Below, piece by piece: positions 1 to 64,000 of a DNA stretch of 64,000 nt (position 1 is the first letter of the stretch; each line of letters opens with the position of its first letter). The stretch lies in assembly GCA_963666985.2 (NCBI GenBank), contig CAXXIA010000002.1, positions 1,760,001-1,824,000 of the forward strand, given 5' to 3'. Under the pieces are notes generated by a model, which was not told the DNA's origin, searched no databases, and saw nothing but the letters and a program-made list of their open reading frames with translations. The position numbers were made by a program, and so were the translations under genes. The DNA comes from Spirochaetia bacterium (GTDB taxonomy: Bacteria; Spirochaetota; Spirochaetia; DSM-2461).

Positions 1-1187
1 TCTACAACTGTCCCTTTTGGACCGAAGCGATACCGGAAAATAATCTTGAGAAACGCATGATTGTAACTTCCGCCTATGCGGATCCGGGAGGCTTGGGAAA
101 AATAATAACGCTCTCCTGCCCCGTGATGGCCAATGGAGTTTTTCGCGGAGTTACATGCATGGATATTACCTTGGGAACTCTGAACAGAAGCCTTACCTTG
201 GGGAGCAGTTTTGGGAAAACATCGGTATTCGATGAAGGATTGAATGAAATTTTCAGCAATTCGAAGCTCATTTTCCATAAGGCCGGAGAAACAAAGAACT
301 TTTGGGGCGAGTTCTCCGGAAACTACAATTCGCGGGAAAAACACTTTGTATTCAACCATTATCTGGTTAATCGGGAATTGCTTCTTCAGCACACACTGTC
401 CAATTCTCTTCTGATGCGAAAAGCATTGGAAAAAATCATGTCCTCCATTTTGAACTTTGTCGCCGTTATCATCCTGCTGTTTTTATTGTTCCACTTGTAC
501 CTTCATCTTCATCATACCCGGGAAGAAACAATTTTCATCCGCAGGCTGATTCGAATTATCGGACACGACCTTCAAACTCCCTTATCCGTGTCTCTTCAGG
601 CATTGGAAATGTTGGAAAATGAATATATTCCGGAAGCGGCGACTCTGGCGAAACAATCGCTTTCTTCGGCCGTGCTTCTTCTGCGGGATCTTTCCTTTTG
701 GGGAAAAAGCCGGACGAAAGAAATCAAGGTGAATAAACTTTCCTATCCTATAAACACCGCCGTGGAGCAGGCCGTAAATCCTGTTCGTTCCATAACGGAA
801 ATGAAAAAGATCACTCTTGAACTTCACTTGGAGGATTCCGCAATTGAATTGGATCAGAATATTTTTTCCACCGTTTTGCGAAATTTAGTTTCCAACGCGG
901 CCAAATTTACTCCGGCCGAAGGAAGGATTGTCATTTCCGGACACACAGGAAAAAAAGGTCTTTATTTGCTCTCCGTCAAAGACAGCGGTGTCGGCATGAG
1001 GGAAGATCAAATTCATGACTTTAGAAAGAACAAGTCTCTTAAAAGCGAAGCGGGAACCCGCGGCGAGAAAGGAACCGGCTTCGGTTTAAGTCTGGTTCGT
1101 TCTCTTTGTTCCCAGGTCGGCTGGCCGATCAGCGTTGAGAGCGTTCCAAACGAAGGAACCGTTTTTACGATTGCGATTCCGAAGTGA
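1..1187 (+). CDS. Sensor histidine kinase (5' end outside window; Cache-like sensor, TM helix, HisKA, HATPase)
   Basis: Frame open to window start; H-box GHDLQTPL, N-box NLVSNAAKF, G-boxes DSGVG and GTGFGL. Confidence 0.9.
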   Translation, partial: YNCPFWTEAIPENNLEKRMIVTSAYADPGGLGKIITLSCPVMANGVFRGVTCMDITLGTLNRSLTLGSSFGKTSVFDEGLNEIFSNSKLIFHKAGETKNFWGEFSGNYNSREKHFVFNHYLVNRELLLQHTLSNSLLMRKALEKIMSSILNFVAVIILLFLLFHLYLHLHHTREETIFIRRLIRIIGHDLQTPLSVSLQALEMLENEYIPEAATLAKQSLSSAVLLLRDLSFWGKSRTKEIKVNKLSYPINTAVEQAVNPVRSITEMKKITLELHLEDSAIELDQNIFSTVLRNLVSNAAKFTPAEGRIVISGHTGKKGLYLLSVKDSGVGMREDQIHDFRKNKSLKSEAGTRGEKGTGFGLSLVRSLCSQVGWPISVESVPNEGTVFTIAIPK

Positions 1188-1239
1188 AGAATCCCGGCGA
1201 CGCCTTGATTTCCCCGAAGCCCGGACGTACTTTAATGCC

Positions 1240-1848
1240 ATGAATCAATTCGGAAGGCAGCGAAGCGTCTCGTTTATACTGGTGGCGATCAACGTTGCCG
1301 TTTTTTTTATTACGTATCTTGTTCCCCGTTTAACGGCTTACATGGCCATTTCTCCCGTAGGTCTTCTGCGGTACCATTTTTTCTGGACGCCGCTGACCTA
1401 TATGTTCGCCCACGGAGGCTTCACCCACATCCTGTTCAACATGATCTTCCTGATCTTCGTGGGACCCGGCGTGGAGGCGCGGATGGGCAGCCGGGAGTTT
1501 CTGGCTTACTACCTGATTACGGGCGTTCTCGCGGGTCTTTTTTCAGTCTTCGCTTATCTCTTTGCCGGCTACAACGTCCCCATCGTGGGAGCTTCCGGTG
1601 CGCTTTATGCCGTGATGCTCGCCTTCGCCGCGTACTTTCCTCAGGCCCGATTCATGGTGTTTTACGTTCTGCCGATGCGGGCTCCTCTCGCGCTGGCCCT
1701 GTTCGCCGCCATCGACATTGTGTCGCATCTTCGCGGCGGAGTCGGCGTTGCGCATCTGACGCACCTGAGCGGTCTTGCCTTCGGATATCTGTATTTCCTG
1801 ATTCGGCTGAAGATGAATCCGATTCGGGCCATGAGGCTGCGGCGCTGA
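1240..1848 (+). CDS. Rhomboid family intramembrane serine protease
   Basis: Motifs HILFNM, GASGA (catalytic Ser), AHLTHLSG; hydrophobic helices. Confidence 0.92.
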   Translation: MNQFGRQRSVSFILVAINVAVFFITYLVPRLTAYMAISPVGLLRYHFFWTPLTYMFAHGGFTHILFNMIFLIFVGPGVEARMGSREFLAYYLITGVLAGLFSVFAYLFAGYNVPIVGASGALYAVMLAFAAYFPQARFMVFYVLPMRAPLALALFAAIDIVSHLRGGVGVAHLTHLSGLAFGYLYFLIRLKMNPIRAMRLRR

Positions 1849-1871
1849 AAAAACCGGCGGCCGCGGCGATC

Positions 1872-2522
1872 TTGGCCCTCGCCGTCGCGGCGACGGTTTC
1901 CGCCGAACCTCTTCGGCTGGAATTCTGGCTTCAGGAGGACCCCGTTTCTCTGGTGAGCCCCGGCGAAAGCAAACGCGAACCGGGTGAACTTTCCGAGCGG
2001 GAACGCCGGCAGTATGAAATTCTTCTTGACGACGCCCGCTGGACTTTTTCAGGGATGATTTACGGATTTGATATCCGCTGGACTCCCTCCTCGCGGGCCC
2101 GTGATGTTGAGGAAGAACTCACCGTAACGCCTCGGGCCCTTATTCCCAAGGAAGATTTTCGGATGAGGGCGGTTTCCTTTATCGAGGAAAACGGCTTTGT
2201 TTTCGTTCAGTTGGAATATCATCCCGACGACACGCAGGCGCGCCGAATTCAGGCCTGGAAGGGCGGGGGAAATCCGCAGGCCTCGGGATACGGTTCCGCC
2301 TCGATCTTTTTGGACAATTCCCGCCGCGCCGCCATGGAGCAGGCGATTAAAGAAGCGATTCGCGCCTGGCTTCGAGCCCGTGAATATAACAGACCGCGGG
2401 AAATTGAAGGGCGGGCGGCGTTTGTTTCGGCCCCCGAGACCGGTTTTCTGAGAGGAGAAACCCGGGCTTACGTAAATTTGAGCATGAGCCTGGAGCCTCC
2501 GCGGGCCTACCGCGCCGACTGA
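1872..2522 (+). CDS. Hypothetical exported protein
   Basis: 216-aa ORF directly after rhomboid, signal-peptide-like N-terminus; start uncertain. Confidence 0.6.
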   Translation: MALAVAATVSAEPLRLEFWLQEDPVSLVSPGESKREPGELSERERRQYEILLDDARWTFSGMIYGFDIRWTPSSRARDVEEELTVTPRALIPKEDFRMRAVSFIEENGFVFVQLEYHPDDTQARRIQAWKGGGNPQASGYGSASIFLDNSRRAAMEQAIKEAIRAWLRAREYNRPREIEGRAAFVSAPETGFLRGETRAYVNLSMSLEPPRAYRAD

Positions 2523-2926
2523 TTCTTTCCGTTTTACCGAATTCGGCCGCCGTTAAGATTGAATTTCTCATATTCCGCGAGATTTCAGCACCTTATCCAT
2601 CGTTTGGAAGAAGAACGATAAAGAATCGGAAAAGAAAGAAGACGACTTTTTCGTTCCCTTTGGCGGTTTCTCGAAAAAAAACCATAAATCAAGAATACTT
2701 TAGGCTTTGTCAGCTCTCCCGTGTCGGAAAAAACCATTGCTGTTTGGTATATAGCTACTAGTGTGGAATAACCAGGTAAAAATAAGTTGCGGTTTTAGTT
2801 GAACCGAACACATTTCTTCCTGAAAAGGCCGCAAATTAACCTTGTTTTATTTTGACGGATCTTATAATTTGTCAAAATAAAGGTGTTATACGCGGCGGGC
2901 GGCTGCTGCGTATTCGGGAGGTCGAA

Positions 2927-3151
2927 ATGAGACGTGGTATACCGACGATCAATTCGGAACGCTGCAAAGGCTGCGGCCTCTGTATCTCCAACTGTCCCAA
3001 GTCGATTTTGGTTAAATCGGAAGACATCAATTCTCAAGGCGCCTATTACACCCTCTGTATTGATGAAAACCGGTGCATTGCCTGCGGGGCATGCGCTTTG
3101 ATGTGTCCCGATTCGGCCATTGAAATTTTCGTTCCGGCGGAGGCTGTTTAA
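2927..3151 (+). CDS. 4Fe-4S ferredoxin subunit of 2-oxoacid:ferredoxin oxidoreductase
   Basis: Two CxxCxxCxxxCP motifs; GGAGG RBS before ATG 2927. Confidence 0.92.
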   Translation: MRRGIPTINSERCKGCGLCISNCPKSILVKSEDINSQGAYYTLCIDENRCIACGACALMCPDSAIEIFVPAEAV

Positions 3152-4230
3152 TGTCGCGAGTTGTTTTAATGAAAGGAAACGAGGCCTTGGCCGAAGCGGC
3201 GCTGATAGCCGGCTGCCGACATTATTTCGCGTATCCGATAACGCCGCAGAATGAGATTCCGGCGTACATGGCCCGGCGCCTGCCGGAGCTCGGCGGAACC
3301 TTTCTTCAGGCCGAAAGCGAATTGGCCGCCATCAGCATGGTTATGGGGGCCGCCGCCGCCGGGGTGCGGGTTATGACCAGTTCTTCATCGCCGGGAATTG
3401 CTCTGAAACAGGAAGGAATTTCCTATCTGGCCGGAGCGGAACTTCCGTGCGTCGTGGTGAATGTTATGCGCGGCGGACCCGGACTGGGCGGCATCGCCGG
3501 AGCCCAGGGTGATTATTTTCAAGCCACCCGCGGCGGCGGAAACGGGGATTATCGGACCATTGTGCTCACACCCGGCAGCGCTCAGGAATTGGCCGATTTC
3601 ACCATCCGCGCTTTCGACTTGGCCGACGAATACCGCATTCCGGTTTTGATTCTGGCCGACGGATACCTCGGGCAGATGTCCGAGCCGTTAAGGCTTCCCG
3701 AACCGTCGGGACGTATTTTCGAAAAGCCCTGGGCCGTTACCGGCGCCAAGGGACGAAAGAAAAATACCATTGCTTCACTGCGGCTTATCCCGGAGACGGC
3801 TCTGGAAGACCACAACCTGCACCTTAAGAAAAAATACGATGAGGTTGCCGAGGCGGTTCGGGATTTCGAAACGTACCGAACCGGGGATGCCGATTGGCTG
3901 ATTGTCGCTTACGGGACCGCCGCCCGGGTGGCGAGAAAGGCCGTCGACCGTTTGCGGGCGGATGGGATTCGGGCCGGCCTGTTCCGGCCCAAAGCCGTCT
4001 GGCCTTTCCCCGACAGGGAATTAAAAGAGCTGGCCGAACGCGCAAGGCGTGTTTTGACGGTGGAAATGAGTCTTGGTCAGCTTGTCGAGGATGTCCGCCT
4101 GGCGGTGGAAGGCATCGTCGGGGTTGACCTTTACGGCCGGGCCGGAGGCGCCGTTCCCGCCGTGGACGAGATTATCGGAAGAGTGAGGGATTATGAGCGG
4201 CAAAACTACGCCCATGTACGCGCGTCCTGA
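3151..4230 (+). CDS. vorB: 2-oxoacid:ferredoxin oxidoreductase alpha subunit (VorB-like)
   Basis: MKGNEA, YPITPQ, QAESE, SSSPG motifs. Confidence 0.88.
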   Translation: MSRVVLMKGNEALAEAALIAGCRHYFAYPITPQNEIPAYMARRLPELGGTFLQAESELAAISMVMGAAAAGVRVMTSSSSPGIALKQEGISYLAGAELPCVVVNVMRGGPGLGGIAGAQGDYFQATRGGGNGDYRTIVLTPGSAQELADFTIRAFDLADEYRIPVLILADGYLGQMSEPLRLPEPSGRIFEKPWAVTGAKGRKKNTIASLRLIPETALEDHNLHLKKKYDEVAEAVRDFETYRTGDADWLIVAYGTAARVARKAVDRLRADGIRAGLFRPKAVWPFPDRELKELAERARRVLTVEMSLGQLVEDVRLAVEGIVGVDLYGRAGGAVPAVDEIIGRVRDYERQNYAHVRAS

Positions 4231-5050
4231 AGCATTAAAGGATGTCAGAACCCATTACTGCGCCGGCTGCGGCCACGGGATCATTCAAAAACTGGTTGCC
4301 GAAGCCCTGGATGAGCTCGGCGTACGGGAAGAGACGATTGTCATCGGCCCGGTGGGGTGCTCGGTTCTGATTTACAACTATCTTGAGGTTGACGGTCTTG
4401 AGGCCGCTCACGGCCGGGCTCCTGCCGTGGCCACGGGATTGAAGCGGGCCAGACCCGACAAGCTGGTTATTTCCTATCAGGGCGACGGTGATTTACTGGC
4501 GATCGGCACGGGAGAAACGGTTCATGCCGCGAATCGCGGAGAAAACATTTCGGTGATTTTCGTGAACAACGCCATCTACGGAATGACCGGCGGCCAAATG
4601 GCTCCCACGACCTTGGAGGGACAGAAAACCAAAACGTCTCCGGCCGGACGAAATCCTCTTGATGTGGGATTTCCGATAAGGGCCTGCGAAATGCTGGATA
4701 CTCTGGAGGCTCCGGCCTATATCGAACGTGTTTCCGTTCATAATCCGGCGGCCGTGAGGAAGGCGAAAAAGGCCGTATCCAAAGCCTTGCGCTATCAGAT
4801 GGAGGGCCGGGGGTATTCCTTCGTGGAAGTGCTTTCCATGTGTCCCACCAACTGGGGGATTGATCCGGTGCGGGCGGCCGAGTGGGTAAAGGATGCCATG
4901 ATTCCCTGGTATCCCCTGAATGTTTTTCGGGACAGGCCCGCGGCGGAATCGGGTGAGGCCGCAGCGCCGGCAGGCGGGGGCGCAAGCGCGGGCGTTCGCG
5001 CCGAATCGGCGAAGAATAACGGTTTTGCCGTTGAGGAAAAAGCATCATGA
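4193..5050 (+). CDS. 2-oxoacid:ferredoxin oxidoreductase beta (TPP-binding) subunit
   Basis: HYCAGCGHG, GDGD TPP motif, NNAIYGMTGGQ. Confidence 0.92.
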   Translation: MSGKTTPMYARPEALKDVRTHYCAGCGHGIIQKLVAEALDELGVREETIVIGPVGCSVLIYNYLEVDGLEAAHGRAPAVATGLKRARPDKLVISYQGDGDLLAIGTGETVHAANRGENISVIFVNNAIYGMTGGQMAPTTLEGQKTKTSPAGRNPLDVGFPIRACEMLDTLEAPAYIERVSVHNPAAVRKAKKAVSKALRYQMEGRGYSFVEVLSMCPTNWGIDPVRAAEWVKDAMIPWYPLNVFRDRPAAESGEAAAPAGGGASAGVRAESAKNNGFAVEEKAS

Positions 5051-5607
5051 GCGATACGGAAGAAATCATTATCGCCGGTTTCGGCGGTCAGGGAGTGCTC
5101 CTGGCCGGAAAGCTTCTCTGTGTCGCGGCGATGAGGGAGGAGCGGCATGTTTCTCACATTCCTTCTTACGGCGCGGAGATGCGCGGCGGAACCGCCAACT
5201 GTTCCCTCGTTATCAGCGACGAAGAGATCGCGTCCCCTGTTATCGAACATCCCGGAGTTCTTATCGCCCTGAACGGGCCGTCGCTGGCCAAGTTCGAACC
5301 GAGAATCCGTCCGGGGGGGCTGGTGATCTGGAATGCGTCTTTAATAACGAAGGCGCCGAGCCGATCGGATCTAACGAGTGTCGGACTGAAGGCGACGGAC
5401 TTGTCCTTGGCGGAGGGTACCGAAAGAGGAGCCAACATGGCCGCCGTCGGTGCTTTATTGGCGCTGAAGCCGGACCTGGTTTCCCGTGCGGCGGTTGAAT
5501 CGGCGCTGGATGAGGTGATTTCCGCGAGGAACCGGAGTCATAATCCCGTGAATATTCGGATTCTGCGGGCCGGATACGAGGCGGCGGCGAACACCGTCGC
5601 CGTTTGA
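5047..5607 (+). CDS. 2-oxoacid:ferredoxin oxidoreductase gamma subunit
   Basis: AGFGGQG and PSYGAEMRGG motifs; ATGA overlap with beta subunit. Confidence 0.92.
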   Translation: MSDTEEIIIAGFGGQGVLLAGKLLCVAAMREERHVSHIPSYGAEMRGGTANCSLVISDEEIASPVIEHPGVLIALNGPSLAKFEPRIRPGGLVIWNASLITKAPSRSDLTSVGLKATDLSLAEGTERGANMAAVGALLALKPDLVSRAAVESALDEVISARNRSHNPVNIRILRAGYEAAANTVAV

Positions 5608-5736
5608 AGCGCGGAGCCGGCCGATTCCGAAAGCGGGTTTTTCAGACTCCGCGGGCTAAGGTTCACCGAGGTTTCTCTGAAAGAGCCTTTAGCAGACTGT
5701 TGGAGAGCCGGGCTTTTCAGGCGACCGGAAAACACA

Positions 5737-6267
5737 CTATTCCAAGGCCCCGGCTTTGCGCAGCATTCTGAGCATTGACTCGTCCCGCGTGTAACGGTCC
5801 AGTTCCTTGATGGGAATCCATTTCAGATCATCCGATTCATGGCTGATCGTCAAAGGCCGATTCGAATCCGCGAAAAAGAGAAAACGGACATCATAATGAT
5901 CGTGAGTGCTTTCCTTGCCCCGCACCGGAATGGGATGAATATCCAAATCCAGAATTGGCGTCTCGGCTCGGCAGTCCCTCAGACCTGTTTCTTCTTCCGC
6001 CTCCCGGAGGGCCGCGGCTAAAAGGTTCGGGTTACCGTCCGCATGACCGCCGGGCTGCACCCAGAGACCCAGCTTGCGGTGCTTAACCAGCAGCACGAGA
6101 CTCCGTGAGTCATCCAGAATAAGCGAGGATGCGGTAAAATGGCCGGGACGGCAAGTTCGCCAGAAAGCATCCGGTTGTTCCAAGAGACGCCGGAATCGGG
6201 CAATCACGTTCGATTCTTCGGGATAGGTCCGTTCGTATTGATTCAGAGCATCCGGCAGAGTTTGCAT
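5737..6267 (-). CDS. NUDIX hydrolase
   Basis: Nudix box GGHADG...AALREAEEETGL. Confidence 0.92.
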   Translation of the reverse strand: MQTLPDALNQYERTYPEESNVIARFRRLLEQPDAFWRTCRPGHFTASSLILDDSRSLVLLVKHRKLGLWVQPGGHADGNPNLLAAALREAEEETGLRDCRAETPILDLDIHPIPVRGKESTHDHYDVRFLFFADSNRPLTISHESDDLKWIPIKELDRYTRDESMLRMLRKAGALE

Positions 6268-6275
6268 CAGTGTCC

Positions 6276-7211
6276 TTAATCGAAAATTTCCGCTGAGAAT
6301 GATACTAAAAAGAGCGTATCCCGATACAGATAGAGTTCGTCGCGAACTTGAACATACCGATTGACCGCGTCGATGTGACCGACATACAGATTCTCAAACT
6401 CCGAGGCCAAACCGATTTTTTTCGTCATGGCGATCGCACCCACGATGAAATCTTCCATTCCGACATTGACCGGCCCGTGAAAGCGGTTTTCACCGCCGTA
6501 TCCCAGTATGCCCAAGCCGCCGGCGCCGTCGGAGAGAAGCATTAAATGAACTTCTCGGTTCGCGGGCCAATGCACCGTTTCACCGTCTTTAAGCGCCATG
6601 GGAACCCAATGGTTGAAGACCAGATCTTTGTTCGCCTCGGCACGCTGCAGAATAAGCCCTTCGGAATCAGGCATTGCTTCGGGAACCAGACGGATTTTCC
6701 GCACGGCGGCGTTTTCCGCGGGATTATCGCCTTTCTTGTTCGCTTCCGCCGCGGTGCCGTCGGAATCGGTGTGTTTTGCCGCTTCGCTTCCGCATGCGAT
6801 CGCCTCGTCATCTTCTTCGGCGGAAAAGGCCAGAAAGGCCCCTTCAAGGGGAATCTCGGGCCGTCCGCTTAAAAGACTCATACTGAGCCGATTGCCTTGA
6901 GCCGACCATTCGTTTCCCGTCGCCGTATCCAGGTTTATAAGGAAGAGCTTTCCGTCCGAACCGAGATGAAAGCCCCGATAATCAGGATGGTTTTTCGGTT
7001 TCTTATCGGGAGAATCCGGAATAATCCACGTCGTTCCCGCCCAGTTTATCGAAACGGGTTTTCTTTCGGGAAGCGGAGCCGCCGCGGGAGGCGGTTCCGG
7101 AAGTTCTTCGGACGGCTCTTCAACACCGGCGCAGGATGATAACAGCGAGGAAAGGCCGATGGCCGCGGCGAAGAAAACCCGGAATAAGGCGTGAATCGGA
7201 TTCTTTTTCAT
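6276..7211 (-). CDS. Putative lipoprotein with C-terminal META-like domain
   Basis: MKK-start signal with lipobox LSSC; C-terminal GYGGENRFHG...AMTKK pattern. Confidence 0.65.
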   Translation of the reverse strand: MKKNPIHALFRVFFAAAIGLSSLLSSCAGVEEPSEELPEPPPAAAPLPERKPVSINWAGTTWIIPDSPDKKPKNHPDYRGFHLGSDGKLFLINLDTATGNEWSAQGNRLSMSLLSGRPEIPLEGAFLAFSAEEDDEAIACGSEAAKHTDSDGTAAEANKKGDNPAENAAVRKIRLVPEAMPDSEGLILQRAEANKDLVFNHWVPMALKDGETVHWPANREVHLMLLSDGAGGLGILGYGGENRFHGPVNVGMEDFIVGAIAMTKKIGLASEFENLYVGHIDAVNRYVQVRDELYLYRDTLFLVSFSAEIFD

Positions 7212-7438
7212 GGTTCCATTATCGGCAATGAGGTGCTTGAGAACAGTGCCGGCCGAACCGGATTTTCGCGGGATTGCCGTTCCGGGAATGCCCGCGGTCT
7301 TGCAGGTTCGGCCGGCGGGTTTGAGAATTTTTTTCCAGGCGCTCATCTGGATTACGCGGCGCTTAGCGCCGATTTGGGCCGACGGCAGCCGCCGTCCGCC
7401 GAAAGATATCGGCCGAAGGCGGTCCGTTGAAAAAAGAA

Positions 7439-8632
7439 TCACGCGCCTTTACGAATTACGTCGGCCAAAACCTTAACGGCGTTTCTTAACGTTTGCGGAT
7501 CGGCTTTTGTAAAATTCAGGCGCATCGACGGCGTTCCGAACTCAGGGTAAGCATAGAAATACTTCCCGGGTACGAAGGCGACATTCTTTTCAAGCGCCTC
7601 GGCGTACAGGGCACCGATGTCGGTTCCTTGAGGCCCCTCGGCCCAGACGAACATTCCGCCTTCCGGGCGGCTCCAACTCCAATCCGTCGGGAAGAATTCC
7701 TCCAGAGCGGAAAGCATGGAATCCAGCCGAGGTGCGTAATGGGCGACAATTTTCGGCAGCCGGCGTTCAAGGTGACCCTGTTCCATGTAGACCGCCGCCA
7801 TGGCCTGCCCGAGCGAGGAGGAATGAAGGTCGGTTCCCTGCTTCACTTTCACCATCCAGGTGGTCAGCTCTTCATTCGGCGCCGCGACCATGCCGAGACG
7901 CAGCCCCGGCGCAAAGATTTTGGAGAATGTCGTGGTGTACAGAACGTTTTGCGGCGCGAAGCTTTTAATCGCCGGAAGAGCTTCGCCGCGGTATCGTAAA
8001 GCGGCGTAAGGATCATCTTCAACCAGAAGGGCGCCGTGCCGCATTATAATTTCCGCGATGGCCTTACGCCGTTCCAAGGAAAGCGTTCGGCCTGTCGGGT
8101 TTTGGAACGTCGGCACCAAGTAGATGAATTTCGGGTGTTCGGTAAGGATTAAGTGTTCGATGGAATCAGGGACGGCGCCACCCTCATCGGTTTCGATCTC
8201 CACGTACCGGGGTTCGTAGGGATTGAACGCCTGGAGCGCGCCCAGGTATGTGGGTGATTCCACGGCCACCGCGTCGCCGCCGCCGATGAGCAGCTTGCCG
8301 ACTGCATCCAGCGTTCCTTGCGATCCGGAGGTAATCAGGAGTCCCGCCGCGTTCGTTTCCACGCCGTAACGCCGCAGATAAGGCGCCGCGGCTTCCCGAA
8401 GAGGGAGAAATCCTTCGGTCAAACCGTACTGGAACGCTTCGGATCCCCATCGGTTCAGCGACTCGGTGAAGAGATCTTCCAGGATTTCCATCGGGAATGT
8501 TTCGGGAGCGGGGATGCCGCCGGCAAGAGAAACCATGCCCGGCCGTCCGACAACCTTCAATATTTCTCGGATGGCGCTGGCGGCCATGGAGTTTGTTCGT
8601 GATGCGAGAAGAGAGGAAATATCCGGTTTCAT
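7439..8632 (-). CDS. PLP-dependent aminotransferase class I/II (LysN-like)
   Basis: SLAGGIP, PTFQNPTG, EDDPY, TFSKIFAPGLRLG. Confidence 0.92.
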   Translation of the reverse strand: MKPDISSLLASRTNSMAASAIREILKVVGRPGMVSLAGGIPAPETFPMEILEDLFTESLNRWGSEAFQYGLTEGFLPLREAAAPYLRRYGVETNAAGLLITSGSQGTLDAVGKLLIGGGDAVAVESPTYLGALQAFNPYEPRYVEIETDEGGAVPDSIEHLILTEHPKFIYLVPTFQNPTGRTLSLERRKAIAEIIMRHGALLVEDDPYAALRYRGEALPAIKSFAPQNVLYTTTFSKIFAPGLRLGMVAAPNEELTTWMVKVKQGTDLHSSSLGQAMAAVYMEQGHLERRLPKIVAHYAPRLDSMLSALEEFFPTDWSWSRPEGGMFVWAEGPQGTDIGALYAEALEKNVAFVPGKYFYAYPEFGTPSMRLNFTKADPQTLRNAVKVLADVIRKGA

Positions 8633-8807
8633 GATGGGATTCTACAAAGGAAGAAAGAGCGAGGGAAGAGTCAGTTCCGCGGCGAATTTCACATAAAGTG
8701 TTTGAACCTCAAAGTAACCCGTTCGTGCCGGCGGCGGTTCTCAATTCCCGATTAGGACGGCTTTTCTTTCTGTCCGCGAAAGGCCGGCCATGGGAAAATT
8801 CTCTCGT

Positions 8808-9485
8808 TTATTGAGCCAAAGAGGCTTGGGACAAGAGCCGGATATCCTCGATGTTCAGTCCGATTTTTTTCTGCAGTTCGGACGAGGCATCCCGGATAAC
8901 GGCGTTATGGGTGAAATTGATCCCCACGGGGTTTTCGGTTTTATGGGCCGGATAAAAGATGAAGGCAAAATCATCGGGAACCAAAGTTTCTTCGAACATC
9001 CGGAGCGGATTTCCCGGTTCGCCGAGAAATGTTCCTTTACCGATGCCGCCGGTAATATAACGGTTGTCCAGTAAGGCTCTCGGCAGGTCTTGTTGAATTC
9101 GTTGACCGAGAGATACGGCTTTTTCCATGTTTTTGTCCAAATCTCCCGAGGAGAGGGCGGCTTTCACGTCGTTTTGATCAAGAATTCGCGAAACCTGATA
9201 GGGCGAGAAATCGGGCGGAATGGAAACCGCTATGAAGCCCGCGGCCGCGATGCCGAAAAGAGCCGAGGTCCATTCTGTTCGTGAATCGGGATGAACGGCG
9301 ATACGGTCGCCTTTTTGCAGTTTCAGAGCAAGGAACCAGGAACTCCATGCCGCCGCCTCTGTAAGCAAATGTGTATAGGTATATAAGGATGGAACGGCCG
9401 CGCATAAGGCCGGACGATCCGGCCATCTTTCGGCGGAGAGTAATAAAACATCCCGGAGAGTCAGTCGTAGGGAAGTCTGGGTCAT
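8808..9485 (-). pseudogene. Truncated/degenerate AMP-binding (acyl-CoA synthetase-like) protein
   Basis: GDRIA motif; degenerate FIFYPAHKTENPVG where YTSGTTGxPKG is expected; stops shortly after. Confidence 0.55.
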
Positions 9486-9910
9486 AAACGGTTTTTCTCC
9501 TTGATGCGAATTCACAAATCGCCGAATTCTGAACGGAAGCCCTTCAAAAGCGATTTCGGAAGGAATTCGATCATGGGATATATGCAAATTCATCATTTGT
9601 AAAATTGCCTTCTTTATCCGCGTTGCCTGATTCGTAAAGGTAGCGGCGGTAATGGTTTCCTTAATTAAGAAATGAGGGGATTTGTGTGTGTCTTTTATGA
9701 ATTCCGTTTGTTTCCGTAAAGACACCCCTTCATATAAAGGGGTTAATATAGAGAAAGCGTGATTTTGCGCGCTTATCAAACACAAATTCGGAGAAACCGG
9801 AGATTCCGGCCGTTAAAAACCTTGCGGGACGAACTCCGGCCGCGGATAAACGTGTTTGTGCCGTTTTTTACGGATGCCGGGATGGTTTATACTCTGAAGC
9901 GGAGGTTTTC

Positions 9911-10798
9911 ATGCGTCCCGTTTCCATTCAAAGACATTACATTAAAAATCCCGCCGGTTCCTGCCTGGTTTCATTCGGGGATACGAAAGTGATCTGTACG
10001 TGCAGCGTTTCCGAGGGAGCACCGCCTTTTTTGAAATCAGGCGGCTGGCTCACGGCCGAATACGCCATGCTTCCCGGGAGCGTCTCCGGCGGCAGAAAAA
10101 AGAGAGACGGGGCGAAAAAGGACGGACGGTCAGTGGAGATTCAGCGTCTTATCGGACGCAGCCTTCGTGCGGCCGTAAACTTGGCCGCTCTTCCCGAGGT
10201 GACTCTGACCGTCGACTGTGATGTTCTGCAGGCCGACGGCGGTACGCGAACGGCCGCCATCAGCGGAGGATGGGTTGCTCTGATGGATGCGCTGGCGACT
10301 TTGGCCGCGGCTCAAACGGCGTCAACGCAAAACGCGGCAACTCAAGACGCGGCGGAACGGAGCATGCCTCTTGATTCGAGTTCCGCAGCCGCCGCCGCTT
10401 TATCGCCGAGTGTTCCGGGAACAGCGAAGGGAAACGCATCCGCCGCGGGTCTCTCTTCTTCTGCGGCTTCTTCGGCCGCCGCTTCCGGCGGTCTTCTTTC
10501 CTTCGATGCGAACGACCCCCGCGCCCGCATTCCCGGCGAATGGCTTCTGGGCCGCGTGGCCGCGGTAAGCGTCGGGATTGTCGGCGGCGAGATTGTCTGT
10601 GATCTGGACTTTAAGGCGGATCAGAACGCCGAGGTGGATATGAACGTGGTAACCCGGGACGGCGTTTACGTGGAACTCCAGGGAACCGGCGAGAAAGGTG
10701 TTTTCGACAAAAAGAGCCTGGACGCCCTGCTCGCGGCCGCCGATGAGGGGTTGGCCGTTATCGCCGCCGCTCAGGATAAGGCGCTCGGCGGTTTTTAA
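9911..10798 (+). CDS. rph: Ribonuclease PH (with Ala/Ser-rich insertion)
   Basis: GWLTAEYAMLP, GRSVEIQRLIGRSLR, DVLQADGGTRTAAI, ELQGTGE. Confidence 0.95.
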   Translation: MRPVSIQRHYIKNPAGSCLVSFGDTKVICTCSVSEGAPPFLKSGGWLTAEYAMLPGSVSGGRKKRDGAKKDGRSVEIQRLIGRSLRAAVNLAALPEVTLTVDCDVLQADGGTRTAAISGGWVALMDALATLAAAQTASTQNAATQDAAERSMPLDSSSAAAAALSPSVPGTAKGNASAAGLSSSAASSAAASGGLLSFDANDPRARIPGEWLLGRVAAVSVGIVGGEIVCDLDFKADQNAEVDMNVVTRDGVYVELQGTGEKGVFDKKSLDALLAAADEGLAVIAAAQDKALGGF

Positions 10799-10930
10799 GA
10801 ATCAAAACCCGATATTCGCGTTCCAGAAAACGCGTTTTTTTCGGCGCGCAAAAAAAGATTCTCAACGCTCTTGTTTCATCACCGCCCGGGCGGGGCTGTG
10901 TTTACGGCCGGAAAAAAGGATAATGAGGGC

Positions 10931-12139
10931 ATGAATGCCCTGGATGAACGCCTCGGACGCATTGAAGCGGTCCTCTCCGAAATACTGCCCGATATTGTTG
11001 ATTCCTTCTGGCTTTCCCGCGCCGCGGGTCAGGAGTGTTCCGAAGCGCGAACCGATTGGGCCGATACCTTTCTGGAGCCGGGGCGCGATCTGATGCGGCG
11101 CGGCGGGAAGCGCTGGCGGCCTTTGGTTACCGTGCTGACCTGCGAGGCCCTCGGCGGCGGGCGGCGGGCCGATATTCTGGCGCCGCTCACGGAGATTCCT
11201 CACAACGGATCGCTTATTATCGACGATATCGAGGATGCTTCCCTGACGCGCCGCGGCGCTCCGTCCGTTCATCTTCTCTATGGAACCGATCTCGCCGTCA
11301 ATATGGGGAATTTAATGTATTTCCTGCCCACCATGATTTTGGACGAATTGGAAAAACGAGGATTCGAAGAGACGGCCGCGGCCGCTCTGACGCGGGATTG
11401 GCTGGCGGTGATGCGCCGTCTGCACTTCGGTCAGGGCTATGACATTCTTTGGCACCGTGAAAAAGAACTTTTTCCGGACGAAGCTTCTTATCTGCGCATG
11501 TGCCGATTCAAAACCGGCAGTCTTTCCTCTCTGGCGGCTCGGCTGGGAGCCCGGGCGGCGCTGGCCGGTCAGAAAGAAGCGGCTGGTGAGGCCGATGAGG
11601 CGGCCGTCGGCGGAACAGCCAAATCAAGCGGTAGAATCGGCGCTCACAAACGCACTGAAAAAGCCGCTCATAAAACCGCTCGCAAAATTGCTGAAAAAGT
11701 ACCGCCCGCGAGCCGCCGCAGCGAAGACTTGATCGGCGCACTCGGCGCCGCGTGGGAAGACCTGGGCACGGGATTCCAGATACTGGACGACGTGCAGAAT
11801 CTCTCAACGGGCATTCCCGGCAAGGACCGCGGCGACGATATCGTCGAAGGAAAGAAAAGCCTGCCTGTTATCCTCCACGCGGCGAAAAGGCCCGAGGACG
11901 CCGGACGCCTCGCCGAACTTTTCGCCGCGGCGGCCGAACGGGCCCCGGCCGGCGATTGGTCGCCGGTGGAAGAGGCCATAACTCTTCTTCAGCGTTCCGG
12001 CTCGGTGGAAGAGGCCCGTGAGAAAGGCCGAAGGCTGCTCTCCGGCGGTCAAACGGCATTGGAAAATCTTTTGCCCGATAATGAAGCGCGGCGATTATTA
12101 CTCGACCTGGTGGACGGTTTCCGAAAAAAGATGATATAG
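10931..12139 (+). CDS. Polyprenyl synthetase
   Basis: GGKRWRP, LIIDDIED...RRG, FQILDD, DDIVEGKKS. Confidence 0.92.
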   Translation: MNALDERLGRIEAVLSEILPDIVDSFWLSRAAGQECSEARTDWADTFLEPGRDLMRRGGKRWRPLVTVLTCEALGGGRRADILAPLTEIPHNGSLIIDDIEDASLTRRGAPSVHLLYGTDLAVNMGNLMYFLPTMILDELEKRGFEETAAAALTRDWLAVMRRLHFGQGYDILWHREKELFPDEASYLRMCRFKTGSLSSLAARLGARAALAGQKEAAGEADEAAVGGTAKSSGRIGAHKRTEKAAHKTARKIAEKVPPASRRSEDLIGALGAAWEDLGTGFQILDDVQNLSTGIPGKDRGDDIVEGKKSLPVILHAAKRPEDAGRLAELFAAAAERAPAGDWSPVEEAITLLQRSGSVEEAREKGRRLLSGGQTALENLLPDNEARRLLLDLVDGFRKKMI

Positions 12140-12340
12140 GCGCAAGGCGATTTCAAATTTTCGAACGCTGTTTCAGGGGTCTTTCGTGCGGCAAAAAACG
12201 TTGGATTAATAAAATTGAAATCGCGTTGGCCGGCACCGCTTTGGGGATCACCCGAGAAAAAACACAAATTAACACCCTTGAGTGTGAGTTTTTGATAAGA
12301 ACTGTTGCATATTGTTTGGTTTGGTTCTACATTTTGAATC

Positions 12341-13132
12341 GTGGATGCGCAGAACAATCCCATTCCGGCCGAACGCCGACAGATTATCTTAAGTGAAATA
12401 CGAACGCAGGGAGCGGTTCGCGTGGATGAACTCGGCCGGCGCTTTGATGTTTCCGAAATGACCGTGCGCCGGGATTTGGACGCGCTGGAAGCCGAAGGAC
12501 TTTTGGAGCGCACACACGGCGGAGCCATCGCGCTGCAGCATATGACCGGTGAGCGGCGGTATCGCGAAAAGGACGAGGAAAACCGTGAAGCCAAGGAGCG
12601 CATCGGCCGCTTGGCCGCCGCCATGGTCGCCGACGGGGAAACCGTTCTTATCAATTCCGGCTCCACCACGCGTCAGGTTATCCGCAACCTGATTCCCCGC
12701 AAAGGCATTCGCATCGTTACCAACAACATCGCCGCCGAAGCCGATCTCCCGGATAACTGCGAAGCGGAAATTTTGCTTCTCGGCGGCCGTTATCGAAGCG
12801 CGGCCGGATGCACAGTCGGGGACTGGGCCGCACGTTTCCTTGAAGAATTAGCGCCCGCCCGGGCCATTCTGGGCGCGGACGGAATCAGTCTGAAAGAGGG
12901 CTTGAGCTCTCCCATTCCGGAAGAAGCCGCCCTTACGCGGCTCATGATTTCCCGGACGCGGGGGCCGGTGATGGTGGTGGCCGATTCGGGGAAGATCGGA
13001 CGGGTTTGTGAATTCGGCATCGGGCCGATTTCCAAGATCGATATATTGGTGACCGAACAGGGTGAGGGGAGGCCCTGGTCTGAAGACTTTGCCGCCGCGG
13101 GTATCGAAGTGATTTCCGATTTCGGCGGGTGA
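12341..13132 (+). CDS. DeoR/GlpR family transcriptional regulator
   Basis: VSEMTVRRDL HTH, RTHGGA, NSGSTT, ADSGK. Confidence 0.93.
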   Translation: MDAQNNPIPAERRQIILSEIRTQGAVRVDELGRRFDVSEMTVRRDLDALEAEGLLERTHGGAIALQHMTGERRYREKDEENREAKERIGRLAAAMVADGETVLINSGSTTRQVIRNLIPRKGIRIVTNNIAAEADLPDNCEAEILLLGGRYRSAAGCTVGDWAARFLEELAPARAILGADGISLKEGLSSPIPEEAALTRLMISRTRGPVMVVADSGKIGRVCEFGIGPISKIDILVTEQGEGRPWSEDFAAAGIEVISDFGG

Positions 13133-13463
13133 GAGACGTTCTTAAGGCTCCGTTAAGGAAACGGCTGAGCCTTGGGAATCAGCGGTGAAATCTTGTGCCG
13201 TCTTGCGGTGTGTGAGTGCGGGTAAAAAAACAGACGGCTCTTAACGGCAAATGATAAATCGGCGACCGTACTGCGGCTGTCGCGCCAAAACTCCGAACCC
13301 GATATCAGCCGCCGCTGAAACCGGCGGCCCTGTCCGCCGCGCGGCTGGCCGACATAAAAAAGAAAACTTCAGCCCCGTGCTCAAGGCTCCCGGCCGAGAG
13401 TCCGGCGGCGCGCGGCTGTCGAACAAAATAGATAAAGAAACAAAGAAACGAGGAGAGAAAAAC

Positions 13464-14603
13464 ATGGATAAGTATTTGGAAACCTACGGAGATCAGTACA
13501 AAAGCTGTCAGTGGATTGAATTCAGCCTGCTCGAAGACTTCATGAAACAGTGCCTGGTGAACATCGGCGTACCCGAGGCCGACGCCGACATCATCACCGA
13601 CGTACTCATCGAATCGGACAAACGGGGCATCGACTCGCACGGCATCGGACGGCTCAAGCCCATTTACCTGGACCGCATCGACGCCGGCATCCTCAATCCC
13701 AAGACCAAAATCGATGTAGTCAAAGACACCGAGACCACCGCGGTCCTGGACGGAAACAACGGCATGGGCCATGTGGTTTCCAAAAAGGCCATGGGCATGG
13801 CCATTGAAAAAGCCAAGAAATACGGCCTGGGCATGGTCACCGTGCGCAACTCCACCCATTACGGCATCGCCGGATACTATGCCACCATGGCCTCGGATGC
13901 CGGAATGATCGGCGTAACCGGAACCAACGCCCGGCCCTCCATCGCCCCCACAAACGGTGTGGAAAACATGCTCGGCACCAACCCGCTCACCTTCGGTTTT
14001 CCCACCGACGAGGAATTTCCCTTTGTTCTGGACTGCGCCACCAGCGTGTCCCAGCGCGGCAAAATCGAAATGTACAGCCGCGCCGGTAAAGAACTCCCCC
14101 CCGGCTGGGTTATCGACAAGAAAGGCGAAACCCGAACCGACACCGATCAGGTTCTCGTAGACCTTACCAAAGGCCTCGCGGCCCTGGCCCCCCTCGGAGG
14201 ACTGGGCGAAGTCACCGCCGGATACAAAGGCTACGGATACGCCACCGTCGTCGAAGTGCTCTCGGCCGCCCTTCAGGACGGATCCTACCTCAAGGCCCTC
14301 AATGGAACCGACGCGAACGGAAAGAAAATTCCCTACCCCCTGGGCCACTTTTTCATCGCCATCGACATCGAACATTTCGTGCCGATGTCCGTCTTCAAAC
14401 GCATCGCGGGCGCCATCATGCGCGACTTGCGCGCCTCCGAAAAAGCCCCCGGCGCCGACCGAATCTTCACGGCCGGCGAAAAAGAATATCTGGCCCGGAA
14501 GTACCGCACGGAACACGGCTGCCCGGTTCCCGAAGCCCTGCAGAAAGTCATGACCGACTGCCGCGCGCGCTGGAATCTGAACTTTAAATATCCCTGGGAT
14601 TAA
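13464..14603 (+). CDS. Ldh_2 family oxidoreductase (malate/L-sulfolactate dehydrogenase type)
   Basis: RGIDSHG, NSTHYG, LGTNP, GYKGYG; AGGAG RBS. Confidence 0.9.
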   Translation: MDKYLETYGDQYKSCQWIEFSLLEDFMKQCLVNIGVPEADADIITDVLIESDKRGIDSHGIGRLKPIYLDRIDAGILNPKTKIDVVKDTETTAVLDGNNGMGHVVSKKAMGMAIEKAKKYGLGMVTVRNSTHYGIAGYYATMASDAGMIGVTGTNARPSIAPTNGVENMLGTNPLTFGFPTDEEFPFVLDCATSVSQRGKIEMYSRAGKELPPGWVIDKKGETRTDTDQVLVDLTKGLAALAPLGGLGEVTAGYKGYGYATVVEVLSAALQDGSYLKALNGTDANGKKIPYPLGHFFIAIDIEHFVPMSVFKRIAGAIMRDLRASEKAPGADRIFTAGEKEYLARKYRTEHGCPVPEALQKVMTDCRARWNLNFKYPWD

Positions 14604-14728
14604 TAAATCCCTTTTTAAGGGGTGACCCCCGAAGCTCCCCGCGTTCAGCCTCGGCCGGATCGGTTTTCGGCCATCCGGCCGAGCTCAGCGCCCTGAGCAA
14701 AACAGATGAATAAAATAAGGAAACAACA

Positions 14729-16009
14729 ATGGACGACATGAAGCAAAAAGCCCTGGCCTACCACCAACTCTACGGCAAGCCCGGCAAACTGGAAGTTAAT
14801 GCCACCAAACCCTGTACCACCGCCGATGAACTCTCCCTGGCCTATTCGCCGGGCGTGGCCTACCCCGTATTGGAAGTCGCCGACGATCCGGAAAACGCCT
14901 ACCGCTACACCAACAAAGGCAACCTGATCGCGGTTATCTCGAACGGAACCGCCATCCTGGGTCTCGGCGACCGCGGGGCGCTCGCCTCCAAACCGGTAAT
15001 GGAAGGCAAAGGCGTTCTCTTCAAGAGATTCGCCGACATCGACGTGTTCGACATCGAACTGAACACCAAAGACGCCGACAAAATCATCGATATTGTTAAG
15101 GCTCTGGAACCCACCTTCGGCGGCGTGAATCTCGAGGACATCGGCTCGCCCGACTGCTTTAAAATCGAGCAGGAACTCATCAAGAAATGCAATATCCCGA
15201 TTTTTCATGACGATCAGCACGGTACGGCCATCATCTGCACCGCCGGACTTCTGAACGCCGCCGAAGTTACCGGCCGCAACCTGGCCGATATGAAAGTCGT
15301 CTTCAACGGCGCCGGCGCCGCCGGAATCAGCTGCGGCAAAATGTTCATCGATGCCGGTGTGAAGAAAGAAAATCTTCTGATGTGCGACAGCAAAGGCGTC
15401 ATTTCCAAGGACCGCCCCAGCCTCACCCCGGAGAAGGCTCTCTTTGCAACCGCCCGTCCCGAACGAACCCTCGCCGAAGCGGTGAAAGGCGCCGACGTTT
15501 TCGTGGGCCTCTCCGTTGCCGACGTGCTGACTCCCGAGATGCTCTTAAGCATGAACGCCAACCCCGTCGTTTTCGCCATGGCCAACCCCAACCCGGAAAT
15601 CACCTATCCACTGGCCAAGGAAACCCGCGAGGATGTCATCATGGGAACAGGCCGCTCCGACTACCCGAACCAGGTGAACAACGTGCTCGGCTTCCCGTTC
15701 ATCTTCCGCGGCGCCCTGGACGTCCGCGCGACAAAAATTTCCGAAGGCATGAAAATGGCCGCCGCCAAAGCCCTGGCCGCCCTGGCCAAAGAACCCGTGC
15801 CCGATGAAGTCCGCAAAGCCTATGGCCGCGACTTCACCTTCGGCCCCGAATACGTGGTTCCCAAACCCTTCGACCCCCGAGTCATCGAGTGGGAAGCCGT
15901 GGCCGTGGCCAAAGCCGCCTGCGCCGAAGGCCTGGCCGCCAAACCCATTAGCGACTGGGATGCCTACGCCGCTTCATTGCGTAAGCGAATGGTCAAATAC
16001 TGGAAATAA
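14729..16009 (+). CDS. NAD(P)-dependent malic enzyme (short form)
   Basis: LSLAYSPGV, KPVMEGK, HDDQHGT, GAGAAG, NQVNNVLGFP. Confidence 0.93.
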   Translation: MDDMKQKALAYHQLYGKPGKLEVNATKPCTTADELSLAYSPGVAYPVLEVADDPENAYRYTNKGNLIAVISNGTAILGLGDRGALASKPVMEGKGVLFKRFADIDVFDIELNTKDADKIIDIVKALEPTFGGVNLEDIGSPDCFKIEQELIKKCNIPIFHDDQHGTAIICTAGLLNAAEVTGRNLADMKVVFNGAGAAGISCGKMFIDAGVKKENLLMCDSKGVISKDRPSLTPEKALFATARPERTLAEAVKGADVFVGLSVADVLTPEMLLSMNANPVVFAMANPNPEITYPLAKETREDVIMGTGRSDYPNQVNNVLGFPFIFRGALDVRATKISEGMKMAAAKALAALAKEPVPDEVRKAYGRDFTFGPEYVVPKPFDPRVIEWEAVAVAKAACAEGLAAKPISDWDAYAASLRKRMVKYWK

Positions 16010-16018
16010 TCTTTAAGC

Positions 16019-16049
16019 GGCCGACCGGGAAAATTTCCCCCGGTCGGCC
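16019..16049 (+). terminator. GC-rich stem-loop after malic enzyme gene
   Basis: GGCCGACCGGG...CCCGGTCGGCC; weak U tail. Confidence 0.55.
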
Positions 16050-16245
16050 TTGGCCGATCAATCCCGCGTTGCCGGAAGTCCGTTTTAGCCTGCTTTTTCA
16101 TTTTTTCAGGCCTCTCTCCTTACGGCTCTTAATTTCCAATAACATTACGAGTATTCGCCGAGTTCCCGGCTATTCCGAGCGGGGGGAGCCGCGCGTTCCT
16201 CCAACCCCTTTTCACTCAGTGCGGCTCCGAGTCATCATGCTCCCG

Positions 16246-16899
16246 ATGAAACAAGCAATACTTTTCGACAACGACGGCACCTTGAGTGATTCGGTCCCTA
16301 TTTGCCAAGAAGCGACGAATCAAGTTCTTACAGCCCGAGGATTTCTACCGGTCTCATTAGCTCAGATTTCCGCCGGTATGCGTCTGGAAACACCCTTGCG
16401 AATGATGGAGCACGCCGGTATTGACGATATCGCTTTGGGGCGAATCATGTCCGATGAATATTATATCCAAGCCCAGCCTCTCGCGGAAAAAACAAAAATC
16501 TTCCCCGGGATAGCCGAAATGCTGGAACAGCTGATCGACGCCGGTTTTAAACTCGGAATAGTCAGCAATAACAGCACGACCTTTATTCAAAGAGTTCTCG
16601 AAAGGAACAAAATTTCGCGCTTTTTTTCAGTCCTCATCGGTGATGATAACGCCGATGAGATCAAACCTCTTCCCGGAGGACTGCTGCAGGCATGCCGGAT
16701 CCTTGGAGTCAAGCCGGAGGATGCGGTGTATGTCGGTGACGGACCTTCCGATGTCAAGGCCGCGGCCTCAGCTTCGATTCGATCCATCGGTGCCTGCTGG
16801 GATTCTTTTGCCCGAGAAAAAATCCGTCAAATGGGATTCGACCGGCTCGTCGAGACCCCTGCGGATGTTTTTTCTTCTGTCTCTACCTTATCTTCCTGA
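16246..16899 (+). CDS. HAD-family hydrolase (phosphoglycolate phosphatase-like)
   Basis: FDNDGTL, VSNN, KP, YVGDGPSD motifs. Confidence 0.9.
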   Translation: MKQAILFDNDGTLSDSVPICQEATNQVLTARGFLPVSLAQISAGMRLETPLRMMEHAGIDDIALGRIMSDEYYIQAQPLAEKTKIFPGIAEMLEQLIDAGFKLGIVSNNSTTFIQRVLERNKISRFFSVLIGDDNADEIKPLPGGLLQACRILGVKPEDAVYVGDGPSDVKAAASASIRSIGACWDSFAREKIRQMGFDRLVETPADVFSSVSTLSS

Positions 16900-16951
16900 T
16901 TAAAGGTCTTTAATCCGACTTCGTCTTTCATCCTGTATTATCTTATTTTGG

Positions 16952-17140
16952 GATTATTTCCTTATCACGAATAATAGTGGGTCTTTTGGCCCATTTCTTC
17001 CGATTAATTCCTTATTACGAACAAATTGAAGCACTTTGATGAAAGCCGCTTCCGATTAATTCCTTAAAGCGAATTCGCATTATATCTTTATAGCTGTATG
17101 AAGCTTGATAATCCTTCATTATTAATTTTTTATCACGAAT
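16952..17140. repeat. Four degenerate 21-bp direct repeats (GATTAATTCCTTATCACGAAT consensus) downstream of the integrase
   Basis: Copies at 16952, 17002, 17054, 17120; the last overlaps the integrase stop codon. Confidence 0.7.
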
Positions 17141-17966
17141 TCGTATCATCCAACGGGGATCTGACTTGCTTCAAGATTTCATCAGTCATATGCGTATACA
17201 TCATTGTTGTTTTCAGGTTTGAATGGCCCAACTGGCTTTGAATAACCCGAACGTCTGTTCCTCGTTCCAATAGATGTGTGGCAAAAGAATGCCTTAATGT
17301 ATGACAGGAAGCTTTTTTTCTTATCCCTACGTGTCCTTTGGCCTTTTCGAAAGCGGCCTGTACTGATCTAATTTGATATCTTCGTCCGCTTCTGGTTGTA
17401 AAAAGCGGGTCCTTTCCGTTTCTTTCTCCGATGATTGAGGATAATTCAGGGATTAATGTATGTGGGAGAACGACATAACGATCCTTTGCTCCCTTTCCAC
17501 GCTTAACATGAATCCGTCCATATTCTAAATCAAGATCACCAATATTAAGAGCAACTAATTCACCGACCCGCAGACCTGATCCGTATAATAGTGCAAGCAT
17601 GAGCCGATGCTTCCTGTTGTTAACAGCGTCCAGTAGTTTTACAACTTCTGTTGGGGTTAAAACGGCCGGTAAGGATCTAGATCGCTTTCTTCGAAGAGAA
17701 AAAACTTCTAGCGGCATCCTTAAGTAATCATGATAAAAGAATTTAAGTGCAGCAAATGCCATTTCACGACTTGCCTCTTTATCTTCAAAAGACTCAAGAA
17801 AATACCGAACTTTTTCTTCTCTCCCTAAATTCCGTCGAGATATTGTAAACTCAAGATAACGGGACAACATTTGTGTATAAGCCTTAATTGTCCGCTCAGA
17901 ATAGCCCCTAATCACAAGTTCTCTTTTATAGTTGTTGATAAGTGATTCCTTGGATATGATCTTCAT
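17133..17966 (-). CDS. intI: Integron-integrase-like tyrosine recombinase, short form lacking the IntI-specific insertion
   Basis: RGYSERTIKAY N-terminus, LPAVLTPTEV, LLYGSGLR, GKGAKDR, HTLRHSFATHLL, LGH, MYTH; divergent from the cassette array. Confidence 0.85.
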   Translation of the reverse strand: MKIISKESLINNYKRELVIRGYSERTIKAYTQMLSRYLEFTISRRNLGREEKVRYFLESFEDKEASREMAFAALKFFYHDYLRMPLEVFSLRRKRSRSLPAVLTPTEVVKLLDAVNNRKHRLMLALLYGSGLRVGELVALNIGDLDLEYGRIHVKRGKGAKDRYVVLPHTLIPELSSIIGERNGKDPLFTTRSGRRYQIRSVQAAFEKAKGHVGIRKKASCHTLRHSFATHLLERGTDVRVIQSQLGHSNLKTTMMYTHMTDEILKQVRSPLDDTNS

Positions 17967-18029
17967 ATGCGTTATAACGCTTTGTTAGCTCATTTTTCTT
18001 GATAAGAGACTAATTAAAAGATGATTAAT

Positions 18030-18060
18030 GTATCGAGTTAGCATCTATGATGAGTTATAA
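18030..18060 (+). other. attI: Putative attI site (crossover G/TT at 18054)
   Basis: GTTATAAGCCATTTT is the exact reverse complement of the cassette 1 end (19201-19215); GAGTTA repeated at 18035 and 18052; no attC body upstream. Confidence 0.75.
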
Positions 18061-18268
18061 GCCATTTTTCTGTATAGATTTATATGTAACAAATAAGAAT
18101 AACAAATAGCGCCAGATGGATTATTCGCAAAAGGAGAACGCGCGATAGCTATAAGGCGGTCCTTGAAGTATACTAAGTATACAGAAATTGCTTCTCTTCA
18201 CACTTCATTTGGCATTTACTCTCTTCTGAGTTGAGGAGATTACGATTTTGAACAAAGGAGGAGTGAAA

Positions 18269-19162
18269 ATGAGGATCGGGACGTTCAATGTAGAGAATCT
18301 ATTTGCGAGGTATAGATTTAACAGCAACTTTGATCCGATTAATAGCGATGGATTTTCAATAAATAATCTTGCTTTTAGCATTAACGATGAAACTGCAAAA
18401 CAAATAACCGCAAAGGCAATACGAGAAGTAGATGCTGATATCTTAGCATTACAGGAAGTTGATAATCTAAAAGTTCTTGATCGATTTGTTTCAAGCTATC
18501 TTGCAAAAGAAAAGTATAAGCATCGGATATTGATTGATGCATTTGATCCAAGAAATATCGATGTTGCACTCATTTCTAGATATCCAATTAAGAATGTAAA
18601 AACTTATAGGTCTGAAAGAAATAGATCAAATACTGCGAGTCTTTTCTCAAGAGATTGTCTTGAGGTTGTGATTGATGCTGAAGGAAAAGAATTGACGGTA
18701 TATGTTAATCATTTCAAATCAATGTTAGGTGGTCGTGATAATACTTTTACTAGGAGAAAAGAACAAGTTGAAAAAGTTGCTGAAATTATAAAGGAAGCAT
18801 GGCAGATAAAGAACTACGAAGGCAACTATGCAGTAGTCGGTGATTTTAATGATTATTTAGAAGGCCGGACCTCGCTGACTGATTTGATTACACATCCAGG
18901 ATTGAAGAATGTCAGTGAACGTATTTTAGAATCAGAAAGATGGACTCACTTTTGGGCCGGTGGCAATGAATATAGACAATTAGATTTCATACTACTATCC
19001 CCTCAGTTGGCCGAAATAAATAATAATGCTCCAGACATAATGAGAATGGGGCTTCCTTATCGAGCCGAAAAATATTCTGGAGATCGGTTTGATTTCGTTG
19101 GAGAAAACACTCCAAAGGCGTCTGATCATTGTCCTATTGTCATGGATATAGAATTAGTTTAG
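18269..19162 (+). CDS. Endonuclease/exonuclease/phosphatase family protein (cassette 1)
   Basis: TFNVENLF, LQEV, NHFKS, GDFND, LDFI, SDHCP; GGAGG RBS. Confidence 0.9.
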   Translation: MRIGTFNVENLFARYRFNSNFDPINSDGFSINNLAFSINDETAKQITAKAIREVDADILALQEVDNLKVLDRFVSSYLAKEKYKHRILIDAFDPRNIDVALISRYPIKNVKTYRSERNRSNTASLFSRDCLEVVIDAEGKELTVYVNHFKSMLGGRDNTFTRRKEQVEKVAEIIKEAWQIKNYEGNYAVVGDFNDYLEGRTSLTDLITHPGLKNVSERILESERWTHFWAGGNEYRQLDFILLSPQLAEINNNAPDIMRMGLPYRAEKYSGDRFDFVGENTPKASDHCPIVMDIELV

Positions 19163-19208
19163 ATCGTAAAAGGAATTAGGATAGGTAATACTACTCAGAC
19201 AAAATGGC

Positions 19209-19426
19209 TTATAACAGCTGTTGATGCGCTCCGGCCGCTAAAAGTGTTTAGCGGCCTCCGGGGCTTCGCCCAAATTTCGTTTTGGCATGGCGTCTTGCAG
19301 ATGCAGATCCAGAAGTGATGTGATACAGTCAAAGGCGAACATGGTGTTGCTGTAGAAGAGCAAGAGCACATGCCAACCGGCTTTCAGCCGGACACGAAAC
19401 GTTCGCATAACAGCGGGCCGTTAATT
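19209..19426 (+). repeat. attC: attC-like site 1 (type A, 218 bp)
   Basis: AACAGCTGTTGATGCG...CGCATAACAGCGGGCCGTT. Confidence 0.85.
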
Positions 19427-19468
19427 GCAATATCGAGGACTCCGTTTTATAGAAAGGAGTTGAATGAC

Positions 19469-20203
19469 GTGAAAAACAAAATCTTGATCGCTTCAATAAT
19501 AGCAGTTCTATGTTTCCCTTTTGTGATCTATCTAACTAGATTTCCTGGACTATACTCTGCTAACTCGGTGGAATGGGGAATCTTCGGAACGTTTATTGGT
19601 GGACTACTATCATCAATTTTCGCTGGTTTGAGTTTTATTGTAGTCTTACTTGTATATTGGCGCTCAAATGAGGATAGAAAGAATCGAGAGTCGCGCGAAA
19701 CAGTTCTTAAACTGCTGGAAGAGCTAAGTAATAGATATAAGAAAATTGTGATTAGAATTGAAGATACTGCTCAGATCGGAGAAATGGTATTTTCCTATTT
19801 TAATAGTAGTGCTTTTCAGCTTTATAAATTGTACCAAGACTATCTTAAAAACAAAGAAAATGAAAACCTTAAGGGACAGGTTAAGGCGCAAGCCTTACAG
19901 ATGGTCTTCTCAATCAATACAATACGCGAGTATCTACGATTTGTTGTTCTTACTTATCGATACATTGTGAATAAGTCAATTGAGAAAGAATTTCTTTCAA
20001 TACTATCAGCAAGACTTACAGAACAAGAGATGATAGCTCTTTCTATTTTGTTGTATGACGAAATTGAAGCTGATGACAATTTGTTTAGCTATTTAAAGAA
20101 TATGAAATACGGACCAATCGAAGGCTATGCTGCAATCGGAAGAAGTCTTACAGATGCCTTAAAGCTGAATTCTCCGGAACTACCATCAAATTTGAGTTTA
20201 TGA
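19469..20203 (+). CDS. Membrane protein, putative abortive-infection (putAbiC-like) family (cassette 2)
   Basis: Two TM segments with WGIFGTFIGG motif; C-terminal ILSARLTEQE; AAGGAG RBS before GTG. Confidence 0.55.
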   Translation: MKNKILIASIIAVLCFPFVIYLTRFPGLYSANSVEWGIFGTFIGGLLSSIFAGLSFIVVLLVYWRSNEDRKNRESRETVLKLLEELSNRYKKIVIRIEDTAQIGEMVFSYFNSSAFQLYKLYQDYLKNKENENLKGQVKAQALQMVFSINTIREYLRFVVLTYRYIVNKSIEKEFLSILSARLTEQEMIALSILLYDEIEADDNLFSYLKNMKYGPIEGYAAIGRSLTDALKLNSPELPSNLSL

Positions 20204-20268
20204 TTAGGAATTATTGATTTACATGGAGAAGCGAGAATAATTGCTGGTTAGAAATGAAACGATACTGC

Positions 20269-20476
20269 AATTAACAGCTGTTGATGCGCTCCGGCCGCTA
20301 AAAGTGTTTAGCGGCCTCCGGGGCTTCGCCCAAATTTGCCTCTGTCATAGATTTTGCGAATGTCTGGCACTGTGGTAAGATGAGTTGCGGTTAGCGGTTG
20401 AGGTTGTGAAGAATCGCAAAATCTCCGCCAGTCGCTACGCGAACGGCAAACTTCGCATACCAGCGGACCGTTATTT
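20269..20476 (+). repeat. attC: attC-like site 2 (type B, 208 bp)
   Basis: Conserved termini; TTTGCC...AGATTTTGCG...CGCAAAATCT...GGCAAA arms. Confidence 0.85.
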
Positions 20477-20530
20477 GCAAGAATGAATGACGATTTCTCC
20501 TCGCCCATCCATGGGCTCGGTGGTTAGAAG

Positions 20531-21760
20531 ATGTCAAAATATAAGAAACGAGACAAATACCAGCAGCTATATGAGTTTTTAAAAGCAAAAGAAAGCAGAT
20601 CCGAGTCATTCACTGTTGAAGAAATAATAACCGCGACAGGTTATCAAGAAGGATCCGTAAAGGCATATATTCGAAACAAGCTCAATAATGTTTATCTATT
20701 CTTAATAGATGATAGTCACTATCAAGTTTCAGGAATTGCATCAAAGACACCTGATGATTTTGAATCGATTATGTCGCAAAAAAGCGATTTGGTTGTGTCA
20801 GACTCAGAAAGCCTATTTACAAGCCTTAGGGATCGTAGTCTTCAAGCGTTTTATACTGCAATATCTGTATATAACAATCCCTTGCATGAATATAGGATAG
20901 AATCCTTTTGTATTCTTTTATCAAATGCATGGGAACTTTTACTCAAGGCTAGAATTGTTCAACTGGAAGGTGAAGATAAAATATACAAATCAAAAGGGAA
21001 GACAATTTCGTTAACAGAAGCCTATCGTAAAGTCTTTCCACGTTCATCTGATCCTATTCACAAAAACTTAGAAACACTTACCGAGATTCGAGATTCAGCA
21101 GTACATCTACTTATTCCGGATATTCAACATTCTTTATCTCGTATATTTCAAGCTAGCATTTTTAATTTTCTTTCAAAGGTAAGAGAATACAAATATCCAA
21201 ATAAGTACCATAGCGATTTACCAGGTCTCTTATCTTTTGTTACAGATAAACAAGACGTTCCTGAAAATGTAATACGTCTAAAGTATGGAACCTATGCAAG
21301 TGGACTAATAAAAGAATTTATTGAAAAGAATACCTCACGCGAATCCGAAGTTTCCGATATGCGTTATTCAATACCAATCGACTACAAGGTAGTTCTGACA
21401 AAAAGTGAAAAGGAAGGAGATTTATCTATCCGTATAGATAAGGATGGAGAACCCGCCATACTGGTAGAAAAACCCAAGGATGTTAATAAAACGCATCCCT
21501 ATCTTCAGAAAAATGTAATAGAAGCCGTGAATCAAGGTCTCGATGATGTCGGTCGGTCTCAATACCATCTCAACCGATATTCGTTTCGTGGAGCTCTCGA
21601 AGTTGAAAAAGTTAGGAGAACACAATCCAATAAATTCTATCATTTATTAGAAAATCCGGAAGTTCATAAGTACTCACAAGCATTTATAGATCTTCTTCTC
21701 CACAAACTTTCAAACAGTGATAGTTACCTACAGTTGTGTAAAAAAGCTTTGAAAAAATAG
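20531..21760 (+). CDS. DUF3644-type (HEPN-like) protein (cassette 3)
   Basis: YNNP...RIESFCILLSNAWELLLKA and RDSAVH (RxxxxH). Confidence 0.7.
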   Translation: MSKYKKRDKYQQLYEFLKAKESRSESFTVEEIITATGYQEGSVKAYIRNKLNNVYLFLIDDSHYQVSGIASKTPDDFESIMSQKSDLVVSDSESLFTSLRDRSLQAFYTAISVYNNPLHEYRIESFCILLSNAWELLLKARIVQLEGEDKIYKSKGKTISLTEAYRKVFPRSSDPIHKNLETLTEIRDSAVHLLIPDIQHSLSRIFQASIFNFLSKVREYKYPNKYHSDLPGLLSFVTDKQDVPENVIRLKYGTYASGLIKEFIEKNTSRESEVSDMRYSIPIDYKVVLTKSEKEGDLSIRIDKDGEPAILVEKPKDVNKTHPYLQKNVIEAVNQGLDDVGRSQYHLNRYSFRGALEVEKVRRTQSNKFYHLLENPEVHKYSQAFIDLLLHKLSNSDSYLQLCKKALKK

Positions 21761-21821
21761 AAGTGGCCTGAAAGTACATCCTTGTACTTTCAGGGAGACT
21801 TATCCATCTCGTCATTCCTGC

Positions 21822-22039
21822 AAATAACAGCTGTTGATGCGCTTCGAATACATTTGCAGGCAAATGTATTCTCCGGGCCTTCGGCCAAATTTCGTTTTGG
21901 CATGGCATCTTGCAGATGCGTTTTCGAAAGTGATGTGATACAGTCAAAGGAGAACATGGCATTGCGTTAGAAGGGCAAGAGCGCATGCCAACCGGCTTCG
22001 CCGGACACGAAACGTTCGCATAACAGCGGGCCGTTTGGC
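21822..22039 (+). repeat. attC: attC-like site 3 (type A)
   Basis: Conserved termini; variant first hairpin GAATACATTTGC/GCAAATGTATTC. Confidence 0.85.
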
Positions 22040-22096
22040 GAAATCTGTTTTAGAAAAATATTTTTTTGCCTCACCTTCCATGGTTCGGCTTTGTTC

Positions 22097-22381
22097 TCAC
22101 CTGTAGGCGCTACTTCGGGGTTCGAGAGAAATAATACTGACAATTCTAACGGCGTCATCGATTACATAGAAAAGTCTATAGTTACCAATTCGATACCGCC
22201 ACGTTTCTGGTTTCCAGTCTTTCAACTTTTTGATGTTTTTTCCGAAATAGGGGTTTTTGCGTAATTGGTCGTAGACCATGCCTGAAATCTTTCTGTATTG
22301 TGATGAACTTCCATTCATTCGTAGCTTTTTTAGATCTTTAAGAAATTGATCCGTTTCAAAAATTTTAAATCGTTCAGACAA
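22097..22381 (-). CDS. RelE/ParE family toxin (cassette 4)
   Basis: WRYRIGNYRLFY motif; overlaps antitoxin. Confidence 0.88.
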   Translation of the reverse strand: MSERFKIFETDQFLKDLKKLRMNGSSSQYRKISGMVYDQLRKNPYFGKNIKKLKDWKPETWRYRIGNYRLFYVIDDAVRIVSIISLEPRSSAYR

Positions 22382-22613
22382 ATCGACCTCTACCGTTCTT
22401 AGCGTCTTTGGTTCCCTGCTTCATTCGTTTTAAAAGGCTTTCATCAGAGAGGATGCTTTCCATTTCGAAATCGTCGGCATATTCAACCTCTTCGATGTAT
22501 CTCATTGTTGCAGTCTCGATAAAATTTGAAATCGAACGATTCTCAGCATCGGCATGGACTTTTAAGGAATCGTAGAGTTCTTCATCAATTCGTAGAGAAA
22601 CAGTTTTGGTCAT
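22374..22613 (-). CDS. Ribbon-helix-helix antitoxin (cassette 4)
   Basis: KTVSLRIDEELY...ENRSISNFI; acidic C-terminus. Confidence 0.85.
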   Translation of the reverse strand: MTKTVSLRIDEELYDSLKVHADAENRSISNFIETATMRYIEEVEYADDFEMESILSDESLLKRMKQGTKDAKNGRGRFV

Positions 22614-22755
22614 ATCATTATCCCCTCTATGAATACATTGTATTCATATGTGTTTAAATTAGTTCATAGCGTTATTGAAGTCAATAGGGCGATTTTAGAG
22701 GTCTCCCAAGTACATCCTTGTACTTGGAAGAGTGGTAAAACACCAAACAGACTTC

Positions 22756-23027
22756 GCCAAACAGCTGTTGATGCGCGGCGGCCGCTAATGGGATTAGCGG
22801 CCTTGGGCCGAGCGATGGAAAACCAAGAGCTTTTAAATTTCTGTTGAAGGGAAAAATCAAATTGGTTCGGCTCGGCCAAATTTCGCTTTGGCCATGGTTC
22901 TTGCAGATGCGTTTCTAAAAGTGGTGTGATAAGCTGAAGAGCGAACGGGCTTTCTGTTAAAGTGCAAGAACGCATGCCAACCGGCTTCGCCGGACGCGAA
23001 ACTTCGCATACCAGCGGAACGTTTAAC
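22756..23027 (+). repeat. attC: attC-like site 4 (type A with extra arm, 272 bp)
   Basis: Conserved termini; inserted GGCCGAGC...GCTCGGCC arm. Confidence 0.85.
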
Positions 23028-23155
23028 GAAAAAATCAGAAGGCCTTTTCCATGCCGCCTTTCTTGGTGCCATGAATAGGAATATTCAATTTCCTAAAAGA
23101 ATTAATGGTAATAATGTATAGTTAGTAATCCTGTAGTGATAACGAAGAGTAGAAA

Positions 23156-23860
23156 ATGGAAAACATAATCAAAATACTCGGTGAGCATCCAACTGCTGTT
23201 ATTGCAGATGCTGCTTTTAAGATTGGAGCAACAGTTCGTCTTCTTCCTTCAAATCTATACTCTCTTAAGCCAGATGCACGATTAATCGGTAAAGTTACAA
23301 CCGTTAAATGCAATAACGATTTGGTCTCTATTCTCGAGGGGCTTATGCGTGCAGAGAGTGGAGATGTTTTACTAATCGACAATAATGGTTTCTCAGGGGC
23401 AGGTTGTATCGGAGATGTCATCGTTTCGGAAGCTGTTCGTAAGAAAATCTCTGGGATTGTTGTCTATGGATCCATTAGAGATAGCCAGCAAATCTCTACG
23501 ATGGAAATTTCTGTGTTCTGTACTGGAAAATGTTCTGTTGGGCCATTGAAGCTACCTGGGCAGCAGTCGAAAAATGGTCTTGTTAACGTAGTCTTGGAAA
23601 TAGAGGGAACTTCTATAAAACCTGGAGATATTCTTATTGGCGATGTTGATGGTGTAATTGTTGTAGAAACCGATCGCCTTGATGAAATTATTAGCAAAGC
23701 AGAAGAAATTGAACATAAAGAAGAGACTTTAATGAAAAGAATCGAGTCAGGAGAAAGTCTTACAGACATATTTGGGGTTAAGAAGTTCTTAGAGAAAAGA
23801 GAAGGGGATCCAGAGTATTTATTCAATTCTCATTTGGCAGAACAGAATGAAACGATTTGA
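23156..23860 (+). CDS. RraA family protein (HMG aldolase-like) (cassette 5)
   Basis: GDVLLID, GCIGDV, GSIRD, PGDILIGDVDGV. Confidence 0.88.
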   Translation: MENIIKILGEHPTAVIADAAFKIGATVRLLPSNLYSLKPDARLIGKVTTVKCNNDLVSILEGLMRAESGDVLLIDNNGFSGAGCIGDVIVSEAVRKKISGIVVYGSIRDSQQISTMEISVFCTGKCSVGPLKLPGQQSKNGLVNVVLEIEGTSIKPGDILIGDVDGVIVVETDRLDEIISKAEEIEHKEETLMKRIESGESLTDIFGVKKFLEKREGDPEYLFNSHLAEQNETI

Positions 23861-23931
23861 TTCAGTGAAAGGTGAGCCAATAAGTGATTAGATAGAGGTA
23901 TTTTCTATTTGGCATTTTTAGGGATTTCTTC

Positions 23932-24208
23932 GTTAAACAGCTGTTGATGCGCGTCGGCCGCTAAAGGTGTTTAGCGGCCTTGGGCCGAGCGATGGGTATT
24001 GGTTAAGTTTTATTATTTTTGAAGAAGAAGAGAAAATCAGATTGAATCGGCTCGGCCAAATTTCGCTTTGTCATGGCTCTTGCAGATGCGTTTCCGAAAG
24101 TGATGTGATACCATCAAAGGCGAACAATGAATTGCTGTAGAAGAGCAAGAGCGCATGCCAACCGGCTTCGCCGGCCGCGAAACTTCGCATACCAGCGGGC
24201 CGTTAAAG
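23932..24208 (+). repeat. attC: attC-like site 5 (type A with extra arm, 277 bp)
   Basis: Conserved termini; extra GGCCGAGC/GCTCGGCC arm. Confidence 0.85.
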
Positions 24209-25047
24209 GAAATTCGGACGACGGAATAAAAAAGGTCTCTTTTTTGAGGGTTTTTTTCTGTGGCAGCCTCATTCCCTTCATTTGAACAAGTAACAAAAAC
24301 AGAATCCCTTTGAGTGTTCAGATTTTTTTAACAGGCCTTCCTTCTCTTTGAACGAAACAGGTCGTTTTCATACGGCTTTCTCCTCACCCCCCTCGCCTTT
24401 GAGATCATCTTCAAGAAAGAAACCAAAAGCATCGGAATAAAACTCGCTTCGGGATCAGAAGCACTTAGTGATAAGGCGGTCGGTTCGGGAGAACTTGTGT
24501 CGTGAAGGTTTATGGTTTTTAACGATTATGGGAATCGCTCATGAGAAAATCCTTATCCGTTGATGGCTATCGCTTCGGGAAATGAGGCGCTTCCGGTTTG
24601 ATCGGTTCGCGAGAAAAGGGGTGGTAGCCTGAGAAGAATGAAGGGATGGAGATGAGAAGAATGGAGATTGTTTTCTCCGTAGTTTTGCCTTTGAGAATAA
24701 GGCTGAATGCTTTAAGAGAATACCGGTGTAGAAGGAGAAGACGAACATTCGGATTTACAGAATCCGTCCTGAGAGAAAGAGGTCGGGAAAGGCGAATTGC
24801 ATCGGATGAAGGCCTGAGTAAAGTGATGAGGCGATGAAAGGGAGAATAGGGGTCAGTACGAGAGAATGGATAGAAATTCCGTTAAATGAGTAAAAAGCGG
24901 AAGAGGGAAGTCTGTAAAAGGATGAATGAAGAAAAGATGAGAAGGAGAAGGGCAAGAAGAATCGAAACAAAGGGTCCGGCAAAACGGCGAGGAGGGGTGA
25001 GGAGAAGGAGAGGTCTTTATAGATGCGTCGTCCGAACTTCCTTTAAC
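24203..25047. other. Gene-less cassette 6 (about 840 bp body)
   Basis: 22-bp terminal inverted repeat; only short low-complexity ORFs. Confidence 0.7.
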
Positions 25048-25248
25048 AGCTGTTGATGCGCTTCGGCCGCTAAAGGTGTTTAGCGGCCTGCGGGGCTTCG
25101 CCCAAATTTGCCTCTGTCATAGATTTTGCTTAAGTCTGTCGCTATGGTAAGATGAGTTGTAGTTAGCGGTTGATGTTGTGAAGATTCGCAAAATCTCCGC
25201 CAGTCGCTACGCGAACGGCAAACTTCGCATACCAGCGGGCCGTTATGT
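25041..25248 (+). repeat. attC: attC-like site 6 (type B)
   Basis: Conserved termini and arms. Confidence 0.85.
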
Positions 25249-25298
25249 GCTTTTTCGTTTTTCCAGTTAATAACATTAATTGCCATAAGGAGGGAGAA

Positions 25299-25751
25299 AT
25301 GGGCATCAATTATCAATTAAAAGCAGAAAAAGGCAAAATCGAAGATGAATTAAATTCCGCAATTAACAGGCTTATTTCTGGCTGCGAAAAGCTTGATATG
25401 GCTTTAGCTTTCGAAATCTTCTCAGATTCATCTGAGTTCTTGATGATGGGAACGGATGGAAGCCTTTGTGATTATCAGACTTACTTGAAAAACAATATCG
25501 ACTATTTATCCGGTTGTGAAAGTTTTAAGTTGATAACGTTTGATCGAAAAATACGAATCATAAACAGTGAGGTAGCCATCTTTTCATGGGCTTATGGGGT
25601 TGAGGCAAAATTAAGAACGGGAGATATTGATATTATTGATAATGCAGGAGCTTCTTTTGTCTTCCGAAAAATAGAGAATACATGGAAGGTTGTATATTAT
25701 CATGAGTCATCAGTACCTCCGAAAAGAAACTCTCCACCAAGAGAATCATGA
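25299..25751 (+). CDS. NTF2/SnoaL-like protein (cassette 7)
   Basis: C-terminal FVFRKIENTWKVVYYHES; AAGGAGG RBS. Confidence 0.8.
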   Translation: MGINYQLKAEKGKIEDELNSAINRLISGCEKLDMALAFEIFSDSSEFLMMGTDGSLCDYQTYLKNNIDYLSGCESFKLITFDRKIRIINSEVAIFSWAYGVEAKLRTGDIDIIDNAGASFVFRKIENTWKVVYYHESSVPPKRNSPPRES

Positions 25752-25845
25752 CGATTGAAATCCAAGTGTAAATAAGGGATTACACAGAACGTCGCGCAAG
25801 TATCGCTTTCTGTTGCTGTTTATAGTTATGTCGGAATCAGAATAT

Positions 25846-26334
25846 ATGGAAAATAAAATAGTAATAGATAAAAAAATCCAGCCGGGCGATTTGGGCTCTA
25901 TAGTGGAATTGCATGGCAAATATTACAGCAAGCATTTTGGCTATAACATAACCTTTGAACCATATGTTGCTTTACCTCTTGCGAAGTTTATACTTCGGGC
26001 CAGTGAGAATGAACAGATTTGGATAGTTCGACAAAACGGAATCGTTCGGGGGAGTATCGCTATTGCGAAGAAGAAAGCAAAAACTGCGCAGTTGAGATGG
26101 TTTATCCTTGATGGAAGTCTCCAAGGAAAAGGCATTGGAAATCAACTAATGAGATTCTCTATTGATTTTGCAAGAGAAAAAGGATTTTACAAGCTGATTC
26201 TCTGGACGGTAAGGGATCTAAAAAGTGCGATTCATCTGTACGAAAAGAATCTTTTTTTGCTTAAGAAAGAAGTTTCCCACAAGATTTGGGGGGTGGAATT
26301 GACGGAACAACTCTATGAATTGAAGTTGAAATAG
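25846..26334 (+). CDS. GNAT N-acetyltransferase (cassette 7)
   Basis: AQLRWF...QGKGIG, AIHLYEK. Confidence 0.88.
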   Translation: MENKIVIDKKIQPGDLGSIVELHGKYYSKHFGYNITFEPYVALPLAKFILRASENEQIWIVRQNGIVRGSIAIAKKKAKTAQLRWFILDGSLQGKGIGNQLMRFSIDFAREKGFYKLILWTVRDLKSAIHLYEKNLFLLKKEVSHKIWGVELTEQLYELKLK

Positions 26335-26400
26335 GGTTAATTCCGAATACTCTGTTTAAGAAGATGAACTCTCAATAAAGATAGATATGAGGGAAAAAGC

Positions 26401-26609
26401 ACATAACAGCTGTTGATGCGCTCCGGCCGCTAAATAGTGTTTAGCGGCCTTCGGGGCTTCGCCCAAATTTGCCTCTGTCACAGATTTTGCGAATGTCTGG
26501 TGTTGTGGTAAGATGATTTGCAGTTGACGGTTAATGTTGTGAAGAATCGCAAAATCTCTGCCAGTCGCTGCGCGAACGGCAAACTTCGCATACCAGCGGG
26601 CCGTTAAGT
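26401..26609 (+). repeat. attC: attC-like site 7 (type B)
   Basis: Conserved termini and arms. Confidence 0.85.
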
Positions 26610-26841
26610 GTATTATTGGAGGCATTTTGAAGAAATTATGGATTCTGTTTCTTTTTCCATTTCTTCTGGGATGTGTGACTCGTGCAGATGAAAAGTATAA
26701 AGGAACTATCTACGATCCTGGTATTGAGGAACCCATATCGTTGCATCCCTTTTACTTCTCACATGCACTTGCAGAGGCAATTTGGAATTCCCAGCTTTTG
26801 ATAGACACTGCTAAACTCAAAATGAGGAAGGAGTGTACATC

Positions 26842-27129
26842 ATGGGAAGTCCGCGATATTCGGACGAATTCAAGGCAGAAGCAGTCGGCCAGGTTGTTGA
26901 GCGGGGCTACTCCATCAAGGAAGTCTCTGAGCGTATAGGAGTCTCAACCCATAGCCTCTATAAGTGGCTGAAGGCCGATTCTCGAAATCCAAAAGCACCA
27001 GAATCGGCAAAAGCAAATAAGGAGCTTGAAGTCGAGAATGCCAGGCTGAAAGCAGAGCTGCGGCGGGTGCAGGAAGAGCGAGATATCTTAAAAAAAGCCG
27101 CGGCATACTTCGCGAGTCAGTCCGAGTAA
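26842..27129 (+). CDS. IS3-family transposase OrfA
   Basis: YSDEFKAEAV HTH; ILKKAAAYF. Confidence 0.9.
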   Translation: MGSPRYSDEFKAEAVGQVVERGYSIKEVSERIGVSTHSLYKWLKADSRNPKAPESAKANKELEVENARLKAELRRVQEERDILKKAAAYFASQSE

Positions 27130-27167
27130 GATATGCCTTCATCAAAAACTACAGGGCTGAATTCAGA

Positions 27168-27986
27168 GTGAAGACTATGTGCCGGGTTCTCGATGTCAAT
27201 CGAAGCGGATTCTATGCATGGTTGAGAAAACCTCAATCAGAGAGAAAGATTGAAGACATTCGGTTGTTGAAGAAGATTCGCCACTTCTACGAAGAAAGCG
27301 ATCAGGTCTACGGAAGTCCACGAATCCATGAGGATTTGATGGAAGACGGAGAATCCTGCAGCGTCCATCGAGTAGCCAGAATCATGCGAGAGCATGGTAT
27401 CAGGGCGATGGTCGGCTTCAAGATGCGTCGATTCAAGTATGGAAAACCGTCCCAGGCTGCCCCGAACCATCTCCAGCAGGACTTTAATGTAGAAGAACCC
27501 GATACTGCGTGGACAACGGATATTACCTATATTCGAACTCATGAAGGTTGGCTGTATCTCGCAGTTGTCATGGATCTTTATTCCAGGAGAATCATCGGCT
27601 GGTCCATGCAGAACACGCTTCATCGTGATCTGGTTATCCAGGCCTTACTGACAGCTGTTTGGAAGAGACGCCCGAAAAACAAAGTCCTTATCCATTCCGA
27701 TCAGGGCGGCCAATTTGACAGCGGTGACTGGATTAGATTCTGTCGTGACAACGGACTGAAGAGAAGTATGAGCCGTCGTGGAAACTGCTGGGACAATGCA
27801 GCCATGGAATCATTCTTTGGTAGTTTGAAGAAGGAACGGATTCGCCGGAAGACATATCGAACAAGGGATGAAGCACGGTCTGATGTGTTCGATTATATTG
27901 AAGCATTTTACAACCGGAAGCGTCGCCACAAGCATCTTGGCGGGATCTCTCCGGTTGAATTTGAAAAGGGTTCTATTGCAAGCTAG
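27168..27986 (+). CDS. IS3-family transposase OrfB (DDE)
   Basis: WTTDITY, HSDQG, DNAAMESFF. Confidence 0.92.
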   Translation: MKTMCRVLDVNRSGFYAWLRKPQSERKIEDIRLLKKIRHFYEESDQVYGSPRIHEDLMEDGESCSVHRVARIMREHGIRAMVGFKMRRFKYGKPSQAAPNHLQQDFNVEEPDTAWTTDITYIRTHEGWLYLAVVMDLYSRRIIGWSMQNTLHRDLVIQALLTAVWKRRPKNKVLIHSDQGGQFDSGDWIRFCRDNGLKRSMSRRGNCWDNAAMESFFGSLKKERIRRKTYRTRDEARSDVFDYIEAFYNRKRRHKHLGGISPVEFEKGSIAS

Positions 27987-28335
27987 AGGTGTCTATAGAA
28001 GTCTGGGAATTCCAATTCATCTTAATTTCAATTTTCCAGATGCGTTTACTACGAAAGATATTGCTGAGTTGTATGGAAGACTCTACTATCACGCGCAGAA
28101 TGTTGAGGGTGTAACTATCCAAATAGATTCATACCCAGAAAAGCGAAGTCTTTTTATTAATATGAAACCAATTGTAATAGAAAACTATAGGCAATTTGGT
28201 AAAAGAGATAAGCTTGAATCACTTGGATACTTCTTTTGGTTCAATGTTGAGCAAGATCGCACACTAAAAGGAAAATATGTACCAGTGAACCACCCCGGCT
28301 TTACCGGAGGCACAATTACTTGAGAGGATTGTGTC

Positions 28336-28656
28336 ATGGGAAAGCAAACAAGGTACCCCAAGGAAGTCCGGGAACAATCTGTCCGGATGGTGTTTGAGAA
28401 GCAGAAGGACAGCGAATCTCAGTGGTCGGCGATTTGTTCAATATCCGCTAAGATCGGCTGTACACCCGAAACACTCCGGAAATGGGTTCGGCAGGCAGAA
28501 ATCGATGAAGGGCAGCGGGATGGTCTAACCAGTGAAGAGCGTAAGCGTCTTAAAGAGCTGGAAAAGGAGAATCGAGAACTTCGTACTGCCAACGAAATTC
28601 TTCGAAAGGCCTCAGCGTATTTTGCCCAGGCGGAGCTCGACCGCCGAAAGAACTGA
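28336..28656 (+). CDS. IS3-family transposase OrfA
   Basis: KIGCTPETLRKWV; YFAQAELDRR. Confidence 0.9.
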   Translation: MGKQTRYPKEVREQSVRMVFEKQKDSESQWSAICSISAKIGCTPETLRKWVRQAEIDEGQRDGLTSEERKRLKELEKENRELRTANEILRKASAYFAQAELDRRKN

Positions 28657-29567
28657 TGGTCGGTTTTATCAATGAGAACCGGGAAGAATATGGAGTCGAG
28701 CCTATCTGCAAATCACTGCCGATTGCTCCGTCGACCTATCATCTACAAAAAGCAAGAGAAGCTGATCCTGAACTCGAACCTGATCGAACACGTCGAGACC
28801 GGTTTCTTAAAAATGAGATTCAGGAGATATGGGATGAGAACCGTAGAGTCTACGGCGCCAGGAAAGTCTGGAAGGTTCTTAGAAATGAGAAGCATCTCCA
28901 TGTAGCCAGGTGTACCGTCGAACGTCTTATGCGTTCTATGGGTCTCAGAGGCGTCATTCGGGGCAAGGGAACCAAGACCACCTTCCCGTCACCGAAAGAT
29001 GAAAGACCCGAGGATCTGGTTAACAGAGATTTCACAGCTTCCAAGCCGAATCGGCTTTGGGTTGCGGATTTCACCTACGTTTCCACCTGGCAGGGCTTCG
29101 TCTATGTTGCCTTCATCATTGATGTCTTCTCCCGGATGATCGTCGGTTGGCGAGCTAGCCGGTCGATGAAAACCGACTTTACTCTTGATGCGCTCAATCA
29201 GGCGCTTTGGGCCAGGGAAGTAGTCGACGGTCTGATTCATCACAGTGATCGTGGAAGGCAGTATCTTTCGTTTCGATATTCGGATCGATTGACAGAGGCC
29301 GGTATCGAGCCTTCGGTTGGGAGCAAAGGAGACTCGTACGATAACGCAATGGCTGAGACTATCAACGGTCTCTACAAAGCCGAAGTCATCCACCGGAGGA
29401 GCTCATGGCAGAGAATAGAACAGGTTGAATTGGAAACCCTGGACTGGGTGGACTGGTACAACAACCGCCGAATCATGGAGCCGCTTGGAGATATCCCCCC
29501 GGCGAAGTTTGAATCGATGTATTATGAACAGGAAGAATGTTCGGCAGTAGCTGCCGGACTCAACTAA
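28656..29567 (+). CDS. IS3-family transposase OrfB (DDE)
   Basis: WVADFTY, HHSDRG, YDNAMAETING. Confidence 0.92.
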   Translation: MVGFINENREEYGVEPICKSLPIAPSTYHLQKAREADPELEPDRTRRDRFLKNEIQEIWDENRRVYGARKVWKVLRNEKHLHVARCTVERLMRSMGLRGVIRGKGTKTTFPSPKDERPEDLVNRDFTASKPNRLWVADFTYVSTWQGFVYVAFIIDVFSRMIVGWRASRSMKTDFTLDALNQALWAREVVDGLIHHSDRGRQYLSFRYSDRLTEAGIEPSVGSKGDSYDNAMAETINGLYKAEVIHRRSSWQRIEQVELETLDWVDWYNNRRIMEPLGDIPPAKFESMYYEQEECSAVAAGLN

Positions 29568-30067
29568 AACAGCCTCCGGGAATCCCGGTGTGGTTCACAG
29601 AGATGTTTGCCCGAACAAATGTGATGACGGCAAATACTTCCTGCTATACGTATAAGTATTTAGAATCAGGTTCACTGTATCGGTATCGGTCTAATGTTGA
29701 TTATACGATTACTGAGTGGAATGACGATATGTTGAATGCTGAGAATTGCATATTTGATGGAATCCCCAATAATAATGAACTTGCTCTTAAGTATATAGCA
29801 ACCGCAATTAAAAGAGCTGAGGAGATACCGGAGTTACAAAGAGGAAGATATCTGTATATTGTTTTGTACGGTAAACTTCTAGAATGTGAGTATAATATTT
29901 TGGTTGGACAATTCGATGAAGCTAGAGAATTACTAGAAGAATCTATTCTTACATTTGAGGAAAATAGTGAAATTATACGCTATAAGGAAGTTATAAAAAA
30001 CTGTATTGAACACGCTGAGATCGTGTTATTGCTAACAGAATTTCTAATGCCATATTATCAATAATAC

Positions 30068-30279
30068 ACTTAACAGCTGTTGATGCGCTCCGGCCGCTAA
30101 AGGTGTTTAGCGGCCTTCGGGGCTCCGCCCAAATTTCGTTTTGGCGATGGCTCTTGCAGATGCGTTTTTAGAAGTTGTGTGATAAGTTGAAGAGCGAACA
30201 GGCTTTCTGCTAAAAGCAAGAGCACATGCCAACCGGCTACGCCGGACACGAAACTTCGCATACCAGCGGGCCGTTAGGT
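30068..30279 (+). repeat. attC: attC-like site 8 (type A)
   Basis: Conserved termini and arms. Confidence 0.85.
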
Positions 30280-30319
30280 GATTTGCAAATGAGATACAAT
30301 TAGATCAAAGGAGAGCGCC

Positions 30320-31456
30320 TTGGGCCCTGTAGTACTTCTGGATAAGTCTACCTACCAATGCCTCAGTTCTGATGAACTACTTTGTCTAGAAAGATACTAT
30401 TTCCTCAATTTGCCTCCAATACTCCTTTACGAAATAATTACAGATCTATCGAAAAAGTCTGGAAGAGATTCAGAAGAAGTTACTTCACGGCTTGCTGCAA
30501 AATTCACTCAAATGAGTAGTTACGCTAACGATGAGTATCGGATAGTACTCCGTTTATCACTTCTTGGAAGGCCGGTGCCAATGACACGTCAGGTTCTCAT
30601 TGCCGGTGGAGAGAAAATCAAAGACGAAGAAGGGAAGGTCGGGATTTTTCTAGATGAACCTCCTGAATTTAAGGCATTACGAGAATGGGAGAATAAAAAC
30701 TTTTCAGAGTTTGATAGAATCTTTGCAACAGCATTCAGAAAGTATAAAGATAGCTTCGATTTCGAATTGATTACGAAGAAAGATTCAGACTTCAAAAAAA
30801 TATGGAGCGAAGTCAATTCACTGGAAGATGCCCATGATAGCGCTGTTTTACATATTGATAACAAAGAGAATACAGCTCAGATGCTTGAATGGGCTATGTC
30901 GAGTATCAATCTCTCAAGCTTAGAGAAAAGTGCGGTTCGCAAACTGTGGAGTGTTAAAGGAAAACCGAATCTTTCTGACTTCTCACCTTATGCAAGATTT
31001 TGCATGATTGCGTCATTAACAGCGTTCATAGGAATCAGTAAAGGACTATTAGGCTCTAGGTCTTCAAACATGATAGATCTCGAATACCTTTATTATTTAC
31101 CTTTTTGCTCCATTTTTTCTTCAAATGACAAATTTCAACTACAACTAGCACCATTATTGATTGGAGATGATCAATACATCGTTTCGGGTGATGTTCTCAA
31201 AGATGATTTAGCAAAAATAATCACATATTTCTCAGGATTCACGAAAGAAGATCATGTTGCTTATCGAAAGCATAGAGGCAGCCACCCTCCTGAAATCGCA
31301 GACTCGTTTACTTTGAGTGTATGGGAGACGCTATGCTCGCCAGTAGATCCAGAGGCAGAAGAAAGGTTACAGAACACCCCACATGACGAGATTCTGAAGA
31401 AGATAAAGCCAATACTGGAAGCAATTAAGAAGCAAGAACAGAATCGGGGAAACTAG
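30320..31456 (+). CDS. Hypothetical protein, possibly PIN-like (cassette 9)
   Basis: 378-aa ORF with AAGGAG RBS; VLLDKS and IDLEYLYYLPFC..FSSND patterns. Confidence 0.65.
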   Translation: MGPVVLLDKSTYQCLSSDELLCLERYYFLNLPPILLYEIITDLSKKSGRDSEEVTSRLAAKFTQMSSYANDEYRIVLRLSLLGRPVPMTRQVLIAGGEKIKDEEGKVGIFLDEPPEFKALREWENKNFSEFDRIFATAFRKYKDSFDFELITKKDSDFKKIWSEVNSLEDAHDSAVLHIDNKENTAQMLEWAMSSINLSSLEKSAVRKLWSVKGKPNLSDFSPYARFCMIASLTAFIGISKGLLGSRSSNMIDLEYLYYLPFCSIFSSNDKFQLQLAPLLIGDDQYIVSGDVLKDDLAKIITYFSGFTKEDHVAYRKHRGSHPPEIADSFTLSVWETLCSPVDPEAEERLQNTPHDEILKKIKPILEAIKKQEQNRGN

Positions 31457-31473
31457 TTAAATACGAGCAAATC

Positions 31474-31682
31474 ACCTAACAGCTGTTGATGCGCTCCGGC
31501 GTCAACTTGCGTTGCCGCCTCCGGGGCTTCGCCCAAATTTGCCTCTGTCATAGATTTTGCGGAAGGCTGGCGGCTGTGATAGGATGGCTTTCAGTAATCG
31601 GCCGATGTTGTTCTGTCTGGCAAAATCTACACCAGTCGCCTTCGGCGAACGGCAAACTTCGCATAACAGCAGAACGTTTAAT
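31474..31682 (+). repeat. attC: attC-like site 9 (type B variant)
   Basis: Conserved termini; first hairpin GGCGTCAAC/GTTGCCGCC. Confidence 0.85.
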
Positions 31683-31806
31683 GAAAAAAAACAGAAGGCC
31701 CCTCAACAGTTCGGTATCCTGTTTCGCTAATAGGTTTCATTTAGTAGCTGAGAAATTAAGCAATTATGCAAAAAGATATATTTGTTAAAAAATTGCCGGA
31801 TACTAC

Positions 31807-32928
31807 CTATGCAGATTCTCTTCTCACTCTACGTTTTTCCTTTCTTAGACGTTTTCGAAATTTTCGAATTCTAATTTTTGTGTATTGCTGAAGATTCTCC
31901 CATTCAACGCGAGTTGATATTATCCCTTGTCGCTCGAACCGAAACTTAACTCCTGATAGAATTGAATCAGTTTTAACGAGAAATCCATCCCTTGCATCTT
32001 CCAATTTTAAAGCAGCAACTGTTTGCTCAGCTATGCCTAGTCCTTCTCGATCCGTTGAGTAATAGAACGTTACAATTTTTTTTGAATCAGAGCCAATCTG
32101 GTGGTCTATATGAAAAGCAACTAACGCAAGATGCCAATAGTCGTTTAGCTTTGTGTCAAATCTTCCGGACTGGATTATTGGAGGAAAATAAATATTGTTA
32201 AGAGCAAGAATAACAGAAATAGTTAGCGGTGATTGCACAACTCGATAAAATGCCAATGATAGTACTGGGTCTCGAAGAGAATTCACCTCATTCTGAAGTG
32301 ATACAGCTTCTGCATATAGTGGACTAAAGTGAACGCCTATATTGACAAAGCGGAAAGTCTTGAACCAATGATGGGTAACAAATTGACGTATCTGTGGATT
32401 GTAAAGGCGTACACGTTTCGTAGCGAATAAAAGATTGATAAATGACGGATATGCTGCCCGACGACTTGTAAATAGAAGGATTCTATCAATTGCATGAAGA
32501 GTAATTGATAGAATGTTAACGCTGATTTTTGTGCTATTGTAATAATGTCGATGCAATCTCAAGGTTTTCTGAACTAACCATTTTAGCAAGAATGCTAAGT
32601 TTGCGACGCGAGAAGATGCATTAAGCGATTCATTTAGTAATGAGTTACATTCTTGAAGTAACGTTTCACCATCTTCAATTGGAATAACGATTACGTTATC
32701 ACCAATCTTTCCATATCGTTCTAGAATTCGAATCGCATTTGCATGAACATGGCGATCATGTTCTTCAATTTGGTCAAGTGCATCACGTATGAAATTATCT
32801 TTAACACGACGAGAAATGGCAAATGCTCCAATTGACGACCCCAACAAAACACCAATAACACCAATAATGGTCCGAATTTGCTGTGCTAAGGATGCAAGAG
32901 TTTCAATAACGCTGACTTCATCTGACAT
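31807..32928 (-). CDS. Hypothetical membrane-anchored protein (cassette 10, reversed)
   Basis: 373-aa ORF filling the cassette; N-terminal TM helix. Confidence 0.75.
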   Translation of the reverse strand: MSDEVSVIETLASLAQQIRTIIGVIGVLLGSSIGAFAISRRVKDNFIRDALDQIEEHDRHVHANAIRILERYGKIGDNVIVIPIEDGETLLQECNSLLNESLNASSRVANLAFLLKWLVQKTLRLHRHYYNSTKISVNILSITLHAIDRILLFTSRRAAYPSFINLLFATKRVRLYNPQIRQFVTHHWFKTFRFVNIGVHFSPLYAEAVSLQNEVNSLRDPVLSLAFYRVVQSPLTISVILALNNIYFPPIIQSGRFDTKLNDYWHLALVAFHIDHQIGSDSKKIVTFYYSTDREGLGIAEQTVAALKLEDARDGFLVKTDSILSGVKFRFERQGIISTRVEWENLQQYTKIRIRKFRKRLRKEKRRVRRESA

Positions 32929-33072
32929 ATTTTAAAATATACATGCTTGAAATCCATAACGATAGTAATTGATTTTACAAATACATGATTATCAGGCATC
33001 ACTTTAAATACTACTGAAGTTTATCGTGTGTTTTAGTAGATTTTTCGAGGGGGTAGATTTCTGTTTTTCTTC

Positions 33073-33285
33073 ATTAAACAGCTGTTGATGCGCTCCGGCC
33101 GCTAAAAGTGTTTAGCGGCCTTCGGGGCTCCGCCCAAATTTCGCTTTGGCTATGGTTCTTGCAGATGCGTTCTTGGAAGTTGTGTGATAGGCTCAAATGC
33201 GAACATGCTTTCTGTTGAAGTGCAAGAACACATGCCAACCGGCTTCGCCGGACGCGAAACTTCGCATACCAGCGGAACGTTTTAC
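33073..33285 (+). repeat. attC: attC-like site 10 (type A)
   Basis: Conserved termini and arms. Confidence 0.85.
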
Positions 33286-33436
33286 GAAAAAATCCAGAAG
33301 GTATTTTACCACGGCGGCGTCCGTGCCGCCGTGAATAGTGAGATGCCATTATCTTAGGATTTAATCAAGATTAAAGTAATATAATCAGTTTAAATGATCT
33401 ATCTAAAAATATGTCATAGATTCATATACCATTGCA

Positions 33437-34423
33437 TTATCTCAATATCCCTTCAGAGAAGCAAATGCGACTAACATCAAAATATGCATTATATTTTCTA
33501 ATTAAGTATGTGATATTATTGTATAGAAGAAGGTCATTTGTATTTCTAGGGCCTAGTATTATCTTTTTTATAATTCCAAAATCTGCACTTCGATTAGCAA
33601 TGTCTGTAGTCTCGTCCATATATGAAATGTTTTGGTAAAATGCTAATTTTGTGATAACCGCCAATTTTTTATTTCTACATATTATATCAATATTATTTCT
33701 GTCAAGTAACTCTTGTGGCAAGCAAAGATTCTTGAAAGGGTATAAAATCAAATATCGTATTTCCCTTTCTTCTTTATGGAATTTGTCCTTAATAATACTT
33801 GCGAATATTGCTAACAATTTGTATATTTCATATTCCTGACTCATCGTGAGTTTTTGTTTGAATAGTGTCTCAAAGCAAATATTTATTGTATCACCAAACT
33901 TTGCTATTTCATTCTCTGAAATGTTATTTTCTTTATCATAGTATTGTATTGGATATGTATAAATAAATTTCTTTCCTTGCAATTTTAATTTCATGGCTTC
34001 GAAGACACCACCACGATCGAAACCTATACAAACTCCATTCCCTACATCTCCATAATTCATCCATTGTTGATAATTGTCTGGAATTGTCGAAGTTGAAAAA
34101 ATAAATATATTACTTTCAATATTCCCTAAATTATGAAACTCTCTTTCCTTTTGTTCTCTATAGATCTTCCGAAGCCTATTACGAATAGTTTGTTTTTTTA
34201 CGATATATGTCAGAATCGTATTAATGCCGAAATTCACTTCATTAGGATCATTTAGCTCTTGGATATTTGAAAACCAAATAGTGCCTGACTTTAGAATGTT
34301 ATAGAACGATTCAAGTGATGTGTAATGAAATACATAATTACTAATAATTCTATACGAATCAAATTCACTAAAGACATTGTCGATTACATTCTTTGGTAAG
34401 TTCTCAAAAAGTTTATCTTCCAT
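33437..34423 (-). CDS. DUF2971 domain protein (cassette 11, reversed)
   Basis: FHYTS, LNDPNE, QWMNYGD.GNGVCIGF, K..F..E.E.R. Confidence 0.8.
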   Translation of the reverse strand: MEDKLFENLPKNVIDNVFSEFDSYRIISNYVFHYTSLESFYNILKSGTIWFSNIQELNDPNEVNFGINTILTYIVKKQTIRNRLRKIYREQKEREFHNLGNIESNIFIFSTSTIPDNYQQWMNYGDVGNGVCIGFDRGGVFEAMKLKLQGKKFIYTYPIQYYDKENNISENEIAKFGDTINICFETLFKQKLTMSQEYEIYKLLAIFASIIKDKFHKEEREIRYLILYPFKNLCLPQELLDRNNIDIICRNKKLAVITKLAFYQNISYMDETTDIANRSADFGIIKKIILGPRNTNDLLLYNNITYLIRKYNAYFDVSRICFSEGILR

Positions 34424-34670
34424 TGTTCTTCCTAAATGCCAAAGTCTAAAATTGTCAGTTTTTCATTCTTTATAGCAAATAAAAAGTCTCATAGACTCAT
34501 AATGATATCGATTTGAATAGTGTAACACAGTTTACACAAAGAGAGCATAATAAATAGGAGACGCGATTATGAGCGAATGTTTGCATGTATGACAAATTAT
34601 ATCTACTAGTATCTGAAGGACCTCGTGTCCTTCAGATAAATATTTTGAATGGTTGATGTTGGATTTCTTC

Positions 34671-34877
34671 GTAAAACAGCTGTTGATGCGCTCCGGCGGT
34701 AACTATGTTACCGCCTTCGGGGCTCCGCCCAAATTTGCCTCTGTCATAGATTTTGCGAATGACCGATGGCTATGGTAAGATGAGTTGCAGTTAGTGGATG
34801 AGGCAGTGAAGAATCGCAAAATCTCCGCCAGTCGCTTCGCGAACGGCAAACATTCGCATAACAGCGGACCGTTTTAT
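34671..34877 (+). repeat. attC: attC-like site 11 (type B, 207 bp)
   Basis: Conserved termini; first hairpin GGCGGTAAC/GTTACCGCC. Confidence 0.85.
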
Positions 34878-35083
34878 GAAAAAAACCAGAAGGTATTTTA
34901 TCGCCTCGGCATCCGCCACGAAATGTTTCAATTTATGCAAAGATAGGCTAGGTTGATACAGAAAATATAGTTAGTTTTTAAAACATTATGAATCGCTAAA
35001 ATCAGTTGAATTGTGGCCAGTCACATCAATGTAGTTACTAATTTTCAAAGGTTATGAAAGAAATTGTTAGTTGCATATTTTTG

Positions 35084-37372
35084 TTATGTGTCACCATATA
35101 CTTTACTTATCGTTAAAGAATTGAACATATTGCGAATTTCGAGATCATCGTCTATGACATCATCATTTTTATTATTCGTATCAGATTTAAAATCTAAACT
35201 TTCATTTTTTTCAAAATCTAATTCAACAAGTTTCGACTCAAGGTCATTGATATCAGAGGTTAGATCAATTTCAAAATTAGTTTGGATATCTCGCAAATTA
35301 TTTAATAAAAACTCTGTATAATTATCGTCTGAATTAGAAATTTCATCTTCAATAATTTTATTTATAAGTTCTCGATTGTTATAGGTGCTAATAAAACTCA
35401 CAAACATGTTTTGATCGAGTTTCCTAAGGTCAGATAACTTTGAGAGATGAAAGGAAAATTCTGCTTTCTTAAATAAATTTGAAAAAACTTCATCAATCTC
35501 CAAACTAATTTTGTCAAAAACTGTAATCGTCACATTTACTAGAGAGTTAGAAAACATTACATTTTCATCGCATATTAGTTCGTTTAGCTGTAAAGCTATT
35601 TTCTCTCTGACAGATACATTGTCAACGTTGTTAACAATATATTCAAATATTTCGATTTTGCTATTCAATCTCCTTTCCCAACGAGTTTTCCCTCCAACAT
35701 ATCTTACAAATGCTAGAGATGTGCTTGTGAAGTCAATTAAATAACGATTAATTTGAGTAATAATAAGTTCTTTATTTAACTGGTTGAATTCGATCTTTTT
35801 ACTAATTCCATTAGTTTCCCCAATTGGAAGAAAACTAAATATGCTAAAATATTGGTTAATAATCATTGAAGAGAATATTATATCAGATTTTAAATAGTCT
35901 CTTGCCGATATGTGTTTTATCAAAAAATCATTTATTGAAGGATTGATAAAATCAATACCAACATTATTATATGAATCTTTTTTTGAAATAATAAAGGAAC
36001 CTTCAATTTCTTTGAAGATTTTCTTAAAAATTGCATCACTATATAACAAATCATATTTCTCTACATATTTCTTCGCAAAATTTATATAGGCATTTTCTAA
36101 ATCGTTGAGTAATACAGGAGAACCAAGCGAAGCCATAATGATAAGTAAATATTTTGATTCTTTAGAAATTTGATTTTCAAAAGCATGTTCCCAAACACTA
36201 ATAGGATTATTTAGATACTCAATGAAAGTGTTGAGAAATTGACTTGGGTTAATTGTTTTCCATTTCCCCCCGTCTAATATTGCTTCAATTACTCTTGGAT
36301 TGTAGTTTGGATGATTGATGATTTGAAAATATCTATTTTCATCAATTAAAACCTCCAAATATTCTGACGCAATATTTGAATAATAGAGATGATTATATAA
36401 GATTTGCGCTTTAATCAATTTTGTATAGCTATTAAGATCTAATATAAATTTTCCTAATTCAAATTGATTTCTATTAAGTAACTCATACTTGCTTTGAGCT
36501 TGTTTTAGGATATATTCCCTCGTTGTCATTATTAGTATTTTATTGTTTGAAGATTCAACCATTTCGATAAACTTATATAAAAGATTATCTTCATTTTTAG
36601 CAAGTTTATCTTCAAGAAAATTTCTTCCAAGAAAATCATCATAAATGAAAACTTGCTTCTTCCCCTCGTGAAACATGGTAATAGCATCATGAATAGATGT
36701 GTCAAGAGAAATTACTTCTTCATAATTCTTAGTTAACAATAAATATACAAGATACCTAGCTAGTGTTGTTTTTCCTATTCCTGGAATTCCAGATATTATC
36801 AAAAATTTATGTTCTTCAAGAATTTCCGTAGCTCTAAAAATACTTTCATTTTGTACAAATATTTTTACTGTATCTTTGATTTTTTGTAACTCAAACTGAG
36901 AAGAGTTAACAATTTTAGCATTGATAATTCTATTCAAGACATTTGTACTAGAAATCCATAACTTATAGTATTTTTGCTCAATTTCAGGATAAATCCCTAG
37001 TAAGTTATTGATGTCTTCGTTTCCATAAATGTGATCCACATCTATTATATACGGGTCAAGAAGAGATCTTATTTTGAACTTGTTCATTGGTGTTAAACCC
37101 AAGCTTGTGAATAAATAATAAGAATTGCATTCTAAATTTTCTATCTTATTTCTCTCTGTCTTCAAATTAGTTAGCAATAAATTAAGGTTTTTATATCTTT
37201 TACATTGAATAATATTCTTAAATTCTGTAGAACTACCAAACCTAAAGTCAATTCCTCCATCTCGTCCAGAAGTAAACGATTCAATATAAATTTTATGCTG
37301 AGCTTGCATCAAATCGCGAGATAGTTGTTCAAATTCAATTGGTGATAAAATCTCAAAATTATAATTTATCAT
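35084..37372 (-). CDS. Restriction-endonuclease-like domain fused to STAND (nSTAND3-like) NTPase (cassette 12, reversed)
   Basis: EFEQL..D, DGGID, QCK; Walker A GIPGIGKT; Walker B FIYDDFLG. Confidence 0.8.
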   Translation of the reverse strand: MINYNFEILSPIEFEQLSRDLMQAQHKIYIESFTSGRDGGIDFRFGSSTEFKNIIQCKRYKNLNLLLTNLKTERNKIENLECNSYYLFTSLGLTPMNKFKIRSLLDPYIIDVDHIYGNEDINNLLGIYPEIEQKYYKLWISSTNVLNRIINAKIVNSSQFELQKIKDTVKIFVQNESIFRATEILEEHKFLIISGIPGIGKTTLARYLVYLLLTKNYEEVISLDTSIHDAITMFHEGKKQVFIYDDFLGRNFLEDKLAKNEDNLLYKFIEMVESSNNKILIMTTREYILKQAQSKYELLNRNQFELGKFILDLNSYTKLIKAQILYNHLYYSNIASEYLEVLIDENRYFQIINHPNYNPRVIEAILDGGKWKTINPSQFLNTFIEYLNNPISVWEHAFENQISKESKYLLIIMASLGSPVLLNDLENAYINFAKKYVEKYDLLYSDAIFKKIFKEIEGSFIISKKDSYNNVGIDFINPSINDFLIKHISARDYLKSDIIFSSMIINQYFSIFSFLPIGETNGISKKIEFNQLNKELIITQINRYLIDFTSTSLAFVRYVGGKTRWERRLNSKIEIFEYIVNNVDNVSVREKIALQLNELICDENVMFSNSLVNVTITVFDKISLEIDEVFSNLFKKAEFSFHLSKLSDLRKLDQNMFVSFISTYNNRELINKIIEDEISNSDDNYTEFLLNNLRDIQTNFEIDLTSDINDLESKLVELDFEKNESLDFKSDTNNKNDDVIDDDLEIRNMFNSLTISKVYGDT

Positions 37373-37548
37373 ATTCTACTATTTCGGTAATGTGTAGAAT
37401 AACACTGAACGCTACATAGTACACATAAAGGTAGTATAGCATGGTTACAATGCGTAATATAGAATTTTATAAATTGTAGTTATATTTTATTTGCATCAGA
37501 ATCACGTCCTTATATGAAGATTGAATTAGCTCTAGGCGAGTTTTCTTC

Positions 37549-37757
37549 ATAAAACAGCTGTTGATGCGCTTCGGCGTCAACTGGCGTTGCCGCCTCCGGG
37601 GCTCCGCCCAAATTTGCCTCTATCATAGATTTTGCAGAAGGCTGGCGGCTGTGATAGGATGATTTTCAGTAAACGACTGCTGTTGTTCTGACAGGCAAAA
37701 TCTACGCCAGTCGCCTACGGCGAACGGCAAACTTCGCATACCAGCGGAACGTTTGAT
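37549..37757 (+). repeat. attC: attC-like site 12 (type B variant)
   Basis: Conserved termini; resembles site 9. Confidence 0.85.
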
Positions 37758-37993
37758 GACAGAATTAATTTAGGAAATAGTTTTTCTCATTTTTATAAAA
37801 AAGAGGAGGCAATTCCCCTCACAAAAATCAATTTAAATTCGTGAAAAGCTCTGAAAGTTTTTGAGAAAAATCAAAGTGTTCCCTTTGTCGTGGTTGATTC
37901 TCCTGATATGAGCCTTGTTCAGTTGAATAAGAACAAGAGAGCCTTTTCACGGTGTTTGATCTTTATGGGCTTTGCTTAATTCCGTCATCAAAC
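37752..37993. other. Gene-less cassette 13 (about 240 bp body)
   Basis: No ORF in the track; near-identical to 41981-42222. Confidence 0.75.
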
Positions 37994-38255
37994 AGCTGTT
38001 GATACGCTCCGGCCGCTAAATCTCTTTAGCGGCCTTCGGGCCGAGAAGATGGTGTAATTTTAGTGTTATGATATTTGCAAAGAGGAAATCAAATTGAAAC
38101 GGCTCGGCCAAATTTCGCTTTGGCTGCTTTTGTTGAGATGTTTTGGTTCGTAATCTGTGGTAATGTTAAAAGCGAGTGGTTGTTCTGGTAATTCCGTGGG
38201 GCAGCCAACCGGCTACGCCGGACGCGAAACTTCGTATACCAGCGGAACGTTAATT
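37987..38255 (+). repeat. attC: attC-like site 13 (type D with extra arm, 269 bp)
   Basis: Compensatory ATACG/CGTAT in place of ATGCG/CGCAT. Confidence 0.85.
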
Positions 38256-38274
38256 GAACTTCTGGAATTTGTCT

Positions 38275-39617
38275 TGAGCGACCAGGACATCCTTTACATT
38301 TTAGGTTCAGGACATCGTTTACACAAAACAAGCTTAAACGAAGCATTTGAATCCATCAACTGAAGGGAGAAAGGCATAGGTTTTCAAATCAATTTCTCCC
38401 AATCTGAGATTGTCAAACCATACGGTGAAGCTCTCATCCTCATTCTCCCGAAGTCCAACTTGGTATCCTGAAAAGACATAACTGACAAAGACTCTATGCC
38501 TGTCGATAGTAACGGCTCCCCGATTATTCACCATTCTCACCAGATACCCGGCCGGGTAGATCACCTGAGGGATTCGAGGAGGGAAAGGCCGATTGGACTT
38601 TGTGTAAATACTTCCGGGAGTCTGCATTTTGAGAGCTTCATGCGGACGAACACTGTTGAATTGATTTCTCCAAACATCAAAGTGTGCCTGATGTTCTGAG
38701 AGGTTCCCTTGAATCTGTCCCTGCAATTCGCGTTTGATATCGGCATGCATTCTTTCATGCCCTCCGTTTTCACAAGGCCTTCCTGGAGTGATGCGATCAA
38801 GTTCAATTCCCAAGGCCAGCCACCAAACACTTAAGCGGGTGAGTCCGAGTAATCCCTTCATGGAAGCAAAGGGTGGTCCGTTATCGGAGCGGATTACCCG
38901 AGGGATTCCATAGAGAGAAAAGAGCTTTTCGAACTCTGTTCTAACTTCTTGTGTGTCAGCCTTTTGGAGAGCTTTGATGGTGAAGATGTATTTGGAGTAT
39001 TCATCCCGAACCGTCAGAGGTTCACACTTTTCATTATCGGGAGTGTACCACCATCCTTTGAAGTCGACCGTCCAGATATCATTAGGGGCTTTGGCCTGCA
39101 GATGTGTTTGGATTCGGCTGCCTTTGGTCTGCTGCCGTTTCTTTCGATGATGAACCAGTCCTGCTTTATCAAGGATGCGTTTGACGGTGGTGAGGCTTGG
39201 GGGATTATTATGAGGATGGGTCTTCTGGTAGATCTCGAGAATCTTTTTTGGCCCCCAGCTGGAGTTGTGCAACGTCTTGATCCGGATAATACCGCATATA
39301 ACGTCTTCAGGCGTTTGGTTGGGGCTGCTGCGAGGTCTACGGGGTCGTTCCTTCAACCCGGCGAGCCCTTCCTGGATAAACCGGTTTTTCCATTTAAGGC
39401 CTGTCGGCCGGGAGATCCCGTACTCAGCACAGAGGTCTTTCATACAGACATGGGGATCCATGGCCTTGAGGGCGAACTCGAATTTGACGTCCATAATATT
39501 GGTCTCCTTCCACGGCATAACCAGCACCTCGATAAGGGAAAGTGCTGATCATTTTAGTTCTTGTCGTGTAAAGGATGTCCTGGTACTCTCGTGTAAACGA
39601 TGTCCTGAACCCGTACC
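38275..39617 (-). mobile_element. IS481-family element copy 1 (1343 bp)
   Basis: Ends each carry two CAGGACATC.TTTACA motifs in inverted orientation; flanking GTCT duplication. Confidence 0.9.
38334..39527 (-). CDS. IS481-family transposase
   Basis: MPWKE start, GISRPTGLKW HTH, WTVDFKG, RSDNGPPF, NGGHERMH. Confidence 0.9.
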   Translation of the reverse strand: MLVMPWKETNIMDVKFEFALKAMDPHVCMKDLCAEYGISRPTGLKWKNRFIQEGLAGLKERPRRPRSSPNQTPEDVICGIIRIKTLHNSSWGPKKILEIYQKTHPHNNPPSLTTVKRILDKAGLVHHRKKRQQTKGSRIQTHLQAKAPNDIWTVDFKGWWYTPDNEKCEPLTVRDEYSKYIFTIKALQKADTQEVRTEFEKLFSLYGIPRVIRSDNGPPFASMKGLLGLTRLSVWWLALGIELDRITPGRPCENGGHERMHADIKRELQGQIQGNLSEHQAHFDVWRNQFNSVRPHEALKMQTPGSIYTKSNRPFPPRIPQVIYPAGYLVRMVNNRGAVTIDRHRVFVSYVFSGYQVGLRENEDESFTVWFDNLRLGEIDLKTYAFLPSVDGFKCFV

Positions 39618-39659
39618 GTCTCTGCCTCGCCTTCCGTGGCTCGGCCTTGGAGATTTATA

Positions 39660-40769
39660 ATGAGTATAAAAGAAACAATTAAGGAACTGATAGCGACGAA
39701 GAGGGAAGGCGAGTATTGGGATTTTAAGAAAGAACCTCATTCAAACAACAGCGATCTTCTTCATGACATAATCTGTATGTCAAATGCATTAATCAAACAA
39801 GATAAATATATCATTGTTGGTGTTTCTGACCCTGCACAGGGTTGCATTATTGAAGGATTAAATTCAACAACAGCAAATCGAAAAACTCAAGCAAAAATCA
39901 TTGATTTCATTCAGCACTTAGATTTTGCCGGATCCATAAGGCCAGAGGTTGAAGTACATACGATCACGATAGATGGGAAAGATGTTGATGTAATCCGGAT
40001 ACTCGATAGACCAAACAAGCCATACTATCTTGCTAGTGATAAGGATGGAGTCAAAGCGAATTATATCTATACAAGAGTTGGTGATACGAATACTCCAAAG
40101 AACAAGTCTGCAGATATATATCACGTGGAGAAACTATGGAGGCAGAGGTTTTCATTAGACCAATCACCACTTGAAAGATATAACACGTTATTGAATCAGA
40201 AAGAGTCTTGGGTCATAGATATGGGCAATAAGGACTACGCATATCACCAACTGTTTCCAGAGTTCCGGATCGAGTTTTCAGAAACCCGGGAGGGATGGGA
40301 AACATACTCACATTACTATACAAATCCAAAATCGTTTTTTGGAGTTGCCTTTTTAAAATATTTTACAACAACACTATATGAAGTTCAGTACTGTTATGTA
40401 GATGAAATGCGATTGCCTCTTGTTGTACCAAAAATCGGTGTAATCAACTCTCAAAAAGGATATATATCATATTTCTACTTCCAAATGGATACAATCGAAT
40501 GGCGGCTAAATACTATCCTAGGATTGTCATTTCTGTATCAACGAGATCCTAGATATTTACCGTTCATTTTCTACAAAGATGAAGAAGAAAAAGACGCTTT
40601 TCATAGTCATGTAAAAAACATCGCAGAAGAACTCCTCACTAGAGAACCTGAGTCTTTTGAAATCGATAAACAGAAGCGAATCGAAGAAGACGGTAAGGGT
40701 TGTGGCATTACACCGCAAAATATTGGCCGACTAGTCCGTGAGCATATTTCATGGAAGTCATCACGATAG
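39660..40769 (+). CDS. AlbA_2 (Schlafen-like) domain protein (cassette 14)
   Basis: EGEYWDFK, DIICMSN, YIIVGVSD, YTRVGDTN. Confidence 0.82.
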   Translation: MSIKETIKELIATKREGEYWDFKKEPHSNNSDLLHDIICMSNALIKQDKYIIVGVSDPAQGCIIEGLNSTTANRKTQAKIIDFIQHLDFAGSIRPEVEVHTITIDGKDVDVIRILDRPNKPYYLASDKDGVKANYIYTRVGDTNTPKNKSADIYHVEKLWRQRFSLDQSPLERYNTLLNQKESWVIDMGNKDYAYHQLFPEFRIEFSETREGWETYSHYYTNPKSFFGVAFLKYFTTTLYEVQYCYVDEMRLPLVVPKIGVINSQKGYISYFYFQMDTIEWRLNTILGLSFLYQRDPRYLPFIFYKDEEEKDAFHSHVKNIAEELLTREPESFEIDKQKRIEEDGKGCGITPQNIGRLVREHISWKSSR

Positions 40770-40823
40770 AGCCAGAGAGTACATCCTTGTACTCTCTGAA
40801 GTCTATACATGGCTCAGAAGTTC

Positions 40824-41035
40824 AATTAACAGCTGTTGATGCGCTCCGGCTGCTAACTTCGTTATCAGCCTCCGGGGCTCCGCCCAAATTTCGCTTTGGC
40901 ATGGCATCTTGCAGATGCGTTTCTGGAAGTTGTGTGATAGGCTGAAGAGCGAACAGGCTTTCTGTTAAAAGCAAGAGCGCATGCCAACCGGCTACGCCGG
41001 ACACGAAACATTCGCATAACAGCGGAACGTTAAAT
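40824..41035 (+). repeat. attC: attC-like site 14 (type A)
   Basis: Conserved termini and arms. Confidence 0.85.
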
Positions 41036-41112
41036 GTCATTTAAGCTTTAAAGTCTTATCGAGTGAATAATTAGCAAAGTATTATAATTTTCTAGTTGTT
41101 TGAAATGCCTAC

Positions 41113-41141
41113 TTGAAATGCGTAACGTCACGGGTTACAAT
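41113..41141 (+). promoter_or_regulatory. Putative higBA promoter with palindromic operator
   Basis: TTGAAA-17 bp-TACAAT; inverted repeat GTAAC-N7-GTTAC 41122-41138. Confidence 0.65.
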
Positions 41142-41149
41142 CATTTTCA

Positions 41150-41428
41150 ATGATCAAGTCGTTCAAACATAAAGGCCTTCAAGAATTCTTCTATACAGGA
41201 ACGAAGAAAGGAATCCAACCTGATCATGCCAGCAAGATTGCAAGGCTCCTTGATCGTCTTGATGCATCAGTATCCGCAATGGATATGAATCTTCCAGGAT
41301 TCCGTCTTCATCAGCTTTCGGGGCAAGAGAAGGATACCTGGTCTGTTTGGGTAAATGGAAACTGGCGTATTACCTTTGAGTTTCGTGGTGAAGATGCATA
41401 CGTAGTCGATTACAGAGACTATCACTGA
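41150..41428 (+). CDS. higB: HigB toxin (cassette 15)
   Basis: MIKSFKHKGL, LHQLSG, WSVWVNGNWRITF. Confidence 0.92.
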   Translation: MIKSFKHKGLQEFFYTGTKKGIQPDHASKIARLLDRLDASVSAMDMNLPGFRLHQLSGQEKDTWSVWVNGNWRITFEFRGEDAYVVDYRDYH

Positions 41429-41437
41429 GGTATAAAG

Positions 41438-41752
41438 ATGGAGAAAAGAAGAAAACCGACGCATCCTGGCGTCATCATTAAAGAAGATGTTCTTAAGCCG
41501 TTGAATCTTACGATCACAGATGCGGCTAAAGATCTTGGAGTAACACGAAAGGCACTGTCAGAGCTGATAAATGAAAGATCCGCACTTAGTCCTGATATGG
41601 CCGTTCGAATAGCCCGTGCGACGAAAACCAGTCCCGAAAGCTGGATGAATATGCAGCAGAAATTAGATTTGTGGGAATCGGAGCATAAGAATTTTAATAT
41701 TGTTCCGTTTCCTCATGTCGGCCAATATCATTCAGAAATCTTGGAAGGCTAA
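41438..41752 (+). CDS. higA: HigA antitoxin (cassette 15)
   Basis: PTHPG, HTH, SPDMAVRI, WMNMQ. Confidence 0.92.
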   Translation: MEKRRKPTHPGVIIKEDVLKPLNLTITDAAKDLGVTRKALSELINERSALSPDMAVRIARATKTSPESWMNMQQKLDLWESEHKNFNIVPFPHVGQYHSEILEG

Positions 41753-41773
41753 TCTGGAAGCCGCTTGAACGAC

Positions 41774-41986
41774 ATTTAACAGCTGTTGATGCGCTCCGGC
41801 CGCTAAAAGTGTTTAGCGGCCTTCGGGGCTTCGCCCAAATTTCGCTTTGACCATGGTTCTTGCAGATGCGTTCCCGGAAGTTGTGTGATAGGCTCAAATG
41901 CGAACAGGCTTTCTGTTGAAGTGCAAGAACACATGCCAACCGGCTTCGCCGGACGCGAAACTTCGCATACCAGCAGCCCGTTTGAT
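41774..41986 (+). repeat. attC: attC-like site 15 (type A)
   Basis: Conserved termini and arms. Confidence 0.85.
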
Positions 41987-42222
41987 GACAGAATTAATTT
42001 AAGAAATAGTTTTTCTCATTTTCTTAAAAAAGAGAAGGCAATTCTCCTCATAAATATCAATTTAAATTCGTGAAAAGCTCTGAAAGTTTTTGAGAAAAAT
42101 CAAAGTGTTCCAGTTGTCGAGGTTGATTCTCCTGATATGAGTCTTGTTCAGTTGAATAAGAACAAGAGAGCCTTTTCACGGTGTTTGATCTTTATGGGCT
42201 TTGCTTAATTCCGTCATCAAAC
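41981..42222. other. Gene-less cassette 16 (duplicate of cassette 13)
   Basis: Near-identical to 37752-37993. Confidence 0.75.
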
Positions 42223-42485
42223 AGCTGTTGATACGCTCCGGCCGCTAAATCTCTTTAGCGGCCTTCGGGCCGAGAAGATGGTTATTAGTTGAGTGTTATG
42301 ATATTTGCAAAGAGGAAATGAGATTGAAGCGGCTCGGCCAAATTTCGCTTTGGCTGCTTTTGTTGAGATGTCTTGGTTCGTAATCTGTGGTAATGTTAAA
42401 AGCGAGCGGAGGTTCTGGTAATTCCGTGGGGCAGCCAACCGGCTCCGCCGGACGCGAAACTTCGTATACCAGCGGGCCGTTAAGC
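42216..42485 (+). repeat. attC: attC-like site 16 (type D with extra arm)
   Basis: Near-identical to site 13. Confidence 0.85.
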
Positions 42486-42509
42486 AATATTTTCCGGTAA
42501 GATAATAAA

Positions 42510-43316
42510 ATGAAAGAAATAATTGAATTCTATAATACATTTAATGAAAGTGGCCGAATCACCGAGGAACAAACACTCGAATACATTCGAACCAAAGAGA
42601 TAATCTCAAGATATCTGGATAATTTCAAAACAGTCTTGGATATAGGAGGTGCCGCCGGTGCATATTCCTTTTGGTTGGCGTCATTAGGTTTCAGTGTAAG
42701 CCTCATTGATATTGTACCCAAGCATATAGAACAAGCAAAAGAATACTCCGCACAGAGTGGTATCACTTTGTCCTCTGCCGAAGTCGGAAACGCTCTTGAA
42801 CTTCCTTATGCAGAAGATTCATATGATATTGTTTTACTGATGGGTCCTTTGTATCACTTGCAAAAAAGGGAAGATCGAATCACTGCGATAAGAGAGGCGA
42901 AACGCGTCCTTCGGCCCAATGGATATCTGTTTATAGCAGCAATAACGAGATTCGCTGGTATATATGATGGCTTTCTACGAGGAATGATCGAAGATGAAAA
43001 GTATTGCAATATCATTAATCGAGATCTCGAAGATGGAAAACATACCCCAGGGAACACAGAATATTTTACAACATCCTTCTTTCATAAACCTGAAGAACTA
43101 TTGAATGAAATTTCTGAAGTTGGTTTTGAACAAAAGAAAATAATTGCAGTAGAAGGTTTTGCTGGCCTTATGCCAAACATTGATGAAAAGCTAAAAGACC
43201 AACAATATCGGGAGAAATTACTAAGCTATCTAAAACGTTTAGAAGAAGAAGAAAGTTTGATGGGGGCATCGATTCATTTCCTTGCCGTATGTCGGGGTAA
43301 GGTAAATATCGCTTAA
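42510..43316 (+). CDS. Class I SAM-dependent methyltransferase (cassette 17)
   Basis: VLDIGGAAG, LLMGPLYHL, RVLRPNG; stop codon lies in the attC left core. Confidence 0.9.
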   Translation: MKEIIEFYNTFNESGRITEEQTLEYIRTKEIISRYLDNFKTVLDIGGAAGAYSFWLASLGFSVSLIDIVPKHIEQAKEYSAQSGITLSSAEVGNALELPYAEDSYDIVLLMGPLYHLQKREDRITAIREAKRVLRPNGYLFIAAITRFAGIYDGFLRGMIEDEKYCNIINRDLEDGKHTPGNTEYFTTSFFHKPEELLNEISEVGFEQKKIIAVEGFAGLMPNIDEKLKDQQYREKLLSYLKRLEEEESLMGASIHFLAVCRGKVNIA

Positions 43317-43521
43317 CAGCTGTTGATGCGCTCCGGCCGCTAAAGGTGTTTAGCGGCCTCCGGGGCTCCGCCCAAATTTCGCTTTGACATGGCTCTTGCA
43401 GATGCGTTCCTGAAAGTTGTGTGGTAGTCTGAAGAACGAACGGGCTTTCTGCTAAAAGCAAGAGCGCATGCCAACCGGCTTCGCCGGCCGCGAAACTTCG
43501 CATACCAGCGGGCCGTTAAAG
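43311..43521 (+). repeat. attC: attC-like site 17 (type A)
   Basis: Conserved termini and arms. Confidence 0.85.
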
Positions 43522-43905
43522 GAAATTGGCAAAAAATGCGATCAAGCCTCGCCCTCGTGGCTCGGCCAGAGGGCAAGAGAATCTAGTAGAAAGATACTGT
43601 CTCGGCTTTTTTGATAAAACAATCAAACCTTTTTGAGTGAATTTCTATATATTAAAAATGCAGATAAGGCAATCTAGTTTTTTTACTTACAAGGATTCAC
43701 TTAACATAAAGAAAATACAACCAATCAGAAAAACAAGACTCCCAATAGATCCTATATAATTATGGAGTCGAATATTATCAATTAAAAAAGTAAGGCTTCC
43801 TACAGAAAATAGAATCCAACCAATTGACTCCAGTTTCTTCTTGTTTTTCAACTAACACCTCGAGTATTCGCTTCAGTAGATTTCACAAATTAATAGAGGG
43901 CTCGG

Positions 43906-44241
43906 TTATTGAGCCAGAACCTTTTGATTTTCGTCCTCTATGGCTTTCTCTACATATTTATTAAGAGAAAGGCCCATCCGTGTTGCTGCAAGAGATGCTT
44001 TACTATGGACTTCAGGATCAGTACGAACAAGAAATCTTCCCGAAAATGGCTTTTCCGGATTCTTTCCCCTCTCAGCACACCAATCCAGATAGAAATCAAC
44101 TGATTCAGCCATTGCCGTTTCCAACGCAGAAACAGATTCACCTTGGAATGTAATGATGTCTTTTAGTCCAACGACTTCACCGTGGAAAATCCTAGCTTCA
44201 TCATCGTATTCCACAACACCGGTATATCCTTTGTAGGTCAT
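43906..44241 (-). CDS. hicB: HicB antitoxin (cassette 18, reversed)
   Basis: YKGYTG, FHGEV, ITFQG, PEKPFSGRF. Confidence 0.92.
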   Translation of the reverse strand: MTYKGYTGVVEYDDEARIFHGEVVGLKDIITFQGESVSALETAMAESVDFYLDWCAERGKNPEKPFSGRFLVRTDPEVHSKASLAATRMGLSLNKYVEKAIEDENQKVLAQ

Positions 44242-44492
44242 GGCTTCACTCCCGCATTCATCAGAAACTTACGAATAGATTTCACAGCACCTTTATCCGT
44301 TTCCTTTCTCGGATGAGGTCGATGAACGATGATATCAACATCATTCAACGAGAAACCGACTCTTGAACCCGAACCTTCTTTCTTTTCAGCTCCTAAATGA
44401 ATTAGTAATGCTTCAATATCTCTCCAAGCAATGGATGAAAGTACAGGATCGGTGAAAATTGCTTGAAGGACTTTTCGATGCTTACTGTTCAC
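44238..44492 (-). CDS. hicA: HicA toxin (cassette 18, reversed)
   Basis: WRDIEALL, EGSGSRV, HRPHP; operator-like GATATCA-N5-TGATATC at 44501-44519. Confidence 0.92.
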   Translation of the reverse strand: MNSKHRKVLQAIFTDPVLSSIAWRDIEALLIHLGAEKKEGSGSRVGFSLNDVDIIVHRPHPRKETDKGAVKSIRKFLMNAGVKP

Positions 44493-44626
44493 AAAATAAA
44501 GATATCACATTTTGATATCAGAATCAAGATTGGTAAATATTGCAACTGCTGTTTGAGATATCTTCCACTGGACATCCGTGTCCAGTGGAAGGATGGGGGA
44601 TTGCTTTCGGAATCTCTGCCAACTTC

Positions 44627-44834
44627 CTTTAACAGCTGTTGATGCGCTCCGGCTGATAACGGGGTTATCAGCCTTCGGGGCTTCGCCCAAATTCGTCTTT
44701 GTCAGAGATTTTGCTTGTGTCTCACGTTGTGGTAAGATGAGTAGCAGTTAGCGGATAAGGTTGTGAAGAATCGCAAAATCTCCGCCAACCGCTGGCGCGG
44801 ACGACGAACTTCGCATACCAGCGGGCCGTTAAGT
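44627..44834 (+). repeat. attC: attC-like site 18 (type B, covarying TTCGTC/GACGAA arm)
   Basis: Conserved termini with compensatory changes. Confidence 0.85.
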
Positions 44835-44869
44835 GAATAGCCGAAATAATTAAAAGAGGTTGAACAATA

Positions 44870-46684
44870 ATGAATACACAAATTAATAAAATTATTAAAG
44901 AATACCTCAATCGTTCAGATGTAGATTTTGCCCTATTGATCAATGGAACATGGGGATGCGGAAAAACATATTATGTAAATAACGAAATGAGGTCATTGAT
45001 AGAAAAATCAAATAAACAAATCATTTACACATCACTAAATGGATATAGCGATTTTAACAGGTTGAAGCGTAGAATAACCTTTCAATTGCTTTACCGAAAT
45101 AAATCGGTTGATCAAGATTTAATAGATGGTCTTTTTGAAATTGGAGATAATATCCCACGGATAGGTTCTGCATTCAAAATTCTAAAAACAGCAAAAGACC
45201 TTATTGAATCAAAGAAAATTGAATCAGTAGACATTTCAGAGACTGTATTTGTTTTTGATGACTTAGAAAGAATCTCTGAAAGGGCTAACACGAAAGATTT
45301 CATCGGTCAAATTTATGAAAATTATACAAAAAAGGGCGGCAAGACCATTTTTGTGGCTGATGAAAAAAATATACGGGATGAGGATTATCATAGAATTAAA
45401 GAGAAAACAATACGAACAACAATTCAGTACACGCCTGATCACGAAAAACAATTAGCAAACTTTTTAGCACATTTTAGAGCAAAAAATAAGAATGTAAATA
45501 TTACTGAAATGCAGGGGACATTTATTGAATTGTTGAAGAAACTTGAAATTCGAAATATACGAACCGTTTCCTTTGTTCTGGATAATTTCCAAACCTGCAT
45601 TTCCGTTTTAAACAAAGAACAAACCGATAAGTATGGTAAATTCATATTTGAGAATATTGGAATTTTAACATCGGAAGTAACACTTGGAGAACTGACCACT
45701 AAAAACCTTGTTGATAAGAAGGAACTTGATAGAATAACGTCCAACCCGTTCTTTTGGGATTTACACAATAAAAAGGAAGAAGAAAAAACCTATGTTGAAA
45801 ATTTCTATGAACACTATAATCAGAGTCTCGGACTTCAGTATATATTTTTTGAATCTCTGTTTGACTATATTCTTACCGGTTACTTTGACCAAGAAAAATT
45901 TGTAAAAGAGTTGGAATACACATTTGAATCAAGTAAAAAACCAGAGGAAGAAGCGGCAATAGATTTTCTTGGAAACTTTAGAGAACTTGAGCATGATCAG
46001 CTTAAATATGGCCTTGAGAATCTTGTGAAATTTCTAGAAGAGGGTGTCTATCATTTATCAAAACTACCTCACCTTTACACTATGCTTTGCTTTTTCAAAG
46101 AACGTGAATACTTAGTTGGTTGGAAATGGAACATTGAAGACATAATTAATCGTGCTTTTCAAAAATCAGAACAGGATACAAAAAAAATACCAGCTGAGAT
46201 TGATCTTGAGATGGGGTTTCATGTTTTTGACGAAAGGCAAAAGAATAATGATTTCTATAAAGAATTGATTAAAAGAATAAGGGATAAATCGGAAGAGAAG
46301 AAATTCGATAATCGGAAAGAAAAAGTGAATATTATTTTTGATAAAGCTAAAAAAAATGAAAGATTCATTGACGACCTGAGAGAGTATGAACATTCAAAGC
46401 TTTTCGGCGATATTGTTGAGACGGGAGCGACTACTAGATTTTTTGACTTAAGTAACAAAGGAATACATGATTTTGAAGCTTATCTCTATAGTGAAATACT
46501 GCAGATCAGTAATGCTGGGCAATATGGATCTAGTCAGAAAGAGCCGCTTCAGGAGATTGTAAGAACATTATCAGAGGGAATATCAAACAGTAAATACGAC
46601 TCAATGCGAGTAAAGCGATTTGAGGAATTAATTGATTATATGAGTAGGGCTATTGCTCATCTTGAGAAAACTAAATCCGGTTGA
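44870..46684 (+). CDS. KAP-family P-loop NTPase (cassette 19)
   Basis: INGTWGCGKT; VFDDLER. Confidence 0.85.
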   Translation: MNTQINKIIKEYLNRSDVDFALLINGTWGCGKTYYVNNEMRSLIEKSNKQIIYTSLNGYSDFNRLKRRITFQLLYRNKSVDQDLIDGLFEIGDNIPRIGSAFKILKTAKDLIESKKIESVDISETVFVFDDLERISERANTKDFIGQIYENYTKKGGKTIFVADEKNIRDEDYHRIKEKTIRTTIQYTPDHEKQLANFLAHFRAKNKNVNITEMQGTFIELLKKLEIRNIRTVSFVLDNFQTCISVLNKEQTDKYGKFIFENIGILTSEVTLGELTTKNLVDKKELDRITSNPFFWDLHNKKEEEKTYVENFYEHYNQSLGLQYIFFESLFDYILTGYFDQEKFVKELEYTFESSKKPEEEAAIDFLGNFRELEHDQLKYGLENLVKFLEEGVYHLSKLPHLYTMLCFFKEREYLVGWKWNIEDIINRAFQKSEQDTKKIPAEIDLEMGFHVFDERQKNNDFYKELIKRIRDKSEEKKFDNRKEKVNIIFDKAKKNERFIDDLREYEHSKLFGDIVETGATTRFFDLSNKGIHDFEAYLYSEILQISNAGQYGSSQKEPLQEIVRTLSEGISNSKYDSMRVKRFEELIDYMSRAIAHLEKTKSG

Positions 46685-46695
46685 TTTGGCTATTC

Positions 46696-46903
46696 ACTTA
46701 ACAGCTGTTGATGCGCTCCGGCGTCAACTAGCGTTGACGTCTCCGGGGCTTCGCCCAAATTGAGCTTTGGCCTGCCATTTGCATTTATCAGTAAGCTACA
46801 AGTCATGCTACAATGCTTCATGCATTGGCCGATCGGCTGATGGCAAATGGCCGGCCAACTCCTGCGGAGTCGCTCAACTTCGCATAACAGCGGAACGTTA
46901 GCT
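46696..46903 (+). repeat. attC: attC-like site 19 (type E)
   Basis: Conserved termini; arms TTGAGC/GCTCAA and GCCATTTGC/GCAAATGGC. Confidence 0.85.
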
Positions 46904-46915
46904 GAAATCCTAAAA

Positions 46916-46955
46916 TTGACACTCAAGACATTTTGTATTACACTGCGTAATACAA
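46916..46955 (+). promoter_or_regulatory. Putative vapBC promoter with palindromic operator
   Basis: TTGACA-17 bp-TACACT; TTGTATTAC-N5-GTAATACAA. Confidence 0.7.
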
Positions 46956-46962
46956 GCAAGGA

Positions 46963-47220
46963 GTGTTGAAGATGCTTACTATTCGACTTCCCGAAGAAAT
47001 AGAATCACAGCTTGAGCTTATTACCACCTTGGAACATAAAACAAAGACGGAAATTATGAGGTCTGCACTTTCGGAATATCTCGGTAAACGACTTCCTGAG
47101 AAATCAGCGTATGAACTTGGAAAAGATTTTTTCGGTAAACATTCCAGTGATAATGGGGATCTCTCGACAACTTACAAAGACCGTTTGAAAAAGAAGCTCC
47201 ATGAAAAACATTCTCATTGA
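46963..47220 (+). CDS. Ribbon-helix-helix antitoxin, VapB-like (cassette 20)
   Basis: TIRLPEE...KTEIMRSAL; overlaps PIN gene. Confidence 0.85.
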   Translation: MLKMLTIRLPEEIESQLELITTLEHKTKTEIMRSALSEYLGKRLPEKSAYELGKDFFGKHSSDNGDLSTTYKDRLKKKLHEKHSH

Positions 47221-47611
47221 CGCCGGTCCGCTTATTGCCCTCTTTGATAAAAAAGATCGATATCACGAAAAAGCCGTTGAATATCTTCGGAACAGTTCTG
47301 ATCGTTTTGTAACTTCATGGCCTGTCCTCACAGAAGTTAGTCATATGCTGGATTTTTCTGTAGAAGCCCAAATTGATTTTCTTCGATGGTGTGAAAGAGG
47401 TGGATTAAGGATCGTAGACATCAAAGAGGATGAACTTAATCGTATTATTCAATTAACACAAACATATTCCAATGTCCCAATGGATTTGGCGGAATCCACA
47501 CTTGTCGTTTTAGCTGAACGACTTGGTATCAAAGAGATCGTTACGATAGACTCGGACTACTATGTTTACAGAACAGAGCGTAAAGAAATCCTTACGAATG
47601 TGTTTCTTTGA
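47201..47611 (+). CDS. vapC: PIN-domain toxin, VapC-like (cassette 20)
   Basis: ILIDAGPLIA, VLTE, MDLAE, TIDSDY. Confidence 0.88.
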   Translation: MKNILIDAGPLIALFDKKDRYHEKAVEYLRNSSDRFVTSWPVLTEVSHMLDFSVEAQIDFLRWCERGGLRIVDIKEDELNRIIQLTQTYSNVPMDLAESTLVVLAERLGIKEIVTIDSDYYVYRTERKEILTNVFL

Positions 47612-47679
47612 ATTAAATTGAAATATTTTCAGATGCCAACATTTTAAGAAGATCTAATACGATTTTTTGCAGGAAACAA

Positions 47680-48120
47680 ATGATACGAAATCTTCAGGAA
47701 GAGGAATATTCAGTTTGGTTGGAGCTCGCTAAAGAAGTAGAGCCTCTTTTTGGCCCCATGGTACAAGAAGTTGATTTTCAAAGCGGAATAAGAAAAAGCA
47801 TAAGAAGTGGTAATGCTTTCTGTGTCACTAGCGAAGAAGATATCGTAGTTGGAATTGTTGCCATTGATAGAATAAACCGTGAGATTGTCTGGTTGGCAGT
47901 GAAGAGAGAATTCAGAAATAATCATTTTGGTGAAAGACTGATACAAAAGGCAATAAAAGAATTGGGCGAGGATAGAAAAATCCATGTCCAGACTTTTGCT
48001 CCGGGAATTGAAGTTGGAGAAAGTGCCCGGCGTCTTTATCAAAAGTTTGGATTTGTTGATTTTAAAGAGACAGGAAAGAATCCAGCGGGAAAAGAAACAA
48101 TCAAAATGGTTAGGATTTAG
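47680..48120 (+). CDS. GNAT N-acetyltransferase (cassette 20)
   Basis: WLAV..FRNNHFG, ARRLYQKFGF. Confidence 0.85.
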   Translation: MIRNLQEEEYSVWLELAKEVEPLFGPMVQEVDFQSGIRKSIRSGNAFCVTSEEDIVVGIVAIDRINREIVWLAVKREFRNNHFGERLIQKAIKELGEDRKIHVQTFAPGIEVGESARRLYQKFGFVDFKETGKNPAGKETIKMVRI

Positions 48121-48177
48121 GTTATTTCCAGTCTGTGATTAAGGTCTTACTAATCAATGAAATGTGGAAAGGATTTC

Positions 48178-48385
48178 AGCTAACAGCTGTTGATGCGCTC
48201 CGGCCGCTAAAAGTGTTTAGCAGCCTCCGGGGCTTCGCCCAAATTTGCCTCTGTCACAGATTTTGCGTAAGGCTAGAGCTGTGCTAAAATGAGTTGCAGT
48301 TGGCGGATGATGGTGTAAAGATTCGCAAAATCTCCGCCAGTCGCTTCGCGAGCGGCAAACTTCGCATACCAGCGGAACGTTTTAT
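48178..48385 (+). repeat. attC: attC-like site 20 (type B)
   Basis: Conserved termini and arms. Confidence 0.85.
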
Positions 48386-48517
48386 GAAAAAGCTAATCGA
48401 TTTAGATTACTTTAAAGCCTTCGACAGTACCTTTTCGGGCTTAGAAGACTTTCTTTCAGACTTAAAGCCACCCCTTAAGAGGTGGCTTCTCATAGTAAGC
48501 CATTTATATTCTAATTG

Positions 48518-49153
48518 CTAAATTTTGAATCCATAAGAAATATCAATATTTATAGATTCAAAATATGTATTATAGTCTTCATATTGTGTTGTTAAATCTG
48601 TACGGTAACGTAAACCGATATCAAGAGAGCCAGCATCGGTTGGAATGATGATACCAGCACCAAGACCTATTCCAATGAGGAATAAGGATCCATCCGAATC
48701 TTTAATGCTATATTCAGTTTCGTTATCTTCTGAGTCTGACCATTTGTATTTATCAAAGAAAATGTTGAAATCAAGGCCTGCTAATGCATAGATTCCGAAT
48801 TTTTCCAGATCGTATTGAAATCTCCCGTAAACAGGGATTTCTATTGAATTCATAACCCATTGATGCCAATAGTCAGAATAGTCGGTGTCCGTCATTCGTA
48901 TCGCTTGATGGACAAAAAGAGCTTCTACCTGCATTCCGAGCATAGGTGTAAACTGAAGTCTTGCAAATCCACCACCAGCAAAACTCAAGCTTAGTCTATC
49001 CTGCCAATTTTCACTATCTTTCCTAGCTTCCCAGTCGGCGCCTCTATAACTTGCATCACTAATAATAATTTTGGGGCCAACGAAGATATCCACTGCCGAT
49101 AAAGAAGAAGCCGCAATAAAGACACCGAGTAGAACAAAGAGGGCTTTTTTCAT
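48518..49153 (-). CDS. Outer-membrane beta-barrel protein (cassette 21, reversed)
   Basis: Signal peptide, alternating beta strands, IEIPV, C-terminal ISYGFKI; stem-loop at 48465-48488 downstream. Confidence 0.75.
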   Translation of the reverse strand: MKKALFVLLGVFIAASSLSAVDIFVGPKIIISDASYRGADWEARKDSENWQDRLSLSFAGGGFARLQFTPMLGMQVEALFVHQAIRMTDTDYSDYWHQWVMNSIEIPVYGRFQYDLEKFGIYALAGLDFNIFFDKYKWSDSEDNETEYSIKDSDGSLFLIGIGLGAGIIIPTDAGSLDIGLRYRTDLTTQYEDYNTYFESINIDISYGFKI

Positions 49154-49290
49154 TATAACTTCCTTAAATCTGAATACTTTGTATAATTCATATCAATTAA
49201 GGTGCCTTAATGTAAAGCCTTATTCATTATTTTTTGCTATTGAAAACAGAGAGATAATCGGAGAATATGATGGTTTATCACAGCTTCTTC

Positions 49291-49498
49291 ATAAAACAGC
49301 TGTTAATGCGCTCCGGCCGCTAAAAGTGTTTAGCGGCCTGCGGGGCTTCGCCCAAATTTGCCTCTGTCACAGATTTTGCGTAAGTCTGTCTCTGTGGTAA
49401 GATGAGTTACAGTTAGCGGTTGAGGTTGTGAATAATCGCAAAATCTCCGCCAGTCGCTTCGCGAACGGCAAACTTCGCATACCAGCGGAACGTTTAAC
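49291..49498 (+). repeat. attC: attC-like site 21 (type B)
   Basis: Conserved termini (CTGTTAATGCG variant). Confidence 0.85.
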
Positions 49499-49761
49499 GA
49501 AAAAGTCCAGGAGGCCATTCACCGTGGCGGCGTCCATGCCGCCACGAATTTGATCATTTAAATCGTCTAGAACCAATTTTTAGTTGAAGGGACAATAACT
49601 CTATATCTATTATCGTTGAGTGAAATAGCCATAAATCGAATTAATTGATAGTTCAGTTAAACCAACTACTACTTCTGAGATAGCTTCAAAAAGGAGTTCA
49701 CAGCAATGAAATACCTTCACTTAATATTTCCATTTATATTGGAAAAGGAAACGAATTAATT

Positions 49762-50583
49762 ATGGAGTTAAGGGAAATAGTAGAAAAGATAGAATTACCA
49801 ACAAGTGTTATAGAGGTTGTGTTGTCTTTCGAAAAGGAATTTCATTGGAAAGAAATCCAATCATTCTTCAAAACTATTCATAATCCAGATACCTGGAAGC
49901 AAAGTGTAAATGAAATCGAAATTGAGTTGGGTGATGACCCAAATGGTCTAAAAATGCTTACGTTTATGCTCTTGTGTGCGGCAGAATCTATTGAAGAATA
50001 TCGAAAAAAGGGTATCAGTGATGAGATCTTCATAGACACAATGAGATTTTGCACTAGATTTACGAAAGAGCACCACCAGATTTATGGACATTACGCCTTT
50101 ACGTGGGGTTGGTGGCTTCCAAGGCAGATATCTCTTCATGAATTTAGAATCGGTACGCTTGAATATGAAATGATAATGAAAGACGGAGAGAAAAAGATAA
50201 ACATTCATATCCCGTCAGATGCCGATATCGACAAGGAAAACTTAGGAAAATCCTATCAAAGTGCAAGAGCTTTCTTCAGTAAATATTTCCCAGAGTATAG
50301 TGATGCTAGTATGGTGTGCGAATCTTGGATGCTTGCACCAAAGTTGCAGGAAATACTCCCTGAAGCTTCGAATATCATTGGTTTCCAGAAAGCATTCGAA
50401 ATAGTGCGGATAGATGAAGAAAGTAACGGATGCCTCAGATGGGTATACGGAAGGGATGATATTCCGTTTTCAGAATTGTCAGAAAAAACTTCACTGCAGA
50501 GGAATATCAAGAAGCTATTATTACAAGGTGAAAGGATAGGTGAAGCATTTGGAATACTGAAGGAGAATCCCTGGAATAAGTAA
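49762..50583 (+). CDS. Acyltransferase-like protein (DUF5596/GNAT_C type) (cassette 22)
   Basis: FRIGTLEY, IHIP, CESWML, SNIIGFQ, TSLQR. Confidence 0.75.
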   Translation: MELREIVEKIELPTSVIEVVLSFEKEFHWKEIQSFFKTIHNPDTWKQSVNEIEIELGDDPNGLKMLTFMLLCAAESIEEYRKKGISDEIFIDTMRFCTRFTKEHHQIYGHYAFTWGWWLPRQISLHEFRIGTLEYEMIMKDGEKKINIHIPSDADIDKENLGKSYQSARAFFSKYFPEYSDASMVCESWMLAPKLQEILPEASNIIGFQKAFEIVRIDEESNGCLRWVYGRDDIPFSELSEKTSLQRNIKKLLLQGERIGEAFGILKENPWNK

Positions 50584-50655
50584 AGATGAAAGTGAAAGCA
50601 TCTGAATCACGTCCTGTGATTCAGATGCAGTTTTGGGGTCTAGCAGGACTTCTTC

Positions 50656-50868
50656 GTTAAACAGCTGTTGATGCGCTCCGGCGTCAACTGGCGTTGCCGC
50701 CTCCGGGGCTTCGCCCAAATTTCGCTTTGGCTATGGCTCTTGCAGATGCAGCCTCAAAAGTGTTGTGATACCATCAAAGGCGAGCAAGGCATTGCTGTAA
50801 AAGTGCAAGAGCGCATGCCAACCGGCTTCGCCGGGCGCGAAACTTCGCATAACAGCAGAACGTTAAAT
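50656..50868 (+). repeat. attC: attC-like site 22 (type A)
   Basis: Conserved termini and arms. Confidence 0.85.
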
Positions 50869-51963
50869 GAAATAAAAAGGCAAAACTGAGCGACCAGGAC
50901 ATCCTTTACATTTTAGGTTCAGGACATCGTTTACACAAAACAAGCTTAAACGAAGCATTTGAATCCATCAACTGAAGGGAGAAAGGCATAGGTTTTCAAA
51001 TCAATTTCTCCCAATCTGAGATTGTCAAACCATACGGTGAAGCTCTCATCCTCATTCTCCCGAAGTCCAACTTGGTATCCTGAAAAGACATAACTGACAA
51101 AGACTCTATGCCTGTCGATAGTAACGGCTCCCCGATTATTCACCATTCTCACCAGATACCCGGCCGGGTAGATCACCTGAGGGATTCGAGGAGGGAAAGG
51201 CCGATTGGACTTTGTGTAAATACTTCCGGGAGTCTGCATTTTGAGAGCTTCATGCGGACGAACACTGTTGAATTGATTTCTCCAAACATCAAAGTGTGCC
51301 TGATGTTCTGAGAGGTTCCCTTGAATCTGTCCCTGCAATTCGCGTTTGATATCGGCATGCATTCTTTCATGCCCTCCGTTTTCACAAGGCCTTCCTGGAG
51401 TGATGCGATCAAGTTCAATTCCCAAGGCCAGCCACCAAACACTTAAGCGGGTGAGTCCGAGTAATCCCTTCATGGAAGCAAAGGGTGGTCCGTTATCGGA
51501 GCGGATTACCCGAGGGATTCCATAGAGAGAAAAGAGCTTTTCGAACTCTGTTCTAACTTCTTGTGTGTCAGCCTTTTGGAGAGCTTTGATGGTGAAGATG
51601 TATTTGGAGTATTCATCCCGAACCGTCAGAGGTTCACACTTTTCATTATCGGGAGTGTACCACCATCCTTTGAAGTCGACCGTCCAGATATCATTAGGGG
51701 CTTTGGCCTGCAGATGTGTTTGGATTCGGCTGCCTTTGGTCTGCTGCCGTTTCTTTCGATGATGAACCAGTCCTGCTTTATCAAGGATGCGTTTGACGGT
51801 GGTGAGGCTTGGGGGATTATTATGAGGATGGGTCTTCTGGTGTCAGCACCGGTGATAAATTTCCTGAAAACACCGGAATAAGATTTCCGGTTTTGAGCCA
51901 ATAAAAACGGGCGAGTATCCCTAAGATGGAGTAACCATACACCCATCGAAAAGGACACTGCCC

Positions 51964-53217
51964 GTGAAGCTCCAGGAGAAACGCATGCACCAGGCTCAAG
52001 TGCTGGCCAAGGAAGGGTACAAGCAGTACCGAATCGCCGAAATACTCGGCGTTACCGACCGAACGGTTCGAAATTACCTCAGCGGACACAGTCCCAAAAT
52101 GAGCCCCAGGAAGAAACGGAAGAGCAAGCTCGACCACTTCAAATCCCATATTCGCAGTGTACTTGAGGAGGAACCGCTCTTCAATTGCGAGGTGCTTTAT
52201 AAGAATCTTTGCGCCATGGGTTACACCGGAGGAATCACCATCCTCCGTGATTTCGCCAAAGAGACCCGAGATGAGATTCAGAGAGAAGTAGTTCGCCGCT
52301 TCGAAACCCAGGCCGGCTACCAGGCACAGATGGACTGGAAGATATTGCCGAAGGAACACTGGCGAGGCGTCTACGCCTTCGTCATGGTCCTCGGCTACAG
52401 CCGGACTCCCTATGTGAGATTCACCACCGATATGACCAGCGGCACACTGCTGGCCTGCCACCAGAAAGCCTTTGAGTATTTTGGCGGTGTTCCTCAGACT
52501 GTATTGTACGACAACATGAAAACAGCATGGGTCCACGACGGAGAAGAGTGGAAGACCAACTCCCGGTTACTGGAGTTCGCTTCCTCCTACGGTTTCTCTC
52601 CAAGACGATGCGCCGTCAGGCGTCCCCAGACCAAAGGAAAAGTAGAGAGGTTCATCGACTACCTTTCGGGTAACTTCCTTTCTCAGGCACGGCGTAGTGG
52701 CCTGAAGACGATCGAAGAACTCAATGACGCCATTCTGCCCTGGCTGACTGAAGTTCAGCAGAAAGAGCTCCGGGACTACCAGGAAAGTCGTGCCCAGCGA
52801 TATGAGGTGGAGAAATCCTTCCTGCAACCGGCACCGCCAGAGGGAGCTTTTGACTACCGTGACAGCATTCAGCTCATTGTCAGTCGAGAAGGCTCAGTCA
52901 CCTACAAGACTAACAAGTACAGCGTGCCGCCTGTATTGGTTGGTAAGAAGCTGACGCTGAAAATCGATGCGCTTTCCATGCAGGGGGAAATCCTCAATGG
53001 GAAGGTTTCCATACGGCTATTCAATCTCCTTCCAGCTGGCTCCCGGCAGAAGGATATCCGCAATGAAGATCGGGAAGCACTCTTTACCCTGTGGGAGAAG
53101 CAGCGTAAGAAGTCGGCGAAAAAACCAGTCCGGAAGCAACAAGATGAGCAGACCATCGTCGATATCAGAAATCCTGCCTACTATGAGCGCTTTGTCGCTG
53201 TGGGAGTCTCGGTATGA
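51964..53217 (+). CDS. istA: IS21 transposase IstA
   Basis: RFET.AG.QAQMDW, LYDNMK, QTKGKVER. Confidence 0.93.
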   Translation: MKLQEKRMHQAQVLAKEGYKQYRIAEILGVTDRTVRNYLSGHSPKMSPRKKRKSKLDHFKSHIRSVLEEEPLFNCEVLYKNLCAMGYTGGITILRDFAKETRDEIQREVVRRFETQAGYQAQMDWKILPKEHWRGVYAFVMVLGYSRTPYVRFTTDMTSGTLLACHQKAFEYFGGVPQTVLYDNMKTAWVHDGEEWKTNSRLLEFASSYGFSPRRCAVRRPQTKGKVERFIDYLSGNFLSQARRSGLKTIEELNDAILPWLTEVQQKELRDYQESRAQRYEVEKSFLQPAPPEGAFDYRDSIQLIVSREGSVTYKTNKYSVPPVLVGKKLTLKIDALSMQGEILNGKVSIRLFNLLPAGSRQKDIRNEDREALFTLWEKQRKKSAKKPVRKQQDEQTIVDIRNPAYYERFVAVGVSV

Positions 53218-53978
53218 ATATCAAACTTGAGACCGTCACCGAGAGAATGAATTCGCTGGGTATGAGTTTCATGTCCGCAGGACTGGAATCCTTCCTGGCA
53301 GAACCCCGCCGGCAGGAACAGACGGTACTGGATATCGTTGCCGACTTGATGGAACTTGAATACATCCCCCGTAAAGAACGGAGCGCCAAGAGCCGCTTGA
53401 AGCTTTCAGGAATGCCGGCAGTGAAAAGGCTGGAAGACTTCGACAGGGGGTGGCTCAAAGGTGGTATCACCAACCGCCAGTTTGACGAGCTCTCCTCTCT
53501 GGCCTTCATCGAGCGAAAGGAGAACGTCATTCTCATGGGTCCCAGCGGCCTGGGAAAATCTCATCTGATGCTGGCCCTGGGGCACAAGGCCTGCATGGAG
53601 GGATTCACCACCTACCATACCACCTGCATCGACCTCATTGAGAACCTGGTTCTTGCCCGAGAGAACAACCGGCTCAAGCGTCGGCTGGTATGGCTCCGAA
53701 AACCGCACCTGCTTCTCATCGATGAAGTCGGTTACGAGAAGCTGACACCCGAACAGGCTAATCTTTTCTTCCAGGTTGTGAATGCCCGGTATGAACAGGG
53801 GAGTATGATCATTACGACGAACAAGCCATTTGGCAGATGGGCGGAGATAATGAGTGATGAGGCTGTTGCCAGTGCAACCCTGGACCGTCTGCTTCACCAT
53901 GCTCATATCCTGAGTCTTCAAGGAGACTCGTACCGAATGAAGGATCGGTTGAAAGCGGGAGTCGTTGACTTCCTTTGA
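53214..53978 (+). CDS. istB: IS21 helper ATPase IstB
   Basis: GPSGLGKS, LLIDEVGY, LDRLLHH, GDSYR. Confidence 0.95.
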   Translation: MNIKLETVTERMNSLGMSFMSAGLESFLAEPRRQEQTVLDIVADLMELEYIPRKERSAKSRLKLSGMPAVKRLEDFDRGWLKGGITNRQFDELSSLAFIERKENVILMGPSGLGKSHLMLALGHKACMEGFTTYHTTCIDLIENLVLARENNRLKRRLVWLRKPHLLLIDEVGYEKLTPEQANLFFQVVNARYEQGSMIITTNKPFGRWAEIMSDEAVASATLDRLLHHAHILSLQGDSYRMKDRLKAGVVDFL

Positions 53979-54447
53979 CGCCCAAAACCGGAAAAACTAA
54001 ATCGGTGAAATCCGGAAATGTTTCGTCGGTGTTGACATCTGGTAGATCTCGAGAATCTTTTTTGGCCCCCAGCTGGAGTTGTGCAACGTCTTGATCCGGA
54101 TAATACCGCATATAACGTCTTCAGGCGTTTGGTTGGGGCTGCTGCGAGGTCTACGGGGTCGTTCCTTCAACCCGGCGAGCCCTTCCTGGATAAACCGGTT
54201 TTTCCATTTAAGGCCTGTCGGCCGGGAGATCCCGTACTCAGCACAGAGGTCTTTCATACAGACATGGGGATCCATGGCCTTGAGGGCGAACTCGAATTTG
54301 ACGTCCATAATATTGGTCTCCTTCCACGGCATAACCAGCACCTCGATAAGGGAAAGTGCTGATCATTTTAGTTCTTGTCGTGTAAAGGATGTCCTGGTAC
54401 TCTCGTGTAAACGATGTCCTGAACCCGTACCAAACAGGAATGAAGAA

Positions 54448-54975
54448 ATGAGTCCAGAAACGATTGCATTTATCTCACTAATTGTCGCATTTATTTCGGT
54501 TCTAATTTCTATTAGGGGTAATAGAATTGCACGGAAGAGCCTCTCGCTTTCACAAAAGCAAGATGAAGACTTAAATCGTGAAATTGTAGGATACCTTATT
54601 GATGGTATTCGTTGGAACTCAAATAAAAATAGCTACATTTCATTTGCTGTTTCTTACACAAACACGGCAACTGCTAAGAATACATTTACTAATTTCATGC
54701 TTGAAATAGAATTTTATGATGAGCAGAAGAAATTTGGGAAAATAAAATTAGATCCAAAAAGAAAAGAAATCCCCAACCAAATTTCTGAAAAATTGTCTGA
54801 GATGGAACTACCTATCAATATCGGAGATCGTGAAACGATATCTGGTTGGATAACTTTTCAATTACCAACAATGACTGGTTTAAATATTGAGCAATATAAA
54901 ATTCTAGCAGAAACAGCAAATCATCAAATAGTTGAAATTGACTCTATTCTTGTTTCGAAAGTGGTGGAGAGATGA
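54448..54975 (+). CDS. Hypothetical protein with N-terminal TM helix (cassette 23)
   Basis: ATG 54448 just after the IS end; IAFISLIVAFISVLISI. Confidence 0.7.
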   Translation: MSPETIAFISLIVAFISVLISIRGNRIARKSLSLSQKQDEDLNREIVGYLIDGIRWNSNKNSYISFAVSYTNTATAKNTFTNFMLEIEFYDEQKKFGKIKLDPKRKEIPNQISEKLSEMELPINIGDRETISGWITFQLPTMTGLNIEQYKILAETANHQIVEIDSILVSKVVER

Positions 54976-55517
54976 GTGAAGAAATGCATTTGTCAATAAT
55001 TGCCGATGGAGCTATTGCTTCAACACAAATTGGTGATGGACGACTTATTCCAGTGCTAATTCTAGAGTGCAATGAAGGAAATAACTTTAAAAGGCTAGTT
55101 GAAATTCAAGAATCGACGAAAACAGGTGATGCAATTGTACGATGGGGATATCAATTACATAGTAAAAGGTATGTACGACTAAATGTATCTTTCTCAAAGC
55201 CAATGGAAATCGAGATCAATATAACTTTTGATCTTAGAAAATACGCTATGGTTGTTGATGGTATTCAAATTGTCAAATCAGTTTATTTACAGCCAGGACA
55301 AATGGGAGATCGTGTATCTTCAACGATGGATCACCCAAAGATTGTCATTGAAATACCCGAAAAAACAAGACTTGCAAATTGGGACTTAATTGTTCTTAGC
55401 AATATAAAAAGGAGGTTAAGAAAGAAAATTAGTTCAAGAAAGTCTCTAAAGAAGGCAGCTCGCGATCATTTGGAAAAGGGACGCGAAGTCTTTTTGAAAA
55501 GAATGGCGGTTGAATAG
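54972..55517 (+). CDS. Hypothetical protein (cassette 23)
   Basis: 181-aa ORF coupled by ATGA overlap. Confidence 0.72.
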   Translation: MSEEMHLSIIADGAIASTQIGDGRLIPVLILECNEGNNFKRLVEIQESTKTGDAIVRWGYQLHSKRYVRLNVSFSKPMEIEINITFDLRKYAMVVDGIQIVKSVYLQPGQMGDRVSSTMDHPKIVIEIPEKTRLANWDLIVLSNIKRRLRKKISSRKSLKKAARDHLEKGREVFLKRMAVE

Positions 55518-55525
55518 TTTATTTC

Positions 55526-55733
55526 ATTTAACAGCTGTTGATGCGCTCCGGCGATAATCAGGGATTATCGCCTCCGGGCCTTCGGCCAAATTTGCCTCTG
55601 TCATAGATTTTGCGTAAGGCTGCTGTTGTGGTAAGATGAGTTGTAGTTTGCGGTTGAGGTTGTGAAGAATCGCAAAATCTCCGCCAGTCGCTTGAGCGAA
55701 CGGCAAACTTCGCATACCAGCGGGCCGTTTGGC
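55526..55733 (+). repeat. attC: attC-like site 23 (type B)
   Basis: Conserved termini; first hairpin GGCGATAATC/GATTATCGCC. Confidence 0.85.
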
Positions 55734-55799
55734 GAACTTGCTCAAAAGAAAAATATTTTCATATTGAAAGGTAGTACTTATGTATAGTACTATAATTTT

Positions 55800-56057
55800 G
55801 TGACGAGTAAGAACCGAAAGACACTCGAGGCCATTTTCCAACGACCAACATCATCGAATATCAAATGGAAGGACATCGAGACCCTTTTTCTTTCTCTCGG
55901 TGGGGAAATCTCCGAAGGCTCGGGTTCTCGCGTACGAGTAAAACTCAATGGAGAAAGAGCTGTCTTTCATCGGCCTCATCCTCAGCCAACGACGGATAAA
56001 GGGGCGGTTGAGTCTGTAAAAAGATTTTTGAAGAACGCAGGAGTCAAAGATGCTTGA
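55800..56057 (+). CDS. hicA: HicA toxin (cassette 24)
   Basis: WKDIETLF, EGSGSRV, HRPHP. Confidence 0.92.
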   Translation: MTSKNRKTLEAIFQRPTSSNIKWKDIETLFLSLGGEISEGSGSRVRVKLNGERAVFHRPHPQPTTDKGAVESVKRFLKNAGVKDA

Positions 56058-56385
56058 GTATAAAGGTTATATAGGAACAGTCACATTGGATTCAGACGCT
56101 CATATCTTTCATGGCGATGTCATTAATACTCGAGATGTTATTACCTTTCAAGGTCGGTCAATCGATGAATTGGAGCAGGCTTTTCATGGTTCGATCGATG
56201 ACTATCTGGAATGGTGCAAGGAAGATGGTTTGGAACCGGAAAAACCATACTCTGGTCGATTCAATTTACGTATTTCTCCTGAACTTCACAGAGAGGTGGC
56301 CATTCAAGCCAAAAAGGAAAAAATGTCAATTAACAGCTTCGTGGAAAAAGCTGTTAAGGACGAATTGTCTCTGAGTCACTCATAA
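56050..56385 (+). CDS. hicB: HicB antitoxin (cassette 24)
   Basis: YKGYIG, ITFQG, PEKPYSGRFNLR. Confidence 0.92.
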   Translation: MLEYKGYIGTVTLDSDAHIFHGDVINTRDVITFQGRSIDELEQAFHGSIDDYLEWCKEDGLEPEKPYSGRFNLRISPELHREVAIQAKKEKMSINSFVEKAVKDELSLSHS

Positions 56386-56386
56386 G

Positions 56387-56803
56387 ATGTTTAATCTGAC
56401 ACAGAAAGCAGCAAAACATTTCAAAGAAGTATATTCATCACTAGAAGGGCGATCAGGAAATTTCTGGCGTTTGGATACTGTATATATTAATCACAGAAAA
56501 ATATTAATGTGTGTACATGAACCGACTTTGTTTACTCATTTATTTTATGGAACCGAATATAAAACGTATGAACCAATAGTCAGAAAATTAAAGGATTATC
56601 ATCCTTGGTTTATGGATGGGTTCAGTGTTGGAAAGGGACTGAATAGAAGAGTTGGTGGTTCAATGACGGATATGAAAATTTCAATGAAATACTATTCAGA
56701 AAAAACACTTAAAGAACTCGAGGAAGAAATTAATCAAACGCCTTATTCATATCTTGAACATGGAGTTCCAGAATCTGAGCTTCAGGAATTTGTATTAAGA
56801 TAA
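56387..56803 (+). CDS. Hypothetical protein (cassette 24)
   Basis: 138-aa ORF directly after hicB, ending before the attC. Confidence 0.7.
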   Translation: MFNLTQKAAKHFKEVYSSLEGRSGNFWRLDTVYINHRKILMCVHEPTLFTHLFYGTEYKTYEPIVRKLKDYHPWFMDGFSVGKGLNRRVGGSMTDMKISMKYYSEKTLKELEEEINQTPYSYLEHGVPESELQEFVLR

Positions 56804-56814
56804 AAAGCAAGTTC

Positions 56815-57022
56815 GCCAAACAGCTGTTGATGCGCTCCGGCCGCTAAAAGTGTTTAGCGGCCTCCGGGGCTACGCCCAAATTTGCCTCTGTCATAGATTT
56901 TGCGTATGTCTGACGTTGTGGTAAGATGAGTTGCAGTTAGCGGTTAAGGTTGTGAAGAATCGCAAAATCTCCGCCAGTCGCTTTGCGAACGGCAAACTTC
57001 GCATACCAGCGGACCGTTTAAT
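56815..57022 (+). repeat. attC: attC-like site 24 (type B)
   Basis: Conserved termini and arms. Confidence 0.85.
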
Positions 57023-57088
57023 GAATATTCGATGTATTTATGAATGTTCTAAGGTGCAATATTAGTAGCAATTTCAGGAGCTAACTCT

Positions 57089-58309
57089 ATGACGAGTTTT
57101 ATAATATCCAACGCCGCGGACCCTTCTGAATCCTCTATAGAAATTTCCAAAGAGAGATATCTCGAGTACACAGATGAGTCGAGATTTGCTTCGCTTTTTT
57201 CTCTATCCGACGAGGCAATTGAATCCATAAAGAGTTGGCCATGTCTTATTACTACTGAGGGTCGTAGTTCTGAAATCATAAGATTGGTAAAAATCACATC
57301 GATCCTCGAAACCAATTCGGCGTTTCAAGTAGCTTTTCAAGTATTGCCATTAAAAAAACCACTTACTAACGGATTGGTATGGAAAGAAAGGCACCGTCTT
57401 GGTCTCGAAGAGTTCGAATTCAACCGGTATCATTGGACAATAAAAACAAGCAATATTTTCGAAGTGCTTCTCGATGAGAGCTTTGTTGGATCATCACAAA
57501 TAGAAGCGTTTCCAGAAATGGAAGTTCCTTCCCCAATACGATCAGATCTGATAGCCGCTAAGAATATTATTTCTGAATGGAGTCATACAGAAATAGATGA
57601 CTTCCTCTTAGAGGCCGGAGTTGTCGGTTTGAATGCAGATCGTTCCATCGGAAGTAGACATGATCGCGTAAACACTATTCTTCGATCAGTATTAAAAAAG
57701 CCATGGTTAAAAACAGCTGAGAACCGATTGTTTTCTAGCTTTATGATTGAAAAGGCGGGTGCTGGAGTAACAGATCAAAATCCAGAAGCGAATGACGAAC
57801 AACGGGTGCCTGACGAACCCGTAAAGGAATTGGGGCTAGATTTTCCGATATCGTCAGAAACACCAACAGCAGTTTCGACTCGAGTATTTGTTGTTCATGG
57901 GCGTAATGATGTCATTAGAAATCAAATAGTTACTTTCTTATCAGAAATAGGGCTAGATCCAATCGTTTTACACGAGCAGGCAAATATGGGCCGCCATTTG
58001 CTTACGAAGTTCATAGATGAAGCCGATTTAGCCTCTTTTGCCGTGGTCATAATGACAAACGATGATGAAGGTGGTCTTTTAGATGAAGGAAAGAAGCCAC
58101 GGGCACGTCAAAATGTAATATTTGAATTGGGATACTTCATCGCACACTTGGGCCAGAGGAAAGTCTGTGCGTTAATATCTCCAGGCCTTGAGACTCCTTC
58201 GGATTTCGATGGCATTGTATATGTTCCTATAGATGAGCAAGAAGATTGGAAAAAAACACTTCATCGTGAATTAGCTGCAGTAGGTATTCCCGTAAAGGTT
58301 CCTAAGTGA
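57089..58309 (+). CDS. Protein with C-terminal Cap12/Pycsar-type TIR domain (cassette 25)
   Basis: VFVVHGR, LHEQAN, RARQNVIFELGYF, PSDFDG. Confidence 0.85.
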   Translation: MTSFIISNAADPSESSIEISKERYLEYTDESRFASLFSLSDEAIESIKSWPCLITTEGRSSEIIRLVKITSILETNSAFQVAFQVLPLKKPLTNGLVWKERHRLGLEEFEFNRYHWTIKTSNIFEVLLDESFVGSSQIEAFPEMEVPSPIRSDLIAAKNIISEWSHTEIDDFLLEAGVVGLNADRSIGSRHDRVNTILRSVLKKPWLKTAENRLFSSFMIEKAGAGVTDQNPEANDEQRVPDEPVKELGLDFPISSETPTAVSTRVFVVHGRNDVIRNQIVTFLSEIGLDPIVLHEQANMGRHLLTKFIDEADLASFAVVIMTNDDEGGLLDEGKKPRARQNVIFELGYFIAHLGQRKVCALISPGLETPSDFDGIVYVPIDEQEDWKKTLHRELAAVGIPVKVPK

Positions 58310-58333
58310 TTATTTATAGCAATCTGAATATTC

Positions 58334-58548
58334 ATTAAACAGCTGTTGATGCGCTCCGAATACATTTGCATGCAAATGTATTCTCCGGGGCTTCGCCCAA
58401 ATTTCGCTTTGGCGATGGTTCTTGCAGATGCGTTCCTAGAAGTTGTGTGATAGGCTCAAATGCGAACAGGTTTTCCGTTGAAGTGCAAGAACGCATGCCA
58501 ACCGGCTACGCCGGCCGCGAAACTTCGCATACCAGCGGAACGTTATGT
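58334..58548 (+). repeat. attC: attC-like site 25 (type A)
   Basis: Conserved termini; first hairpin as in site 3. Confidence 0.85.
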
Positions 58549-58598
58549 GCTTTTTCGTTTTTCCAGTTAATAACATTAATTGCCATAAGGAGGGAGAA

Positions 58599-59051
58599 AT
58601 GGGCATCAATTATCAATTAAAAGCAGAAAAAGGCAAAATCGAAGATGAATTAAATTCCGCAATTAACAGGCTTATTTCTGGCTGCGAAAAGCTTGATATG
58701 GCTTTAGCCTTCGAAATCTTCTCAGATTCATCTGAGTTCTTGATGATGGGAACGGATGGAAGCCTTTGTGATTATCAGACTTACTTGAAAAACAATATCG
58801 ACTATTTATCCGGTTGTGAAAGTTTTAAGTTGATAACGTTTGATCGAAAAATACGAATCATAAACAGTGAGGTAGCTATCTTCTCATGGGCTTATGGGGT
58901 TGAGGCAAAATTAAGAACGGGAGATATTGATATTATTGATAATGCAGGAGCTTCTTTTGTCTTCCGAAAAATAGAGAATACATGGAAGGTTGTATATTAT
59001 CATGAGTCATCAGTACCTCCGAAAAGAAACTCTCCACCAAGAGAATCATGA
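58599..59051 (+). CDS. NTF2/SnoaL-like protein (cassette 26, duplicate of cassette 7)
   Basis: Protein identical to 25299-25751. Confidence 0.8.
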   Translation: MGINYQLKAEKGKIEDELNSAINRLISGCEKLDMALAFEIFSDSSEFLMMGTDGSLCDYQTYLKNNIDYLSGCESFKLITFDRKIRIINSEVAIFSWAYGVEAKLRTGDIDIIDNAGASFVFRKIENTWKVVYYHESSVPPKRNSPPRES

Positions 59052-59145
59052 CGATTGAAATCCAAGTGTAAATAAGGGATTACACAGAACGTCTCGCAAG
59101 TATCGCTTTCTGTTGCTGTTTATAGTGATGTCGGAATCAGAATAT

Positions 59146-59550
59146 ATGGAAAATGAAATAGTAATAGATAAAAAATCCAGCCGGGCGATTTGGGCTCTAT
59201 AGTGGAATTGCATGGCAACTATTACAGCAAGCATTTTGGCTATAACATAACCTTTGAACCATATGTTGCTTTACCTCTTGCTAAGAAGAAAGCAAAAACT
59301 GCGCAGTTGAGATGGTTTATCCTTGATGGAAGTCTCCAAGGAAAAGGCATTGGAAATCAACTAATGAGATTTTCTATTGATTTTGCAAGAGAAAAAGGAT
59401 TTTACAAGCTGATTCTCTGGACGGTAAGGGATCTAAAAAGTGCGATTCATCTGTACGAAAAGAATCTTTTTTTTGCTTAAGAAAGAAGTTTCCCACAAGA
59501 TTTGGGGGGTGGAATTGACGGAACAACACTATGAATTGAAGTTGAAATAG
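59146..59550 (+). pseudogene. GNAT pseudogene (cassette 26)
   Basis: Versus 25846-26334: -1 in an A run, 84-bp deletion, +1 in a T run. Confidence 0.85.
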
Positions 59551-59616
59551 GGTTAATTCCGAATACTCTGTTTAAGAAGATGAACTCTCAATAAAGACAA
59601 ATATGAGGGAAAAAGC

Positions 59617-59824
59617 ACATAACAGCTGTTGATGCGCTCCGGCCGCTAAAAGTGTTTAGCGGCCTCCGGGGCTTCGCCCAAATTTGCCTCTGTCATAGAT
59701 TTTGCGTAAGTCTGTCTCTGTGGTATTATAAGTTGCAGTTAGCGATTGAGATTGTAAAATTTCGCAAAATCTCCGCCAGTCGCTACGCGAACGGCAAACT
59801 TCGCATAACAGCGGGCCGTTTGAT
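59617..59824 (+). repeat. attC: attC-like site 26 (type B)
   Basis: Conserved termini and arms. Confidence 0.85.
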
Positions 59825-59842
59825 GAACTTTTCGCTTTGAAG

Positions 59843-61185
59843 TGAGCGACCAGGACATCCTTTACATTTTAGGTTCAGGACATCGTTTACACAAAACAAG
59901 CTTAAACGAAGCATTTGAATCCATCAACTGAAGGGAGAAAGGCATAGGTTTTCAAATCAATTTCTCCCAATCTGAGATTGTCAAACCATACGGTGAAGCT
60001 CTCATCCTCATTCTCCCGAAGTCCAACTTGGTATCCTGAAAAGACATAACTGACAAAGACTCTATGCCTGTCGATAGTAACGGCTCCCCGATTATTCACC
60101 ATTCTCACCAGATACCCGGCCGGGTAGATCACCTGAGGGATTCGAGGAGGGAAAGGCCGATTGGACTTTGTGTAAATACTTCCGGGAGTCTGCATTTTGA
60201 GAGCTTCATGCGGACGAACACTGTTGAATTGATTTCTCCAAACATCAAAGTGTGCCTGATGTTCTGAGAGGTTCCCTTGAATCTGTCCCTGCAATTCGCG
60301 TTTGATATCGGCATGCATTCTTTCATGCCCTCCGTTTTCACAAGGCCTTCCTGGAGTGATGCGATCAAGTTCAATTCCCAAGGCCAGCCACCAAACACTT
60401 AAGCGGGTGAGTCCGAGTAATCCCTTCATGGAAGCAAAGGGTGGTCCGTTATCGGAGCGGATTACCCGAGGGATTCCATAGAGAGAAAAGAGCTTTTCGA
60501 ACTCTGTTCTAACTTCTTGTGTGTCAGCCTTTTGGAGAGCTTTGATGGTGAAGATGTATTTGGAGTATTCATCCCGAACCGTCAGAGGTTCACACTTTTC
60601 ATTATCGGGAGTGTACCACCATCCTTTGAAGTCGACCGTCCAGATATCATTAGGGGCTTTGGCCTGCAGATGTGTTTGGATTCGGCTGCCTTTGGTCTGC
60701 TGCCGTTTCTTTCGATGATGAACCAGTCCTGCTTTATCAAGGATGCGTTTGACGGTGGTGAGGCTTGGGGGATTATTATGAGGATGGGTCTTCTGGTAGA
60801 TCTCGAGAATCTTTTTTGGCCCCCAGCTGGAGTTGTGCAACGTCTTGATCCGGATAATACCGCATATAACGTCTTCAGGCGTTTGGTTGGGGCTGCTGCG
60901 AGGTCTACGGGGTCGTTCCTTCAACCCGGCGAGCCCTTCCTGGATAAACCGGTTTTTCCATTTAAGGCCTGTCGGCCGGGAGATCCCGTACTCAGCACAG
61001 AGGTCTTTCATACAGACATGGGGATCCATGGCCTTGAGGGCGAACTCGAATTTGACGTCCATAATATTGGTCTCCTTCCACGGCATAACCAGCACCTCGA
61101 TAAGGGAAAGTGCTGATCATTTTAGTTCTTGTCGTGTAAAGGATGTCCTGGTACTCTCGTGTAAACGATGTCCTGAACCCGTACC
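59843..61185 (-). mobile_element. IS481-family element copy 3 (1343 bp)
   Basis: Same ends as copies 1 and 2; AAG(T) duplication. Confidence 0.9.
59902..61095 (-). CDS. IS481-family transposase
   Basis: Protein identical to 38334-39527. Confidence 0.9.
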   Translation of the reverse strand: MLVMPWKETNIMDVKFEFALKAMDPHVCMKDLCAEYGISRPTGLKWKNRFIQEGLAGLKERPRRPRSSPNQTPEDVICGIIRIKTLHNSSWGPKKILEIYQKTHPHNNPPSLTTVKRILDKAGLVHHRKKRQQTKGSRIQTHLQAKAPNDIWTVDFKGWWYTPDNEKCEPLTVRDEYSKYIFTIKALQKADTQEVRTEFEKLFSLYGIPRVIRSDNGPPFASMKGLLGLTRLSVWWLALGIELDRITPGRPCENGGHERMHADIKRELQGQIQGNLSEHQAHFDVWRNQFNSVRPHEALKMQTPGSIYTKSNRPFPPRIPQVIYPAGYLVRMVNNRGAVTIDRHRVFVSYVFSGYQVGLRENEDESFTVWFDNLRLGEIDLKTYAFLPSVDGFKCFV

Positions 61186-61269
61186 AAGTCGTTTTATCTT
61201 GTCTGAGTTAGAAGGAATGTTTTTCTTATTGTGAAAATGATATTTCTTATGCCAGCGAATCTATTCAAA

Positions 61270-61422
61270 TTATACGGTAATCATTTTTTGATTCTTTTTA
61301 AGAATCTTCGTTAAGGATTCTCCCCAGTATTTTACTTCAATTCCAACATCTTCAAGAAGAGCCGTAACTCCAAGTTGATCGGCGCAAGCCTTACACTCAG
61401 AAACCTTTGCACCATTCTTGCT
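61270..61422 (-). pseudogene. 3' fragment of a DsrE-like gene (cassette 27)
   Basis: Reads KNGAKVSECKACADQLGVTALLEDVGIEVKYWGESLTKILKKNQKMITV-stop with no start codon. Confidence 0.55.
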
Positions 61423-61802
61423 CAATTGCTACCCGATAGAATCATATTAATAATTCCTTCTTCAGTTTCGGGTATATCATAATCTCCAGTGAGTTTCCCA
61501 GGATAGTGATACGCAATCCCCTCTTTCTCATTTCTTTCGAGACAATCTAAAAGCTGTTCAGTGCTATTTTTCTTAATAAATCTGGCAAATGCTCTTATTC
61601 GTATTTTATCCAGCATACTTCCATTACATGGAAATTCATCGCATTCCCAACAACCATTGAGTTCTCTTTCTTTGCAACAGCGAAGATTTTTACACCATTC
61701 CTTATTTGCACAACCATCGTTACGGCATCCAAGACAATCTGCATTCTCACTGCAAACAGCACAACCAAGACCGCAATATGCAATGCCTTTTTGTCTATCC
61801 AT
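61422..61802 (-). CDS. DUF3795-type Cys-rich protein (cassette 27)
   Basis: AYCGLGCAVC, CLGC, CC, GCWECDEFPC. Confidence 0.8.
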   Translation of the reverse strand: MDRQKGIAYCGLGCAVCSENADCLGCRNDGCANKEWCKNLRCCKERELNGCWECDEFPCNGSMLDKIRIRAFARFIKKNSTEQLLDCLERNEKEGIAYHYPGKLTGDYDIPETEEGIINMILSGSN

Positions 61803-61830
61803 ACACTTTATCTCTTTTAAGAAATCTGAA

Positions 61831-62157
61831 TTATCGTAATTGACGATTCAACAAAATATCTTCAACATTTCTGCGTCCGTCCATGACGGCCATAATAAAA
61901 ATCTTTTGCTGTTCTACCCGGTAAATCACTCGCCATGGAGAGATAATAATCTCACGATATCGATAAACATTCAGATCCTTCAATTCGGGAACAACGCGTC
62001 CGTGTTGTGGGAAATCAGTCAGTCTGGATACTTCGGTTTCGATTTCATCAAGAATCTTACGAGCAATGCTGATTGAGTCTATTTTGATATACTCAATGAT
62101 TTCAAAGAGATCTTCACGGGCAGTTTTGGTCCAGAAAATCCGAAACGATTTAGGCAT
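61831..62157 (-). CDS. RelE/ParE family toxin (cassette 27)
   Basis: AREDL.EI.EYI, FPQHGRVVPEL, WRVIY, DGRR. Confidence 0.9.
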   Translation of the reverse strand: MPKSFRIFWTKTAREDLFEIIEYIKIDSISIARKILDEIETEVSRLTDFPQHGRVVPELKDLNVYRYREIIISPWRVIYRVEQQKIFIMAVMDGRRNVEDILLNRQLR

Positions 62158-62425
62158 TTTCTAAAAGGTTCCGAGCGTCTTGAAAGACAGAGGCATGTTC
62201 TACAAGTTCGTTGTTTTCGGTATCTCTTTCGCCTGCAGCCATAAGTTTAAGAATCCCAAGGCTATTTCTCATATCTTGATAAGACTTTGTATCCATAAGG
62301 ACAGCTTTCGCTTCACCATTTTGAGTTATCACAATAGGGCTATGAGTTTCATTAACGCGTTTGAGCGTATCGGCGGCATGAGTCTTGATATATGAAATTG
62401 GCTTAATATCTTCCGAAACATTCAT
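62150..62425 (-). CDS. Phd/YefM antitoxin (cassette 27)
   Basis: IKPISYIK, PIVITQNGEAKAVL. Confidence 0.9.
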   Translation of the reverse strand: MNVSEDIKPISYIKTHAADTLKRVNETHSPIVITQNGEAKAVLMDTKSYQDMRNSLGILKLMAAGERDTENNELVEHASVFQDARNLLENA

Positions 62426-62509
62426 AGTGTTCTCCCAACCTATCTAGTCTTTATATGTTACTCTAAAAAGACTGGCGAGGCAATGTGAGAGTGTGAGTAG
62501 GAAAAGTTC

Positions 62510-62717
62510 ATCAAACAGCTGTTGATGCGCTCCGGCCGCTAAAGGTGTTTAACGGCCTTCGGGGCTTCGCCCAAATTTGCCTCTGTCACAGATTTTGCGA
62601 GAGGCTAGGGCTGTGGTAAGATGAATGGGAGTAAGCGGATGAGGTTGTGAAGAATCGCAAAATCTCCGCCAGTCGCTTCGCGAGCGGCAAACTTCGCATA
62701 CCAGCAGAACGTTAAGT
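62510..62717 (+). repeat. attC: attC-like site 27 (type B)
   Basis: Conserved termini and arms. Confidence 0.85.
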
Positions 62718-62807
62718 GCAATTGCCCTGCCTCTTTTTTAAGAGGTAATAAATGGTGAAAAGCCGACATCCGTGTCGGCTAAGACAAAAATAAAAAGGAG
62801 ATACCAT

Positions 62808-64000
62808 TTGTCTAAAGTCAATCAAATAGAAAAGGCTATTAGAGAACTTGAGGGCGGCAAATTTCAGAAACTATGTGACTCTTTCATTACTGTTAAAGAA
62901 AATGTTGAAATAACAAGTGTTGGTAGCCACGTAGGGACTTATAAAACGGTTAAAGGTACTCCAGACTCATATTATACAAAAGAAAACGGTCAGTTTGTTT
63001 TCATTGAATATACAACAACACAAAAAAAAGATTTACTTGAAAAAATACTTGATGATATAAAAAAGTGTTTTGATATAAGCAAGACAGAAATTCCAAAAGA
63101 ACAAATCGATAGAATTATATATTGCCATATAGATAAACTTGAGGCTGCGGAAAAAAGAAAGGTAATAAAGCTTTGCCAAGAAAATGGTTGTGATTTTGTA
63201 AATTATGATGTTAGTTCTCTTTCTTTTGAGTTGGCTCATTCCTATCCGCAAGTTGCAAATGATGTATTAGGCATTTCGACAGATACTCAACAGGTCCTCA
63301 TACCAGAAAAGTTTATTGAAGAAAAATCAAGGACTATAACTCTCAAGAATAGTTTTTTTCACCGCGAAGATGAAAAGGAACAAATTAAGGCAGCCTTAGA
63401 AATTTATGACTTAATCGTTATTACAGGAGATGCTGGAACTGGAAAAACTAGGATTGCTCTTGAGCTAATATCTGAATATTTAAAAGAATATCCAAATTAT
63501 TTTTGTTGTTGTATTGAAAATAGATATGCTACTTTAGAAGATGATTTTCTAAATTTATATAATTCTCATGATAATATTCTATTATTACTCGATGACTCCA
63601 ATAGAATTGCACAATTGAGCATGATACTTAGTTTTGTCAATCAAAAGCCGCAAAAGCTGAAACTGATTCTTACAGTTAGAAATTATGCAATAAATACTGT
63701 AATAGAAGCTATACGAGATAAAACATTTAAAACAATAGATATAAAAAAATTCAATAGAGGACAAATCAAAGAATTAATTTCTGATGAAAGTATTGGTGTG
63801 AAAAATCCAGTATTTATTGATAGAATCTGTGATATATCAAAAGGTAATGCACGCCTAGCAATTATGGCTGCTTCTGTTGCTATTGATGAAAATAACTTAT
63901 CATCTTTATCAAACACAATTAATTTTTATGATAAGTTTTTTAAAGACCTAAACAGAATCTTTTTGGATAGAAGTAACGAAAACATTAAAAAGACTTTAGG
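62808..64000 (+). CDS. Putative nuclease-STAND NTPase (cassette 28; runs off window, absent from ORF track)
   Basis: AAGGAG RBS, TTG start, MSKVNQIE...FQKLCD...KGTPD...FIEYTT; Walker A GDAGTGKT; Walker B LLLDD. Confidence 0.72.
   Translation, partial: MSKVNQIEKAIRELEGGKFQKLCDSFITVKENVEITSVGSHVGTYKTVKGTPDSYYTKENGQFVFIEYTTTQKKDLLEKILDDIKKCFDISKTEIPKEQIDRIIYCHIDKLEAAEKRKVIKLCQENGCDFVNYDVSSLSFELAHSYPQVANDVLGISTDTQQVLIPEKFIEEKSRTITLKNSFFHREDEKEQIKAALEIYDLIVITGDAGTGKTRIALELISEYLKEYPNYFCCCIENRYATLEDDFLNLYNSHDNILLLLDDSNRIAQLSMILSFVNQKPQKLKLILTVRNYAINTVIEAIRDKTFKTIDIKKFNRGQIKELISDESIGVKNPVFIDRICDISKGNARLAIMAASVAIDENNLSSLSNTINFYDKFFKDLNRIFLDRSNENIKKTL

Follow-up and report, generated by a model that had tools for sequence, protein, structure and literature searches.

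The genome of this Spirochaetia bacterium carries 13 copies of an insertion sequence (IS), consisting of two 85%-identical isoforms and one fragment, and 10 of these 13 copies lie in a cassette array, 25–27 bp after the crossover G of an attC-like site and always in the same orientation. This placement is probably achieved by a lone IS481-like DDE transposase, which would read the double-stranded sequence across the crossover and insert the element at a ruler distance from it. The features identified are listed in Table 1, where the positions are those of the window, that is, the whole stretch of 64,000 nucleotides analyzed.

Table 1. Features of the IS copies, their attC-like sites and the array head in the window.
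Feature	Position	Strand	Details
Tyrosine recombinase, array head	17133..17966	-	277 aa, short, integron-integrase-like
attI-type crossover G|TT, first cassette	18054..18060	+	identical cassette match starts at G
attC-like site before copy 1	37987..38255	+	269 bp, crossover G 38249, fold z -2.7
Inferred target motif	38237..38260	+	straddles the crossover, positions -12 to +11
Target duplication GTCT of copy 1	38271..38274	+	repeated 39618-39621
IS copy 1	38275..39617	-	1343 bp
Short (attC-proximal) end, copy 1	38275..38323	+	5'-TGA tip, 8 bp, two 16-bp repeats
Transposase of copy 1	38334..39518	-	394 aa from ATG; Pfam, NCBIfam, structure model
Long (attC-distal) end, copy 1	39567..39617	-	5'-GGT tip, 10 bp, same two repeats
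attC-like site before copy 2	50656..50868	+	213 bp, crossover G 50862, z -4.4
IS copy 2, interrupted	50887..54431	-	duplication AAAC
IS21-family element nested in copy 2	51841..54037	+	2197 bp, TCTGG duplication
istA and istB of the nested IS21 element	51964-53217, 53214-53978	+	Pfam, NCBIfam
attC-like site before copy 3	59617..59824	+	208 bp, crossover G 59818, z -3.9
IS copy 3	59843..61185	-	1343 bp, 100% identical to copy 1, duplication AAG

Cassette array and placement of the IS copies

The recombinase at the array head matches the Pfam models Phage_integrase and Phage_int_SAM_4 and exceeds the NF040815 cutoff. With TIGR02249 it scores 220 bits in two stretches (cutoff 265), and at 277 aa it does not conform to IntI as defined by this score and by the IntI-specific insertion; its 21 nearest homologs show 60–100% identity and are 233–312 aa long. 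Cassettes are exchanged at G|TT: the same 1369-bp cassette, bounded at G, follows both attI and an internal attC (18054-19422 and C2:1913135-1914503, 100% identity, the match beginning exactly at G). The ten attC sites beside IS copies have complementary R''/R' boxes and a bottom-strand hairpin, all of them folding with z-values of -2.7 to -8.9; they are long (156–271 bp), with a lopsided unpaired central spacer and variable R' arms. The chromosomal array is rich in defense-type genes.

The three copies in the window begin 26, 25, and 25 bp after the crossover G and have the unrelated target duplications originally read for them. The pattern proposed from these three cases extends to the genome as a whole: mapping the other copies, the check by which it could have been refuted, placed seven of the ten copies located elsewhere in the genome at 25–27 bp as well, and the spacing in the array is 25 bp in six copies, 26 bp in three and 27 bp in one. 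Based on 87 attC ends within 158 kb, a single random insertion would fall at +25 to +27 in the IS orientation with p = 8e-4, and this was observed in 10/10 array copies, both isoforms behaving alike. Other IS copies of the array (n = 10) are located 180–1680 bp from a crossover G. The leaders holding the ten copies, among cassette leaders often 40–140 bp in length, differ from each other. A 3–5 bp duplication was found in 10 of the 12 copies having both ends; among the nine complete array copies, seven have one of their own.

The description of all three copies in the window as 1343 bp long holds for copies 1 and 3, and not for copy 2, which is non-contiguous, an IS21 element being present inside it. 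As for the cassette ORFs, which had been described as unbroken, those downstream of copies 1 and 2 are open and start 18 and 16 bp, respectively, past the IS end, while a scan near copy 3 gave no + strand start, its cassette ORFs being seen on the minus strand; an IS-free relative of this cassette is located at C2:1911589. A dif-like site adjoins none of the 13 genomic copies, and no circle junction of the IS was seen in the assembled contigs, which cannot show its absence. In a run from another study (X3), a close IS copy with 30 differences was present on a contig stopping 23 nt upstream; these terminal 23 nt are compatible with a cassette leader, which is suggestive only.

Transposase, element ends, and relatives

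The transposase consists of HTH domains, a DDE core (D152, D212, and E255 by motif) and a C-terminal beta-barrel, after which no additional domain is predicted. Its predicted structure resembles IstA, TnsB, and MuA; the alignment-based model was used (pLDDT 92), the single-sequence prediction reaching only pLDDT 34. The short end carries 16-bp repeats at positions 9 and 34, 25 bp apart, and the long end at positions 11 and 36. The non-coding DNA amounts to 59 and 99 bp and consists mostly of terminal repeats; no ATPase or TniQ partner is encoded in the IS, which specifies one protein, and no Rfam match was found. A promoter scan gave three sites (1.7 +/- 1.2 expected), none of them at either end of the IS, and an 8/12 match to an outward promoter, picked out by eye at the long end, falls under the scan threshold.

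Judging from its sequence, membership of the element in the IS481 family is borderline. The best NCBIfam model is NF033577, although the score (203.1 bits; 196–222 in three relatives) is below the cutoff of 224; the Pfam model LZ_Tnp_IS481 is above its cutoff (28.3 vs 22.2), and the protein is about 40% identical to plasmid proteins annotated as IS481. Insertion of IS481 elements generates a short target duplication, and those found here measure 3–5 bp. The ends of IS481 elements begin with 5'-TGT, according to a preprint (bioRxiv 2022.12.17.520857), whereas the tips here are 5'-TGA and 5'-GGT. As for the IS1202 family, whose transposases measure about 400–500 aa, with an additional C-terminal domain in those targeting dif, the IS1202/ISNCY model NF033594 gives only 33.8 bits (cutoff 250), and the structural model stops at the beta-barrel.

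The relatives, mostly from spirochaetes, form one clade (SH-aLRT 99 in a quick IQ-TREE analysis). With a narrower window and controls, insertion 18–21 bp after attC was found in 43/49 flanks (29/30 for the Leptospira type). Residues N331 and R333 are present in 100% of the 82 clade sequences, as compared with 26% and 13%, respectively, of 31 others. The short end tip (about 8–9 bp) faces attC, whichever the direction of the gene, and the long ends of the clade mostly begin with GGT. The transposase is always on the minus strand in the present genome, as originally noted, but its direction is reversed in most clade relatives. For the closest full-length relative (L127, 62% identity), the distance is 26 bp, and the site has the pattern C.GCG..AC|GTT....G, as here. 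The attC-side motif differs between subclades, mainly G+7 and A+10 being kept in the logo, where the CGTT anchor was imposed by the filter. In an independent R''/stem test, 8 of the 15 testable sites of relatives passed, as against 1.5 expected. The attC labels given to L149, L168, L172, and L104 by a looser regex were chance calls. Several IS copies share one leader in two genomes, and no IS-free form of one G538 cassette was found when searched for.

Targets other than attC occur further away in the family. A distant Leptospira IS481 branch lies 27–28 nt from dif-like sites in 21/47 flanks, and at this distance from the half-site alone in 6 further flanks; the dif pattern occurs once per replicon in G546 (3/3 contigs hit) and twice in G538, and was not found in G000. 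A third group adjoins 7-bp tandem repeats in 17/26 short-end flanks vs 2/20 other-end flanks. Homologs (35–47%) in G012, G022, G016, G020, G035, and G059, which are outside the clade, have no attC pattern at their readable ends. No further genome was gained by searching the family around G061 (1/20).

Recognition of the target

At the three copies located outside the array, the best PWM match to the attC 3' sequence, among 105 distances, was at 26, 25, and 25 bp. The attC profile search gave no match near these copies, the GTT core is absent from all three sites (GTA, GGT, and GAG), as is the partner half-site, and the hairpin z-values are +1.9, -0.3, and -0.5 vs -2.7 to -8.9 for the ten targeted attC. 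Of the 19 positions that are constant in at least 90% of attC, these sites match 9, 11, and 13, and such a match is attained at 9.3%, 0.85%, and 0.04% of genome positions; the Fisher combination over the three sites is about 4e-5, the weakest site alone (p 0.09) not being significant. C-9, C-6, G-4, C-1, G0, and G+7 are common to all 13 insertion sites, and G-7 occurs in 12 of them. The off-array copy on C1 lies where an open frame of the minus strand begins. The sequence ..AAC|GTT, present at 9/10 targeted vs 28/77 other attC (p 0.0016, one of many position tests), is weak as a target rule, and the off-array sites lack it.

Since sites devoid of a hairpin keep the motif at the same distance, a folded attC is not required, and the fixed, oriented placement is likely to arise because the transposase reads a degenerate duplex sequence straddling the crossover. 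The transpososome would then be asymmetric, with the C-terminal beta-barrel (N331, R333) contacting the target at some distance from the active site. The differences in the attC-side motif and the 6-bp shift in distance between subclades weigh against direct reading. Of the 1679 occurrences of the shared seven-base core in the genome, only 79 are at attC, as compared with 10/13 insertions, so that the preference must come in part from something else: more extensive matching, counterselection of insertions in coding sequence, or a protein or structure at the site.

A bound protein of this kind is the basis of a rather unlikely alternative, in which a tyrosine recombinase (the array integrase or XerC/XerD) or another host protein, bound to the R-box half-site, tethers the transposase, insertion then occurring immediately past the footprint of this protein. 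The fact that the attC branch and the dif branch both favor tyrosine-recombinase sites hints at tethering, the pull toward the array is far above the prediction from the shared core, and the cassette-side consensus of the main clade, GTTRTGYGMAAT, resembles the reverse complement of XerC arms as given in the report on dif-targeting elements (PMC10132070). The three off-array sites with neither GTT nor partner half-site argue against tethering, as do the variable R' arms, the lack of any domain after the predicted barrel, and the third group of relatives beside 7-bp tandem repeats. No recombinase is known to bind such repeats.

It is very unlikely that the transposase recognizes the folded attC itself (a single-stranded hairpin or a cruciform) and inserts in the neighboring duplex. 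All ten targeted sites fold well, the sites of relatives pass the R''/stem test in excess, and folding could account for the surplus of array insertions, but the off-array copies keep their distance without a hairpin, the +7 contact is located where R-box pairing ends, or past it, and the dif sites and heptamer repeats of the related branches are unlike attC hairpins. The original prediction of structure- or integrase-guided targeting is thus contradicted as regards structure as a requirement, while integrase guidance, with no GTT at any of the three off-array sites, is rather unlikely.

The absence of any targeting, with random or AT-biased insertions selected in leaders or one insertion spread by cassette duplication, is hardly credible: leaders are harmless places, and one is shared by several copies in the two genomes mentioned above, but the different leaders, the separate duplications, the like behavior of the isoforms and the scattered positions of the other array IS copies speak against it, and selection alone would not yield a 3-bp window or a single orientation in leaders of this length. 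Guidance by an element-encoded RNA, like the seekRNA of IS1111-attC elements, among which ISKpn4 and ISPst6 target attC via an RNA from their non-coding region (PMC11187229), can be set aside almost entirely, as the enzyme here is DDE and not DEDD, the Rfam search gave nothing, and a guide could hardly be accommodated in the mainly repeat-filled non-coding DNA.

The first proposal, that an IS481-type DDE transposase selects its target specifically and in one orientation, is supported both in this genome and across the clade. The IS would land in the cassette leader, sparing attC and usually the ORF, and would move with the cassette; copies having the same orientation may later recombine or undergo gene conversion, whereby leaders and cassette bodies are swapped and the duplications erased. 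As a tentative, somewhat doubtful extension, the whole IS481-like branch might consist of natural one-protein, ruler-type site-specific integrases, the barrel being retargeted in each clade (to attC R boxes at 18–21 or 25–27 bp, the XerD arm of dif at 27–28 nt, or 7-bp tandem repeats) and the orientation being set by the unequal end tips, with the evenly placed copies in integron arrays acting as a second, integrase-independent cassette-shuffling system.

Comparison with known systems and implications

Tn7 is also inserted at attTn7 in one orientation and at a set distance from the recognized sequence, and has a TnsB-like fold in common with the present element. Targeting by Tn7 requires TnsA/B/C/D (PMC10132070), and thus TnsC and TnsD, whereas the element described here has one protein. 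In the literature searched, no attC or dif targeting by the IS481 family and no earlier description of an attC-adjacent element of this kind was found; the closest known elements are the dif-targeting IS1202 elements and IS1111-attC.

ISAjo2 and ISAba32 (IS1202 family) are about 1.5 kb long, encode 441–457 aa, begin with TGT at their ends and generate 5-bp duplications. They are inserted beside dif/pdif, the XerC arm being 5 bp away (PMC10132070; bioRxiv 10.1101/2022.12.17.520857), and recombinase tethering has been proposed for them; in TnpAjo2 a further helical domain is present at the C-terminus (PMC10132070). They share with the present element a single TnsB-like DDE transposase, ends that each contain an additional repeat for transposase binding, insertion in a fixed orientation and at a fixed distance by a tyrosine-recombinase site, and tandem stacking. 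The present element differs in its size (1343 bp, 394 aa), its TGA/GGT tips, its 3–5 bp rather than 5–6 bp duplications, and its location in attC leaders, 25–27 bp from the crossover.

The IS1111-attC elements (ISPst6, ISKpn4, ISPa21) are monophyletic, specialized on attC and inserted in a fixed orientation (PMC3001079, PMC11187229), and are likewise a subset of IS specialized on attC in cassette arrays. However, they are DEDD, RNA-guided elements entering attC near its 5' end, whereas the present element has an rve/DDE fold and lies outside the 3' end, leaving attC intact. The group IIC-attC introns also occupy attC-adjacent array positions in an oriented manner (PMC3001079), but these are retroelements entering the attC bottom strand, with unrelated chemistry, and an outward promoter has been shown for them, while none was found here.

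The present IS would bring the classes of attC parasite to three. It is unrelated to the other two, which land in attC, whereas its own landing place is beside the site, which means that it can ride on cassettes. The natural off-target sites and the sister clades with other targets and spacings make it possible to test the question raised in the IS1202 papers as to whether DNA or a bound recombinase is read. If a single transposase does read a short DNA sequence, the element would likely be a compact natural site-specific integrase, and a 394-aa enzyme working without TnsC, TniQ, or RNA would provide a compact scaffold for targeted integration. In the cassette arrays themselves, the leader/body chimeras suggest that these elements reshape the chromosomal arrays.

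Copies of the element in the home genome

The home genome (G000; 4.86 Mb, three contigs) carries an array of 87 attC-like 3' ends spread across approximately 158 kb, 27 of which lie inside the window. The tyrosine recombinase at its head is atypical, the IntI insertion being apparently absent, and since its score in a profile search is below the cutoff of the IntI model, which it matches in two pieces, the system is termed integron-like here. The attC-like sites are long (156-271 bp in the ten targeted sites examined, all of which show bottom-strand folding); the window sites from 19200 on measure approximately 210-270 bp and have a lopsided central spacer. The first cassette recurs inside the array with 100% identity over 1369 bp, and the fact that this exact repeat is bounded at G|TT shows that the crossover reference point (G, position 0 in all the distances given here) is real; the pair represents a recent duplication into attI. 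The cargo includes several defence-type genes, and a short cassette (approximately 500 bp) recurs with its leader conserved; no long ORF is listed for it. Three solo partial matches to attC-like sites were found in G000 beyond the array, with no IS at any of them.

Coordinates of the array features, the IS copies and the solo sites (window positions, unless preceded by the contig of G000, C1 or C2)
Feature	Position	Strand	Remarks
Tyrosine recombinase	17133-17966	minus	277 aa
First cassette	18054-19422
Its internal copy	C2:1913135-1914503
DUF3644 + nuclease-like domain	20531-21760		defence-type; Pfam
IS3-type elements	26780-28020, 28280-29600		two in one cassette region
ALIL pseudoknot	28614-28730		in one of the IS3-type elements
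Mrr-nSTAND3	35084-37372		defence-type; Pfam
Recurring short cassette	37553-38253, 41778-42483
Its further leaders	C2:1797751, 1801980, 1832174, 1833905, 1896547, 1905294, 1905794, 1914501
IS481-like copy 1	38275-39617
Schlafen AlbA_2	39636-40769		defence-type; Pfam
KAP NTPase	44870-46684		defence-type; Pfam
IS481-like copy 2	50887-54431
CAP12/Pycsar TIR	57089-58309		defence-type; Pfam
IS481-like copy 3	59843-61185
Off-array copies	C2:3078803, C2:730735, C1:1274631
Solo partial attC-like matches	C2:876579-876720, 2130248-2130397, 2674162-2674261

Re-measurement of the three window copies returned the starts first noted, 26, 25 and 25 bp past the crossover G, and the same target duplications (GTCT, AAAC and AAG); their description as three 1343-bp copies needs amending in the case of copy 2, which is not contiguous since a 2197-bp IS21 element is nested in it. 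Of the 13 copies in the genome, isoform A accounts for nine (99.9-100% alike) and isoform B for three (85% identical to A in DNA and 88-89% in protein), the last being a 131-bp end fragment. Ten of the 13 lie within the array, in a single orientation throughout, at 25 (n=6), 26 (n=3) or 27 bp (n=1), each with a different leader; the probability of such an oriented placement is 8e-4 per random insertion. Duplications of 3-5 bp flank 10 of the 12 copies having both ends. Ten array copies of three other IS types were located 180-1680 bp from the preceding G, two of them being nested inside the IS481-like element.

Relatives, element ends and fate after insertion

Relatives were sampled at 76 genome loci and, out of 557 metagenome loci, at the best 80, and their ends were found by the repeat motif; loci whose flanks were short, missing or contained N are omitted from the flank counts. 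In this sample, the R' box occurs 26-29 nt past the motif, approximately 18-21 bp from the tip, in 43 of the 49 unique in-clade flanks; the six misses are five long ends mis-sorted by the rule and the locus L127, where the distance is 26 bp as in the home-genome element. At the clade spacing, the box was found in 0/17 flanks outside the clade, 10/25 loci off the tree and 2/87 long ends. A search of five whole genomes showed that 16 of 17 close copies adjoin attC. The Leptospira-type copies gave 30 unique flanks, 29 of them with a distance of 19-20 bp and one with a one-base variant at 20. In an independent test for a complementary left box and stem, eight sites passed out of the 15 that had sufficient flank, vs. 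1.5 in shuffles. Since related copies are not independent, the flank counts show conservation rather than separate origins. In a tree of 68 proteins (59 of 113, plus nine paralogues; quick IQ-TREE, SH-aLRT only), the 38 attC-labelled rows fall on one side of a branch (99), and home isoforms A and B together with L127 (99) form the sister group of the others (98); L104 and L172 were kept unlabelled as probable chance calls.

Each end carries two 16-bp repeats, 25 bp apart, located 8 bp from the tip at the short end and 10 bp at the long end. Wherever an attC-adjacent case was read, it is the short tip that faces attC. The transposase gene is directed toward attC in the home-genome element and L127, and away from it in most relatives; in L082 and L174 it points toward attC at a distance of 19 bp. 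The interior of the element may invert between the repeats, and the end tip would set the orientation of insertion.

The duplication is absent at 36 of the 48 main-clade sites with both ends and at 21 of the 29 Leptospira-type sites. Among the sampled loci, IS-free homologous cassettes set the junction of five distal flanks 16-17 bp past the cassette's G, the place expected; at a sixth match, the upstream GTT is absent. Two other genomes, G546 and G538, each have three copies sharing one leader with differing upstream and downstream genes, and the attC halves are visibly mismatched at one of these copies. The home-genome copy at C2:1933553 links a leader with the body of a different type of cassette, and the junction falls where it would be expected. 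These patterns may have arisen when copies recombined or underwent gene conversion with one another, the short leader being caught between two repeats; targeted intramolecular transposition would be expected to give similar products.

Target recognition

No attC profile match was detected near the three off-array copies. When 105 distances were scanned with an attC-3'-end matrix, their best match occurred at 26, 25 and 25 bp. These sites agree at 9, 11 and 13 of the 19 positions that are at least 90% conserved in attC; when three registers are allowed, 9.3%, 0.85% and 0.04% of genome positions, respectively, score as high. C-9, G-7, C-6, G-4, C-1, G0 and G+7 are present at all three sites, GTT at none. 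In one of these copies (C1:1274631-1275998), the long end bears an additional, third 25-bp repeat; this copy lies where an open minus-strand frame begins, one resembling, by eye, a lipoprotein signal.

These sequence comparisons suggest that the transposase itself probably reads duplex sequence at the target. Counting against a purely sequence-based reading, the seven-base core occurs 1679 times genome-wide, 79 of them at attC, so that it looks necessary but not sufficient; tethering of the transposase to a bound recombinase or host protein is a possible, if rather unlikely, alternative. The structure-guided targeting originally proposed agrees with the folding of the ten targeted attC sites and fails at the three off-array sites, which form no hairpin (z +1.9, -0.3 and -0.5): recognition of folded attC is improbable. 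Selection without targeting and an RNA guide are both scarcely credible.

An alignment-based model of the transposase (95 sequences; pLDDT 92, pTM 0.71) predicts HTH domains, an RNase H core and a terminal beta-barrel, a fold which resembles IstA, TnsB, retroviral integrases and MuA in structure comparisons. In MuA and TnsB, the corresponding barrel makes contact with target DNA. A comparison of 82 clade proteins with 31 others yields eighteen positions with conservation of 80% or more in the former and 30% or less in the latter, including N331, R333, R342 and F349 in the predicted barrel; such columns can be explained by shared ancestry alone.

Other targets and relation to known elements

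In a more distant Leptospira branch (approximately 40% identity), 47 unique flanks were read: a dif-like site lies 27-28 nt from the 3' end in 21 and the half-site alone at that distance in six; by our own count, 15 abut another copy and five show nothing. The loci at dif-like sites (L234, L237, L240, L287, L290-L293, L329-L357) are on the XerD-like side and include tandem stacks; where this branch is abundant, it also uses half-sites. In G546 the pattern is present on three contigs, once per contig, and G538 has it twice, as expected of dif, a label based on resemblance to sites tabulated in PMC10132070. Other relatives outside the attC clade, carrying Verrucomicrobia, Deltaproteobacteria or Acidobacteria labels or found on metagenome contigs without a label, show tandem repeats with a 7-bp period by the 3' (short) end in 17/26 flanks vs. 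2/20 at the other end, the loci having been chosen by eye; the repeats occur at L074, L081, L084, L086, L088-L090, L095, L103, L108, L109, L112, L114, L119, L144, L175 and L177. Since neither branch clusters with the attC clade in the 68-protein tree, fixed-distance targeting appears to be general in the group and open to retargeting. In L031-L036 (genome G012), a 47%-identical transposase is interrupted near residue 372 by a MITE-like insert of approximately 160-200 bp with inverted ends.

As regards classification, the element is IS481-like, without the clean IS481 membership first assigned to it. It resembles the dif-targeting IS1202 subgroup in its way of working, although it is not an IS1202 member, nor is it a member of IS1111-attC. 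No IS481-type element by attC or dif was found in the titles and abstract openings searched; subscription journals, ISfinder and the supplementary table of bioRxiv 10.1101/2022.12.17.520857 were outside this scope and could name clade members. Fixed-distance attC targeting by an IS481-like element is real and general, and apparently undescribed so far, and it adds to the site-targeted insertion sequences known to date.
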